A stretch of DNA of 64,000 nt, from NCBI GenBank assembly GCA_002245135.1, contig NGBS01000004.1, forward strand, positions 124,001 through 188,000, written 5' to 3'. The notes under the pieces were generated by a model. That model saw nothing but the letters and a program-made list of their open reading frames with translations. It had not been told where the DNA came from and did not search any database. Both the position numbers and the translations under genes were made by a program. Shown here one piece after another: positions 1 to 64,000 of the stretch. The DNA comes from Proteromonas lacertae. Its lineage: Eukaryota. Position 1 is the stretch's first letter. Every line of letters begins with the position of its first letter.

Positions 1-854
1 GATTATGGAAGTGTTTCTGTTAGTTTTATTGGAGATTACAAGAATTCTCACTACAATGTAGTTGCAGTACCAGATTTTGGATTATCAGCATCGTATTTGT
101 TCTATTAATATGTGTTAGAATGTGTTTTAATGAATTTATTGATTATTGTGATTTAAAAAATGAATTTCAAAATCATTCATTCATTTACATCAATTTTTGT
201 GAATTAGCTAGTCCAAAATATAAAACAGAATTAACTATTGAAGATATGGCTGATGCTTTATCACAAGTCGTTAATCAGTTAGATATCGGTAATTTCATAG
301 GAATGGGTGTAGGATTAGGTTCAGAGGTATTACTAGAGTATTCACTAAACCATAGAGATCAATTAATATGTTTAATATTGTCAAATGTACATCGAAATGT
401 TTGTTCTATATTTGAATGCTGGAATTATATGTTGATGAAGTTATATTTTAAGTTGGGAAATATGAGTTCATTCTACGATAGTTTACTATATTATCATTAC
501 ACTAAACAGTTTTTATCATTCAATTCTAATTTACAAATCAAATATTTGAATGAATTATGTAGTAATAATGTTGATTCAATATATGCACAATTAAATGCTT
601 ATTATAATAGAAAATATATAGATCCAAAGAAATATCAGTTCAAAGAACCACTCCCCATGTTGTTATTAAACGGTACTCACAATACATATAGTCAAACTCA
701 TGATACTTTGACATTTGTACAACCATTAGATAAGAGATTCACTTCAGTTATACAAATTAGTCAGTCGACCCATAATGTGTTTCAAGAAAATCCAATAGAT
801 TGTTATAAACCACTAACATATTTTTATCAAGGATTGAATATACCAACAAAATAA
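1..854 (+). CDS. NDRG/NDL-family alpha/beta-hydrolase-fold protein (5' end outside window)
   Basis: Removing a 26-nt GT-AG intron (93-118) gives DYGSVSVSFIGD...VPDFGLSASMCFNEF, followed by IGMGVGLGSEVLLEYSL. Both resemble conserved NDRG blocks. Stop TAA at 852-854. Confidence 0.8.
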
Positions 855-953
855 AAAGAATAATGATAAATGTTTTGTTGTTTTTTAGATATATATTGAT
901 TATTATTATTATTATTACTTAAACCAGGTCATATAAATGATTTAGTTTACTTA

Positions 954-1798
954 TTATAAAGGAACATCAGCGACTATTTTCTTTAATTCTCTCAAAGTCT
1001 CCCATGCCTTTGGTCTTTTATGAGGATCTATTGATAATAATCTGTTAATTAAATTCTGCATGTCAGTACCATATATTTCAGGAATTGGCTCAATTAAATT
1101 TCTGTTAATTTTGTCTATCAACTCTCCCATATCATTAGCCATAAAAGGTTTTTTCAAAGTACACAATTCATATAGAATACATCCAAAAGACCAAAGATCA
1201 ACTTCAAATGAGTATATTTCTTGATTTAACATCTCAGGGGCTTGATATAATGGAGAACCAACTATAGATGCAGCTACATTTGATGTTTTCAATAATTTTG
1301 ATAAACCAAAATCACCAATTACACATTCATTACATTCAGTCAAAAATATATTGTCGGGCTTCAAATCCCTATGCATAACCTTCTTGTCATGAAGATATAC
1401 TAGCCCAGAACATATTTGTTTTGCAAATCTTCTTACGTCCTATTGAATTATACTTGATTTTATACTTTCTTTGTGATAAGTCGGTTGTTTTTGGCAAAAT
1501 GTTTGATCAATTTACCTAAATCACCATTTGGACAAAATTCAGTTATTATTTGAAGGATGGATTCGTCTATGAAGTGAGTATAGTAATGAAGCACCTGACG
1601 ATCGTGTAAATTCTCTAGTATTTCCAACTACAAAGTAAATCAATAATATACTTCACGAACTATTATTTCTGTTTCTTCTGAACCTAACACAATATGCTTT
1701 AAGACATATTCTCTTTCTAACCTTGTAACAAGGAATACTCTACCAAACTGGCCACCTTTCATCTCTCTAATTAGATTATACTCACCAACATCACTCAT
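954..1798 (-). CDS. NEK (NIMA-related) Ser/Thr kinase, catalytic domain only
   Basis: GGQFGRV, HRDLKPDNIFL, DFG, VGSPLYQAPE and DLWSFGCILYELCTLKKPF motifs. Introns at 1628-1651 (24 nt) and 1440-1465 (26 nt). Confidence 0.88.
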
Positions 1799-2078
1799 TC
1801 TAATATTATTGTTGAATTCTAGTAGTTATATAGACTTTTAATACATTTTTAGCCTCTATTTTTTTCTTTTCTCTTTTGCATAAGATATAGATTTTTTGAG
1901 ACTCATCAAACTCATACATGAATAAGTTACAAAATAGTTAGCTGTTCTAACTAGTATGTTAGGAAATTATTATTGTATAACAATATATCTAAAGATATTA
2001 TTATGTTATTTTCACGTTAATCTTGTTATAATACAACATATATTTACATAATATTTTTCATTTTGCATAATATAAATA

Positions 2079-3665
2079 CTAGAAAATTATCTTAGTTCTC
2101 ATATGTTTATTCTTCAATATCTTCTTCATCATTTCTATATTTTCTACTGGTATATTGTTTTCACGGATAGTTAATACTTTTAACTTTGGCACTTCATTTT
2201 CTTCAATTACAGATTTAAAACTATCAAATCCATCTGTTTTTATTAGATTTCTGTCAAAATAGATCATTTCCAAATCCATTAGCTTTTTTTCGCTGATTGT
2301 TTTTATGAATTCCAACAATCCTATATCACCAATGCTGTTATCTATTATATTATATTATAGTCATATAATACTAGAAAAATCCACCACTTTTAAACATGAA
2401 TTCTTTTCACAGTTTCTTATTGCTTTCATTAATATAATTATTCCTTTATCTTCAATAACATTATTATTGACATAAAACTCTTCAATATTTTCAAACATTT
2501 CATTCAGCTCTTTATTTTCACACAATGTATATACACCTTCAGCAGTAAGAGATATATCTAATGAATGAATAAATAAACAGTAATACTTGATAAATCAAGA
2601 TACTTCAAACAAAATAAACTAATTCTATGATTAATACTTTTATGAAATGAGTGAACTAAATATTTTATTCCTTTATCTCCAATACGATTATCACTTAAAT
2701 CCAATCCACTTATTGTATTTATATTCATAAGATATTTTGATATTTTCTTCATTCTATTTTCATTGAGATTATTCGATGATAAATCCAAGTATTTCATATT
2801 ACCTAATTCACTTTTTGATATTATTGATTTACATAACTGTTTTATCCCTGTATCTTCTAACATATTTCCACCAATAATAAGATATTTAAAATCAGGAAAA
2901 CTGTCTATATTCTTTTTTAATGAATTACACAGCAGTTTAATACCTTTTGATGTTATTTTATTGACTATTTATATTTAGAACAATAATATTATATATATAT
3001 ATATACATGATAAATTAAGTGTTTTCAATTGGCTTTTATTCCATGTTATTAAAGCATTACTATAGAATTCAATCCCTTTATCAGATATTACATTGTAAGA
3101 AAAATTAACAACATAATTTGGACTATCTGGTAGTCTTTTCAATTGGTTAATTATTAATATAAAATCATCATCATGAATAGAATTATGAGATAAATTCAGA
3201 GTTGAGATATTTCCATATAATCCAGCTATTCCTATTTCTTGAAGCAAAACTGAGTATTTTAGTTTGGTTAAATGCACTATTGAAATATTATATATATTAA
3301 TTTATTTTATTAAAACTTGTTAATGTTGTTAAATTTCTATACTTCTTCAAAACACGAAGTATTGAAGGTAAATTAAACAGTTCAAAATCTCCTACTAGTT
3401 GCAATGATTCATCATAAGGACTTTTATTCCTAAAAAACTGATCAACTTTACTATCTCCTGTTGTAGGAAGATTATCTACTGAATATGGCGAACCAAAGTA
3501 TTTTATTCTAGGTGTAAAATCTATACTACTTGTTGTTGTTGTTGATGATGAAGAGGAAGAAGATCTAGAAGTTGGTGTATTTAGTGAAATCGGTGTTACT
3601 GAATACGAGGATGGAGACATTCTGCTGAATTCAGTGCTTGATTTTGAACGTGGTATCTTTTTCAT
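2079..3665 (-). CDS. Leucine-rich-repeat protein (RNI-like) with Ser/Thr-rich N-terminus
   Basis: Repeated LxLSxNxIxDxG motifs across ORFs 2975-3277, 2558-2863 and 2079-2318, joined by about four short GT-AG introns. Confidence 0.8.
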
Positions 3666-3742
3666 ATTTTCAATAAAAATATCTCTCTCTGTAACTCGTG
3701 TTTTAAAATTTCGTGTAAGATAAAACGGATTAATTTACATTA

Positions 3743-5324
3743 ATGAATAGAAGAGGTGGATTTCAAAGAGGGCGACAAGGTAAAAGAGTTCAAAGGAAAA
3801 TTCAGAACAGTAGCAACAATGAGCCACAGAAAAGAAAAGCTAGACAGACTTTCGCTTCAAATGAGAGTGATAGAGTATAAATATTCAATTTATTCTCTTA
3901 AAGAATAACAAAAAAATATGCAAGTTTTTTTTAGCAGGTAAATGTGATAATCCAAACTGTGCATTCCTACATCAAAGAACACTCACTCAGAAGGGAAGTA
4001 CACAGCAATTTCCTAAAGTATTTACTTTTTAATAATTTATAAAGGTCTTAAAGAAGTCACAAGAACAGAAGACAGTTCATACTGCAGTTACACAAAATTC
4101 AGCCTTAAAATCTTCAAATACACCATCTTCTACATTAAGCCCAATTATAAAACCATCAGAAGCTAATTCTGCTAAAATACTAAACAAAACAGAAGAAATT
4201 CAATTGGAGGAAGAAAATAATCTATCTAATGAAGAGGATATAGATTCCACTGACGAATTGAATGATATATTAAACGATGAAGAGAATACTACAAAGAATA
4301 AAAAAGAAATGATCAAAACATCACCAATTAAAATAAAAGCAACAACAACTCCAAAAACTGATGAAAAAACAGATTCAAAAGAAATAGAAGTAATAGAAGA
4401 AGAAAAAGTTGAAGAAAAAACAAAAAAACCAGAAAAACAACAAGATAAACCTATTATTTCAACAATAACTACAGTAGAGAAAAATACAAATAAAAATGTA
4501 ACAACCACACCTGTGAATAGCACCAAAACAACCACACCCAAACCAAAAATTAATACAATAGTAAAATCACCTATAAAATCAATCAGATCCACTCCAAAAC
4601 CAACCAAAACACCTAAAACTCAAAATTTATTATCATCACCAATAAAACCACTTGTTAAAACATCTGAAAATATCATTTTTTACATTATATGAATTTATAT
4701 ATTATTATTATTATTTCTTTAATTATTATTTTTACTAGCAATTCAAACTGATAGTATCAATGATTCATGGGGTTCTACATTTGGATTATCATTTAGTTAT
4801 GCTGATCCATTAATGACTCTTAATAACAATTCACATATGGTATGGTCATTATCAAATGGAGCTCCAATATTTGGTAGATCACCTGTATTTCATCATCATC
4901 ATCAAAATCATGAAGATAATAACAATAACAATATAAATGATAACAATGATAATGGTAATAGTATTAAACCAACCCAACCAAATGTATATAAGGATATATT
5001 ACCCAGAAGTTCTATTATTATATCTTTTTTAAAAATTACATATACTTATTTGTTCAAAGTTTTCTTAATTTAATTGTTTAATCTCAATGGAAAATATATG
5101 ATTATAACAATTTAGAGGAGATTGAAGTAGAATCAAATAAATCTGATAATAATTCAAAATTAAAAATATCAAAAGTGAAATTAGATGAATGTGTACAGAC
5201 ATGTGATGAGAATAGTTGTGAGTGTATTCTTCATCAATATGAATCACTGCTGTTGAGAGAAAAACAATATAATAAAATAATGAATAAGTATTTATTAGAT
5301 GAACTAAAGGAAGGAATGCAATAA
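3743..5324 (+). CDS. CCCH zinc-finger protein with Arg/Gly-rich N-terminus and Thr/Pro/Lys-rich linker; two predicted U12-type introns
   Basis: MNRRGGFQRGRQGK start and CKFFLAGKCDNPNCAFLH (C-x7-C-x4-C-x3-H). Two GT-AG introns plus AT-initiated introns 4670-4735 and 5020-5081 join the frames to TAA at 5322-5324. Confidence 0.7.
4670..4735 (+). other. Predicted U12-type AT-AC intron (66 nt; an AT-AG end at 4738 is also in frame)
   Basis: 5' end ATATCATTTT, branch-like TTTCTTTAAT at 4714-4723, ends AC about 13 nt later. Restores the frame, whereas the nearest GT (4654) with AG 4738 does not. Confidence 0.65.
5020..5081 (+). other. Predicted U12-type intron with non-canonical AT-AA termini (62 nt)
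   Basis: 5' end ATATCTTTTT, branch-like TTTTCTTAAT at 5060-5069. The downstream open frame begins at 5082 (SQWKIYDY...) directly after AA. Confidence 0.6.
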
Positions 5325-5442
5325 CACCATTTTTGTTTATGTATTATTTTTGTTTTTTAAAATACTATTGAATGACATTTTTTTGTCAAGTCAAGCGTAT
5401 GAAAATCTATTTTGACATTTTTCAAATTTCAAATTTCTTTTT

Positions 5443-7947
5443 ATGAATAGCATCGATATTGGAGATCCAGCAGATCCTATTCCACCTCCAAGCACAGCAA
5501 AATTGAATAAAAGAAGATCTTTTATCAGAAACTTCCTTCCAGATGATTCTTCTGATTCATTTTCTTTTCAAGAGTATATTTAAATATTTATATTTACTAG
5601 TCCTTATACAAATAATGATAGTGAAGTATATTGAGTTGTTTTTATTGCTTATGTAGGATATGAGTATAATAAAAAACCCTTTCAATGAATCTACATCCAA
5701 AAACAATTTTCCTCCTCTTGATCCAATGTTTGAAACATCTGATGAAGAGTCATTAATTGAGAATGAAGAAGATGAAGATGATTTTAATGGAAATAAGAGT
5801 GTTGAATATAGATCAGCAATGAATAATCACAAATTAGATGTATCAATACATTATTCTACTAACAATTAGTCTCCAAACCATTTGAAAAGACAATTTGAGA
5901 ATGTTTTTGACACTCCTTTAAAACTAGATGATAATTATCTATCAGTATATTATTTTTAGTTTATATAAATAATAGAAAGTACCAATAAAAGGCTTAGAAA
6001 CTCCATTACCAAATGCAAAACCTCCATTATATAAAAGACCATTGTTTATATCACCATCATCTAGTGACAAAGTATTAACTCAAATACCAAACCAAGTTGA
6101 ACATATACCATCACGTATATATATATATATAATATTTATATTTTTATATAGCATTGGCAAAATTATCATCATTATTAAGTCCAATTGGTAAGAATAATTC
6201 TGATAATTCAAGGAACAATAACAGCAGTAATAGTAATAATAGTGGATTATCATCAACTATGATTAGCACTCCAGAACAAGGATTAGATATGATTTCACCA
6301 CCAGAAGTAGCAAGGTATATTATATATATATATATGTATAATAAATAGAAACGATAACTTAAAATCACCTTCATTTAGTTCACCAATTTCAAGGCAAAAT
6401 ATGGATAGTAATATGGAAATATCTAACGAATTATCAGCTACAAAAACACCTAAACAACCTCAACAACAACAACAACAAAATGATGAAGAATTGATAATAG
6501 AAGAAGAAATGTCTCCAATATATAAAGTAAATACAACTCCCACACCAAATACCAGCAATAATAGTAATAATAATGAAAAAAGTAATAATAATGAATTTAC
6601 TACACCAAATAATAATAATAATAATAATAATATTCCATTAGGATTAAATACAGAGTTAAACGATATATCTCCAATTACACATGATCAAATAAGTGTATTA
6701 AAAAGTCAAAATATATTACAAAACTCCACCAATTTAGCTAAAACTGCAATACTTTCATCAATCAGTAATAATAATAATATGTCAGTTATACAGAATAGAA
6801 AAAAGCCATTATCCTTCAACGAAAGATTAGAAAGTGTATTGAATGAAGAAAAGAATAAATCTTCCAATAGCATTAGTAATAATAATAATATATCTGATAT
6901 AAAAATTCAACAACAAGAACAAGAACAAGAACAACAAGGACAACAGCAAGAACAAATAAAACAAGAACAACAGCAAGAACAAATAAAACAACGACAACTA
7001 CAGAAAATATATGAATTACAACAACAACAACAAATACTTGTAAATAATTATAATAATCTAATAACTCCACCATCACATTCATCTTATCATTATCAACAAC
7101 AACATCAACAGTATAAATCAATATCAGATCAATCAACTCAAACTGATGATAATATATACACATTCTCCTCCTCATCATCATCATCACTTCATAATAATAA
7201 TGTAAGACATTCACATTCACTTACACCTTCTGATTATTCAAGACATTGTAGTTGTCATAAACATCATCACCATCACCATAATAATCGTCATTATAATAGT
7301 CGAAGTAATAGTAATTACAATAGTGATGATGATAATGATTCAAATATTGATAATGATGATGATTATAGTAATACTCATTCTAGATCAAATCATAGAAATA
7401 ATGAGAATATTTATAATAATAACAACAATATAGAAGAAAGTAATTCAATATCATATGTTAATGAAAATCTAAATACATTTTCAACAACACAATTTCCATA
7501 TCATATTTCAAATTCTCCATTGTATTATAGTAAAATCAATACTATTCCTCCTCTTCAACAACAACAACAACAATCACTCCCTACACCATTATCTCAACAA
7601 ATACCTATGCAAACTCAACCTACTGTTATATTACCATTACCTCCTCAACAGCAGCAACAGCAATATAGTAGTCCAATTGTATTCTCTCCAGGATTTGCAA
7701 CGAATACTTTACCTACTTCCTACTACTTTCAAGCTTCACCAATTCAATTTAAAAATTCTAGTTATAGGTATATTAATATAAAACACAACAATAATTTATA
7801 TGGATCAAATGATATATTATCACCAAATTATTGGGAAAGGTATATCTCTTTTATTATTTAATTATTCATAGAAAACTAGAAAATTCATACGAAAGAACAA
7901 AGAAGATTTATCTAAAACACAATTCATTGAACAATTCATTCCATTAA
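5443..7947 (+). CDS. Large low-complexity (Asn/Gln/His/Ser-rich) hypothetical protein with many S/T-P sites
   Basis: About seven short GT-AG introns link ORFs 5660, 6154 and 6401-7861. The last exon reads YWERKLENSYERTKKIYL to TAA at 7945-7947. No domain recognised. Confidence 0.6.
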
Positions 7948-8237
7948 TAAACAATAGAGTGTTTTAATGTAATATAAATTATTTTCATTAAAAAAGTAAT
8001 AATTTGAACTGATTTGCTTTATTACAGTAATTTTCATAACTCTATAAATAAAAATATCACACACAACTATCAAAAAAAGACTTTCAAAAATGTGGTCACC
8101 CAAAAATAAAATCAGGTTAATGAAAATCGAATGAATATAATTGGTCTAATTAATAATTTTGGGATGAATTAGATATAAATTCTTTCTTCTATTGTCCCAA
8201 TTTTTTTCATTAACCCTTTAGTTTTGGCGCTCTGTTT

Positions 8238-9375
8238 ATGTTAGGAAGAGAAAGAAAAATACGTCGTCACAAAAAAGCTCCTGAAGCTCCAAAGAAAGCT
8301 ATGACAGCTTACATTCTTTTTAGTAAGCATGTGAGAGACCAGATGAAACAAGACCCTGCTGAAGCTAATAAAGTATATATACTTTTTATCTATAACCTTT
8401 TAAATAGCAAGCAACAGAAGTAGTGAAAATTGTCGCTCAAAGGTGGGCTCTTTTAAGCGAGGAAGAAAAAAGACCGTTTATGGAAGCTGCTGAACGTGAT
8501 AAGGAGAGGTATACCTTTTAATTTTTACTTCTTAAAGATATAATCGAGAAATGGCAACTTATGATGGTCCTAGACATGTTCCGATAAAGTCTAGAGGTAA
8601 ACACAGAAAAATAGTAAAGCCTACAGTATTTTATATACATTTTTATTGTTTATAGGATGCTCCAAAGAGAATGACTTGTGCTTTTTTGTTTTTTAGTAGA
8701 GACAAAAGAGGTGAAGTAAAAGAACTCAATCCAGAAATGAAAAATACAGATGTATCAGCAGAATTAGGCAGAATGTGGGCAAATCTAACAGATGAAGAAA
8801 AACAACCTTATATAGAAAGAAGTTTAAAAGACAGACAGCGTTACATGTGTGAGAAGACTAATTATGAGAAATTACACACGCCAATCCCCAATAATAACAA
8901 TATAATGAATAATAATAACAACAATCCATCAAACCAATCAAATAATCCATCATCCTCTTCTCCTTCTAACTCTTCTAATATTGTGGTTGATGATACTGAC
9001 CATACATCATTTAGTCCAGCTATAAATGATCAAGGAATGATTCCTATTAATATATCGATGAATATGAATATCAATAATATGAATAACATGTCTTCTATTG
9101 GTAGTCCGATGAATAATCAGATTAATCAAGTTAGTATATATTTATTTATTATTTTATATATAGCACAATCAATGAATGGAATGAATTCTCAATATAACAG
9201 TTCAATGAATAATTCTAATACTGCTATTAGTTATTTGAATTCTTCAATTCCTAGTCAGATGAATATTGGAGGACCTAATTCAATGAGTTCTTTGTCAAAT
9301 ATGAATTCTATGAATTTAATGAATAATGGTATGAATAATGGACAAAATAACAATAATATCGGATATATGTTTTAA
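8238..9375 (+). CDS. Tandem HMG-box protein with Asn/Met/Ser-rich tail
   Basis: APKKAMTAYILFS...RWALLSEEEKRPF and DAPKRMTCAFLFFS...LGRMWANLTDEEKQPY. Four short introns. Confidence 0.9.
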
Positions 9376-9499
9376 TAATTTATTTATGTTTTACTTTTTG
9401 ATTGTTATCTTGTTTTTATTTGTAAATACACATAATACAGTCTATGTAATACAGAATAGCTGTACTAAATACGTTTGATCATTTCATTTAATTTTTGAG

Positions 9500-12400
9500 A
9501 TGTATAGAGCTTCTATTTTGTTGTTATTCTGCTCAATGCTCATGTATGCTATGAGTGTATGTCCTAATAACTGCAGTGGGCATGGAAGATGTGGTAGTAA
9601 TGGTAAATGCATTTGCTACAAGCAAGCAGTCGAAGATTCAACAAGTGTAGATGCACTTCCATTGGAATATGGTGGAAATGATTGTTCAGTTTGTATTTTA
9701 TTGTTATTATATGTTTATAGTAATGTGTCCATTGGGAATACCATTTGGGATTCAACGTGAAGCAAAAGAGTATGTGTATTTAACTAAAGGGAAAAGTGGT
9801 GGATCAAAGGAAAGGATTCTAAATAGTGAAATTAATCATAAAACTGTTAAGATAGAAGAAAAGAATGATGTAAAGCAAAATGATACTGTTGGTGTAATAG
9901 GTGAGGAGCATATAGCTGAAGCCTATTTATCAAATTTTAATTCAATTATCAATAAGAATACTGATCCTCATAATACAACATGTGTCAATTGTAATAATTC
10001 TCAAAAACAAGCTGAATTAAAACAAGTTATCAATAGAAACAATTCCAATTATATAGAAAATAAAAGAAATCTTAATGAGATGAATCAAGACAATTTTTCA
10101 TTGAATAGAGTGAGAAAATTAGATATGACTCAGATAACAGTTGATGGTAAGATTGGATATAAGTTTACTAATAGTGATACTAGCATATTTGATCAATTGA
10201 AATGTAATACTGATGTTATTAGTTGTGAAAAACAATGTAGTATTGATAGTGAGACAGATAAAAGAAAAGTTACTATTTTAGGATATGATGATAGTGTTAC
10301 ATTTATTACTATTGATCCTGACTTAAGCAGTGGTTCAGCAATTACTACTATTACATGTGATTCTAGTTACACAAATGAAAAGAAAGATTTTACAAATTAT
10401 AAAGATTTAATAGTAAATGATTTATCAAGTAAGAAGATTATTTTAAAAGGATTTGGTGAAATATTTGAATCAATAACAAGTAAATCAAGTAATGATGATA
10501 TAAAGATAGAATGTCATCATCCTACAAAGAATGTAGAGAATTTGTTATATGAATATCCAGGAAAGATCGAATCTGTTGCAGATAGTGTAAGTAATCAAAA
10601 AGATTTAGTAATCACATTTACAAGTGATATTACAAGTCATTTATCAGTGGATGATTTATGTTATTTGATGTTAGATAAATCTGGTGAAGTAATCAATTTA
10701 GGTGTTCCTGTTGTATCTGATAGTTGTGGTAGTTCTGAATTATGTGTAACAACAAGTATTTGTGATAAATGTGAAAATTTCAAATATATAATAGATCGAA
10801 AACAATGGTTTTATGAAACAGCGACAATGTTATGTGAAGTTGATGATAGTGAAGCTGATGCAAGTGATACTACAAAGAAGATTTATAAGATCTCACTTGA
10901 AGCCTCATTAAGTCGATTAATAATAAATCATTATATCTCCACAAGTAAAAGTGGAGTATCAAAAGGTGAATTAGAAATACCAAAAGGATGTAGTGATGGT
11001 AATAAAGATACAGGATTATTTGGAATATTGCGAAAGAGTGGTTCAATAAAAATCGAAATATTTGGTTATGGTAGTGATGATTTTAATGATAAAGATGAAC
11101 ATATGATATGGTCTGTAATAGAAAAAGATGGAAGAAAATATGTGACATTACGAGAAGAGTACAATTTCAATCCAATAAAATATCGAATGTTAGAAATAGC
11201 AAATGATGCAAATAAATTGAAAATGCGAATAATCATTAGTCCAGCTCCATTAATCTCCACAATTTCCAGTGATAATGGTTTAGTGATATACAAAGTTCCT
11301 CATGATTATAAGTTCGAATTGAATAATGTGATAGGTGGAACGATAGAATTTTCAAGTAAAGGTAATGATGATACTAAAGATAACATAGTGAATGAGAAAA
11401 GTAGTAATTTCTGGGGATATGATAGTGGTAAGAGAATTAGTTATATGAGTTATGATGATAAAAGTGTGAGTGATATATGTGTTGATGCATATGAAAATGT
11501 TGATGGTTTAATAAAAGTTAAAGAAGCATGTGATGGTTTATATCCATTAGATTTTGATTATAAAATGAATGAAAATGATAAACCTGATATATCAGAAATA
11601 AAGAAAGATTTTACAAATTATAAAGATTTAATAGTAAATGATTTATCAAGTAAGAAGATTATTTTAAAAGGATTTGGTGAAATATTTGAATCAATAACAA
11701 GTAAATCAAGTAAAGATAATATAAAGATAGAATGTCATCATCCTACAAAGAATGTAGAGAATTTGTTATATGAATATCCAGGAAAGATCGAATCTGTTGC
11801 AGATAGTGTAAGTAATCAAAAAGATTTAGTAATCACATTTACAAGTGATATTACAAGTCATTTATCAGTGGATGATTTATGTTATTTGATGTTAGATAAA
11901 TCTGGTGAAGTAATCAATTTAGGTGTTCCTGTTGTATCTGATAGTTGTGGTAGTTCTGAATTATGTGTAACAACAAGTATTTGTGATAAATGTGAAAATT
12001 TCAAATATATAATAGATCGAAAACAATGGTTTTATGAAACAGCGACAATGTTATGTGAAGTTGATGATAGTGAAGCTGATGCAAGTGATACTACAAAGAA
12101 GATTTATAAGATCTCACTTGAAGCCTCATTAAGTCGATTAATAATAAATCATTATATCTCCACAAGTAAAAGTGGAGTATCAAAAGGTGAATTAGAAATA
12201 CCAAAAGGATGTAGTGATGGTAATAAAGATACAGGATTATTTGGAATATTGCGAAAGAGTGGTTCAATAAAAATCGAAATATTTGGTTATGGTAGTGATG
12301 ATTTTAATGATAAAGATGAACATATGATATGGTCTGTAATAGAAAAAGATGGAAGAAAATATGTGACATTACGAGAAGAGTACAATTTCAATCCAATAAA

Positions 12401-15400
12401 ATATCGAATGTTAGAAATAGCAAATGATGCAAATAAATTGAAAATGCGAATAATTATTAGTCCAGCTCCATTAATCTCCACAATTTCCAGTGATAATGGT
12501 TTAGTGATATACAAAGTTCCTCATGATTATAAGTTCGAATTGAATAATGTGATAGGTGGAACGATAGAATTTTCAAGTAAAGGTAATGATGATACTAAAG
12601 ATAACATAGTGAATGAGAAAAGTAGTAATTTCTGGGGATATGATAGTGGTAAGAGAATTAGTTATATGAGTTATGATGATAAAAGTGTGAGTGATATATG
12701 TGTTGATGCATATGAAAATGTTGATGGTTTAATAAAAGTTAAAGAAGCATGTGATGGTTTATATCCATTAGATTTTGATTATAAAATGAATGAAAATGAT
12801 AAACCTGATATATCAGAAATAAAGAAAGATTTTACAAATTATAAAGATTTAATAGTAAATGATTTATCAAGTAAGAAGATTATTTTAAAAGGATTTGGTG
12901 AAATATTTGAATCAATAACAAGTAAATCAAGTAAAGATAATATAAAGATAGAATGTCATCATCCTACAAAGAATGTAGAGAATTTGTTATATGAATATCC
13001 AGGAAAGATCGAATCTGTTGCAGATAGTGTAAGTAATCAAAAAGATTTAGTAATCACATTTACAAGTGATATTACAAGTCATTTATCAGTGGATGATTTA
13101 TGTTATTTGATGTTAGATAAATCTGGTGAAGTAATCAATTTAGGTGTTCCTGTTGTATCTGATAGTTGTGGTAGTTCTGAATTATGTGTAACAACAAGTA
13201 TTTGTGATAAATGTGAAAATTTCAAATATATAATAGATCGAAAACAATGGTTTTATGAAACAGCGACAATGTTATGTGAAGTTGATGATAGTGAAGCTGA
13301 TGCAAGTGATACTACAAAGAAGATTTATAAGATCTCACTTGAAGCCTCATTAAGTCGATTAATAATAAATCATTATATCTCCACAAGTAAAAGTGGAGTA
13401 TCAAAAGGTGAATTAGAAATACCAAAAGGATGTAGTGATGGTAATAAAGATACAGGATTATTTGGAATATTGCGAAAGAGTGGTTCAATAAAAATCGAAA
13501 TATTTGGTTATGGTAGTGATGATTTTAATGATAAAGATGAACATATGATATGGTCTGTAATAGAAAAAGATGGAAGAAAATATGTGACATTACGAGAAGA
13601 GTACAATTTCAATCCAATAAAATATCGAATGTTAGAAATAGCAAATGATGCAAATAAATTGAAAATGCGAATAATCATTAGTCCAGCTCCATTAATCTCC
13701 ACAATTTCCAGTGATAATGGTTTAGTGATATACAAAGTTCCTCATGATTATAAGTTCGAATTGAATAATGTGATAGGTGGAACGATAGAATTTTCAGTAG
13801 TAAAGGTAATGATGATACTAAAGATAACATAGTGAATGAGAAAAGTAGTAATTTCTGGGGATATGATAGTGGTAAGAGAATTAGTTATATGAGTTATGAT
13901 GATAAAAGTGTGAGTGATATATGTGTTGATGCATATGAAAATGTTGATGGTTTAATAAAAGTTAAAGAAGCATGTGATGGTTTATATCCATTAGATTTTG
14001 ATTATAAAATGAATGAAAATGATAAACCTGATATATCAGAAATAAAGAAAGATTTTACAAATTATAAAGATTTAATAGTAAATGATTTATCAAGTAAGAA
14101 GATTATTTTAAAAGGATTTGGTGAAATATTTGAATCAATAACAAGTAAATCAAGTAAAGATAATATAAAGATAGAATGTCATCATCCTACAAAGAATGTA
14201 GAGAATTTGTTATATGAATATCCAGGAAAGATCGAATCTGTTGCAGATAGTGTAAGTAATCAAAAAGATTTAGTAATCACATTTACAAGTGATATTACAA
14301 GTCATTTATCAGTGGATGATTTATGTTATTTGATGTTAGATAAATCTGGTGAAGTAATCAATTTAGGTGTTCCTGTTGTATCTGATAGTTGTGGTAGTTC
14401 TGAATTATGTGTAACAACAAGTATTTGTGATAAATGTGAAAATTTCAAATATATAATAGATCGAAAACAATGGTTTTATGAAACAGCGACAATGTTATGT
14501 GAAGTTGATGATAGTGAAGCTGATGCAAGTGATACTACAAAGAAGATTTATAAGATCTCACTTGAAGCCTCATTAAGTCGATTAATAATAAATCATTATA
14601 TCTCCACAAGTAAAAGTGGAGTATCAAAAGGTGAATTAGAAATACCAAAAGGATGTAGTGATGGTAATAAAGATACAGGATTATTTGGAATATTGCGAAA
14701 GAGTGGTTCAATAAAAATCGAAATATTTGGTTATGGTAGTGATGATTTTAATGATAAAGATGAACATATGATATGGTCTGTAATAGAAAAAGATGGAAGA
14801 AAATATGTGACATTACGAGAAGAGTACAATTTCAATCCAATAAAATATCGAATGTTAGAAATAGCAAATGATGCAAATAAATTGAAAATGCGAATAATCA
14901 TTAGTCCAGCTCCATTAATCTCCACAATTTCCAGTGATAATGGTTTAGTGATATACAAAGTTCCTCATGATTATAAGTTCGAATTGAATAATGTGATAGG
15001 TGGAACGTATAATATTTCAGTAGTAAAGGTAATGATGATACTAAAGATAACATAGTGAATGAGAAAAGTAGTAATTTCTGGGGATATGATAGTGGTAAGA
15101 GAATTAGTTATATGAGTTATGATGATAAAAGTGTGAGTGATATATGTGTTGATGCATATGAAAATGTTGATGGTTTAATAAAAGTTAAAGAAGCATGTGA
15201 TGGTTTATATCCATTAGATTTTGATTATAAAATGAATGAAAATGATAAACCTGATATATCAGAAATAAAGAAAGATTTTACAAATTATAAAGATTTAATA
15301 GTAAATGATTTATCAAGTAAGAAGATTATTTTAAAAGGATTTGGTGAAATATTTGAATCAATAACAAGTAAATCAAGTAAAGATAATATAAAGATAGAAT

Positions 15401-18400
15401 GTCATCATCCTACAAAGAATGTAGAGAATTTGTTATATGAATATCCAGGAAAGATCGAATCTGTTGCAGATAGTGTAAGTAATCAAAAAGATTTAGTAAT
15501 CACATTTACAAGTGATATTACAAGTCATTTATCAGTGGATGATTTATGTTATTTGATGTTAGATAAATCTGGTGAAGTAATCAATTTAGGTGTTCCTGTT
15601 GTATCTGATAGTTGTGGTAGTTCTGAATTATGTGTAACAACAAGTATTTGTGATAAATGTGAAAATTTCAAATATATAATAGATCGAAAACAATGGTTTT
15701 ATGAAACAGCGACAATGTTATGTGAAGTTGATGATAGTGAAGCTGATGCAAGTGATACTACAAAGAAGATTTATAAGATCTCACTTGAAGCCTCATTAAG
15801 TCGATTAATAATAAATCATTATATCTCCACAAGTAAAAGTGGAGTATCAAAAGGTGAATTAGAAATACCAAAAGGATGTAGTGATGGTAATAAAGATACA
15901 GGATTATTTGGAATATTGCGAAAGAGTGGTTCAATAAAAATCGAAATATTTGGTTATGGTAGTGATGATTTTAATGATAAAGATGAACATATGATATGGT
16001 CTGTAATAGAAAAAGATGGAAGAAAATATGTGACATTACGAGAAGAGTACAATTTCAATCCAATAAAATATCGAATGTTAGAAATAGCAAATGATGCAAA
16101 TAAATTGAAAATGCGAATAATCATTAGTCCAGCTCCATTAATCTCCACAATTTCCAGTGATAATGGTTTAGTGATATACAAAGTTCCTCATGATTATAAG
16201 TTCGAATTGAATAATGTGATAGGTGGCAGTATAATATTCAGTAGTAAAGGTAATGATGATACTAAAGATAACATAGTGAATGAGAAAAGTAGTAATTTCT
16301 GGGGATATGATAGTGGTAAGAGAATTAGTTATATGAGTTATGATGATAAAAGTGTGAGTGATATATGTGTTGATGCATATGAAAATGTTGATGGTTTAAT
16401 AAAAGTTAAAGAAGCATGTGATGGTTTATATCCATTAGATTTTGATTATAAAATGAATGAAAATGATAAACCTGATATATCAGAAATAAAGAAAGATTTT
16501 ACAAATTATAAAGATTTAATAGTAAATGATTTATCAAGTAAGAAGATTATTTTAAAAGGATTTGGTGAAATATTTGAATCAATAACAAGTAAATCAAGTA
16601 AAGATAATATAAAGATAGAATGTCATCATCCTACAAAGAATGTAGAGAATTTGTTATATGAATATCCAGGAAAGATCGAATCTGTTGCAGATAGTGTAAG
16701 TAATCAAAAAGATTTAGTAATCACATTTACAAGTGATATTACAAGTCATTTATCAGTGGATGATTTATGTTATTTGATGTTAGATAAATCTGGTGAAGTA
16801 ATCAATTTAGGTGTTCCTGTTGTATCTGATAGTTGTGGTAGTTCTGAATTATGTGTAACAACAAGTATTTGTGATAAATGTGAAAATTTCAAATATATAA
16901 TAGATCGAAAACAATGGTTTTATGAAACAGCGACAATGTTATGTGAAGTTGATGATAGTGAAGCTGATGCAAGTGATACTACAAAGAAGATTTATAAGAT
17001 CTCACTTGAAGCCTCATTAAGTCGATTAATAATAAATCATTATATCTCCACAAGTAAAAGTGGAGTATCAAAAGGTGAATTAGAAATACCAAAAGGATGT
17101 AGTGATGGTAATAAAGATACAGGATTATTTGGAATATTGCGAAAGAGTGGTTCAATAAAAATCGAAATATTTGGTTATGGTAGTGATGATTTTAATGATA
17201 AAGATGAACATATGATATGGTCTGTAATAGAAAAAGATGGAAGAAAATATGTGACATTACGAGAAGAGTACAATTTCAATCCAATAAAATATCGAATGTT
17301 AGAAATAGCAAATGATGCAAATAAATTGAAAATGCGAATAATCATTAGTCCAGCTCCATTAATCTCCACAATTTCCAGTGATAATGGTTTAGTGATATAC
17401 AAAGTTCCTCATGATTATAAGTTCGAATTGAATAATGTGATAGGTGGCAGTATAATATTCAGTAGTAAAGGTAATGATGATACTAAAGATAACATAGTGA
17501 ATGAGAAAAGTAGTAATTTCTGGGGATATGATAGTGGTAAGAGAATTAGTTATATGAGTTATGATGATAAAAGTGTGAGTGATATATGTGTTGATGCATA
17601 TGAAAATGTTGATGGTTTAATAAAAGTTAAAGAAGCATGTGATGGTTTATATCCATTAGATTTTGATTATAAAATGAATGAAAATGATAAACCTGATATA
17701 TCAGAAATAAAGAAAGATTTTACAAATTATAAAGATTTAATAGTAAATGATTTATCAAGTAAGAAGATTATTTTAAAAGGATTTGGTGAAATTGTTAGAG
17801 CAAATGGATGGAAATATGATTCAACTGTTACTTTAAGTATTGAATGTTACCATAATGATACAGACAATTATTTTAGTAACATTACTGAATATGATGCTGA
17901 AGTTACTGCATCTAAAGAAGGTTTTGTAATTACTATTACAGATACAGTTCCAGTATCATTAAAGAAAAATGATATTTGTCATTTAATGGCTGATAGAGAA
18001 GGTAATTCATATTCATTACAAAAAGTCAATCCTGTTGTTGTAGTCGATAAAGATAAAGAAAAATATGAATGTGATATATGTAAAGAATTATTTTATGATT
18101 CTATAAGAGTTAAGTTCTATGTTAAAGAGATATACTTTAACAGAGTAGAAGGAATAACAGTGGATGATAAAAATAGATATGAAAATTATACATCTGTTTT
18201 AGGAATAAGTATTATAGAGAATGTGATTGATGATTATGTTGAAAATGCTCAATATCCATTACTAAAACCAACAAATGGTGGATTTCAGACTTATAATGGT
18301 TATGTATTAAAGAATAATATATTAGTTGTCAATTTAAGTATACCCTTAGAAGCAGATAATACAATTGATATTCCAGTTTATTATGAAGTGGCAAAGATTA

Positions 18401-20953
18401 ATGATGTTATAACACCTACTAATTATGAAAACTTTACATTAGATATTTATCCTCCTTTAGTTCAATTAAAATCAAAATATGAAGAGAATAAAGGGAATGA
18501 TTATTTAAAATTAACTCATACTGTGCTTGAAAATTCAGTATGTGATAAAAACACATTAATATGCAGACATATATTATTGGATTTGAATTTACCAAAAGAA
18601 GGTGGATATGTAAGAGTATTAAATGATAAAAATGATGTTGTTGTTGTAGGTAATGTTCTTTCGTACAGATCTAATTATCCTCAAGTTGCTATTATAAAAT
18701 ATGACAAAGATATTTGGTTTGATGAGAGATTTGATTGTTTTAGTTATACATATCAAGTAATTTCACAAAGAAATGATCTATCAATGTATGAATCATCAAT
18801 AGTTGAGAATAATAAAATAGTGTGGAAGGATACTGGTTCTGCAATAGATTTGATGGGATTAAATGGAAAAGAAGTGAAAATAATTTGCGTTTCAACATCT
18901 TCTAATAAAACTACTACACATAAAGTAACAATCTCAACTATTGGGAATGACACAGAATTTAGTTTTAATGGAGATAATAATAAGCCTGAAAATAAGGCAA
19001 CTTGCAATGTATTAGCAAATAGTGAAAAAGATATAGAAGTAGAAAGAACAATCAGAATCTGCTCCATTATTCACTGTAGACGAAAATGGAGAGAATGTAT
19101 TTAAAGAAGTAAAAAAGGATGATTTAGAATATGATGTATTAATCAAACAATTGAATAACATTGACACTAATAGTGATAATGAAAAAGAAAGTGTTGCAGT
19201 TCCAGTTATAACAGGTGGTGAAACATATTACAACAAAATAGTTCAATATTATAATGAAATTGATAATGAAGAATCAGAAGGAAAAGAAGATGAAGTTATT
19301 ACAAAGAATTTTGCTATTCCAATTGTAACTGAAAGGAAAGATGTTATAATGAATGATGCTGTAGAAGATAGTGTATTAACAGTTGAAATTATAGAAGGTA
19401 GAAAAAGCTTGTTTAAGAGTGTTGTGGTGATAACTGAAGTTGTTGGAAATGAAGGTGGATTTATACTTGTCAAAACTAACCCAGAAATTGATTATCTAGA
19501 AATAACAAGAAATAGAAATTTAAAAGGTGGTGAAGAAAGTAAAAGAATAATTATCACTATTACTCCATCAGTTCCAAAACCAGAGGGAAAAGATAAAAAT
19601 ACAGATATTGAGTCTGGTGAAGGATTGTTTAATGTAATTGGAGGTAAAATGTATTGTACTAGTTTAAATTCAAGTAATAAAGGAATTGTTAATGTTATAT
19701 ATTATAAGGGAGAAGAAGTTATTTCTCTATATGATTTTGATACAAATGAAAAAGACAAACAAGAGAAGTTGGAATGTAGTGTGATTAGTAAGAGAAATGA
19801 TTTATCACTTTATAGTGAATCAGTTGTTGAAAAAGATAATAAAATTACTTGGAAGTATTATGCTGAAGCTGTGAAATTGTTAATTGAGACTAAAAATATA
19901 TTGAATAATGAAAGATTTCCTTTTATTTGTTATAATCCTAAAGGTAATTACAAATTAAACCAATATTATAGTGTAGTAGAGGATATAAAATCAGCAAATG
20001 ATATAACATTTAAGATTCGAGATGTAAGTGATGATATGACTGGATTTGTGTGTTATTGTAATGCAAAGATAGATGGTGACAATATTAAAGAAATAACTGA
20101 TTGGGGTATAATGGATGCTTCCAAATACTTTGAAGAGAAAGATGATGAATGGTATTTTAAAATAGTAACTGAAGCAGGATCAGAAGGATTTGTAACAGAA
20201 AATGGACCAGAAATATTATTAGGAAGTGAATCAACAGATAACTTTATTAGCAGATATGAAACTAGTAAAGAATTATTAATACAACTATCTAATGATCAAG
20301 CAGGTGCATTATTTAAGTTATATGCTGTTCCAGGATCTTATATACAAATTGAAATATCTGGTGAAGAGTTGAAATTAAGTCAAATTGCAAGTAGTATCTA
20401 TGATAAAGAAAGCAACACTATAACAATTAGAACAATGCTTGATTTAAAATTAAATTTCCCAAAAGGAAGAATGAGAAGAAATCTTGACAATAGTAATTCA
20501 ATAATAAGAATCACAATAAGAAATGATATGGAAAATACTCATTCACCTGTTGAATGTAGTGGACAAGGTATATGTGACAGAGAGACAGGAAAATGTAATT
20601 GTTTTGATGGATTTAGTGGATATACATGTCAAAGAGCTTTTTGTATGAATAATTGTAATGGTAATGGAAGATGTGTTCCATTGAAGGAGTTATTATCAAA
20701 TGATGATTTAATAAAATATGAAGGATTTGGTAATGATGAGAATGTGTATGGTTGTAAGTGTGATAAAGGAAGAAGAGGACCAGATTGTAGTTTGATTGAA
20801 TGTCCATCAGGTATTGATCCATTGAAAGCAGAAGGAGATGAAGAAAAGAGAGATTGTAGTGGAAGAGGTGTATGTGATTATACCACAGGAATTTGTGATT
20901 GTTTTGATGGATTTACTGGTGAAGGATGTCAAATTAGAAGAGAGTTTAGTTAA
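9500..20953 (+). CDS. Giant secreted EGF-repeat protein of the stramenopile mastigoneme (Sig1/Ocm1/Mas) type with a ~3,600-aa insertion; three apparent frameshifts
   Basis: Signal peptide, then CPNNCSGHGRCG...DCSVLMCPLG (intron 9693-9720). C-terminus reads HSPVECSGQGICDRETGKCNCFDGFSG...GCKCDKGRRGPDCSLIECPSGIDPL...DCSGRGVCDYTTGICDCFDGFTG. Frames break near 13797, 15010 and 19044. Confidence 0.75.
10380..17791 (+). repeat. Coding tandem repeat, 1,221-bp (407-aa) unit, six full copies plus a ~80-bp partial copy
   Basis: AAGAAAGATTTTACAAATTAT recurs at 10380, 11601, 12822, 14045, 15268, 16489 and 17710. Copies are almost identical, and copies 3 and 4 are 1,223 bp. Confidence 0.98.
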
Positions 20954-21062
20954 ATATATATTATTTATATATTATTTTTATTTTGTTTTTGTTGATGTAA
21001 AATGAATGTAAATTACATGTAATAAGTAAATTTGACACTTTTTTTTGTTTTGATTTTTTCTC

Positions 21063-22339
21063 ATGTCATCGTCGTCTTTCGCAGAATTAAACTCTTCAGA
21101 GAAAATAAGAGAAAAATTTGAAAATTATTTAAAAGACCCATGTATGTGTATCTTTCTATTTTCTAGATAACAATATAAACTATATTCGTCAACTTGTTCT
21201 ACTGAAAGGTATACCACCTGAAACACCAGAAGAAATAGAACATTTAATAAACGATGCTCAGTGTACTTTAAGAGGCAAAATCTGGAAGTTGTTTCTAGGA
21301 GTGCAGCTATTAGATGCCAATGAATATATTGAGTTAGTATCGCGAGGACCATCATGGGCAGATTATAAATTAAGACAAGTATTTTTTTATAGAGGTGATT
21401 TTTTAATTTATAGGATACATTTCGTACTTTTCCAACAAATGCTGAATATATTCGTAGAGCACCTGAAAACACATTGATTCGTCTATTGAATGCATTTATT
21501 CACAAATACGGAACACCTGAAAAAGAGAGAAACAAATCAAACAAAAAATATGATTTTACTTATGTTCAAGGAATGAATGTCATAGCTGGTCCATTTCTAT
21601 ATGTTATGCCTGAATTAGATAGTTTTGCCTGTTTCTGTAAGCTGATAACCTATCATTGTCCAAGATATGTGTCACCTAACTTAATTGGGGTGCATGACGC
21701 ATGTAATCTATTAGATGAATGTCTAAAAGTTGTATATCATACATATATATCATTATTATTCTAATTGGAAATAGATTGATGTTGATTTATATAATTTCCT
21801 ATCTTCCAAAGGGATGTTTTCAAAAATATATGCGTTTTCTATGTTGTGTAGTTTATCTGCATCTGTTCCACCATTAGAAGAGTTAGTTCAACTATGGGAT
21901 ATCATATTTGCCTTTGGAATTCATATGAATATATTATTTTGTTTAAGTAATGTTTTGGCCAACAAAGAGGAGATAATGAATGCATCTAATAAAGGTAATA
22001 CTAATCTGTTATTAAGACAAGAGACACTAGATTCTGAATTTTTGATATCATCTGCAATGCAGTTGATTAAATCAATTCCAAATGATTTGTATGATAAATT
22101 GACAAGACATCCCTATTGTTCAACTAAAAGTGTTTTAGTATATTTATTTAAATTTGTATTAATGTATATTATTTTCATAGTATCGTCGTTCTATTAATAA
22201 TAATAATAAGATTATGTCAAAGAAGAGAACAATGAGTAATACAAAGAGACAATCTACAAGGGAATTTAATTCAAAATCATCAACACTTAGGCCAGCTTCA
22301 TTACCTAAGAGGCATTACTCATATGATCCTTCTACGTAA
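21063..22339 (+). CDS. BUB2: TBC-domain GAP of the Bub2/Cdc16 type
   Basis: LRGKIWKLFLGV, QDTFRTF, LIRLLNAF, YVQGMNVIAGPFLYVMPELDSF and PPLEELVQLWD. Four short introns. Confidence 0.85.
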
Positions 22340-22454
22340 TAGAATTATTTAATAATTACATGTGTAAAACAATATTATTATATATAACATAGAATAAAAT
22401 ATATATAAACTATAAATTATGCCTTTTTTTTTCTCTATTTAACTATTTGTGATT

Positions 22455-23347
22455 TTAAGATGTTATTTCTATAGGAATCCCCATTGGACTACCTTTTTCT
22501 TTCAATATTGGTTGATTATCAATATCTTCTTCTCCTTCATTATTATTACTACTATCTTCAATTTGCGCTTCATTTGATGGTGGTTGGGGTGTTGGATTAG
22601 TTGGTTCTAATGCTTTTGGTAATTCTGTAACAATTGGTTTTGGCATTTCAACATAATCAAAATCATCAGTAATTCCAAGTAATTTATCAGTGTCTTTTGG
22701 TATTGTATATAGTTTTTTCACCATATATGATTTACAATTATAAGCATTATCTGTCCATCTGTTAATTGCTTCTACACAAGTAACTATTGCAGTTTCCATC
22801 TCTTTTATTACTACTGGATCATTCTTTCTGTATGTTTTAAGTCTTTCATCTATCTCTTTTTCCTGTTTAGTCATACTATCAAAATCATTTAATAATTTTT
22901 GTCTCTTTTCTGTTGGTTCTCTGTCTGTCAATAAATCCGCTTTTCTTTTCAATAATCCGGCTTGTGTATCTTCATCAGCTTTGATTTTAGTCTTTAATTG
23001 ATCTATTTTTGTATTTCTCTATGTAATTAGACTGATAAATAGTATACAACAACTAAAGCTTTACTTGGAAAGGCCCAATATATATTAGAAGCTCCTATTT
23101 TATCTTGATCAACCAGATTATCATCGATTAACCCTTGTAATACATCTTTCACTGTTTGAGATACTATAATAAATATATTATAATATATAAATACTGACTC
23201 CAACTTTCGCTCCTAATTTTTCAAGTTCTTTCAGAGTATAAATTGATTTCTATTATAAAAGATAGAGTAGAGTAGTACATCATCATAAAATATCTTCATC
23301 AGCCTCTGACGTTTTTCAACAAGCGATACTCCCTTTCTTTTAGACAT
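22455..23347 (-). CDS. MND1: Meiotic nuclear division protein 1
   Basis: MSKKKGVSLVEKRQRLMKIF, YTLKELEK, SQTVKDVLQGLIDDNLVDQDKIGASNIYWAFPS and EAINRWTDN. Three short introns. Confidence 0.93.
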
Positions 23348-23452
23348 TGCTTATGATAAAATCGAAAGAATTAAGTTGCGCGGTAAATTACCTCAATTCA
23401 AATTGTTGGCTTGAGTTTGGCTCTTTTTTAAAAAGAAATTTTCTTTTTTGAA

Positions 23453-24221
23453 ATGGATAAATCGTATAATGCAATGTTTAAATAATTTATGGATAGAACA
23501 GTAACAGTTGTAGCAGCTACAGCATTATTTGCTGGATTACTTTATGCTAGTATTTATTTCATTTTTTTATTGCATTACAGGAGATAGAAAAATCAAAAAC
23601 AGACCAAATGTTATATTCGTGTTAGGTGGACCAGGCTCTGGTAAAGGAACTCAATGTGATATAATGGCAAGACGTTATGGATTTGTCCATTTATCAGCAG
23701 GAGATTGTCTTAGAGAAGAGCAGAAGACTGGTTCAAAAGATGCAAAATTAATTCTCGATCATATTAATGCTGGAACTATTGTACCTGTTGAGATTACAAT
23801 TCGTTTATTGATGAAAAAGATCCACGTATATACTGTTCTGATTATATTTATTGAATAGAGTTATGTAGCAAAAGGATGTAAAGACTTTTTAGTTGATGGC
23901 TTTCCAAGAAACGAGAATAATTTAGAAGGATGGAATCGTATTGTAGGTAGTAAGGTGAATATCCCATTCATGTTATATTTAGAGTGTGATGAAGACATTA
24001 TGACACAGAGAATCTTAGAAAGAAGTAAAACAAGTGGTAGAACTGATGATAATGAAGAAACTATTAGAAAGAGATTTAAGACTTATGTTAATGAAACAAA
24101 ACCAATCATTGACAAGTTTGCTGAAATGAACAAATTAAGAACCGTTAATGCAGTTCGTGATATATATGAAGTAGCAAGTGAAATAGATTCAATTGTTTTG
24201 GGATGGTTAGCTTCTCGATAA
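23453..24221 (+). CDS. UMP-CMP kinase (adenylate kinase family) with short N-terminal hydrophobic segment
   Basis: [36 protein letters not shown] and SGRTDDN. The start is either ATG 23453 (with an intron) or ATG 23489. Confidence 0.9.
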
Positions 24222-24263
24222 ACAAAACAATTTGTAAATCAACATTTATTTTTTAAATCTCTT

Positions 24264-24271
24264 TGTTTGTT
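24264..24271 (+). promoter_or_regulatory. TGTTTGTT putative 3'-end processing element downstream of the UMP-CMP kinase
   Basis: Exact TGTTTGTT about 43 nt after the stop. Similar motifs follow other stop codons in the window. Confidence 0.4.
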
Positions 24272-24362
24272 TTGTTTTATATATCAAAAAACAAAAACAA
24301 TATTATTAATCATAAATAAAAGAAGAAAAGTATTTTACATTTCTAAATATATAACACAAAAT

Positions 24363-25920
24363 CTATTTATGATTTCTTTTTGATTCACCACTTTTCACTT
24401 TCTTTAAATACTGTTGTAATACTCTCAACCTTTCTTCAACATTACTTTCATCATCACTATCATCAATATAATTCTGTTTCATCTTTTGCACATGAACTTC
24501 ACCATCACTTAAATCTATATCACTCTTCATTCTATCATCATTATTATTACTTTTCTTTCTATTCCTTCTACTTACAGTTTCATCAATTATTCTATCATTA
24601 TTATTATCATCATCTGAGGAAGATAAATAACCTGTTGTTGGTTTATTCTTCATATAAATCACTTTCTTAGGTGATAAATGTTTAGATATTGATGGACTTC
24701 TGGATACTGATCTTTTAGAAGCTTTTGATGAAGAAACTGAAGTTGTTTTCTTTCGATTATTGGAGGGAGATGGTGATAAATGACGATTTTTATTGTTCAC
24801 CACTTTTTTATCTATATATTTAATATAATAATAATAATTATTCTTATTATACGTGTAGGTGTGTTAGATCTTGATGATATTGGAGTAACACTTCGACTGC
24901 TATTACTTTTATTTCTTATTCTATTAGTTGGAGTAGGACTTCTGGAAGTTACTCTTTTCTTCATTGTTGTTGATGATGATGATGTAGTTGATTTATTATG
25001 ATATTTATTATTTGGAGTTATAGATCTTGTTTTAGATACACTATTATTGGATGATTGACTTGTAATTGATGTTCTTCTTTTTTGTTCATTATTCATTGAT
25101 TTTGAGGGAGTTTTCTTCCTTATTATTGTTTTTGATTTAGTTTTATCGGGTAATTTTATTGATTTTAAATATTCTATTTCTTTTTTCAATTCTTCATTCT
25201 CTCTTAAAGCTGTAATGAGTTTTTCAGAATTTATTTTCTTTTCTTCTTTGATTTTAGCTATTAATTCTCTCATTTTACTTCTTTCTGATTGTATTTCACT
25301 CTCTAATCGTCTTATTTGCATTTGATATTGATGGATTTCATGAAATGGATAGTCATTTGGTCCAATTTCTGCTTTATATTCACTTAATTCTGCTCTAAGT
25401 CTATTAATTGTCCTTTGCAGCATTTCTATTGTAGGATTAATAACGAAGTATAATGGAAGTGGATAATGAACCATATCGAATTCTACACTATATGTCACTA
25501 TTAAATATCGTTTATTATCTGATTGAGATGTTGTTATTGAGTTATATAAATTTCTATGCCTATTTCTGAGCGTTTCTAGATCTGATGGCGTTAAAAGATC
25601 AACAAACACAGATCCACTCTTGCTAGTTAACGCTGATAATAACATTTTTACAAATGTTGAGAATCTTTTATAATTTCCTGTTTTACGAGTGATGTTTTCC
25701 AAAGCTATTCAAAAATAAATGTAAAATAAGATACCATCACCTGTAAATACTCCTCCCCATCTTTTTTCTCCATCGCTAGTTTCACAGTCAATACACAACT
25801 TGTTATCTTCATCAACTGAAACTTCAATACAATATGATATTCTAAGAATATAAATACTTAATAATACCCATGAAATATCATTTGAAATGATTTTTCGAAT
25901 GGTTCAATAACTGCAGTCAT
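24363..25920 (-). CDS. CCDC61: CCDC61/VFL3 basal-body protein (SAS-6-like head, coiled coil, basic tail)
   Basis: LENITRKTGNYKRFSTFVKML, VFVDLLTPSDLETLR and KRYLIVTYSVEFDMVHYPLPL are the CCDC61 signature blocks. Three short introns. Confidence 0.92.
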
Positions 25921-25987
25921 GTGAAAATTTGATTTTAAAATCAAATTTAAAAATATAGCTTGAGTGTAGCTTGATATTCTTCAGAAA

Positions 25988-28642
25988 ATGATTGAATTGC
26001 TCTTTATTCTGTCAATATATTTGCTTAGTTATGCAAGTTCAAAGCCAATGAATCAGCTTGGTACTGATATGAAGAAATTTCAAAACTCAAAGTATGTTAA
26101 TTATATAGTTAGTGATAATAATAGATATTTTCAGCAAAATAATTTTGATATGCTATTTAGTGATGATTCTGCAAAAGAAAATATGACAAGTGCTGAAATT
26201 TGCCCAGTACAACTTGATTTGCTTTGGGTAACTGATGTTGGTGCTTCAATTCATTCTACACCAGTTATTTATCCTCTATTCAGAGATGGTGTTAAGACTG
26301 TATATTAATAGTAAGGTTTATAACTTAGATTATTGCTCCAGCAGCAGCTAGATATATTGAAGTAATAGACAGAGAAGGACGTAAACCTAGTGGATGGCCG
26401 CTTGCATTTGATGAAGGAAAGTTCGAAAGTTCACCACTTATATACGATATTGATCAAGATGGAATAGATGACTTATTAATAGCTGATTATTATGGTATAA
26501 TAAGATGCATCAAACTTGATAATCATGGTCATTACTCTAAGGATGTACAAATACGATTACCTCGTCTAAAAATAAAAAAAGATTGGTTTGAAGGAGTAGA
26601 TAGTGATAAAGTAGATATATCAATGAGTTTAAGTGATTTTCATCATTATAATCAAACAGGACCTAATAAACAAGGAGATGGAAGTAGAATAGTAATGAAT
26701 CCAAAAGAATTCTTTGATATTGGCGAAGTTTCAGCTAAGAAAGCTGATAGTTTAGGATTATTACATTCATCCTTCAATTCTTCAAAGAATATGAATGCAA
26801 AGAGGAAATTAAATGAAGCAGCAGCAGCAGCAGCAGAAGAAGAAGAAGATGCAGTTGTTGAGAAAGAAGAAGATTGGAAAGAGAAATTAAAACATGAGTT
26901 CAATATTGATATTGATGATATAGCTGATGGTGATCATGATTGGGATTTATTTGAATATGATAATAACTTTTATAATGATAAATCTGTACAACATAAAGAT
27001 ACAATACAAGGAGAGTATATATATATATTATTTCTTATACTTATTCTTTATTTATCATTTTTATAATGGTTTTTTAGTGATATTTTAATTGATGCTCACA
27101 TCTTAGCAACTCCAACATTAGTTGATGTTGATAATGATGGATATATGGAATTAATTATTCCAGTATCCTATTTCTTCTATGTTGATTATTACGATGAATA
27201 TTTAGAGAATATTGATATTAATAAATATGTAGCTGATGGATTAATATGTTATGATCTATACCATCAACAATATAAATGGGAAATACATTTAGATTTATCT
27301 ACAAGTTTGAGTGAATTAAAAGCATATGTTACTACCACACCAACTGTAGTAGATTTAGATAAAGATGGAGTATTAGATATTGCACTAGGAACACAACTAG
27401 GATTAATGTATATATATATATATAATGTTATTATTATTAATGATAATAGATATGTATTTGATATAAATGGTAATCCAAAGAGTGGATTCCCTATTCAAGT
27501 TGGTCCTATAGAAAATCAGATACTCTGTGAGAATGTAATAGGTGATGATAAATTAGAGATTATAGTCGGAGATAAGTTAGGGAATGTGGTGATATTCTCT
27601 TCAGAAGGAAAAGAATTATTACATAAAAAGACATTTGGACCGATTATTGCAGTATTTTCTATTATTATTATTATTATTATTATTATTATGTATAGAATAT
27701 GGTAATAGGAGATGTAGATAATGATGGTAATAATGAATTAATAATAACCACTGAGAATGGATATGTGGATGTTATTGAGATGTTTTCTGGAGGATCTATA
27801 TACGGATTTCCATTAAGAACTGGAGGTAGAATTACAGCTACACCAACCTTAATAGCATTAAATGTATTATATTATATATGTTATTTATAGAAAACTGATA
27901 TTATGAGTATATTAGTACCAGTTGCTGATGGTCATATTTATATAATAAATGGTAAAAAGTATAGATGATTATTATTATTATATAGTGGTTGTGTTAATAA
28001 ATTAGATATTGGTGAATTATGTGATAGTTCTATTCTAGTAGACGATATGAATGGAGATGGATATTTAGATTTAATCATTTCAACTTTGAATGGTAATGTT
28101 TATACATTTTCTACTCAAAGTGTATATAAACCATTGAAAACTAGTGTTGGACTTAGCCAGAACAGTAATATATTTAGATACTCAGACAATTTAGATCAAA
28201 TTGGAGTTTATTTCAGACATTCACAGTATATTTTTTGTAATTAATATAAATAAATAGTAAAGAAGAAGTCAAAGTGCTCGGTAGGTTTATAGACTTGTAT
28301 TTTGATATTATAGACAAAAGAAAAAAGGTTAATTTTCCACATTATAATATTTCTATTTCAATCGGTACAAGTGTTATCAAATTTAAGCGTACCTACAATA
28401 AGCCTGGTAGATATCATGCTACAATAGAGTATAATAAGCCTGAACAACTCAATGTCAATATTAAGATGGTTAATGAATATAATCAAATATACACAGATGT
28501 GATAAGTGTAGTGTACAACTTGAACTTCTTTGTTACATTGAAGTATCTTTTCATTCTGCCATTACTATTGATGTTATTGTTATTTGTTCTTACTAATCCT
28601 CTTTCGGATGGTCTTCCTACTCACAGTGAGCATTATAATTAG
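25988..28642 (+). CDS. DEX1-like FG-GAP/beta-propeller type I membrane protein
   Basis: Signal peptide, SSPLIYDIDQDG, IDAHILATPTLVDVDNDG...ELIIPVSYFF, repeated DxDxDG motifs and a C-terminal TM segment (LKYLFILPLLLMLLLFVL). About eight introns. Confidence 0.85.
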
Positions 28643-28824
28643 TTCATATTATTATTATGACTTATATTTTTTCTAAATGTGTTTTGCTACCTAGTCATAC
28701 TACTTATTAACTTATCTTTTATTGCTCTAAGAAATATTGTTACCTTATTTTCTTCAGTATGTTATGTTTCTTTTATAGCATCTAATAAATAAGCGATTAC
28801 TATACGTTTTTTTAAAACCATCCT

Positions 28825-30149
28825 ATGAGTTTAAAGAATCTTCTAGACAAGAAAGATGTATAAGCAATTCTGTTCTTATTATCTCAATAGCCATTTGAAC
28901 TAAATGAAACGTCTATTGATCTAGCATGTTTTTGTTATCGTATTTAATTTGTATTAATACAATAGTATCAAATAAAAATGTCAAAAAAATACTTGACTAT
29001 TACGAATACTGCAGTTCATCGTATATTACACACTAATTGTAACATATAGTAATGGATTGAACGAAGATAAGCTGTTGCACTATTTACATCTAGATAAAAT
29101 GGAACTTATATCAGAGATCGTAACAGTTTTACGTATAGACAACGATTGTAATTTGTAGATATTTATAATAAACCAGAAGATGAATCAATTACTTCCTCCA
29201 AGATAGTATTATCGAAAGATGACTATTTTCAATTTATTGTAATTTTTGGCATATTACCACTTAATTTAACCATAATCTGTATAATATTGATATATAATTA
29301 TTATAGTTGTACTATCTATTGTTGGTGCACAAAGCTTTACACATATAAGTGAACCTACATTTGCGAAGATACTATCTTTAATAAATTGTGAAGCTGATAA
29401 AGGAGGAAGTGCACTTCAGACGATAAGTTTGAAATACAAAATGTTAGCTAAGTATTGTATTCCATTTTTATCATATACATAGACAAGATATTTATTATTT
29501 GGAATTTAATGATTTTTATAACATTATATTTGAGAATAAATGGTTTTCCGAACTTTACAAAATAACAAATAGTATAAGAATAATAGCATTATCACAACAG
29601 ATCTATGAATCTATTCACTATAGAATGACTAATATAACGAATATATTACAATATAAAATGGAACACAATGGAAAATCACCTCCTTTATCTTGTAATGATC
29701 ATTTACTAATACTGTTAGGAGTAATGGATAATCCATATAAATATAATTATTGTGATAGTAGTGTAGATAAAAATAGAATAACAGAAATAGCAAAACAAAT
29801 GAAGAGGAAATTAATGACACAACAGAGAAGTTTTATTCAAGTAGTTTGGACTCCTCATTTAATGAAATTAAAGAAACAAGGAAGTAGTCATACTATGGTA
29901 TCAATGCCTGGTATTAATAAATCACTACGAGTTTCTAATCTATCTGTTTCTGAAGATGATTGTTATTCATCTAAAAATATTAATAGTTATGGTCCTTTTG
30001 CTTGTAAAAATAAGGTTTGTCCTATTATTGATCCAAATAGAAATAGTTGTAGTAGATTCCCTAATAAAAGGTCTTGTCCTGTTGAATCTTCTAGAAGGAT
30101 CAATTGTATTTCAGAAGAATCTCCTCCTTTACCTAATCAAAGTACGTAA
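28825..30149 (+). CDS. Hypothetical protein, possibly degenerate EF-hand/calcineurin-B-like N-terminus
   Basis: Six short GT-AG introns give one continuous frame from ATG 28825 into ORF 29499-30149. The fold guess is weak. Confidence 0.55.
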
Positions 30150-30370
30150 TAATAATAAATGATACTTATATCTCATTTATATATATTATTTATATGAAAA
30201 TGCATAGATGTATATTTTAATTATTAGTGTCATTTATTATATTAAAGAGTTGTAATGTTTTTGTATGTTAATAAATTATTAGTATAATATTATGTATTTT
30301 TATTTAAATTATTGTTTTTAATTATTAATATGTTGGTAAAAATATTTGGAAATGAAATTCTATGTTTAAT

Positions 30371-33300
30371 TTATACAAAGTATTTATTAAATGCTTCTTC
30401 AAAAGCATTTGTTTCTTCTTTTGTATTGAAGATTATTGTGAATCTACTACCTTTTTTCGGTATTACTTCAACTGTAAAACTTAATCTCTTCATTTTTGAT
30501 TCAACTAATGATATATTCACATATTTTTCACCACAGAAACCAGGTTGAAAGTAAGCTATTGATGTATCAGTACAGAATAATATTCTAGCTTTTGAAGAAT
30601 TATTTTTATCCATTATCCTTGCAGTAAATCCATCAGTGTTAAAAACATTAAACAATGGAATTGAATTCTATTAAAGATATACATATAGATATACAATTAC
30701 AGATTGTGGTAATCTTGCTTCTACAGATACTGCTGAATTTTGCTTTGATTCTTTTTGTTTCTCTTCTTCCAGTTGCTTTTTAAGAAGTGTTTCTTTTTCT
30801 AAATCATTTTTAAGTATTTCATATTTCTCATGTAATTCACATAATTCTTTTTCCATTTCTTTAATTTTCTTGTTCTTCTCTGCCAAGTCAATTTCATATT
30901 TTTTACTATTACTATCATTTTCAGCTATGGGTGGTGGTGGTGGAGTTGCAACATTGCCTATTTTGTTATACTTATTTTCTTTATTATTTAGCTTTTCATT
31001 CAATTCATCAATTTTGGATTGAGCATCTATCAATTCTGCTTTTAATTTTATTACAGCTGTGTCAGTATTCGTTATTTTCCTGCTAAACAATTTTTCATCT
31101 TGACCCATTAACTTTAACTTTTTATTCATTTCCATATTCTCACCTAAACAACAATACAATTGTTTTCTTAATAATTCTATCTCCTCATTTTCTTCTTTTG
31201 TATTACCATTTGTTTTAATTGCTACTTTTTCTAACTTACTATTACTAAAATACAGAAATGATTGACGATATAATATATCAGCATCTAATCTTAATAATCT
31301 ACTATTAATTACAGGGTATTGTTCTTTAATCATTTCACCATTTACTGGTTTATTAGTATAAATATCAATTGATATTGGTCCTTCAAATGGATCAAATGTT
31401 GATGGAACAAAGAAATATTTACCTTTTGGAATAATAGCTACTTCAGAGATTAATGGTAGTTCTGTCCAAAAATAACATCCATTTATTTTAAAAATTGATT
31501 TTGGATATTGCTTCAGTTGTTCTTTTGGTGATTTTCTCTTCTTTTCATTTTTATATAAATCAACATTTACACATACTTTTTCTGTTGGATTAAAAACCAT
31601 TACTAATTCAGTATTATCTTCTTCAAATGTAATTGGTATTCTATAAAAGATAATTAATTAATGTTTAATACATTGGATTATCATCATAATGATGATGATT
31701 GTTACATCCTGCTGCTGTTCCATCACTTTTTGACCATTTTCCATCATAATGATAATGCAAATAACCTTCTCCTAATTCTGGACATCTTTTCACAGTTAAT
31801 TTATCTGGAGATTGAATAGTGAAAGTGAAAGGACCATGTGTTGTTTGTTTATATACTAAACATTCTGCTATATAATTACCAGGAGTTAAATTACTTTGAA
31901 TAATTTTGGATGAAAATGAAAAACAACTTGGTGATTCAATTACTGAACATTTATTATCCTGATAATCAAAATATCTTCCATCACTTCTATATAATAGCAG
32001 CATTACTTGATCATCACAAGTTGTGTTTAAATACAAATAAAGTGGAGTTGTTTTTGTAACAGTAATTAGATATTGTGGAGAAACAGTATGATGATTATAT
32101 CCTTTATTATTTGCTTCTGTCCATTCATCATGAATATCAAGATTAAACCAATCTGTGATTTGAGTAATGGTGAATAATGAAGATCCGCGAAATACTATAC
32201 TCATTGAAGAAGTACTATAATTTCTATTATCACAATAAAAACAAAAATAATACTCTGCAAATGATGGAACTAAAGTGTATTTACTTTTTTTTAATGTCAC
32301 TGATGATGTAGTATTGCTTTTACCTAATATTCTTCCAGATATCATTCTCTCTCCAATACTGAATAAATGATCTCCATTACTCTCATATAATTGAAATTCA
32401 GATATACCATCTACAGTTTCGCAACTACAAACTAAATCACATGATTCTTCTAAAATATCAATACACCATTGATCATTTGATGGTTTATCATGACTATTTT
32501 ATTCATAATCAAAACAATTTATACTATTCAATATTTCCAAATGTATTTCTTATTCTTTTTCCATCTTTTAATAAAATTAGAGATTGTCTTGTTAAATCTA
32601 CCTTATCATATGATATTGGTTTTGTTGACCACATTGAAAATGAATAAGATTTCATTACTTTCTTATGAATAGTAAAATAAAGATTAAGGATTATAATAGA
32701 AATAAATAATCCAAAAAGATATCAATGTAAAACAAGTGAATATTGTCCTGGTTGTAGATTAGCACAATATGAATAGATGGAATGAACACTGGCAATATTT
32801 TCACATTGAGTTTCAGATAAAACACTATTTCCTTTTGAATCAAATACATAGATGAAATATGAAAATGAATCATTTGATTTTAGAAGCAATCTGGTTGTTT
32901 CTTTCACTGTTAATTTGTATTGAGGTAATTGAGTATAAAATCCTTGAATCAAATATTCTCCTCCATCTTTTACTACTCCTTTGATATTATATTCAATGAA
33001 TTTCTCCTCACATTTTGTTGATGATATTTCAAGTGATATTGGAGATTCTAATCTTACATCGATTTTACATGGTTTGTTATTGTTTATTAAATATGGAACA
33101 AATCTATATTCTCCTTTTTCTACATCAATTTCACAAACATTTTCATTGAATTGAGCAGCCATTTGAGAAACTGTTTTACTATCACTATCACAATATATTC
33201 TATTTTCTCCTTTAAATAATGAACCACCAACTCTTTCATTTTCACATTTCAAATAAATGAACAACTTTGTATTTTGTGGAATTACTATTTTCAATTGAGG

Positions 33301-35551
33301 TAACATATAGAATAATTGTTCCATTGGATTATAATCTGTAATCCAATCGAAACTTACTTTAGAATTATATGTAAATCTTTCCATCGCTAAAGGTCCATGA
33401 GATATCTTCATATTCTTTGAGAATATCTATAATATAATATATAAAACAATAAAATATACTCTAATTGTCATTGGAACTGGATATATATTATTATCTTTTA
33501 AATACGACACAATTACAAACTTTGATGGTTTATCAATGATTTGCCTATTTCCCCATACTTTCATCATATAATAAGTTCGATTCTATTACACCATTAGTAA
33601 TAATATGTTAATATACCATTGATGAAGGTTCATCCATTAGTCTTTTACAATTTTCACCTGTAACATCTAAGAAGTATATTCTATTAAGGAGAAAATTTAA
33701 AAATCATTTATAGAAAGATATATCATTAAAAACATAGATATTTGAATCACTTTCATCTTTACTATGCCTTTCAAACTCAAAGTATACTTCTCCTACTCCT
33801 TTTGTTGGAGTTACTTCAAATGTATATTGATGTCTGAAATATACTTGTCTTGGAACTAGTCCTGGTAATAAAATGTGATGACTTCCATTAAATGGGTATA
33901 TTTCTTCATGATATGCTATATTTCTATTGAAATTATAATATTTAGAAAAATACATTCCATTACATTCAGGTAATACATCTTTCAACAAAAACCAAGAAGC
34001 ATTTACACTACAAAAACAATCTGCTGATTCTCGATTATATCCAATATACTATAACAATAATTCAATTATATAATATCAATACTTTTTGATGTTTTTCATC
34101 CCATATATTATTATCAATATACCAAGGTCCTTTAATGCCATGAGCATTCCCAACTAGAATCCATTTCTCTTTGTTATATTCTCGATACTAATAAAAGAAT
34201 AGAATGAATATGATAACATACAGCTAAAATAGCATATGCATGATGATGAACAATTGGTAATTTTCCTTGATCACAGACTGAAAGTGTTGATATTATATGT
34301 CCATTACTATATAAAGTGTATAATTCATTCCATATTTTATCTAAATTATTCAACAATTCTTTTGAACTATATGATCTAGTAGCACAACCAGTAAAACAGG
34401 ATAATTCACAACTGAAATAAGAACCTGTATAAAACACTTTCATTATTGCTTTTTCTAATAAACTAACCCACAATTCAGTCTGCAATAATGATTGAGCTAT
34501 AATAACACCAGAACACTCTTTACTTGTCAATTGATAATCATCGACTAGTACACTTCTAAAACATCCATTGATATATATTTTAATAACATACTTACCATAA
34601 GGATTGTAAATTGGCCAACCATCTTTGTTTTGAGGATATATCATATTCTTCAAATAGGTTGTTCCATATAATGCCATATGATTAGTGATTGCCATTACTG
34701 GTGCAATATTAGAACAATCTCCCATTTCCATTTGTTTTACTGATGGTGATAAAAAGTCTCTTACTACTTCAGGAATAACATCATAAAACTCATTTGGTCT
34801 TCTCCATACACCTTTTCCTACTAAGTCTTTTATTTTGTTATAATCAAAATCATCTCTGAAATATTCTTCATCTGTATCAAATCTTGTATTATATAATTCA
34901 TACTCACTAAATGGATTAACTGCAACTTCACCAATTCTTGAAGAATCTTTCAATATTTTGGTTTGTTCATTTTCTTCATCAGGTTTGAAAATAAAGTTAT
35001 CTTCTTTTGGATAAGATTTTAACAACTGGTCAATATCATTTAAATACTTCTTTTTATCTTCTTTTTCTTTTGATGACAATTTTTCTGAAGATTTAAATAA
35101 TGCTTTGGCATTATCTAACAGTCTTCTTGCTTCCGTATTTTTACCAACAGATCTTAAAGTTTGAGCGTATTCTAAACAGAATTTACCCTTCAGATAGTTT
35201 ATTGGAGTAGCGAATGTTTTAATCGAAGACATTGGGTAACGATACTAAATTTAGACCATTTAAAATACCTGATTAAATTGTTCATTCGCTTTATCATCAA
35301 TTAACTGTATCATCTTTAATATTTCTGAAATGCGCTTAATATTTCTTTCATAGCTATAGATCAATATAAATATGAGTTTACTTTGAGATTTTAGGAGAGG
35401 AAGTCAAAACATAATAACCATATAAAGCCTGGAAGTATAAACTTCTGGCATATAACCACAACTTCTCATTTTCTTTCTCTTTACCCTAAAGAATCCTTTA
35501 ATAGATCAGAAATACTTTTTTAATAAGCTGTTCTACATCCTGTATTTTCAT
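30371..35551 (-). CDS. Calpain-7/PalB-like cysteine protease: MIT-like N-terminus, CysPc, multiple domain-III repeats, coiled coil, PH-like C-terminus
   Basis: KQMEMGDCS (Cys), HHHAYAIL (His), LVGNAHG (Asn), YNPYGKYVIKIYINGCFRSVLVDD and ELWVSLLEKA. Repeated PQY...GxYxxVP units. About 13 introns, including two AT-AC. Confidence 0.85.
32672..32722 (-). other. U12-type AT-AC intron (51 nt) in the calpain gene
   Basis: Minus strand reads ATATCTTTTTGG...ATCCTTAATCTTTATTTTAC. Removal turns the apparent TGA stop into TGT and gives YSLVLHCIHKKVMKSYSFSMWS in frame. Confidence 0.88.
33674..33721 (-). other. U12-type AT-AC intron (48 nt) in the calpain gene
   Basis: Minus strand reads ATATCTTTCT...TTTTCTCCTTAATAGAATATAC. 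Removal gives YVFND|FLDVTGENCKRL in frame, whereas using the internal AG leads to a stop. Confidence 0.88.
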
Positions 35552-35649
35552 CAAATTCTCATTTAACAGTTATATAAAACGGTAAATTTTATAATAAAAA
35601 AAACAATCTACACCAACAAATAGCATTATTTACTAAATAAAACAAATAA

Positions 35650-38600
35650 TTATTTCAATAATATGTTCTGATAAATCCAGTAGCACTGATAATCAACATA
35701 ATTCTTCAAAAAAAATATACATTCTGGATTTATGTTTATGTTTGTGAAACTATCTTTGCTAACAATTGCTTCAAATATCTTTACTGATTTAGTACTATCA
35801 TATTTCAAGTATAAAAACATGTTATTACAAGGCAATACAATCATCATAGAATTACTAAAATCAACTATGACTTCCTTATATAAATCATGAGTCGATAAAT
35901 CTCTTAAAAATAATTGACTTTGTATTGCAGTATATACCTCAGGGACATCGATAATTGCATTTAAAGGAATTTTATAACTCCTTTCAAAAATCCAATCCTA
36001 CATTGAAATATAAAAAAAGCAATACGAATTTATCAGTGTTTCTATTAAGAATCAAATCATTCCATTTATTCAAATAAGATTGTTGCAACTCTTCTAAGCG
36101 GCTGTTGAGATTAGAGGTAATAATTGAAGGATAATCTTGCAGACTGGCATTTTCGTACAATACAATTCCACCAATTTCACTAACATCATCTTTACCAGTT
36201 TTATAATATCCAATGAAATGAAAACGTTCATAATTTGTAATATTACATGATTTGTATAGAATATATGATAAATTTGGATATTGATTTAATATATAACTGG
36301 AATTCAAACCAAATAGTTGAAGATACTATAAATAAACATAATTAATAATACTTCAGGTTTCTTAAAATCATAATTCATTATACGATAATTAGAATGAACA
36401 ATATTGTCTGGATATTTGTCTCTTAAGAACAAAATAAGATTATAACAATCGTTCAAACTATAATAATGTATAAATAAATGATAATAGTTTACTTTTTGGT
36501 TTGTTCAGAAATCAATTCTACTGCCATGCTATATATACTCTCATATATCAGTTTTTCAATGTTAAATGAATAGAAGAAGTCAATAGCAATGTTTGGATTA
36601 AATATATTAGTTGGTACATATCCATTATTATAATAGTAATACTGACATATAAATCGATTTTCTTTATCTTTGATTTGTAAGTAAATGAAATTAGATGAAA
36701 CTTTTTCTTTCAAAACTCTATATTATATATAAGTGTAAAAGGTATAACTATACATATAAACTCCATCAATACTATCCCTTTCTGTTCTAAACTGCAAATT
36801 ATCTGTGTTTAAGAATAATATTTCTTGCAATTCCTGTTTAATAATAATAATAATAATAATATAGATATAAATACAGTTCTACATCTCTTCACTTCATCAA
36901 TAAAACGGCTAGAATGAAACAATTCAATAATAATCTTTGATTTAAACACATTATTCTTCTGAATTACAAAATTTAAAGGTAACATTTTCTCTCCTATAAA
37001 AGTTGAATATGATTGAAATATTGTAGCATAATTCGGCAAAGAAAAACTAGAGTTATGATCATCCATCAATTGATTTAAGAATTTCTCATAACGTTCTCTT
37101 AATTCAATACAATCATTTACTTTTTTCATATATTTTGCTTTCTTTTCTATTAATCCACTCTCATCACTACCTAAATCTCGTAAATTTATATCCAGCGGAT
37201 ATGGTAATGATAAATTATAATATAATATGTTATGAGAATAATGAATGTTAATTGATGTGTTGTGTTTAAAAGGTTTATTTAACTGCAATAATGATAAAGT
37301 GTTTGACTTTTGAATATTATCTATAAACGACTGTAAACCAAATATAACAGAAGATTTCATTTTGGATATTAATTTGGATGGTAATTCATATGAATAATAC
37401 GAACTAATTCTATTATTAGAACAAATATAAAAACACTTTTGATCAATAGAATAATACCAAATTTGACAATTTCTCACTAAATTCTTCATGGAAGTAATAT
37501 GATTTAAAACTATTGAATTATTATCATACTCTTCGTTCAGTGCTTGTTGTGATTTAAATGATATCCATTTACTATTATCATCTGTAGATAATGAAAAGAA
37601 TGATTTATATTTCTTATCATTTTCACTAATTGATGAGAATTTATTGTAACAACACCAAAATGGGATATTTATATCTTCATGTCTAACTGTATAGTAATTG
37701 GAATTATTCAGAATATCATATATGATAGAAGGAGGATAGTTATAGATACAACTCGTATTATAATTCATAAATGAAATAATTACACTGCTTATATTTGATG
37801 CTACACATTGCTTTAAATTGTATATTACATTTTTGGGTATTTCAGAGTATGATTTTAATTCAAATCTATATAGATAATGTGTAGAATCAGAATAAAGTGA
37901 CTTATGAATAATATATATTGTACTATAATCTGTTAATATATAATATTTGGATGATATTTTCTGATAATTCTCTATGTCTGATGTATTTATTTTTGCTACT
38001 CCAATATTGATCCATTCATCTAAATCATTCTCTGATCTTGGAGTTAATGTATTAATGTTAGAATATTCATCTTCTATTCTTTCTTCCTTCAATTCATTTT
38101 CATCATTCTTTAGCTCTTTTATGCATAAATGATCACTTTCTATCTTCAGTATTTTCTTATCATAATCATCAATGTTATTAATATAGAAATTAGGAATAAA
38201 ATAGAGTGTTTTACTATCAGTATATGATGAAAAACTGACAAAATGATCTTTTTCCATTTCAATTATTTCTTCATTTCTCATCTTGTTTATGTAGTTAGTG
38301 AGTTGGAAGAGATAAGAATGACTTTTTATGATTCTAGTAACATTTTGAATTGTTTTATCAGATTGTTCATTATTTACAAATGTGTAGATATTAAACTGTA
38401 AACAATTGTCTAACATATTCAATAGAATATAACAAGGAGTATTTCCACTTTCAGAATATCTAATTATAAAAATAGTACTTATATATATACATATAAACAA
38501 CTGGATCTTCATTGATTAATTTGATATTATCATCATTTAGAATTGTATTACTTATCTTCAATATACTTCCATTTCCATTATTACTCAAAGAAACACCAAC

Positions 38601-41600
38601 AACAGTTCTATTTTGAAATGAAAATTCATTGTTCTATAAAATTATAATATATATAAAGCAAAATATACAGGATTAAAACAACAAGATGGTAAATAGAAAT
38701 TCTTCATTTCATTATTTATATATCTTCTACACAAGTCAATGATATATTCTTTAATTTCATGAAACATATGAGAAGTTTCATAATTAAATTCCATTGGAAA
38801 TGAAAGAATGATTATCTTCTTACCTCTTCTTTTCAATTGAACATACAAGAAATAAGAAGGAATATTATCAACAATATCTTTACTATTTCTGTTTATATAT
38901 TGATATATAGAAGTATCTGCTGATGTAAAATAATAAGGATTAGTTGCAGTGATTAAATAATCACCAAATGTATTCCAAAATCCATCCTAAATAAAGATTA
39001 TGATTAAAATTACATACTTGGTTTACTCCAAAATCAGGTACTTCTTCTATACTATCTGTAATACAGTAAGGAGTGTATAAATTGTTAATATATGTTTTAA
39101 TATGACCATAATATTCTTTAACATTAGCTAAATGTTCATAAATATAACAATGTCTCAAAACTTCTACTGATAAGAATGTAACAACATCATTTGCTATTCT
39201 ACTACATATTTCACTTCCCTTTTTGTTGAAATACTCAAAATCTAATTCATCATTTTTGATTTTATCTTTCAAAACTCCACTAATTTTATATTGAAAAGGG
39301 AAATATCCTTTTATATCAATTGAATACCTGTAATTACTTCTATTATGGATAATATATTGGAAATCCTTTTCATTAATATGATTCATTATTGTCTCTTTAA
39401 AATTGGATAGAAAATCATTAACAGGGATCTATTTAAGTAAATAAATCATTATATAAATATACAGTGAAATATTTTTCTGAATTGCTATCTCCTTCTTCTT
39501 TTATAATAATCAAAATTAACACTGGTAATTCATTAGATAATCTTTTCATCTTTTCTTCTACAGTCTCTTTTCTCTCCATATTATCTGTGCTTTTACTAAA
39601 AACCCTTGTAATTGGTCTTAATGACTCTAATTCATCATTTGAATAGGGTCTCAACCAATAATTTTGACTTACTGCAAATGTTTGATTGACAAACTTTTCA
39701 AGCTTTTTCTCAAGCTGTATTGTGAAAAAGTCTAGATTATCAGTATTCATTCTTAATAACTCACAAAACATTGTAATATCTATTCTTTTCAACGTTTTTG
39801 AATATAAATATTGTTTATATCTTGTAAAAGTATTTTCACTTATATCTTCACCAAGTTTAACGAAATGAAAGAATGTTTTAACAGCTGAATAATTCAATAT
39901 GTTATTAACATCACATCTTATATCATTCAGCTTATTATTTGATATTCCTTCAGAGTTAAATGATGGTAAAAACAGTCTTGTAAGAGTATCATTTTCTGAT
40001 ATTTTTAATGATAATCTTTTAGGGTTGTATAAATGAACATTAAAATGAAAAGAGTCTATTGTGTGTTATATAAATAAATATACTTTGATGTATTGGGGAT
40101 AATGATAATACCATATTCTGTTTATGTTTTTTATCTTCCATTAGGAATACAACAAATCCACTAACATTCTTTGTTTTAAATTCATATCCATAAGTCAAAC
40201 TATGAGCTTGACAATACAGTTTAAAATATTTAACCAGATTATCATAATTATATTTAATATACATACTCTGAGCATCAGCTATTAAATATATATATATATA
40301 TATATAATATTATAATTAAATACGATTTGTTAGATTTTCAATATTATTAGCTATTGAATGTTGAACTAATATCTCCATATTATTGAATAAATTATTCATA
40401 TTGCAACATTTATTAGAATGACATTCATGGTTAGATTTACTACTCAAAGTATGATAATATAACATCAACAAATTATCTGCGAAATAACATGAATTATATA
40501 ATATTTCATTTACTTTATAATCAGCCAATTCATCAATTTTATGATGATTATGATCAAGAAATAACATCTGATTATCTACCCATAGAGATACATAAATACA
40601 TCCATCTTGAACTGACATTGTATAGAATATATGACAATCAAATTGCTTTTGATTATGCAATTGAGATGAATTATTTGGAGTAGGAGTTGAAGTAGGAGTT
40701 GGTGTAGATAAAGAATCTTCTGGAGAATCAAATTGATGTGGATATAATTTCAAACATTTGTACAATATAAAATAGTCACTTTGATTGGATTTTATTTCGA
40801 GGAAATCAGCTGTAACATGCTGTTCAATAATGAACTTTGCCACTTCATTCTCTTCTACTTGATAAGTCCAAGTTTTCTTTGTTAATGTTGGAATTTTGTC
40901 ATTTACTGAAACCCACATTTGGCCATATATCTTTTGAAACATTAAGAATTCCGATGGTACAAATGAGTAATGGTCTTTGAGGTTTTGTTTTATTTCCTCA
41001 AGATAAGAATTATTCTTTTGTGGAAATGAATTGAAATGAACAAAATGAACTGAAGTATCTATATCTTCTACTGTAATATATATTAATAGTTCAGATTTCA
41101 CATGTTTAATGATTTTATAATAAAAACAATAATCTGAACCATAACATCTTTCATATCCAATTTTTTCTAATAACTATTTTAATATAGAAATATATAGATA
41201 TTATTTATACTGAACCAATTGATGGAACTTTACTATGAAGTTCTTGACAACAATAATCTTCTTTCTATAATAAATAATAATATAAAAGTAAATATAAAAA
41301 ATACAAAAGAATACAAATCCAATAATTCAGTAAATAGATAAGGTGAAGTTCTAATAATCTCATGATAATTCAAAACTTTTGTATCAAATGATTTGATTGG
41401 ATCAATTATTGATTGATATACTATTGGAATACACTCATATTGACAAGGTAATAACGAGATTTCCATTGTAATTTGACAATTTAATTGATCATTAGTTGAT
41501 ATTGTATATAATACAATAATTGTCTCATCATAATTATATCTCAGTTGTATTACAGAATAATTCAATCTTTCTATATATGAGATAATATCAAATCCTTCTC

Positions 41601-42636
41601 TTACTCTCTGTGATATATATATTCTAATATTCTTATTTGCTGAATAAGTTGTAACTTCATACAACTGAGATTTTGGGTTTATATAATACTTACTAATTGT
41701 TACGTATTTCCTATATACATTAATTGGAATTGACTTTGCTTCTGTTACTGCATAACTTCCTGTATTTAGACATATGCTTTTGATTATATCATCGCATTTC
41801 AATATAAAATTATCAACATTGATTGTTAAAAAACATAATGTTATATCATTAGTATTGATTGATTGAATTAGATGGTTATATTGCTGATTATTCCCAAAAT
41901 TATAATATGTATTATCTAACAGAATAATTAAAATTGGATTTGCTGTATTATCTAAACGGTTTAATACATACATTGATTGCTTTAAACAGTAAGGAAAATT
42001 AGCTGGATTAGAATCTAAAATATATATTTTTTATATTATACAATCTTTGCTTTCAATGAGTGAATTAAACAATTCTTTCAGTGATTTTTCTATTATTGGA
42101 TGAAATTTTGAGTAAACATCATCATAATGCGGACGAAATATCAAATTGTGTAAGATACACATACAATTCTTGTCATTATAAAAACATAATATAGATAATG
42201 ATATTATTGCAGGTTCTTCCCTGTTATCAAATATGGTTTCGTTAAATAACTGATTTAAAAGATCACTAGCTTTATCTAAGTATAAATCACACAATTGTTT
42301 GTTATCATAGAGTAACCCAAATTGTGAACTTATCATAATGGATAGAACGATCTTATATTCAGAATATTCAAAGTATATCCCTTTAACTATTTGAATATTC
42401 TGCATTTCTGGCACTAATGATGTAGGTGTATATGGAGATGGTGTAACTGGATTTGAATAAGTATAGGAAGAAGTTGAATCTGATCCTGGTATGTGTTTTG
42501 CATCACTGTTGAATATAAGAGGTTGATGGTTGTAACCTCTTTTGAAATTGTCAAGAAAAAATAACTGTCTTTCTTGAATACCAAATTTTGATTGATTAAA
42601 CACTTGATAGTTTAAATCTTGAGATGTCAAAGACAT
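35650..42636 (-). CDS. Large multi-exon protein, divergent SZT2-like (KICSTOR scaffold) candidate
   Basis: About 13 short introns join ten ORFs into ~2,100 aa. N-terminal YKIVLSIMISS and YISQRVREGF recall SZT2 motifs, and the size fits. Confidence 0.5.
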
Positions 42637-42753
42637 ACTAAAAATATATTCGTTTCAAAATGACTTTCTCATTTTTCTCATCAACAACAAAATATTCTTA
42701 TAAAAAAATTAAATAAATATTATATATGACATTATATTAACATCCTACGAAAA

Positions 42754-45700
42754 CTAAACATCATTATTTAAAGAAGCATCTTCAGCAATCATAGGTATAT
42801 TGTTAGCCTCATAACGGACATATTGGAATTGTTGCATTCCACTAGCAGAAGGACGAGTAAATTTACTAAAACCTGATTTATCATTAAATCTTGTTACTTC
42901 AGTCTCAATTACATTTCTTGTAGCTTCAAGTTCAGGGCTAGTTATAGGTGGAGGAGCAGGTGTAACTTTATTATCATTATTTGGAATATTCATCGGGCTT
43001 GACTTCTTTCTCCCAGTTCTACCAGATTTAGATGTAGCTTTACTATTCTGATGTAATACATAAATAGCCCAAACTTTTGGTAAAATCATAACAGAACAAA
43101 CTACAAACAATGTTGCAGAAATACCACCTAATTCTAAGAATAATAACGCATCTGGCTCTTCATAGACTAATATTTCAACAACAATAATTAACACTTCACA
43201 TGCAAACTCTGATCCAATTGATGTTGCTAAACTTCTTGATTCATTAAAATCATCTGTTAGAGTTCTAGTAGTCCAAGAGAAATAAACTCCAACACAAAGA
43301 AGAATTGTATTAACTGCAAATTCAAAAATGACATAAACAGAGTTAAAAATACATCTATTACTAACATATGTTTGAATATAAGTAGTTTTAGCTAAATATT
43401 TTGGCTCTTCATATCCTACAAATGGATCTATTAAACCCCATATTATTATAATAATTGCATGAACTAAAGCTATAATAAATATCCTCACAAATATTTGAGA
43501 ATCAGTTACTGATATTTTTTTCAATTGTTTGTTAGTCAAAAATGCATGAACTCTCCACACTTTCAATACTAAACCAGAAGTAAACATAATCACAGATTGG
43601 AATAATAAACCATACAATAATGTGCAATCTATTTCTGAAAATGTTTCAAATCTAACACATGTTGATATAATTATTGTTATAATTCCCATAACATTAATAA
43701 ATTGTAAGAAATAAGGACTTGTAAACTTGATTGTCTTTACTTTTCTATTTTTGAAAATAAAGAACATATATGATAACAAAATAGCAATGATTAATGAAAC
43801 TAATGTCAATAATGCTATTCTCAATTCTGGTCGATATTTATACATTTCTTTTGGCGTAGACATATCACATTTACCATTACCTTGTGAATTTGGAATTATT
43901 GGATCTAAGGTTGCTACAAGTTGAGGACAAACTCTGCTTAATGATCCATCATCTAATATAACTGATACAGATGTTGGTGTGATAAATGAATTATATTCTG
44001 AACCTTCCAATTTTCCAAATGGCGTTTCAAAATCTAATCTCTGTGTAGCAGTTCTTAAATAATCAAAAAGTGGCCAATCACTTCCAATATTATCATTGTT
44101 CATTCCATCTAAAGCTAATTGAACAGCTGATACAAAACCATTAAATAGAGTATAAGTATTTGCTAATGATAATGTAGCTTTTGAACTTAATCTGTTTGAT
44201 ATATACGATTGAAATGATAATGAATTTGCTACTGTATCATCATTAATGAATGGTCTCAAAATTAAGCTTCCTGATATATATGATAAATCCTGTTTAGTAA
44301 AGAAAGATTCTTGATAAAATGCTAAAATTAATTGATTTCTAACTCCTTTTAAGTCATATAAGGTGTAATAAGCAACAAATTCAACTAAATCATCATTTGC
44401 AAATGCACAAAATATTGCATAATTAGAATCGCCAATTTTCATTATATCATGAACAAAACCATCTATAAATTCATGCATTTTATCCTCATCTACATCTCCT
44501 ATTCTATATTCATATGTGGTAATATTATATTTCTTGCTAAAAGTGTTAATCATATTACCTATAGTCTTATTAAGATATGAATTCTTCATTACTTTACCAA
44601 TTATATACAGTCTATCTAAATGTGAAATATTCATATAACTATAAACAACTGGTAGTTTCTGTAGAACAGTTTGCTGTAATTGAAATACATGAGAATCACA
44701 AATATCGTTTTCTGGTAAAGATATAGATGTGAATAACATAATATCATGTTTTGCTAACTCTGGCATTACTAAATTATAAGAATATTTTGAGCTACATCCA
44801 AATAATGCTACTAAATCATCATTATGTAACAACTTTCTTATAGAACCTTCATCTTTATTCTTAATTTCTTCTCTTTTATTATTCAGGTTTACTACTTCTA
44901 GTAATAATGCATAACCATTGAATGAATTCAGTTGATTATAATCATATAATAATTGCTGAATTAGTAACACATCCATTTGTGAAATATATCTATAACTATC
45001 ACTAAAATCAGCTATATAACCAATAATTTTAGTTTTCAAGATTTCTGTTGAATTTGATTGACTAATATTACATATATATTGAGGATTATAGACAGCTTGA
45101 GCATTTGATAATGAACTATAATGATAAACATTAAACAATCTATCTTCTGTTATTCTTGCAGAAAACGTTCTTCTTGTTAATGTATTATCAATTCCTAAAT
45201 AAACTGTACCAGATGGACTTTCATATTCTCGATTATTCAATAACGCTGATACTTTATCAGGTTCAAATGATGACGTTTTCATCACAGCTGTTAGCCATAT
45301 CTTAAAACCAATATATAATCCTTCAGTTCTATAATTTGTTGTGAAAAACCCTGCTGTTCTTGTATTTAATATTGTTGGATAGTTTTTATCTGCATTTATA
45401 ATAAACTCATATTTAGTATTAACTAAACCACTGAAATAAGTTGCCATTACTGTTACATTCCTAATCATATATCTATTTTCAATGAAATCATTTTCTGTTA
45501 AGAAGAATGTATACATATCTATTCCATTACCATATCTAAAACCAATATCATATAAATCGATATAAGCTTGTAAATTATAACTTGCTAAGCAAAAAACAAT
45601 TATACAATGATCAATATCACAATAACTCTTCATAGCCAATAATTTTTTCTTATAATCATTAGCATCATAACCAATTGATTCAAAATGCAAACCAACACCT

Positions 45701-48700
45701 GAAAAAAGTGTAGTAAATTGATTTATTAAACTCATTGATATTTCACTAGAATCACCCAATAGATAAATATATCTGTCTTCATCAATTAATTCCATATACA
45801 CATTATAGACTAATGACATTTGATCAACTCCTGCAAGTATTACATTCTTTAAACAATAATTCTGAGAATAATATCCAGGATAGAAATACAACAAATTTGT
45901 ATCTTTCAAATATGGAATAGAAATAGAGAATTTCTGTGGATCATAACCTGAAAATAATACTACCACATTTGGATTATCAATGATACTTTTCAGATATTTT
46001 ATATGTAAATTATCATCACCTTTATCATCATATACTAAGGGTATTAAAAAGTAAGATAATTGTCCATTATTCGCTTCTTCAATAAGCATTAATAATGTTA
46101 ATAACATTGAAAGTGTATTTGTGTTTATTGCAGCTAAGAAAGCAACAACTGCTACTTCTAATTCATGTTTTTCATTGGATGTTACATTACATACTGTAAA
46201 ATAACTCTTCTCTCCTGAAATTGGACTTGTCTTATTAAATCCATTATCCTGTAAGTATGTAAATGGTGAATTATATTCATATCTTAATACTACTGTTGTT
46301 ATATCTTCTGAATCGACTATTCTTCTTAATTTGAAAATAGGCTTAGATCTTATATAATTATCATATCCAACATCGAAATTACCCAAATTATCAAAGTAAT
46401 GTTGCGAATATAACAATTTATTCATTTCTGACATTTTGAATGTTTTATATCTATTTATTATAGTAATCCATGCAGATAATAATCTAAATAAAGATGATGA
46501 ATAATCAGGAATAATATTAAAATCAACAATATTCTTTATTGCATCATCGATATAGCTTAAGTATAAATCTTCAGGATCTGACAGTGTTACATAGTAAAAT
46601 GGAGAAAAATCATATAGTTTATCTATCGAAATGAATGAAAAATAAGCTTTAATTAATTCTCTTAAGTTTATCCAATTGTTATTATTGTTATTTAAATAAT
46701 TCATCACCTTTTTATTTAAATCAATAGCTAAATAAAATTCTTCACCTCTGTTATATAAATCAACTAATACTTCATCTAAATAAGTTATGTTTTCAACAAT
46801 GAAAAACTGATAATTAGACATTCCATAACTAGTAAAACAATCTCTAGCCATTCTATAAGCATATTCATTTTCTTTAGATGCTAAAAACACAACTTTACCT
46901 GTATGAGCTACAGATATAAGTAACTGTGCTTCATAATTTATATATCTAGACCAGACTAAACCATGAGATATCATCTTTTTACTACATCTAAATTCCTCAT
47001 TATAATGAACAGCAAATATCATTGTGTCTTTTAAATCACTAAAAGTCTTAGATTCTTCAATCATATCTTTACACTCTGTACTTACTACCATAAATACAGC
47101 TGCAATATTTCTATAATTTGATGATTTATAATTATTAACAAAATTTTGACATGTATTAGTCGAATCAATTCCATAATAAGTTGGTGCAATTAGGTATGTA
47201 TCATTAATTATGGTATATTCTGAGTTCAATAACTTCAAAAAATAATAGAACTGAACTTTCAATGATTTATCTAATGAAGTATCATAAATTAACTGTATGA
47301 TAATTTGTCTTGATTGTAGAGTAGTCTGTTTATGATCCTTGTGAGATACAATACAAATACTTGCATTAGGATATGCCAAAATCCATGTTTCAGGTTTAAG
47401 TGAAAACTTATGTTCAACTATATAATCTATTTCATTATTATATATATAACCTAATCTGAATGATTTATATAAATAATTATTGTCAGCTATATTTGTTCTT
47501 CCAAAGGGAGTATCAATATCAGTATATTGTAAATAAGTAAAGATTTCAATTGGATCAAAAGAATTACTCAACGTTATTCCATCATGAAGTATTTTTACAG
47601 CTGTATATGAATTTGCCATTACATTTGAACTTCTATTAATTGCTAAATATTGATATAAAGATTTTTTCAAATTCTCATTAACAACTATTTTATCATGGTA
47701 ATTATAATCACTTATAAAATACAAATAATTTGTATATTTCTTATCTAATTGTAATAAATCAATCTCCTTAGCCAATAATATATAAACTTTCTTTGTTGCT
47801 GGTTCAGTTGGTGAATTATAAACAGTATAAAGGAATTTTTCCATTGAATATGTTTCTATACCAGGTATAAAAACCAAGGCACAATGATCATTACTATACT
47901 TTACAATAGTAGAAAATAGATCTTTAGTATTATTGAAATATAGTTTGAAAATATCATTACCAAATCCTGATGAATTACACATATACTGTAAATTCTCTAC
48001 AATATAATTCAAATACACATATTCAGCTTCATATATTATATGCATGCAAGTATCAGTATTATTCATTTCAAAATATACTAAGAGGAATTGCAAATACTGA
48101 TTCGGGACAATACTAGTGAAAAGAACATGTTCATCACAAATTGTACCACTAAGTATATATGGAACTAATAAATATTGATTATTCTCTCTTAAAGCAGGTA
48201 TTGCTTTCTTTATACATTTATTACTATCACCTCCTATTATAAATTGAATTCCCAATTCATTAAAATAATTCATTGCTTCATAACAATCTGGATTTTCTGG
48301 TGCATATAATTCATAACCTATTGTATATCCATTAATTATTTTATTTTGGAATAATTCTATAATGCCAGCTATTGCACCTTCTGCCATTGAATCTAATGAT
48401 GAATATGTACTTAAACTAGAAGCTAAAATACCAAATTTATATGTTTTAGATTGTTTACCACAATCACAAACCAATTGTTCTCTTGGTGATTTTGGGAAAT
48501 TCAAATAAAAAATAGGAGAGGCAAAATGAAGAATATATTTACCTTTACTTATATACTCATATAAATACATATAATGTGGGAATGTTGGACATTTGGTTAA
48601 TGTAATAATCTCTCCTGTTGGTAAAGGTAGTTGCATTCCATTATACTTTTTCATTGATATAAAATCTACAATATCATAGTTACTATCAGTAGCATAATGT

Positions 48701-51700
48701 AACATTTTAACAGATAAATAACTGTAATAGAAGAATGGATTTATATCCATTTCATTATTATATAAATCACTATGTAAATCTAACAACTTCAACGCTTCAT
48801 CAGATAGATTGTCTAAAGCAAATGGAGTTGCTATCATGTGAGTATATATATCACTATGTTTAATATTTGCATTTTTAAATAAACCAACTCCACCATCACT
48901 AACAATAGTAAAATGGATTTGACTTTTACACTGCTCAGCTAAAGCATTAAATAACTTATTATATTCGAAATTATCAAGAGCATTTATCAATACAGAATCA
49001 TCAGTGATTAATTCGCATATTCTGCTTGCTATTGGGTTGAAATCTATTGAATCTCTAGAAACAACTTTGAATTTAAATGATATCTTTGCATGCTTATATT
49101 CTAATTCAGCAGTTATAGCTTCAACTAATTTATGTGAATAAACACTGTCATTATATATAATTCCATATGATCCACTATTATTATTATTTATCAAATATGA
49201 AACTAAAGTCAAAAGAAAAGACGACATAGTCCAATGGAATGAAAAAATGTAATTATTAGCTGTTCTATCTTCAACATTTGTTCCAATATAAAACAATACT
49301 TTTTTCAATGATTTTAATTTTTCAGCAAAGAACATTATAACTGGTTCTCCTAATCCAATTATCATTTTAGATTTCTTAAACCATTCATCATTAACAAAAT
49401 CGCCTGATTCGAAATCATAATGAAATAATCTGTAATATGGTTTTATTATTTTCCCACTAATACCTTCATGCTTATTATTAATCTCATCAATTGCAATATA
49501 AACACCAGATTCTAAAGCAACTCTTACATTAACATCTTCTATTGAACAAAACACAGCAATATTATAATAGTCTTTTATTTCTATTACAGGATTATCTGGA
49601 TCTTCATAGTTACATATTTTATCAAAAATAATATTCTCCTGCAATTCAGAACTATTTCTGTCATATGTGTATATAGTAGTTAAATTATAATACGAATGTC
49701 TGTACAATATATTGAAAGCAGCAGATATAACAAATTCTTTATTAATCGAACAATGACCAGATGGTAAATCATATGTATCAATCAAATTCTTTCTGATTGG
49801 TTCAACTTCAAATGTATTATAACGATTTGTAACATCATAAAAAGCAACAATACTATTGGCTAATCCACTTTCTAAAAATGTAACTTGTGTTTGAATTGAA
49901 TAATAATAATTATAAATATTTGCCAACACTTTACTACTTTCAGTTGATCTTGAATAATCATTTGTTACTATACCATATGTATTATCGTATATTTCATTCT
50001 TATTTCCAATAAAATTCTCAGTAAATGAAAAGTAAATCTTGTATTTACTCCTTTTGTTTTTGTTAATATATTTATTATAAACTTCAATAAACAATTTATG
50101 CTCAACAGGAATAGTGATAACTAAAATACTACCTCCATTTGGCAATTTAATCAAAACATCTTTCATAAACTGATTATAAAACGCTTCAGTATTATTAGAT
50201 TCATATTTGTATAACTCTATTGAATAAGCAACTGTTGCTGATTCTATTGTATCTGCTATTTTAACAGATTGTTTTGAATATAACAAAACACAATCTTCTC
50301 TTGAACTCCATATTGGTGATTTTAAAATACCATTTACTAACGTTTCTATTGAAAATCCATTCACAACATATGAACTACAACCATCTGCATAAATTGGAAT
50401 ACCAAATGACCATAATAAAAACTTCTTTTTCTCTTCCACTAATTTCATTAATTTCAGTGTTTTTTCATCGCTTATAAATGTAAATACATGTTTTATATTA
50501 TGATTAATGTAATATTGAACTATATCTTCTATAGATGTAGTTTCTTCATCCTGTAATAATGGAACATAATAAACAGCACATCTACCAATTTCATACAAAT
50601 ATTCAGATAAAAAATGAATTAATCTTTTCATTTGGTAAGATATTCTATTATATCTTGGACTTGTTGATACTATTAGACCAATATTTTCAACTGCATCTTT
50701 TCTATCAAACAAACGAGAAGCTTCATCTGTACACATGTGAGTATCATTCACCATGATTAAAGGATTCTGTGGAATTGCTTTATCTGTTAATATTTTTATT
50801 TTTGTATCACCATCATTCATTCTAAACACATACAATGGATATTGAAGTTGATTAGATAATGAGAATTTTAAATCACCAATTACAGAATCTAATACCATCA
50901 ACTGATGAATAATATAATCTTCTGGAAGTTCACTTCCTAATGATTTTACACCCATGTAACTATAAGCTTTAAATATATTACTCATTACTACAACATCATA
51001 AATTGGATACTTCGAAAAAACATCATAATATGGTAATAATTTCATCATATTCTGTTTTACACTATCTAATTCATGAACGGGCAAAACTGTAACCACAGTG
51101 TATGTGTAATTGCTATAACCATCTTCATCTAATAGATATGAAGTTCTTGCATTTACATTAACAATTACATACTTCTTTATATCACTAAACTGTTTAAATA
51201 AAGTACTGTTATGTATTTTCACTAACTCTTCATCATTAAGATTCAAATAAACAACTAAACTATCAATAATACTACTTTCTTTATTAATCAAATCTTGTAA
51301 TATATCATCAACACTCATTCGTCGAGTAAAATATATAAGGGGAGTAATTGGATCAGCACAATATTTTTCAATAGTTCCTTTAAAATATTCAGCAACATTG
51401 TCATCATTAGGAATAGTACTTGAAACATATGCAAAATAATTAAATCCTTTTTGAAAGAAATCAAATAATGTTGTAGTAAAAAACTGTTTGGTTAAACAAC
51501 CAAAATGATAAACATGTGGATTACAGTCATTCCCATCCCAAGGACTTATGGAATAAAACATTCCTTTAAACTCCTCTAAAACAGGATTCAATGAATTTAA
51601 TATCGATTTATTATGATATCCTATAACAAATCCAATTCTATGTTCTTCGAAATAATGTCGAACAATCTCTATGGAGTTGTTTAAATTAGTACTTTCCAAA

Positions 51701-54074
51701 CTAACTGGAACACTTTCATATTCTATATCAGTAGACTTTTCTTCAGCATATGCAGTAATAAACATGGAATATAATGCATCATAATAAGGATGTTTATCAT
51801 TATTTACTAACGATATTATATGATATACATCTTTATTCACTATATATCCGTTATTTGCATTCTCACTATTATATTCACATATATCAATTTGTTTATTAGT
51901 GGCTAAAAATGGTTTTTGAGATCTAGTTAATGATACATCCGATATTTTCCATATAGCTCCACTATTAGTAGAAGGATCAATTGTTACAGCTGATTTTAAT
52001 GTATAAATTGAATATAATTGTTTATTAAACCTAACACGAATATCAGAACCTTGTGAATATGAAAATGATGAAGGTAATATCTGAAATTCTAATAACGAAC
52101 TTGATTGGATACTTTTATAAAAATTCAAAATCATTGACAATGCAATATAACCTTGAGATTCTATCTGATGATAATATTGATATAAAAAGGAAGTTCTCCA
52201 TGCTGTGGGTTGGTATAAATGGAATTGAACTGTTGAATAACCTTCCCATTTAATACCAGATTTACTTGCTGATAAATAATCTTGATAACTAAAATCTATC
52301 ATAAAAACATTATCAGATGTGTATGATTTAGTTTCATAATATTTCATGAAATTGTTCTTATTAATATCAGCCATCAGTGTGATTATAGTTAGATTCTTAT
52401 CTAATATTTCTAATTCATATTTATCAAGTCTTTGTTTATAAAAATTAACATCGTTACTCTCATCAACATATATAATTTCTCTACAATTCTTTCCATAACT
52501 TCTACAACTATATTCACATGCTGATTTACCATATTCACCATTTAAACACACTAATACAAAACCTCTTTTTAGTTTTGGTGTAACATAATAACTTATCTGT
52601 GACATTGGTGTTAATGATACATGAAATACATGAGGATTACAATACTGTCCTGTCTCATAACCAATTGCAAATATATATGGAGATAAAACTTTATTTTCTA
52701 ATATTCTACTCAACAATTTCTTTCCATAATACATTATCACTATTTCTATATTTTTCGATATTATATCTTCATATTGTGCATCTATTGTATCACCAACTGC
52801 TTTATATAATAACATCTTTGCATCAAAATGATGTGAATTCTGCAATAATGTGTCTAACGATTGTAATAAACTGTTAAAGAAATCAGGATAACTTTCTCCT
52901 TCAATATATCCTATTCTTAGAACTGGCATTTCTTCTATAAAACCTACTTTACATGTATATAAATCAAATTCCTTTAAATCATAAAATGGTTCTCCTTGTA
53001 TATTGGTCAATAACAATGTAAAATGTGCAAAATTACCACTCAATACTTGTGCTATATATACATTACGTTGCAAATTTAAATTGTATTGAAGTATAATTTT
53101 ACCATATGAATAAATCAACTCCAAATCATCAATGTAAGGTATTAGATAAACCTCACCAAGTGTTTCATATTCTGTAGCTTCATTTAACTTTCTAATTAAT
53201 TCAAGAAACAATATTCTATATAAATAAATAAATAAATAATATATATACGTAGAATATTCTGCATCTGTTATTACTTCACTTGGATTAGATGTCAATACAT
53301 CATTTAAACCTAGATTATCGATAAACGAAGATGTTGCTGGATTATCAAAGAAATAACCAGACATTACATATATATTCTCCATTATAGCATTATTAGCTTT
53401 AAGGAAACGTTCATCTACATTTGCTACACACAACATTACCTTATGTTTTAAATAAATATTACTTGATGAATAAGCTTTGATTGAATTTAGAAGTATTGCA
53501 TCATCACCATAAAAATTTACAATAAAAATCCTTTCAGACACTTCTAAAGATGTAAAAAGCTCTGTAAATCCAACTTCATTTGTAGGAAATTTATGAGAAA
53601 TTACAGTGAATGATAATCTCTCTGCTAAATTTGCTGTTACATTATATTTGCATGAATTTTTCTCTGCCAAGATCAAGACTTTATGGAAACCATCTTGAAA
53701 AAATGTGATTAAAGCTATAATATAAAATTTATATAAATACTTTGTTTTATAGGTTGCTGTATAAGACCACCTCTAACAATATTTGTAGTACAACCCATAC
53801 AAGCAGAAAAGGATGGATAGAAGTATATAGATTTATCATCATAAAACGGGTCTAATGGGGATCCTCTTTCACTATCTGAATATATTGACGTTAACTCTAA
53901 AGGTTGATGATGATTAAAATAGAAAATTTCATTTCTAAGCTTTGCATTACTGATGTACGACTTTAGAATCACATTTGGGGATGAATCTGTGTAAATATCT
54001 GAGTAAATATATATTTTGGGGGTAAAACTCCAAACTGATTTAAATATAATAAGAAAAATCAAAAAATAACACAT
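42754..54074 (-). CDS. Class C (GABA-B-like, 7tm_3) GPCR-like receptor with ~9 tandem type-1 periplasmic-binding domains
   Basis: Signal peptide MCYFLIFLIIFKSVWS. The 7TM region has IKFTSPYFL, LVLKVWRVHAFL, IWGLIDP and DDFNESRSLATSI. Repeats carry YFYPGYYSQNYCLKNVILAG and ESPSGTVYL-type motifs. Two short introns. Upstream ATG 54134 is an alternative start. Confidence 0.85.
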
Positions 54075-54283
54075 CGTTACATCAAAGGTCAAACGTGTTT
54101 GAATTAAATTTGGTGTTCGAAAAAAGTAATCCATCTTATTTCAAAATCTACAGACTTTAAACAAACACAATATCAAAAAATAAAAAGCTTATTATAAGGC
54201 AAAAATATCTACAAAATTGATTATTTAGTTTTAGTTTTAAATCCAGAATTAGGTGGGAATATACTATTCAGATTAAAATAATA

Positions 54284-55921
54284 CTAAAAATATTTATACT
54301 TTATTGGTAATTGAGGTATTGGACGAGATGGTGGAGGTCCTACTGTTGACATTGCTTTATGTTGGCCATTTATCATCAAAGGAGTTGAAGAAAGTGGATT
54401 CAATTGAATAATACCATTAATAGTTCTATACTTTCCATTATTACTATTTCTCCCAATCACACCATCACTCAAACTATAATTATCCAATAATCCACTTCTG
54501 GATGGTGGTTTTATAGGTAAATTGTTCTTATCATCTTCTTTATATTCACTAAATATATTAGGTAATGCAACTAACCTCGATCTGTCACTTGGAAGTGGAA
54601 CATGAGGCAAACCTCCACCCATCATCATATCTCTCTTAGATTCATCTTTACTCCTCTTACGCTGATGTCTTCTACCACCTCTTTCACCACTAACATTACT
54701 ACTGTGTTTACTTTCATCATCACTGCTCTTGTAATGGCCAATTGTTTCTAAACTACATCTACTTCTTAATACATATCGATTTCTTTCTTCTTCTTTATTT
54801 TCATTTTCTTTATTATCTTTAGATTCTTCACTTTGTCTTGATTTGACATTAATATCAACAATTGGTTGTAAAATTGGTAAAATTTTGTTTTTAGACACAT
54901 TAAATTCACAACCATCTCTTTCAAAGGCTTCTTTCAATTCAGGTAACAATTTATCATAATGATCAGTAAAATAACGATGATCTAATAACTGGTCACAATT
55001 ATATCTCTTATCAGAGTCGCAATATAAACAGGAATGAATAAAATCAAATGTTATTGAATCTAATGAATTTAAACGATCAACTAAAGGGACTGGATCACTG
55101 CACTATTTAAATATAAATAAATAAATAATATAAATACTTCTGGTATTTGAACACCTAGATAAGATGGATTAGTTTCAAATACGTGAATCAAATGAGGTGA
55201 TAAACTACCTAAACATCTAACTATATGATATAATTGATCAATATCACTTTCTCCAGGAAAAAGTGGTTTACTTGTCAACATTTCGGCGAGTAAACAGCCG
55301 ATTGCCCAGATATCGCAAGGCCTACCATACTGAGTATCTCCTACTAGTAATTCTGGACTTCTGTACCATCTAGTAGACACATAGTCTGTATATTTTGCAT
55401 CTGGTGCTGATAATGTCCTTGCAAAACCAAAATCACTTAATTTCACTACTCCATTGCTAGATACAAGGATGTTTTCTGGTTTTATATCTCTATGTATTAC
55501 ATTTAAAGTATGGATATAATCAGTTGCACTTAGTAACTGAAACATTATCTTTCTTGCTTCATTCTCATCCATACCATTTCCAGAATCTTCAATTAATTGC
55601 AATAAATTACTTTGTACATATTCAAAGACTAAATACAACTTCCCTTTATTCCTAAAATGCTCGATTAGTCTAATGATGTTCGCATGATGCAAATTCTACA
55701 GAAATATATATACCCGAATTATACTCTTAATATTCTAATTTCTCTTATTGCTGTTTTCCTTACAGCCTCATTCATATCTGGTTCTTTGAATTTCTTGATA
55801 GCTACGATCTCACCAGTGTCTTTATGACGAGCTTTTAACACAACTCCATATGTTCTAAGTATTAAATAGTATAATAATTATACCCTTCACCTATATGAGC
55901 CAAGATCTCATAGTTCTCCAT
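54284..55921 (-). CDS. Cyclin-dependent kinase-like (CDKL) kinase
   Basis: [41 protein letters not shown] and [18 protein letters not shown]. Three introns and a long disordered tail. Confidence 0.93.
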
Positions 55922-56164
55922 CAATTTATTGATTTAATGAATATATATAAATACAATTAATCACTTATTTCGATTTTTAAGAGTTCTATTCTTCTATTCA
56001 ATTATAAAAAAAGTCGTTACAAAAATTGCATCTCACAAATTCGAGGAATTAAGTGTTCTTGAAATGCATTATGACAATTATTTATGTTATGTGCATAGTA
56101 AATATATGTTTATATGGAATAAAATCCCCAAAATGACAATCATTTCAATAATAAAAAAATTAAT

Positions 56165-59100
56165 CTATTCTGTGCAACATAGCAATGCAACACCTCTTAT
56201 AATCCAATGAACTGGTTTATAATCTCTACTTGGGAAAGTTACATTAAAAATCAGATATTTATCTGTTCTTTGTGGATATTTATAACATGGACATTCATAA
56301 CCACCATAAGGACCATAATCTCCAGCTTTGTTCTTCTTCTGTGCACTTGTCATAGCTGATACTCTTAATATTGGTAATGGATGGAATAACTGTTTAGGAA
56401 TTGATTCAACTAATGTACCATCAGACTTATTCCAAGCAGCACCATCCAAATATAATCCATAAACCAAAACACCTTCTTTTGGTTGAGATTTGATCCTATC
56501 TTTATCAAGATATTCTGTTACTTCACTATAATATGATATATCATCCAAAGACCATTTATCTTCAGTATGAGCTCTAGTAATATCCTGTCTCATTGCTGTT
56601 AAGAAACCTTGAGGATTAAAGAATCCAGTTAACCAGAAACAGTTTGGTTGCCCTCTTTCCAACCAATTTCTTAATTGTGAATCACGATCTATTAAACCAG
56701 TATACCATATACCTAATGTGGGTGATATCCAAGCAATTTCACTACCAGTTAAATCATATATCCATGTCTTTGGAGGTTTTGCATCATAGATTGAATTCAA
56801 TGCATCTATCAAATCAGGAGTCATTACAACTTCACCTTTTAATGCTTGGATTAATAATGACAATGTCTTATGGACGATTTCTAATACATTTTCCATTCTT
56901 TGCACTTCTTGGTATAAGAATATATTTAATGGTTCACCTAAACCACCTAATTTATCAATACTTGTCATATAGAAATCTTCATCATAGAATTTGGGTAACT
57001 TCTCTAGCAATTCTTCAGCTTTATCTTTCACTATATCTTCTCTTGTTCTACCACTACCTGTATTACTTTCTTTAGGCAATGTTTCTGATACTGTAGCAAT
57101 CATTTGATGTACTTCTTTAGTTCTAAATGTAAGTGAAGCATTAGGATGTAATCCAAATATTTCTGGTGAATCATCATCTGGATATTTCTGTATAAATTGT
57201 CTATACACTTCAATATCATTCTCATCAGGAATTGAATACACAAAATCATTCGGCATTTTATTCACCATATGTGATGGATTGAATGAGAAATTGGGTGCTA
57301 ACGTTGGAGGACCTACCCATTCACTAACATATGCATTAAACAGTCTTCTATCCATTTCATCAGTGATTCTTCCACCATATTGCACTTCACTTATCATATA
57401 TCTCAGTGTTTGCCATGATATTGGACCAGCATCCATGTGTTTCTCTAAGAAGGTTATACAAGCTGATAAATCAGTATTATTATATTCATATGGAATATTC
57501 CAACCTAATGAACCATATTTACGTCTTTCTTGTACGATTGAGTGAATGAAACATAATGAATATAATAATATTCTCCATTGATTATTATCTTGTCGATCTA
57601 AGATATCTTGATCAACGATTATTGTATAAGAACGATACATACCAGCTTTCAATCCTTTTGGTGGTTCATTAGTTAATTTTACTGACATATGTAATAAACC
57701 GATTGGGAAATTATTATCAGGTTCAGCGGTTATAAACAATCTAAACTCTTCATTGATTGGTTCTTCTCTTCTTTCAAAGGTACTTTCTAGAGATTCCATA
57801 TATTTCAAATCCAAGTGACAGTTCTGTAATAATACCCAATTACCATTTACCATTGATTCTTCAATTGTTTTTTGTGCTATTACATCTTGACCTTCACCCA
57901 TAGAAACACAAGTAATATCCTTCTTTCTCTTCTTTGCTAATTGTTCAATACTTTCAGTTGGATCTGCACCAGCTGATAATAAGCAAATTGCTGGTGTTTT
58001 TTCAGTCATATCTTCAAATAGTGTAACTATTGAATCATTACAAGGTTCTATATATTTTGGACCTAATACTGGAATAACATTTCCATCCTTTTGTACAATA
58101 GATTCTATTGATTTTATAACTTCTTGCAAGTTTAATATCAGTCTATCTTCTCTTAATGTTCTAATAATCATCATTCTTCTGAATAAACCAATCTCTTTTT
58201 GATTCTCAAATTGCATTTCATACATTGGAACTGGCATTTTCTCAGGTTCATCACTTTCATACCATACTTTCCATGATTGTTCATCTCTTGCCATATCTTC
58301 TACCAATAAATTATAAAAATGACAATTCTCTGATAAGTAAATTACATTTAGCCAGACACTATCACTCATCCAATTGAATGGTTTTCTTTTTACTGTATTT
58401 ATATCCAAAGATGCACCTCCTTTTAATAATGTCATTACATCCTGTTGATTGATAATCTCAGCTGCTGTTAATATCTTTAATAATACACACAATAAGAAAC
58501 TTAATTTATCTTGTACATATAAACCACGATTAATATATCTATAAGTAATATAAGTCAATGTAGAGATAATATTAGTGACTCTTTGACCTGTTAATACTGC
58601 CTTTGGAGCTGTAATCATAGATCTTTCGAATAAACCTAAGAATTGTCCTAATGATGTTTGATACATTGTTGTAATCATTGAAACATCACAAATACTGAAA
58701 TACAATACACTTCCTCTTGTAGCTACTGGTCTATAATGTTCTCTCTTTTCATTAACTGTAGCTTTGGTTGCTGCAGCTGCAACTAACTTCTCACTCACTT
58801 CTGCAGCTTTACGTTTTGTATCTGCTAAGACAGTGATTAATTCTTCATCATCTAATAGATTACCTTCATTATCAGTCAAACGTTGTAATAAAGCAGCATC
58901 TAATTGTAATAATGCTTTCGTATTGTTTGCTACTGAAGCTAATACGGATTTTAATTGTTCTTCTAATGATTGTTGTTCTTGTTGAATAACACGACCTAGT
59001 AATTGTTCTTCTAAACCTTTCATTGTTACAGTAAAATCGACTAATGTTGTTCTTGCCTGTAATTCTGGTGTAAATAATGGATTTGGTAATCTGGTGAATA

Positions 59101-62100
59101 TATATAACATAAATGATTTATCCATTTCTACCATCTTACTACCTAACATAATATATTCAGTCTTTGCTTTTTTAATAATCTCTTTTTCTAATACTGGATC
59201 TAATAATGGATCTACTTCATGTTCTACACCAGTAATAATCAAAGTTTTACCTTCTTCCATAGCAAATTCCAATTGATCTCTGAATTTAGGATGAGATAAT
59301 GTAGTAGAACCATAATCAGGCATATTATTAGCTTCTAAAGCTCGAATCCAATTCAAACCTTGTCCTTGTGGATCTATTAATAATGGGAATCTTGTTGTTC
59401 TTGACATTTTGACTAATATACCATTCTGTATAGAAAGTGAATCTGTTGGTAAACCTTGAACTGCCCATTCACCTGTTGTACCAGCATCTACTAAAAATGA
59501 ATTCAACTCAAAATCATCAGATTTTGGAATTCCTCTTTGTGCTATATCAGCTAAGAATATATCTCTTCTTAATATATCTCTATATTGTTGATTAAACGGT
59601 CCACAATAAGATAAGAATGCACAAGCTAATGCTACATCACCAATTAATGATTTCTTCTTAGAGGCAAAGTGTTTGGAATCTTCAGTCCAACGTACTTGTT
59701 CTCCTGATAATCCTTGAATCAATGCAGTTGCTTTTTCCATTCTTCTTTTTGTCGATTTTGCATTTTCTTCAATTCTTGTTTTCTCGTTGATTTTATCTTG
59801 GAAATCAGCTTGTAATTTATCTAGTACTTCTTTACATTCAGCTAATCTTGATTCAGCTTTGTTTAATTCCTTTTGAGCTTGATCTAATTTTGCTTCTGCT
59901 AATCTCAATGTTTCTAATTTTGGTTTTACTATCTTTGAAGCATCATGATATTGAGCCATTGCTCTAACCCATGCACATAAACCTTCTGCTGCTTTTGATG
60001 CATTTCTTGCTACAGCTGGTGTAAATTGTTCTAAATTCAAATAAGGTGATAATAATTCTATTGTTTCTTCATTGATTAAATCTTTCTTAAACTCACAGAA
60101 TTGGAATAATTTGGTTAAGAACTTTGCATCAGCCAACATTCCCTTTTGTGCCATATTGTATGAATCTTTCAAGAAATCAATTAATGTCTTTTCTTTACCA
60201 ATACCTAATGCAACTTGTGTTGGTTCAACTCTATTCAAAGGCTCCATTTCTAATATAATCACACAATCAAACACAATCTTGATAATATCAGCTGGTTTTG
60301 GTAATTTCTTTAATTCTACTAAATCTGATTGTTTAATGGATCTTACAGCTGCATCCGCTGCATCTAAATATGGTTTTGCATTTGCTAAATCTTCAGCTGC
60401 TGCATCTTTCTCCACTTGAATTGCATTTCTTTCAGCTTCTAATTTATCTCTTATTTCTTCTACTACATCACTCTCTTTCTTTGCTTCTAATGATTTGGCT
60501 TGTAAATTACCTAACATCTCACTAGCAGCTTGTTCAGCTTGTAATAACTCCTTTTCTTTATCAGCTAATTCGATTTTCATCTTTTCTACATCTTTTGCAC
60601 CATCTGCTAATTTGGTCAAACCTAATTGAACTCTCTTTTCATTATCTTGAATCTCATGTAATTTCTCACTATATATCTTCATATAATTATCTAAGAATGA
60701 TAAGAATGATCTTGGTGTTTGATAAACTTGTCTTCTCATTTGATTGAAGTATTTATCACATGTTAAAACAACTTCGTTATGAACATATCCCATATGTTTC
60801 ATTAAATTACCTTTCACTTCATCTGTTGCTTCAATATTGAACGATGTTAAGAAACCTCTTGATACATTAATCAAAGCTTCTTCTGGCCATGGTAAGAACC
60901 AATCAATTGTTGTACCTGTGATTAAACCTGGGAATTTTCTAGCTCTTTCTGCAAACATTCTAGACATTGGTGACATACAAATAACTAAATGTAAATTACG
61001 TCTAACTCTTTCAATGAAATATTTTGCTAAGTTTTCTAATGTATCAACGAAATCAGGATTTTCTTTCAATGCAAATGGTCTTATTTCACCAGACATCATT
61101 GTCATTTCATCTTTTGGGAATAAACCAACAATTTCACCTGTTGTTAATATATTATTAATATATTCTAAGAATCTTTCATCTTTAATCATTGTTTCTGTAA
61201 ATAAGAATGTAGATGGTTGACCTAATTGACCTGCAGCTTTATATATAATTCTCAAATCATCTAATAATGAATTGATATTATAATTCTTAGTTATTGTCAA
61301 GGAATACACTTTCTGTCTAGCAATATAAGATGCTAATTGTGTTAAAGATCTTTTACCAGAACCACCAACACCAACCAATAATAAATTACCTTTTGGACAT
61401 CCTAACACTCTACTAATTCTCATTAAATGTTTCAAAGCATCATCAAACAACACTAATCTCATTGCTTTGGATGGTCTTTCATCATTATGTTCTTTCAAGA
61501 ATTGTTCAACTCTTGTACGAATATCTTCTAACTTAGGACCTAATTCATAGATTCTGGGTGCTTCTTGTTCCAATGTTCCATCTGCATCATATACATCATC
61601 TCTTAAGAAATCAACAAAGTATGATTCATATATTCCAGTTTTACCTACCATTTCTACATATGTCTTATTATTGACTATCTTTTCTAATATTTTGTTTTGT
61701 GTCTTTAACAATGCTTGTTTATCATCAAAATTAGTCAATTTATCTGAAAACACTCTGAAACATTCATGTCTCCATAATTGTAAGAATATTTTTGGTGATG
61801 TTATTTCGTCTTTAGTTGTTCTTAATATACCTTGGAATACTTTACTTAATTCTCTCATATTGAAACTATAATGGAACTTAGAAGGTGTTGGTAATAATGT
61901 CTTATTAGCCCATTGCCATAACTGAATTGTACCATTAACAATCTTTTCAACATACTGTCCAAAATTATCTGGAAATTCATTCGTTTCTAACCATCCTCTT
62001 ATCATTTCACCATAAATACCATCAATCACTGGAACATCGGGTAATGTCATATTAAACATATAAAATCTACCTTTTAATCTCTCAGGAATATCATTCTTAC

Positions 62101-64000
62101 CACTTCCTGGATGATTAATTGCAGCTATATACTGTAATCCTTCAATTGTCTTCATATCGCCTCTTCTATCTTTATCTAAGAATGCAAACATATTCACTTC
62201 TACTAATTGTCTTACTAATTCTAAGGTTGGTTGATCACCCCATTCATTAGGTTCAGGCATTGATAAATCATCCATAAATAATGTCATTTTTCTACCACCT
62301 GGAGGTCCAAATGTTCTACCTCCTCTTTTATCTAATTCTGATTCAAAAGATGATTGGAATAATCCAGCTGTTGTTGCTGATGAGAAATTCATTCTCTTTA
62401 CCATCATTGTGTCTGTTTCTACTTCTTCTAAAAACATCATACAAGTCGATGTCTTTGCTGTACCAGCACCACCTACTGTCATTGTTGGTTTATTCTTCTC
62501 ATAGGAATGCTTTGATTAAAAACAATGATCTTGAACTATCAGCTGTTGGAACTAATAAAGTTGTATAATCAATATATGGTGTTTGTGGATATTCCCAAGG
62601 TTCTGCTTTCCATAATTCCCAATCCATTGAATCTATATTGATATGATAATCATAGATCGTTTTAGCTGGATCGCCTTCTTTAGCTAATGGAGGCATTAAT
62701 TTACTCTTTGTTCTTAAATATTCATCGAATTTTGTTCTATCTTCCAATTCTAATAATCCACCAACAGTCCAAGCTAATGCGAATAAAAACACTCTTTCTA
62801 ATTCTTCTTTTAAATCATCAGTAGTTTGACTGAAATCACCATGCTGGATTAAGGATGATAATAATATACACATTGACTTGATTTTACCAACTCTACAGCA
62901 TTTGATTGGTTCATTACATTTGGTTAATATAAATCTAAATGTTTCACCATATCTTGTTCCTTTATCTTGACCTATTATATTGGTGAAGAAATCATGCAAT
63001 ATTGGGCTATAATTCTCATTAATTGTCTTTAACCAAGCTTGAACAATTGGATACCAACCTAAATTACTTTCTGATACATAAATAATACCAGCTCTACTAA
63101 CAGTAGCAGGTGAAGCATTCTTTAAATTCTCAGCTTCAAACATAAGCTTGACATTATCAGTCATTGGAATACGATCACCATTAGCTAATGTTAATATCTT
63201 ATTATCATCTAATACAGAGTTCAAGTTTTCAATCCACAATGCATCAACTGGACCATCACAGATTAACCATCTTATATCTTTTCTTGTTCTATCATTATAT
63301 CTTTGCCATATTGAAGCAAATACACCATCTACCCATTCACCTGATAATCTATCAGTTTGACCAAACATTTCTTCAGCTAAAATAGCTTTTGGATTCATTC
63401 TTACATCTTTATGTGGAATACCTAAACTCAATGTTAATGCATCTTGTAAACTATCAATTGTGGCTGTTTTACCACTTCCAGCTGGACCAACTACCATTAT
63501 ACCATGTCTGACTAATACAGTTTCATATAATTGAACAATCTTAGCTACCCAAGGATCATGATGAATAAACTGCTTATTTTCAATTGCTTGTTTAATACAA
63601 TCTCTTAAATTACCAAAATCTTTAGCTGGTGGATCTCTACATCTTGGAAATAGATCTCTTAATAATGATAAGAACAATGGAACATCTTGTGCAACGAATT
63701 TAGATAAGTTCATATCTCGAAGTGTTCTCATTAATAACATATCTTCATCTTCTGCAGGATTATCACACTTTGTTTTACCAGCTGTTCTTAAAACAGATAA
63801 GATATTTCTTAAACCAAAATCATAATGTTTTTGTTTTGATAATTGTTCTTCACATAATCTATACAATACAGTGAATTTCTTGGATAAATCTGTAAAGTTT
63901 GTATAACCAACTGAACATAATTTCACTTTAATAATAATCTCTCTATCAGGTACCATCATAGCTACTGATCTGAACAAAGCTTTTAAGTTCTCAGGTAATT
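56165..64000 (-). CDS. Axonemal dynein heavy chain, outer-arm gamma (DNAH5/8-like), C-terminal part; one apparent frameshift near 62504
   Basis: P-loops GPAGSGKT, GGAGTAKT and GVGGSGKR, HYDFGLRNILSVLR, FGPPGGRKMTLFMDDLSMP..NEWGDQ, stalk coiled coils and terminal HWIIRGVALLC. Confidence 0.93.

Follow-up and report, generated by a model that had tools for sequence, protein, structure and literature searches.

Does this DNA carry introns of the minor spliceosome, and, if so, are they as dense, as clustered and as newly gained as a first reading suggested? The question is raised by a window of 64,000 nucleotides (the whole stretch of DNA that was analysed), in which four short introns start with AT rather than GT. 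We examined whether these introns are real, how large a share of the local introns they make up, and what their history may have been.

Evidence for the four introns

The gene model that we used allowed GT-AG introns and also gaps with any ends, and was blind to U12 motifs. Run over 11 regions, it called five gaps that are not GT-AG, and four of the five were those starting at 4670, 5020, 33721 and 32722 (Table 1; the introns are hereafter named by these positions). The coordinates, strands and lengths of the four U12-like introns in the original prediction were confirmed. The fifth gap, at about 62500 in a dynein gene, was considered as an intron and rejected; it is a frameshift.

Table 1. 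Predicted U12-type introns, their branch sites and their host genes, in window positions.
Feature	Positions	Strand	Length or spacing	Details
Host gene 1, predicted protein	3743..5324	+	463 aa	2 GT-AG and 2 U12 introns
U12-type intron 4670, AT-AC	4670..4735	+	66 nt	phase 1; donor ATATCATTT
Branch site of intron 4670	4715..4723	+	last A 13 nt from the AC end	TTCTTTAAT
U12-type intron 5020, likely AT-AA	5020..5081	+	62 nt	phase 0; donor ATATCTTTT
Branch site of intron 5020	5061..5069	+	13 nt from the inferred end	TTTCTTAAT
Host gene 2, calpain-7/PalB-like protease	30371..35551	-	about 1570 aa	12 GT-AG and 2 U12 introns
U12-type intron 33721, AT-AC	33674..33721	-	48 nt	phase 0; donor ATATCTTTC; first C2-like domain of the calpain
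Branch site of intron 33721	33683..33691	-	10 nt from the end	CTCCTTAAT
U12-type intron 32722, AT-AC	32672..32722	-	51 nt	phase 2; donor ATATCTTTT; third C2-like repeat
Branch site of intron 32722	32683..32691	-	12 nt from the end	ATCCTTAAT

The protein of the first host gene has an N-terminal CCCH zinc finger (Pfam, E about 8e-5), a low-complexity middle and an unrecognised C-terminus. The second protein matches Peptidase_C2, its best named matches include calpain-7-like proteins (30-32%), and a calpain-7 profile finds about six C2-like (domain III) repeats in it. The protein is thus of the calpain-7/PalB-like class, which sets it apart from classical calpains such as rat Capn2. Relatives of the exons flanking the introns of gene 1 were found by neither word search, Pfam nor ESM Atlas, the last of which is a weak test. 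The expectation that the introns would sit in poorly conserved or lineage-expanded protein regions is supported.

The donors of all four introns begin with ATATC and have 1, 1, 2 and 1 mismatches to ATATCCTTT. The donor consensus tested was [G/A]TATCCTT, as printed in bioRxiv 10.1101/2020.10.12.336362. Position +6 is never C; it is T in three of the introns, and T or A overall. Each branch site has two mismatches to TTCCTT[A/G]AC, lies 10-13 nt before the intron end, and closes with T, never C, in 4/4. Three introns end in TAC and one in TAA. The GC content of the gaps is 8-17%, and they contain stops. Left in place, every intron contains or gives rise to an in-frame stop (an immediate TGA in the case of 32722), and its removal restores the frame; retention of any one would thus truncate the protein. 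In gene 1, this apparent restoration is judged from coding potential only. The introns were also said to be longer than most GT-AG introns, 48-66 nt compared with about 24-45 nt. This difference is significant (P=0.0005): the GT-AG introns have a median of 31 nt and a range of 24-63 nt, and one of them exceeds 45 nt.

The least certain of the four is intron 5020, because long GT-AG alternatives exist for it, with either a length of 107-170 nt or a donor that is atypical. Its 3' end was inferred from the frame and the branch spacing. For intron 4670 a second in-frame end is possible (AT-AG, at 4738), and no frame-keeping GT-AG alternative lies within 60 nt.

When each of the four gaps was shuffled, the full signal arose in 31, 17, 5 and 25 of 3000 trials (0.2-1.0%). 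Shuffles of the whole window gave a different picture, since donor and branch motifs were not enriched over them (5 instances against an expected 2.8, and 16 against 13.0 when the rule was relaxed). This test used a symmetric rule against the textbook consensus; our first motif scan had been shaped after seeing the sites. Because the motif counts do not exceed those of shuffles in AT-rich DNA, the motifs alone prove nothing. What is beyond chance is their position, at gaps that a motif-blind model requires. In addition, a branch site that differs from TTCCTTAAC at no more than two positions is present in 4/4 candidates and in 0/74 GT-AG introns (Fisher P=7e-7). A search of the window for minor introns of the GT-AG kind found none; C occupies +5 in two of the 74 GT-AG introns, both of which are without the branch motif. 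Among 211 sense-strand RTATC sites no fifth candidate was found except an out-of-frame upstream donor at 33741.

Both calpain junctions could further be compared with a relative, P0141 (31% identical), which aligns with the spliced model across them without a gap. Against P0141, the best-scoring removed length at 33721 is 48 nt, and the U12 cuts beat every GT-AG cut within 30 nt (60 vs 36-37 and 79 vs 68). Among the stop-free cuts, 15/873 and 40/607 score above the U12 cut, and for intron 32722 a removal of 57 nt edges past that of 51 nt. Since some arbitrary cuts score higher, the exact intron ends rest on the motifs.

It is worth considering that the gaps might not be minor introns at all, and might represent gene ends, assembly errors or AT-AC introns handled by the major spliceosome. 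The calpain region split into three genes without U12 introns is only about 4 log units worse, but P0141 runs gap-free through both junctions, and the stop at 32722 recurs in a relative that is 82% identical. Likewise, the assembly is apparently frameshifted elsewhere, the motifs are common in AT-rich DNA, and the major donors of the window, GTAT(A/T)T, are near the minor donor; the gaps, however, are GC-poor and interrupted by stops, with the full signal at their boundaries, and the major introns are devoid of the branch motif. We consider this alternative very improbable. The four are, as read from the DNA, real U12-type introns that would be removed by splicing.

Share of minor introns and their distribution

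The modelled regions contain 77 GT-AG introns, or 74 when three doubtful ones at one gene end are left out. Further introns lie outside the modelled regions or were uncalled within them (for example 93-118 and 9693-9720), which brings the denominator to about 78-84. The minor share is 4/78, or 5.1%, with a 95% interval of 1.4-12.6% (1.3-12.6% over 78-84), in one selected window. This census agrees with the earlier hand count of roughly 80 introns, about 5% of them U12-like and in two pairs.

The probability of at least four among 78 is 0.007 at the rate of Blastocystis ST1, 0.0002 at the human rate, 0.07 at 2% and 0.21 at 3%. The likelihood of four in 80 peaks near 5%, where it is 0.200 vs 0.0074 at 1%, a 27-fold difference. 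A rate near 1% is tenable only because the window was selected, the ST1 rate otherwise giving P=0.007; at that rate, 100 windows would offer a 55% chance that one reaches four. Counted by genes, two host genes of about 18 are compatible with Blastocystis ST1 (P=0.22). The 13 other intron-bearing genes in the window have no U12 introns, and random placement puts four introns into at most two of 15 genes in 6.3% of cases (P=0.06).

The clustering claimed earlier is therefore correct as a description, two pairs in two genes, but does not hold statistically. The very high density is likewise a local fact (5.1%) and is not established for the genome, given an interval that begins at 1.4%, the gene-level P of 0.22 and the selection of the window. 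Minor introns probably make up a larger share than they do in animals and plants. That the lineage is unusually rich in minor introns, as the share of about 5% here hints, is plausible but unproven.

One explanation of these numbers would be a second large minor-intron expansion after that of Physarum, with 3-10% of introns U12-type, mostly AT-starting and still being gained or spreading. The point estimate and the 27-fold likelihood favour it, as does the presence of two such introns in both host genes, compared with at most 8.5% of the minor-intron genes in ST1; four introns in two genes of a window chosen for this very trait, together with the 13 genes that have none, argue against it. We regard such an expansion as possible but doubtful, and evidence from the calpain relatives and from Physarum bears on it below.

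Calpain relatives and the history of the introns

A profile search with the exon before intron 32722 returned six proteins, five of which are relatives. Close calpain loci with DNA were sought in metagenome contigs, and none were found there. In the cluster of P0139 (82% identical), 11 of 12 members end at the same histidine, matching the TG that meets the initial A of the AT-starting intron 32722. The twelfth member, P0155, has W-Y-L-F in place of the stop-Y-L-F of the window, after which the two sequences diverge. Judging from protein ends only, the donor of intron 32722 appears to be conserved in the 82% relative and its interior not. P0155, known from one contig, may reflect a G-start allele or an error.

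In P0141, the same region is apparently a single genomic exon bounded by introns that it has in common with the window. It is without both calpain U12 introns and without three GT-AG introns of the window, five adjacent introns in all. Gain in the line of the window and concerted loss in that of P0141 would both fit this pattern. Several GT-AG positions also disagree between the relatives and the window, and some clusters end where the window has no intron; these ORF ends suggest that intron turnover may be fast in this clade.

The cluster of P0143 (34%) presents a further case. All 15 members listed (of 19) leave the protein at the ninth residue of a conserved strand in repeat 2, reading Y-L. 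Their tails fall into two frames. One frame has three tail variants, and a single DNA solution reconciles two of these with the other frame. In this solution a TATCTTTT donor is combined with a TTCTTTAAT branch site, and a TRR end follows 14 nt further on; 0/500 shuffled tails fit. From the protein data, a U12-type intron appears to lie in repeat 2 of P0143. It would match intron 32722 in codon and phase, but lie in the neighbouring repeat (repeat 2 in P0143, repeat 3 in the window). Neither the window nor three other clusters have this repeat-2 intron.

The comparison with orthologous intron positions that had been proposed was made for the calpain. We fetched 80 calpain-7 loci and made spliced alignments of the 40 whose match extends past the catalytic domain; none of the 77 introns called in them starts with AT. 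No intron lies within about 5 residues of the equivalent of 33721 in the 34 covering loci (22 with other introns), nor of 32722 in the 24 covering loci (12 with other introns), in a position mapping that is weak (21 and 10 bits) and draws on some spurious calls and some loci that are maybe transcripts. Both positions are thus empty in the covering calpain-7 loci, as they are in P0141.

These facts have a mixed bearing on the original idea of de novo gain. The absence of the positions from the calpain-7 loci and P0141 would speak for it. A simple recent gain of intron 32722 is weakened, because this intron is common to the 82% relative and because a U12-type intron appears in another repeat of the 34% relative. 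The data suggest that the calpain introns arose within the lineage, with copying or loss thereafter. The P0143 pattern would point to a single origin, after which the repeats were duplicated and some introns lost, or to copying between repeats, and not to independent random gains. Although plausible, gain within the lineage is unproven. For the large expansion mentioned above, the positions absent from the calpain-7 loci and P0141 are a favourable sign, and so is the U12-like intron that a relative appears to carry, the third to emerge and distinct from the other two, among the five known ORF clusters of one calpain.

The introns could instead be ordinary ancient minor introns, making up at most 1% of introns and inherited from a stramenopile ancestor; the window would then be a local maximum by chance, and duplication of the repeats would have multiplied old calpain positions. 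Minor-intron gain is reported to be very rare, and intron 14 of rat Capn2 is a minor intron (PMC8767276). An intron predating the repeat expansion would fit the same codon and phase in two C2-like repeats, yet the repeat-2 intron is missing in the window and three clusters, so that inheritance needs several losses. Concerted loss would similarly fit the five adjacent introns missing from P0141, but the covering calpain-7 loci are empty at both positions and have no AT-starting intron among 77. The Capn2 intron, we presume, lies beyond domain III. Ancient inheritance of this kind seems to us unlikely.

A transposon origin was considered as well and rejected, the introns having neither inverted ends nor shared interiors. 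In comparisons among the four interiors, all six pairs were no more alike than shuffles. There is accordingly no sign of a recent transposon family, which also counts against the expansion.

The host lineage, known systems and significance

The window is gene-dense, with tiny introns throughout. It encodes an outer-arm dynein. Among the 120 dynein matches listed, the best named ones are stramenopiles at 52-60% identity, and none is closer. In a quickly built, unrooted tree of 40 sequences, made without an outgroup and without Blastocystis, the dynein has a long branch and groups with neither the named oomycetes nor the named ochrophytes. The source organism is likely to be a flagellated stramenopile. 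Kinship with Blastocystis may be drawn from the 30-nt introns and the AT-AC pattern. A ciliate origin, which the tiny introns had raised, was rejected: named ciliates are absent among the 120 dynein matches listed, and ciliates are reported to be without minor snRNAs. An Rfam search of the window gave 0 hits and hence no minor snRNA. On exact look-up, 0/10 window ORFs were present in the sequence collection.

The closest known pattern is that of Blastocystis. ST1 has 346 U12-type introns in 319 genes, of 35,412 introns, all four snRNAs and 30-nt major introns (Gentekaki 2017, PMC5608401); another pipeline gives 253 U12-type introns, 77% of them AT-AC, with a median of 39 nt and 49% in phase 0 (PMC10639083). 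The same source names AT-AA as the commonest non-canonical minor end. ST1 and the present lineage are alike in being stramenopile (likely so for the present lineage), in major introns of about 30 nt, in short and mostly AT-AC minor introns, and in the frequency of phase 0 (2/4 here). They differ in several respects. Flagellar genes are reported lost in Blastocystis, whereas the window encodes the outer-arm dynein and has a GC content of about 27%. The minor introns measure 48-66 nt here and 39 nt in the median there; the share is 5% locally here and 0.7-1.0% genome-wide there; and the minor snRNAs are demonstrated there and would be expected here. On flagellar-gene loss, rare minor-intron gain and ciliate snRNAs, our sources are PMC10690189, PMC2831892 and PMC13685798.

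Physarum polycephalum has 20,899 minor introns, 11.9% by our computation (bioRxiv 10.1101/2020.10.12.336362). The likenesses to it are the relaxed +6 position of the donor, non-canonical ends, a branch site near the 3' end and enrichment in newer genes, and its '+6T' donor class, which resembles the +6 T/A donors here, lends some support to an expansion. The near-canonical branch site here does the opposite, Physarum having a changed TTTGA branch site. Furthermore, perfect donors there mostly start with GT, whereas all four introns here start with AT, and the inverted-repeat ends that suggest a transposon there have no counterpart found here. With the U12-type AT-AC and AT-AA introns of animals and plants, the four share the RTATC donor, the CTTAA branch core and the short branch-to-acceptor distance. 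Those introns, however, are below 0.5% of introns, mostly GT-AG and ancient, and here the donor has T or A at +6 and the branch site ends in T in 4/4. The all-AT pattern is unusual for animals and plants, and is already known in Blastocystis (77% AT-AC).

On balance we favour the view that these are minor-spliceosome introns in a flagellated relative of Blastocystis, that such introns make up about 1-3% of its introns, that the calpain positions were born within the lineage, and that 5% is an upper tail. By the established mechanism, U11 would read the ATATC(T/A)TT donor, with which U6atac would then pair, and U12 would recognise the (T/C)CTTAAT-type branch site by pairing. Donors with T at +6 and T-ending branch sites would presumably be tolerated as G-U wobble. 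The 3' end would be set by distance, 10-13 nt downstream of the branch site, so that AC or AA could be used. That the donor and the branch site are both long, with a spacer needed in addition, would explain the 48-66 nt of these introns, against about 31 nt for the major introns. The calpain positions would have arisen after divergence from canonical calpain-7. Inheritance, loss or copying from one C2-like repeat to another would have followed, in a clade whose introns turn over quickly. The 5% of the window would represent the upper tail of a moderately raised rate.

We found no reports of minor introns in the flagellated relatives of Blastocystis (Proteromonas, Opalinata), the supplementary tables (PMC10639083, PMC11347168) being searched by term only. 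The U12-type introns described here thus belong to a lineage for which we found no earlier report. Larue and Roy (2023) suggest that the minor introns of Blastocystis may be recent and ask that more species of the clade be studied (PMC10639083). A bolder and quite tentative proposal, which we would not call probable, is a clade of flagellated stramenopiles, with several species in public runs, in which AT-starting minor introns make up at least 3% of introns, the highest share outside Physarum, and are still being gained, including by copying between repeats, with an AT-to-GT switch maybe segregating in one species.

If the share is only about 1%, the known Blastocystis pattern would be extended. 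The mechanism of minor-intron gain is an open question, for which Physarum is the one large known case. A flagellated relative rich in AT-starting minor introns, together with congeners at 82%, about 50%, 34% and 31% protein identity, would make such gain testable.

Intron ends

Almost all GT-AG donors across the window read GTAT(A/T)T and differ from GTRAG, the usual major donor. In 65 training introns, all of them selected as starting with GTA, T was found at +4 in 93% and G at +5 in 4%. [quoted passage not shown] These ends could possibly serve as an AC/AG alternative acceptor.

Large genes and frame breaks

Large genes of the window
Gene	Position	Strand	Features
Very long gene, nearly without introns, apparently repetitive; probably a surface protein	9542-20953	+	Teneurin-like EGF domains at end
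Calpain-7-like protease	30371-35551	-	About six C2-like repeats
3672-aa open frame	42754-53798	-	Several domains of the periplasmic-binding-protein type plus a 7tm_3 domain (class C GPCR-like)

The frame was broken without intron-like sequence at 13780, 15010 and 19010-19040 in the long repeat gene and at 62500 in the dynein gene. These breaks look like assembly indels.

Calpain repeats and their introns

With about six, the C2-like repeats in the window calpain outnumber those of the calpain-7 profile, which has two. Its relatives (82%, about 50-67%, 34% and 31% identical) were found solely as fragments from public-run assemblies. The cluster of the 34%-identical relative P0143 appears to carry a U12-type intron in repeat 2, which shares its codon and phase with intron 32722 but lies one repeat upstream. 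The equivalent site is about 33090, where repeat 2 of the window calpain is without such an intron.

One of the 12 relatives in the cluster of the 82%-identical P0139, namely P0155, reads W-Y-L-F through the stop at the equivalent of 32722, so that G, not A, would stand at intron +1. This may be an error in one 1-kb contig; it is also possible that an AT-to-GT subtype switch is segregating in a species.

What the first reader, a model, noticed from the sequence alone, without database searches (positions are those of the whole stretch)
32672..33721. Two very short AT-AC minor-spliceosome introns in one calpain gene
Seen: two places where the reading frame is repaired exactly by removing a 48-51 nt segment that starts ATATCTTT, contains TCCTTAAT about 10-13 nt from the end, and ends AC. 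Established: this matches the U12 consensus (RTATCCTTT donor, TTCCTTRAY branch), here with a C-to-T donor variant. Inference: the organism has a working minor spliceosome acting on unusually compact introns. A GT-AG-only gene finder would truncate this gene.
Basis: partly seen in the sequence, partly recalled or inferred. Interest (0 to 1): 0.85.

Follow-up and report, generated by a model that had tools for sequence, protein, structure and literature searches.

The report
Two minor-class introns in protist calpain
A calpain-7-like protease gene of a flagellated protist, probably a relative of the gut microbe Blastocystis, is interrupted twice by 48- and 51-base AT-AC segments that are likely removed by the rare minor splicing machinery; short AT-AC introns are already known from Blastocystis, and only a one-letter change in the start signal may be new.

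Summary
Observation confirmed. On the minus strand, 33721-33674 (48 nt, phase 0) and 32722-32672 (51 nt, phase 2) start ATATCTTT, hold TCCTTAAT and end AC. They are the window's only two such matches (mean 0.047 in 300 shuffles). Removing them with eight short GT-AG introns opens about 1559 codons of a calpain-7-like gene. Protein fragments from unnamed relatives support both donors. Three of 3 agree up to the first donor, read I-S-F, then diverge. Fourteen of 15 stop exactly at the second donor; the 15th reads W-Y-L-F, as a GT version of the same donor would. For intron 2 the AT-AC join ranks first of 39 against a calpain-7 profile; for intron 1 the profile is indecisive. No RNA, genome or snRNA could be examined, so splicing and the machinery are inferred. 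The host is a stramenopile with flagellar dynein and 27% GC, probably Proteromonas-like. Its likely relative Blastocystis has hundreds of shorter, mostly AT-AC minor introns, so neither compactness nor two per gene is new. Possibly new: both donors have T at +6, seen in about 1% of AT-type donors in mammals and Blastocystis.

The parts
33674..33721 (-). AT-AC intron 1, 48 nt, phase 0, in the first C2-like (domain III) repeat; donor ATATCTTT at 33721, branch motif TCCTTAAT at 33690-33683
   Evidence: donor kept in P0312, P0313, P0326; only AC end that keeps the frame open with this donor
32672..32722 (-). AT-AC intron 2, 51 nt, phase 2, in the third C2-like repeat; donor ATATCTTT at 32722, branch motif TCCTTAAT at 32690-32683
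   Evidence: gap-free register with other repeats; rank 1 of 39; 14 of 15 relatives stop here, 1 reads as a GT donor
30371..35403 (-). Host gene model: calpain-7/PalB-like protease, about 1559 codons from the first open stretch (true 5' end unresolved): helical N-terminal part, catalytic domain, about six C2-like repeats, coiled-coil-like tail
   Evidence: Pfam Peptidase_C2 E 5.3e-16; calpain-7 hits; 77-sequence profile E 6.4e-89; open frame
34177..35244 (-). Open frame holding most of the catalytic domain with the candidate catalytic Cys and His; the candidate Asn is in the next exon
35245..35268 (-). GT-AG intron, 24 nt (predicted)
34188..34221 (-). GT-AG intron, 34 nt (predicted; relatives diverge at the same donor)
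34049..34082 (-). GT-AG intron, 34 nt (predicted)
33583..33616 (-). GT-AG intron, 34 nt (predicted)
33427..33459 (-). GT-AG intron, 33 nt (predicted)
32494..32524 (-). GT-AG intron, 31 nt (predicted)
31641..31671 (-). GT-AG intron, 31 nt (predicted)
30668..30700 (-). GT-AG intron, 33 nt (or 27 nt from 30694; predicted)

Best explanation
The two segments start ATATCTTT, hold TCCTTAAT and end AC at frame breaks of a calpain-7-like gene, and are likely U12-type introns that a minor spliceosome would remove in a probably Proteromonas-like stramenopile. Shown: motifs, positions, frame repair, and donor conservation as read through relatives' protein fragments. Inferred from established knowledge (PMC3584512, passages): the U11/U12 di-snRNP binds donor and branch site together, the 48K protein reads the first three intron bases, U12 pairs with the branch motif around a bulged A, and the AC 11-14 nt downstream is joined. 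Inferred from recalled snRNA sequences, not tested: C-to-T at donor +6 and at the last branch-motif base would turn G-C pairs into G-U wobbles, so AT mutation pressure could fix them without any snRNA change. The other eight introns are ordinary short GT-AG introns.
For: Only 2 strict matches in the window, 0 of 300 shuffles reach 2. Intron 1: P0312 (91% identical) and P0313/P0326 (61%) match the exon to its last codon, read I-S-F, the translation of an ATATC[CT]TT[CT] donor, then diverge and stop; every GT or GC donor upstream lies in exon sequence that these relatives conserve, and no GT or GC lies between the donor and the stop. Intron 2: 14 of 15 fragments in three clusters (86, 82, 58% identical) end at the same His, as TG+A gives a stop; P0324 reads W-Y-L-F, the translation of TG+GTATCTTT, the AT/GT subtype switch known for U12 introns (PMC2831892). 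Control of the read-through method: the GT-AG intron at 34221 shows the same agree-then-diverge pattern. Blastocystis ST1 has 346 U12 introns, all four minor snRNAs and seven minor-specific proteins (PMC5608401).
Against: No spliced read, snRNA or U11/U12 protein of this organism was seen. For intron 1 the family profile is indecisive (rank 14 of 34, 24.0 bits, best GT-AG join 23.9), so its acceptor rests on the branch motif and frame; eight non-AC ends with the same donor also keep the frame open. A small 11-segment profile ranked intron 2's join 391 of 1928. Both donors miss the consensus at +6. The relatives' DNA was not seen; 12 of the 15 belong to one 90% cluster; for P0309, P0311 and P0325 a TA-split codon with a GT donor would also give a stop; P0324 is one short contig and may be an error. 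Host placement is inferred from best hits and GC, without a tree.
Confidence: 0.86

Rival explanations
1. The AT-AC boundaries are right but the major spliceosome removes them (U2-type AT-AC, or orphan minor-like introns after loss of the minor machinery).
For: Candidate major donors here mostly begin GTAT (46 of 76 rows), close to the U12 donor; intron 2 has G at -1; no minor snRNA was seen.
Against: Known U2-type AT-AC introns have G at +5 (PMC2831892); these have C. TCCTTAA[CT] occurs 3 times in the window, twice in these introns, the third in dynein coding sequence. The likely relative Blastocystis keeps the whole minor machinery.
Confidence: 0.08
2. Nearby GT-AG, GC-AG or GA-AG pairs are the real junctions and the U12-like motifs are incidental.
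For: In-frame GT-AG joins exist at both sites (for example 33762-33667, 33750-33667, 32733-32662); a GA-AG join 32723-32658 is in frame and GA-AG introns occur in Blastocystis; the profile does not separate the joins at site 1.
Against: The upstream GT donors lie in codons conserved in relatives at 58-61% identity. At site 2 all such joins score 7.5 bits or more lower. Under the GA model P0324 would need a GG donor.
Confidence: 0.04
3. The gene is a pseudogene or mis-assembled and the segments are not introns.
For: The window shows at least one likely one-base assembly error, in the dynein gene near 62500.
Against: Inserts of 48 and 51 nt with donor, branch motif and AC are not indel errors; relatives break at the same codons; the frame is open for 1559 codons.
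Confidence: 0.02

Closest known systems
Blastocystis ST1/ST7 U12-type introns (PMC5608401; PMC10639083)
   Same: Likely related lineage; AT-AC subtype (77% of 253 there); very short but longer than the roughly 30-nt major introns; several per gene occur (346 introns in 319 genes; adjacent AT-AC introns OAO18147_7 and _8).
   Different: 48-51 nt here against a median of 39 nt; donor ATATCTTT in 2 of 2 here, whereas table entries start ATATCC 336 times and ATATCT 3 times (file cut when stored); host has flagellar dynein, which Blastocystis has nearly all lost.
Human and mouse AT-AC U12-type introns (PMC6717393 supplement 1; PMC3584512)
   Same: AT..AC ends, RTATC donor core, TCCTTAA[CT] branch motif near the 3' end; TCCTTAAT occurs 99 times in the table.
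   Different: ATATCTTT occurs 4 times against 302 for ATATCCTT. Capn7 has 0 hits in 8 supplement files; the calpain genes listed there carry a GT-type minor intron, by inference in the EF-hand part shared with CAPNS1, which this model lacks.
Physarum polycephalum transformed minor introns (bioRxiv 10.1101/2020.10.12.336362)
   Same: Donor class written RTATCYTT, so T at +6 is common in at least one lineage.
   Different: Physarum has a TTTGA branch motif with a matching U12 change and over 20,000 minor introns; here the branch motif is the classic one.
Calpain-7 / PalB proteases (for example Hondaea fermentalgiana calpain-7, P0145)
   Same: Catalytic domain followed by C2-like repeats; profile match E 6.4e-89.
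   Different: About six C2-like repeats and a long tail; about 30% identity.

Membership tests
U12-type (minor) intron | Extended conserved donor RTATCCTT | tested here: met
   7 of 8 positions in both; the +6 T form occurs in listed U12 introns; donor kept in relatives
U12-type (minor) intron | Branch motif TCCTTRAY close to the 3' end | tested here: met
   TCCTTAAT in both, A's at -11 to -14
U12-type (minor) intron | AT-AC or GT-AG termini | tested here: met
   AT..AC in both; acceptor of intron 2 supported by profile, of intron 1 by frame and branch motif only
U12-type (minor) intron | Removed from the mRNA at these junctions | not testable with these tools
   No run was listed to lay on the locus
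U12-type (minor) intron | U11, U12, U4atac, U6atac and U11/U12-specific proteins in the genome; splicing depends on them | not testable with these tools
   No genome held; 0 Rfam matches in the 64 kb window, which says little
U12-type (minor) intron | Position shared with minor introns of distant eukaryotes (typical, not required) | tested here: inconclusive
   Shared with unnamed close relatives only; Capn7 absent from the mammalian list; none of 16 distant loci covered these domains usefully
U2-type AT-AC intron (sodium-channel kind) | G at donor +5 | tested here: not met
   C at +5 in both (feature from PMC2831892)
Calpain-7/PalB family | Calpain catalytic domain with Cys-His-Asn followed by C2-like domains | tested here: met
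   activity untested

The most novel reading that the evidence does not exclude
This flagellated lineage runs a minor spliceosome whose donor consensus has shifted from ATATCCTT to ATATCTTT genome-wide, perhaps with a matching change in U11 or U6atac, and is rich in recently gained minor introns: two firm and two weaker AT-type candidates in 64 kb, none with C at +6, at positions not listed for mammalian calpain-7. With Blastocystis it would give a test pair for minor-intron gain and for co-evolution of splice signal and snRNA.
Probability: 0.25. Interest if true: 0.62.

Novelty: new member of a known kind. Interest (0 to 1): 0.33.

Why it matters
It would extend the minor spliceosome from Blastocystis to a flagellated relative, so retention predates Blastocystis, and it warns that GT-AG-only annotation of this genome breaks or mis-splices such genes. 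The compact size is expected for the lineage. The open point is the +6 T donor: at the roughly 1% rates of mammals and Blastocystis, 2 of 2 would have a chance near 1e-4, which hints at a lineage shift. The sample is two introns of one gene in a genome of 27% GC.

Tried and rejected
Whole genome: none held. Sequencing runs for 30600-35500: none was listed, so no reads were laid; this is no evidence on expression. Rfam scan of the window: 0 matches. A profile from 11 ungapped 42-residue segments did not discriminate (true join 391 of 1928). The 77-sequence profile did not discriminate at site 1. Scan of JGI metagenome contigs: 16 loci, all distant calpains matched mainly in the catalytic domain; 1 of 16 had a loose 312-nt U12-like pattern, not followed. 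The third TCCTTAAT (62855) is dynein coding sequence. An AT-type intron at 30680 was rejected in favour of the GT-AG intron 30700-30668. Origin of both introns by repeat duplication was rejected: different repeats, positions and phases, 24 of 48 identity on an AT-rich background. Junction direct repeats: best 12-mer match 8 of 12 at both. Earlier scan notes on this genome: none. The supplement of PMC8287931, which covers snRNA promoters of Proteromonas, could not be read, and supplements of the Physarum preprint were not seen; either may bear on the snRNA and +6 questions.

Full report
Observation. The gene lies on the minus strand. TCCTTAAT ... AC. Of 33 RTATC[CT]TT sites on both strands of the window, only these two have a CCTTRAY motif within 140 nt downstream. 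In 300 block-wise dinucleotide shuffles the strict pattern averaged 0.047 and never reached 2; a looser one averaged 0.30 and reached 2 in 9 of 300. The pattern was defined after the fact.

Host gene. Removing the two AT-AC segments and eight GT-AG introns of 24-34 nt gives an open frame of 1559 codons from 35403 to the stop at 30371; the 5' end is unresolved. Retaining intron 1 or 2 stops it at codon 535 or 824. Pfam finds Peptidase_C2, named hits are calpain-7, and a profile from 77 homologs (74 of the 150 listed, those of 600-1150 aa, plus P0001-P0003) matches at E 6.4e-89 and aligns across both junctions. About six C2-like repeats follow the catalytic domain.

Are the junctions right? Site 2: the 51-nt removal puts the last two strands of repeat 3 in gap-free register with other repeats and calpain-7 domains. 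A smaller profile was uninformative (391 of 1928). Site 1: the profile does not decide (14 of 34). With the 33721 donor, 33674 is the only AC end of nine ends that keep the frame open, and no GA-AG join does.

Relatives. Searches returned exon-sized protein fragments from unnamed Logan contigs. Called without splicing, they run into the intron and so report its first bases. Control: at the GT-AG intron 34221, 4 of 4 closest fragments agree up to the donor and then diverge. Intron 1: 3 of 3 fragments (two clusters, 91% and 61% identical) match to the exon end, read I-S-F and then diverge; a GT donor would give V. Intron 2: 14 of 15 fragments (clusters of 1, 12 and 2; 86, 82, 58%) end at the same His. 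The 15th, P0324, continues W-Y-L-F, which is what TG+GTATCTTT gives; C at +6 would give W-Y-P. So that cluster has TG at the split codon, its other 11 members likely have A at +1, one has G, and +6 T is shared. AT/GT switching at one position is a known property of U12 introns (PMC2831892, passages). Limits: DNA unseen, sequences not independent, P0324 single.

Organism. All 21 hits with an organism name among the best 120 to the dynein heavy chain are stramenopiles, one annotated as a flagellar outer-arm chain. GC is 27.4% and candidate major introns are mostly GTAT..TAG of 24-45 nt (76 rows, 37 printed, about 33 distinct sites). A published table gives 27.0% GC for Proteromonas lacertae, a flagellated close relative of Blastocystis, and says Blastocystis lost nearly all flagellar genes (PMC12129017, passages). 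A Proteromonas-like opalinate is therefore my inference; no tree was built.

Mechanism. By established knowledge (PMC3584512, passages) donor and branch sequence, not the termini, define U12 introns; U11/U12 bind both together and 48K reads the first three bases. Both deviations here are C-to-T. From recalled snRNA sequences these would leave G-U wobbles; this was not tested. The machinery could not be looked for.

Comparison. Blastocystis ST1 has 346 U12 introns in 319 genes and the full minor machinery (PMC5608401: passages, S1 Table whole, searches of S11 Data, which was cut when stored); 77% of 253 are AT-AC, with median 39 nt, the shortest in a survey of over 3000 genomes (PMC10639083: passages and a supplement search). 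Compact AT-AC introns and two in one gene are thus known. The difference is +6: ATATCT starts 3 entries against 336 for ATATCC in the Blastocystis table, and ATATCTTT occurs 4 times against 302 in the human/mouse table (PMC6717393, supplement searches only). Physarum uses RTATCYTT (bioRxiv 10.1101/2020.10.12.336362, passages), so the variant is not without precedent. Capn7 is absent from the mammalian list.

In print? Searches for Proteromonas + spliceosom (6 papers, 3 listed), minor spliceosome + Opalinata (0) and U12-type introns + Blastocystis (4), and look-ups in PMC10639083, PMC11347168, PMC5953543 and PMC8287931 (passages) showed no report of minor introns in Proteromonas. The Proteromonas genome paper was not among the 10 of 14 listed and may cover it.

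Verdict. Real feature, likely U12-type (0.86), a new member of a known kind. Interest 0.33, carried by the lineage extension, the natural AT/GT variant and the possible +6 shift.

Noticed in passing
window 4670-4735 (+): Third candidate AT-AC intron, 66 nt (ATATCATT ... TCTTTAAT ... AC), in a CCCH zinc-finger gene; it joins frames of 211 and 111 codons and no GT-AG or GC-AG join was found in the range tried. The downstream frame could be a separate gene.
   Followed up: partly
window 5020-5081 (+): Candidate AT-AA intron, 62 nt (ATATCTTT donor, TTCTTAAT branch-like motif), in the same gene; GT-AG rivals of 59-176 nt exist.
   Followed up: partly
P0324 (cluster of P0310): A relative whose read-through implies a GT donor at the position of intron 2: possible subtype switch, conversion to major type, or error.
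   Followed up: partly
window about 62500 (-): One-base frame break at an A-run in the dynein heavy-chain gene, likely an assembly error.
   Followed up: partly
window 42754-53772 (-): 3672-codon frame with periplasmic-binding-protein domains and a 7tm_3 domain, a giant class C GPCR-like receptor.
   Followed up: no
window 9651-20953 (+): Very large gene with units recurring about every 1221 nt, several frame breaks and EGF-like domains near the end; surface-protein-like.
   Followed up: no
whole window: CCTTRAY is depleted: 8 observed against a mean of 27 in shuffles, 300 of 300 shuffles at or above the observed count; stop-codon avoidance may explain part of it.
   Followed up: no
window 25705-25734 (-): A 30-nt candidate major intron begins GTATCTT without the branch motif, so major and minor donors overlap in this lineage and type conversion may be easy.
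   Followed up: no

Follow-up and report, generated by a model that had tools for sequence, protein, structure and literature searches.

A class C-type receptor gene with nine tandem UrtA-type units in Proteromonas lacertae

The receptor gene and its surroundings

The window, that is, the whole stretch of 64,000 nucleotides that was analyzed, carries on its minus strand a three-exon gene (54074-42754) encoding a protein of 3,753 amino acids; all features given below by coordinates lie on this strand. From N to C terminus the protein consists of a signal-like start, nine periplasmic-binding-protein units of about 375 aa each (U1 to U9), a class C seven-helix membrane domain (7TM) and a short tail. 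Exon 1 (53741..54074) runs from the preferred ATG at 54074, with an alternative in-frame ATG at 54134, and encodes a signal-peptide-like start (54024-54074, judged by eye from the sequence) and the first part of U1. Intron 1 (53715..53740), predicted from the sequence, is an AT-rich GT-AG intron of 26 nt whose excision fuses two open reading frames in frame. Exon 2 (53249..53714) is followed by intron 2 (53216..53248), also GT-AG, which at 33 nt is in frame and stop-free, and exon 3 (42754..53215) ends with a TAG stop. The related protein P0003 is colinear with the predicted product from exactly the intron 2 acceptor to the end, with 72% identity and indels of at most 2 aa.

Most of the protein lies in a single open frame of 3,672 codons (42754-53772), and the remaining two minus-strand frames contain 367 and 548 stops over the same span. 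The GC content at third codon positions is 15% in the receptor gene and 18% in the adjacent dynein gene. No DNA self-match was found inside the receptor gene, and no second copy of the gene within the 64-kb window. A Blastocystis-type polyadenylation motif occurs 7 times against 6.1 expected, which is the level of chance. The window also carries other giant repeat surface-protein genes, and some of its other genes have frame breaks that resemble indel errors.

Nine units and a membrane domain

The original prediction had proposed nine tandem units and quoted the starting strands of eight; all eight motifs were located in the 3,672-codon frame at a spacing of 365-385 aa. The ninth is U1 (52927..54026, aa 17-363), which contains both introns and is visible as a unit once these are removed, its start (FTPKIYIY) lying in the upstream exon. 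Its first lobe is shortened by about 25 aa relative to the other units. A family profile was built from relatives, leaving out the target protein, P0003-P0008 and P0009, and this profile recovers all nine units at 29.8-160.8 bits, as compared to at most 0.7 bits for 270 shuffled controls and at most -2.6 bits for 9 reversed ones. The individual scores are 44.3 bits for U1, 29.8 for U2 (51832..52926, aa 364-728), 55.3 for U3 (50695..51831, aa 729-1107), 72.5 for U4 (49573..50694, aa 1108-1481), 81.8 for U5 (48448..49572, aa 1482-1856), 160.6 for U6 (47314..48447, aa 1857-2234), 42.8 for U7 (46159..47313, aa 2235-2619), 160.8 for U8 (45037..46158, aa 2620-2993) and 133.4 for the membrane-proximal U9 (43828..45036, aa 2994-3396).

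Pairwise identity among the units is 8-16% and direct unit-against-unit comparison reaches 11 bits at most, so that the repeat is invisible without relatives. With Pfam alone, four of the nine units reach E<0.001 for a periplasmic-binding domain (U5, E 7e-7; U6, Peripla_BP_5 at 55.8 bits; U8; U9), and ANF_receptor appears only in U5, at E 0.017. U2-U4 match Peripla_BP_6 clusters in the Atlas at 0.95. A Pfam WH_Lhr match in U7 (E 0.003, below the cut-off) is ascribed to chance, as the family profile spans that unit. The NCBIfam model for the urea-binding protein UrtA, TIGR03407, matches five stretches of the protein; U8 is the most UrtA-like (E 4.6e-14), and the best unit scores 52.1 bits and the whole protein 81.2 against a model threshold of 492.75.

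All nine units are homologous to UrtA, and the kinship extends to their ends. The predicted Cys-containing linker closes every unit, and it is the C-terminal tail of a cyanobacterial-type UrtA. As in UrtA, this tail has a cysteine (9/9 units), and a second cysteine in an 'EG.EC' motif is present in eight of the nine; a disulfide may join the two.

Structure models were made of U5-U7 (pLDDT 75.7, pTM 0.77; the second lobe of U7 is poorly modelled) and of U8-U9-7TM (pLDDT 85.9, pTM 0.77). Modelled U6 matches UrtA (7s6e) with Z 39.6 and rmsd 3.0 over 380 residues, although the input alignments include near-UrtA rows and the models may lean toward UrtA. Values of Z 37-40 are obtained with UrtA (PDB 7s6e, 7s6f, 8hic, 8tg1) and AmiC (1pea), and those of the U6 model are lower for LivK-type proteins (about 31) and for the GABA-B and mGlu flytraps (about 27.5). 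The type-I periplasmic-binding fold claimed for the repeats is supported, by sequence profile for all nine units and by structure comparison chiefly for U6, and both the sequence profiles and these fold scores place the units closer to UrtA and AmiC than to animal flytraps, as had been proposed.

The class C, GABA-B-like membrane domain predicted at ~43070-43820 is clear (43036..43827, aa 3397-3660). Pfam 7tm_3 matches at 88 bits over ~43075-43836 and, in a second scan, at 94.8 bits over profile positions 3-251 of 251, against a cut-off of 33.5; the model has seven long helices at model residues 777 to 1038, and hydropathy peaks are also present. GABA-B2 is the closest solved match (E 2e-13), and the motifs IKFTSP, LKVWR, FNES and LPKV are retained in alignment with it, as are the cysteines of TM3 and ECL2. 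Conserved features of class C receptors include ICL1, a TM3 Lys, a TM6 acid, a TM7 Pro-Lys and the TM3-ECL2 Cys pair, and all of them are present in the alignment to GABA-B2. The large type-I periplasmic-binding ectodomain of class C is found here in nine copies rather than one.

As in the GABA-B receptor (GABA-B1/B2; PDB 6uo8, 6wiv), the binding domain joins the 7TM without a cysteine-rich domain: U9 meets TM1 after about 15 residues, and Pfam gives no NCD3G match for the nine-cysteine domain of mGlu, CaSR and taste receptors. The likeness has limits, however. GABA-B has a single domain of the ANF_receptor type in place of nine of the UrtA type, and its C-terminal coiled coil has no counterpart by Pfam in the tail (42754..43035 with the stop), which is 93 aa long, Ser/Thr/Pro-rich and 87% identical to that of P0003. 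GABA-B receptors are the top Foldseek matches of the U8-U9-7TM model, but fitting U9 and the 7TM together onto full-length GABA-B gives a poor superposition (rmsd 24-27 A), and the activation geometry of GABA-B therefore cannot be assumed.

Relatives and family history

The architecture is not unique. Among 155 proteins examined (the target included), 26 join two to nine units to a 7TM, and the array family was found in many eukaryotic assemblies. The relative P0003 belongs to a cluster of six sequences; its identity to the target is 85% in the 7TM and 64-79% in the units. The family includes Capsaspora owczarzaki CAOG_05347 (P0171), which likewise joins Peripla_BP_5/6 units to 7tm_3 but has fewer units (four by the family profile) and is rich in inserts. 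It shares its side of the 7TM tree with 19 of 20 array receptors. The trees do not establish that all array receptors go back to one origin: in both of them the 7TM of P0165 branches apart from the main group, on a long branch.

CAOG_05347 is a sequence entry in the supplement of PMC3251606, and the accessible part of that paper's text describes neither tandem nor UrtA-like domains. Fusions of prokaryote-type binding domains to 7tm_3 are reported from diatoms (PMC3727952), anaerobic gut fungi (PMC5168858), Dictyostelia (PMC10445921) and chytrids (PMC3251606), and in a survey (PMC3971589). Judging from the portions of these papers that were available, such non-animal receptors have in common with the target that new ectodomains were recruited repeatedly; their ectodomains are of the sugar-type, BMP, OpuAC or ANF kinds with N-termini of at most 1,600-1,667 aa, and those portions describe neither units of the UrtA type nor arrays with as many as nine.

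No description of tandem UrtA-type receptors was found in the literature searched. The original prediction had named wide occurrence of the architecture in related protists as a point that would lower its novelty, and this applies in part, given the many eukaryotic assemblies and Capsaspora. The family is hidden in databases, as one member bears only the label of a urea transport binding protein; 21 protein clusters looked up have no annotated name except for one 'hypothetical protein'. The Atlas matches listed for U6-7TM are clusters of 728-951 aa, none of them multi-unit, in a list where small clusters cannot appear, and a 7TM-based scan of metagenome contigs confirmed 0 of 154 candidate stretches.

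Units group by their position in the array. For 61 units from 13 receptors the tree requires 7 changes of position, the minimum for eight states, as compared to 40.3 with shuffled position labels, and none of 300 shuffles was as low as 7. The array is therefore older than the expansion of the gene family, and slot identity is fixed across related receptors. The expansion had been judged old from the divergence of the copies, and the grouping by position agrees with this.

Units of relatives are 49-58% identical to cyanobacterial UrtA, as compared to 10-18% for those of the target, but eukaryotic units adjoin the cyanobacterial UrtA set in the tree rather than falling inside it, and the donor is thus not proven. 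We infer that a urtA gene of cyanobacterial type was captured and fused to a 7TM of the GABA-B kind; the unit would have been duplicated head to tail, with UrtA's own Cys tail serving to join the copies. The target has departed far from UrtA in having lost the pocket (see below), in carrying nine copies per chain and in serving a eukaryotic 7TM instead of a permease; a Pfam scan of the 36 other open reading frames of the window revealed no UrtBCDE permease. The family as a whole records the passage from bacterial transporter component to eukaryotic receptor in visible steps, from units that are still nearly bacterial and have full urea pockets, as in some relatives, to the fully rebuilt pockets of the target.

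The urea pocket and what the array may sense

Eight UrtA pocket residues were scored (W120, S122, Y141, Q144, E146, Y190, N246 and S274). Each of the nine units retains only one or two of them, as mapped through a profile alignment whose register may be off, the identity to UrtA being 10-18%; all eight were found in 30 of 30 bacterial controls. In the part of the UrtA study available, changes at Ser122, Gln144, Tyr190, Asn246 or Trp120 strongly reduce or abolish urea binding (PMC10392092). Since no unit retains the urea pocket, urea binding is the ancestry of these domains and not their function here, and the urea or amide binding originally suggested for the protein is not supported. The situation differs in P0165, P0166 and P0012, in which 8, 7 and 5 of the nine units, respectively, have all eight residues, and the last, membrane-proximal unit has one or two. 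A urea-receptor reading does fit the sequences of these three proteins. Their complete pockets point to the likely ligand, and a urea-sensing GPCR is therefore directly testable; to our knowledge none is established.

Cleft conservation was measured on a direct alignment to P0003, a single orthologue pair, in which the clefts of U2-U8 are identical at 113 of 136 positions (83%). This is similar to the hydrophobic core (339/433, 78%; P=0.27) and higher than the remaining positions (1137/1628, 70%; P=0.0008). The U2 cleft is among the best kept (18/20) and that of U9 is the least conserved, with 11 of 20 positions identical in P0003 and 4 of 20 in P0009. For U8 and U9 together, 15 of 39 cleft positions agree with P0009, no better than the rest. 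Pocket strings vary freely between paralogues at the same slot, which would be compatible with drift as well as with diversification. The copies likely sense small molecules other than urea. The multi-ligand antenna of the original prediction remains an interpretation, which the conservation of the clefts supports to a modest degree.

In the textbook picture each chain of a class C receptor bears a single flytrap, and signalling occurs through dimer rearrangement. A chain of nine domains raises the question of whether the distant ones act on the membrane at all and, if so, by what route, and we know of no precedent for a change at U2 travelling through seven domains. The reading we favor, with a probability near even, is a class C-type receptor with nine UrtA-derived units that acts as a multi-ligand chemosensor. 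The protein would lie at the surface and might form dimers; its outer units would bind ligand, each closing on a different small solute other than urea, U9 would be a non-binding relay to the 7TM, and G-protein coupling is predicted for the 7TM. Such a protein would provide a natural example of a receptor with several inputs. The wider version of the proposal, which we advance tentatively and consider somewhat less probable, is an undescribed family of eukaryotic GPCRs derived from a captured cyanobacterial-type urea binder chained up to nine times, in which P0012, P0165 and P0166 with their intact pockets are urea receptors, and in which each slot of the target has its own ligand, giving up to eight inputs along an allosteric chain that ends in the non-binding relay.

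The chemosensor has a serious, if rather unlikely, competitor in a single sensor on a stalk. Here ligand binding would be confined to one unit or two, such as U8 or U6, and the others would have degenerated into spacers that raise the sensor over the cell coat or stabilize a dimer. The profile scores divide in this way (133-161 bits for U6, U8 and U9 against 30-44 for U1, U2 and U7), U8 has an aromatic cleft, part of which is retained in P0009 (11/19), the lobe of U1 is shortened, and the clefts are conserved no more than the core control. However, the cleft of the low-scoring U2 is among the best preserved, interchangeable spacers need not show the separate slot identities seen across 13 receptors, and in relatives most distal units have intact pockets.

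Adhesion, contact or solute capture is more doubtful still: the array might bind surfaces, glycans or prey, or concentrate nutrients, with the 7TM signalling on force or contact or without a G protein. An ectodomain of 3,380 aa with 28 N-glycosylation sequons would suit such a role, and so would the company of other giant repeat surface-protein genes, but the 7TM and tail are the most conserved parts of the protein and keep the class C motifs, Pfam detects no adhesion-type domain in it, and relatives have small-molecule pockets. It is very improbable that the target is itself a high-avidity urea or amide receptor; among solved proteins UrtA and AmiC are nearest to it in both sequence and fold, and TIGR03407 recognizes parts of it, but the few pocket residues left in each unit argue against this, given how pocket changes impair UrtA (PMC10392092, as far as accessible). 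Finally, an artefact of assembly or prediction (for example collapsed repeats, or a chimeric join to bacterial DNA) could be suspected from the indel-like frame breaks in neighboring genes, but the long unbroken frame, the dynein-like third-position GC and the lack of DNA self-similarity speak against it, and colinear P0003, with its cluster of six sequences, refutes it in the main.

Nine binding-protein-like units and a class C membrane domain

The original prediction that the receptor gene (54074-42754, minus strand) encodes nine tandem binding-protein-like units is borne out by a family profile, which finds all nine, from U1 (distal) to U9 (next to the membrane), at 44, 30, 55, 73, 82, 161, 43, 161 and 133 bits, compared with at most 0.7 bits for 270 shuffled sequences and at most -2.6 bits for nine reversals. 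The profile was seeded with 30 cyanobacterial-type sequences of UrtA, the bacterial urea-binding protein, and iterated on 31 relatives, leaving out the receptor itself, P0003-P0008 (P0003 is a 72%-identical relative) and a second comparison relative, P0009. Relatives were the best 150 of 845 matches (E<=0.001) of a U8-U9-7TM query to 1.84 billion representatives, with eight further proteins from a search with P0012, a giant nine-unit relative; because of this mode of retrieval, the test is independent for U1-U7 only. Pfam detects four of the nine units at E<0.001, and the Atlas groups U2-U4 with Peripla_BP_6 clusters at 0.95.

Evidence on the fold covers U5-U9 and the 7TM, with U1-U4 outside the modelled set. 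The AlphaFold2 models of U5-U7 (pLDDT 75.7, pTM 0.77, parts of U7 below 50) and of U8-U9-7TM (pLDDT 85.9, pTM 0.77) both contain repeating two-lobed alpha/beta units, and the pTM of the three-unit model hints at a defined packing between units. The predicted resemblance to UrtA and its amide-binding relative AmiC is also seen: these proteins make up all ten best Foldseek matches of the U5-U7 model, and U6 matches UrtA at Z 39.6, with LivK at about 31 and GABA-B and mGlu at 27.5, although the models may lean to UrtA because their alignments contained near-UrtA rows.

The GABA-B-like membrane domain, likewise predicted, matches Pfam 7tm_3 at 94.8 bits, and its best solved-structure match is GABA-B2 (E 2e-13), with which IKFTSP, LKVWR, FNES, LPKV and two extracellular cysteines align; seven long helices are present in the AlphaFold2 model. 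Conservation is highest in the 7TM and the tail (85% and 87% identity to P0003, versus 64-79% for the units). The receptor behaves as a class C GPCR in every testable feature, and membership in the GABA-B, mGlu or UrtA families was rejected. Unlike mGlu, it has no cysteine-rich domain. Its 7TM motifs align with GABA-B2, but joint superposition of the modelled last unit and 7TM on GABA-B is poor (rmsd 24-27 A). The U6 model shares the UrtA fold, but the NCBIfam UrtA model matches only U5, U6, U8 and U9, far under its cut-off, and the urea pocket is gone.

Relatives, age and origin of the array

At least two units were found in 33 of the 155 proteins examined (receptor included), and 26 of these 33 also have a detectable 7TM; unit counts are lower bounds, since many ORF calls begin inside a unit. 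Capsaspora CAOG_05347 belongs to this array-receptor family. The proviso that the architecture might already be common elsewhere thus holds in part: 26 proteins, Capsaspora included, join units to a 7TM, but tandem UrtA-type receptors were not found described in the literature searched, whose coverage leaves out most subscription journals. Non-animal class C receptors with sensor domains of bacterial type have been described before (PMC3251606, PMC3971589, PMC3727952, PMC10445921, PMC5168858); the available text of these papers does not describe UrtA-type or tandem arrays, and the words "tandem" and "UrtA" are absent from that of PMC12965686. The supplement of PMC3251606 includes CAOG_05347 among its sequences, and a partial precedent is possible in the domain figure of that paper or in supplements. 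Within the literature covered, the receptor is apparently one member of a wider, undescribed family.

A FastTree phylogeny of the 7TM places 29 of 32 unit-bearing rows in one 33-row group (support 98), and a quick IQ-TREE run on 42 of the 146 rows puts 19 of the 20 array receptors on the same side of a branch with support 97. The 7TM of P0165, another giant nine-unit relative, lies outside the main group on a long branch and may reflect a separate fusion.

Units at the same distance from the membrane group together across receptors, rather than with units of the same protein: 113 units show 12 changes, against a mean of 72 after shuffling. In the clade of this receptor (61 units of 13 receptors), the 7 changes are the minimum possible, with a shuffled mean of 40 and none of 300 shuffles as low. 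This FastTree tree has long branches and left out U1, fragments under 250 columns, P0012, P0165, P0166, P0167, P0171, P0043, P0045 and P0073; the slots of P0016 were numbered with one undetected unit allowed, a choice made after the first tree was seen. Clustering by membrane distance argues that the array was built before these receptors diversified, the slots having been distinct in identity ever since, in agreement with the old expansion originally proposed. Many ORF calls of the AT-rich relatives P0017-P0101 begin within about positions 120-165 of the profile in their first unit; intron 1 of the receptor lies just before, at position 123, hinting at a common intron site.

Three giant relatives (P0012, P0165 and P0166) have units that share 49-58% identity with cyanobacterial UrtA, and the C-terminal tail of cyanobacterial-type UrtA is their inter-unit linker. 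All 32 loci have a cysteine in this tail, and 31 of them the motif C[DN]W; the Cys tail is present in 7s6e, 7s6f and 8hic, and matches to 8tg1 and AmiC stop short of it. The linker cysteine occurs in 134 of 138 family linkers and, as predicted, in all nine of the receptor. A second cysteine (EG.EC) is found in 91% of 162 eukaryotic units (8/9 in the receptor). Among nine other bacterial UrtA proteins, three have both cysteines and six neither, a pattern that suggests a disulfide between them, albeit from few lineages.

In an unrooted 43-row tree, the 20 eukaryotic units group together on one side (SH-aLRT 96), next to the 12 cyanobacterial-type rows; the 11 other bacterial rows are set apart (99). 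A cyanobacterial-type urtA donor is likely from these comparisons, but falls short of proven because the genome scan used patterns derived from P0012, which bias the sampling (28 of 33 loci carry cyanobacterial titles). One scan record, L029, is probably mis-binned: L029 and L033 are titled Acetobacteraceae, and L029 has exactly the same UrtA tail as Nostoc L001. UrtA has been recruited into larger proteins in bacteria as well, namely kinase/TPR proteins (P0168-P0170) and a 700-aa frame in Nodosilinea (L035). In P0167, four UrtA-like units, of which one has a complete pocket, are combined with an ephrin-receptor-like Pfam domain; no 7TM was detected in this protein, which appears to carry UrtA-like units on another type of protein.

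Ligand pockets and mode of action

According to the available text of PMC10392092, the UrtA pocket contains eight conserved residues, of which five are required for strong urea binding. None of the eight is missing from any of the 30 bacterial controls, and the full set is also found in eight of nine units of P0165, seven of nine of P0166 and five of nine of P0012; the last unit keeps one, one and two, respectively. By their residues, these three proteins are the strongest candidates for a GPCR that senses urea.

Conservation of the putative clefts was compared with P0003 and P0009 at 20 positions per unit, in an uncertain residue register. Cleft identity to P0003 in U2-U8 is 83%, on a par with the core (78%, P=0.27) and higher than in the rest (70%, P=0.0008), and that of U9 is 55%. 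Cleft identity to P0009 is 11/19 in U8 and 4/20 in U9 and, when pooled, is no better than background. These two comparisons give modest support, within that register, to the view that the outer pockets work and the proximal unit binds nothing.

The most likely reading, with perhaps an even chance, is that the protein is a surface chemosensor, in which outer units would each bind a different solute and the last unit would pass the signal to a 7TM predicted to couple to a G protein. A single sensor held on a stalk is a possible but less favored reading, and an adhesion or capture protein is unlikely. A urea receptor is much less probable still: each unit retains only 1-2 of the 8 pocket residues (0-3 in other AT-rich relatives), which makes urea sensing by this receptor very unlikely and leaves the urea or amide binding originally implied unsupported. 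An artefact can be practically dismissed.

Gene model and genomic setting

The window is AT-rich (24-32% GC), most of its candidate introns measure 26-45 nt, and the standard genetic code is in use, with one stop in the 3,673 codons of the receptor frame. The receptor coding sequence consists of two minus-strand ORFs joined by removal of intron 1 (53740-53715, minus strand; 26 nt, GT-AG), which is based on frame and sequence only. Intron 2 (53248-53216, minus strand; 33 nt) is in-frame. P0003, from a cluster of 6 sequences, aligns from the intron 2 acceptor to the end with indels of at most 2 aa, and this colinearity supports both intron 2 and a single long exon. Translation of the spliced gene from the ATG at 54074 gives 3,753 aa, with a hydrophobic, signal-like stretch at the N-terminus; another in-frame ATG, 60 nt further upstream, is an alternative start.

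Beside the receptor gene lies an outer-arm axonemal dynein heavy chain (56165-64000, minus strand), arguing for a microbial eukaryote with flagella or cilia as the host; the frame break of the dynein gene near 62500 has no intron signal and probably stems from a sequencing error of one base. Immediately downstream of the receptor, a minus-strand run of ORFs with short introns (30671-42654) may be one large multi-exon gene, with a calpain protease domain in ORF 34174-35244 and no Pfam match in the others. A giant repeat protein gene (9651-20953, plus strand) encodes near-identical units of ~415 aa and C-terminal teneurin-like EGF domains in four ORFs; the frame breaks near 13800, 15030 and 19070 are unlike GT-AG introns and possibly reflect indel errors or collapsed repeats. 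FG-GAP repeats, an integrin-alpha-like feature, are encoded at 27067-27705 within a multi-exon region (26329-30149, plus strand), and an LZ3wCH domain, a type known from meiotic Hop2/Mnd1 proteins, at 22455-23018 (minus strand).
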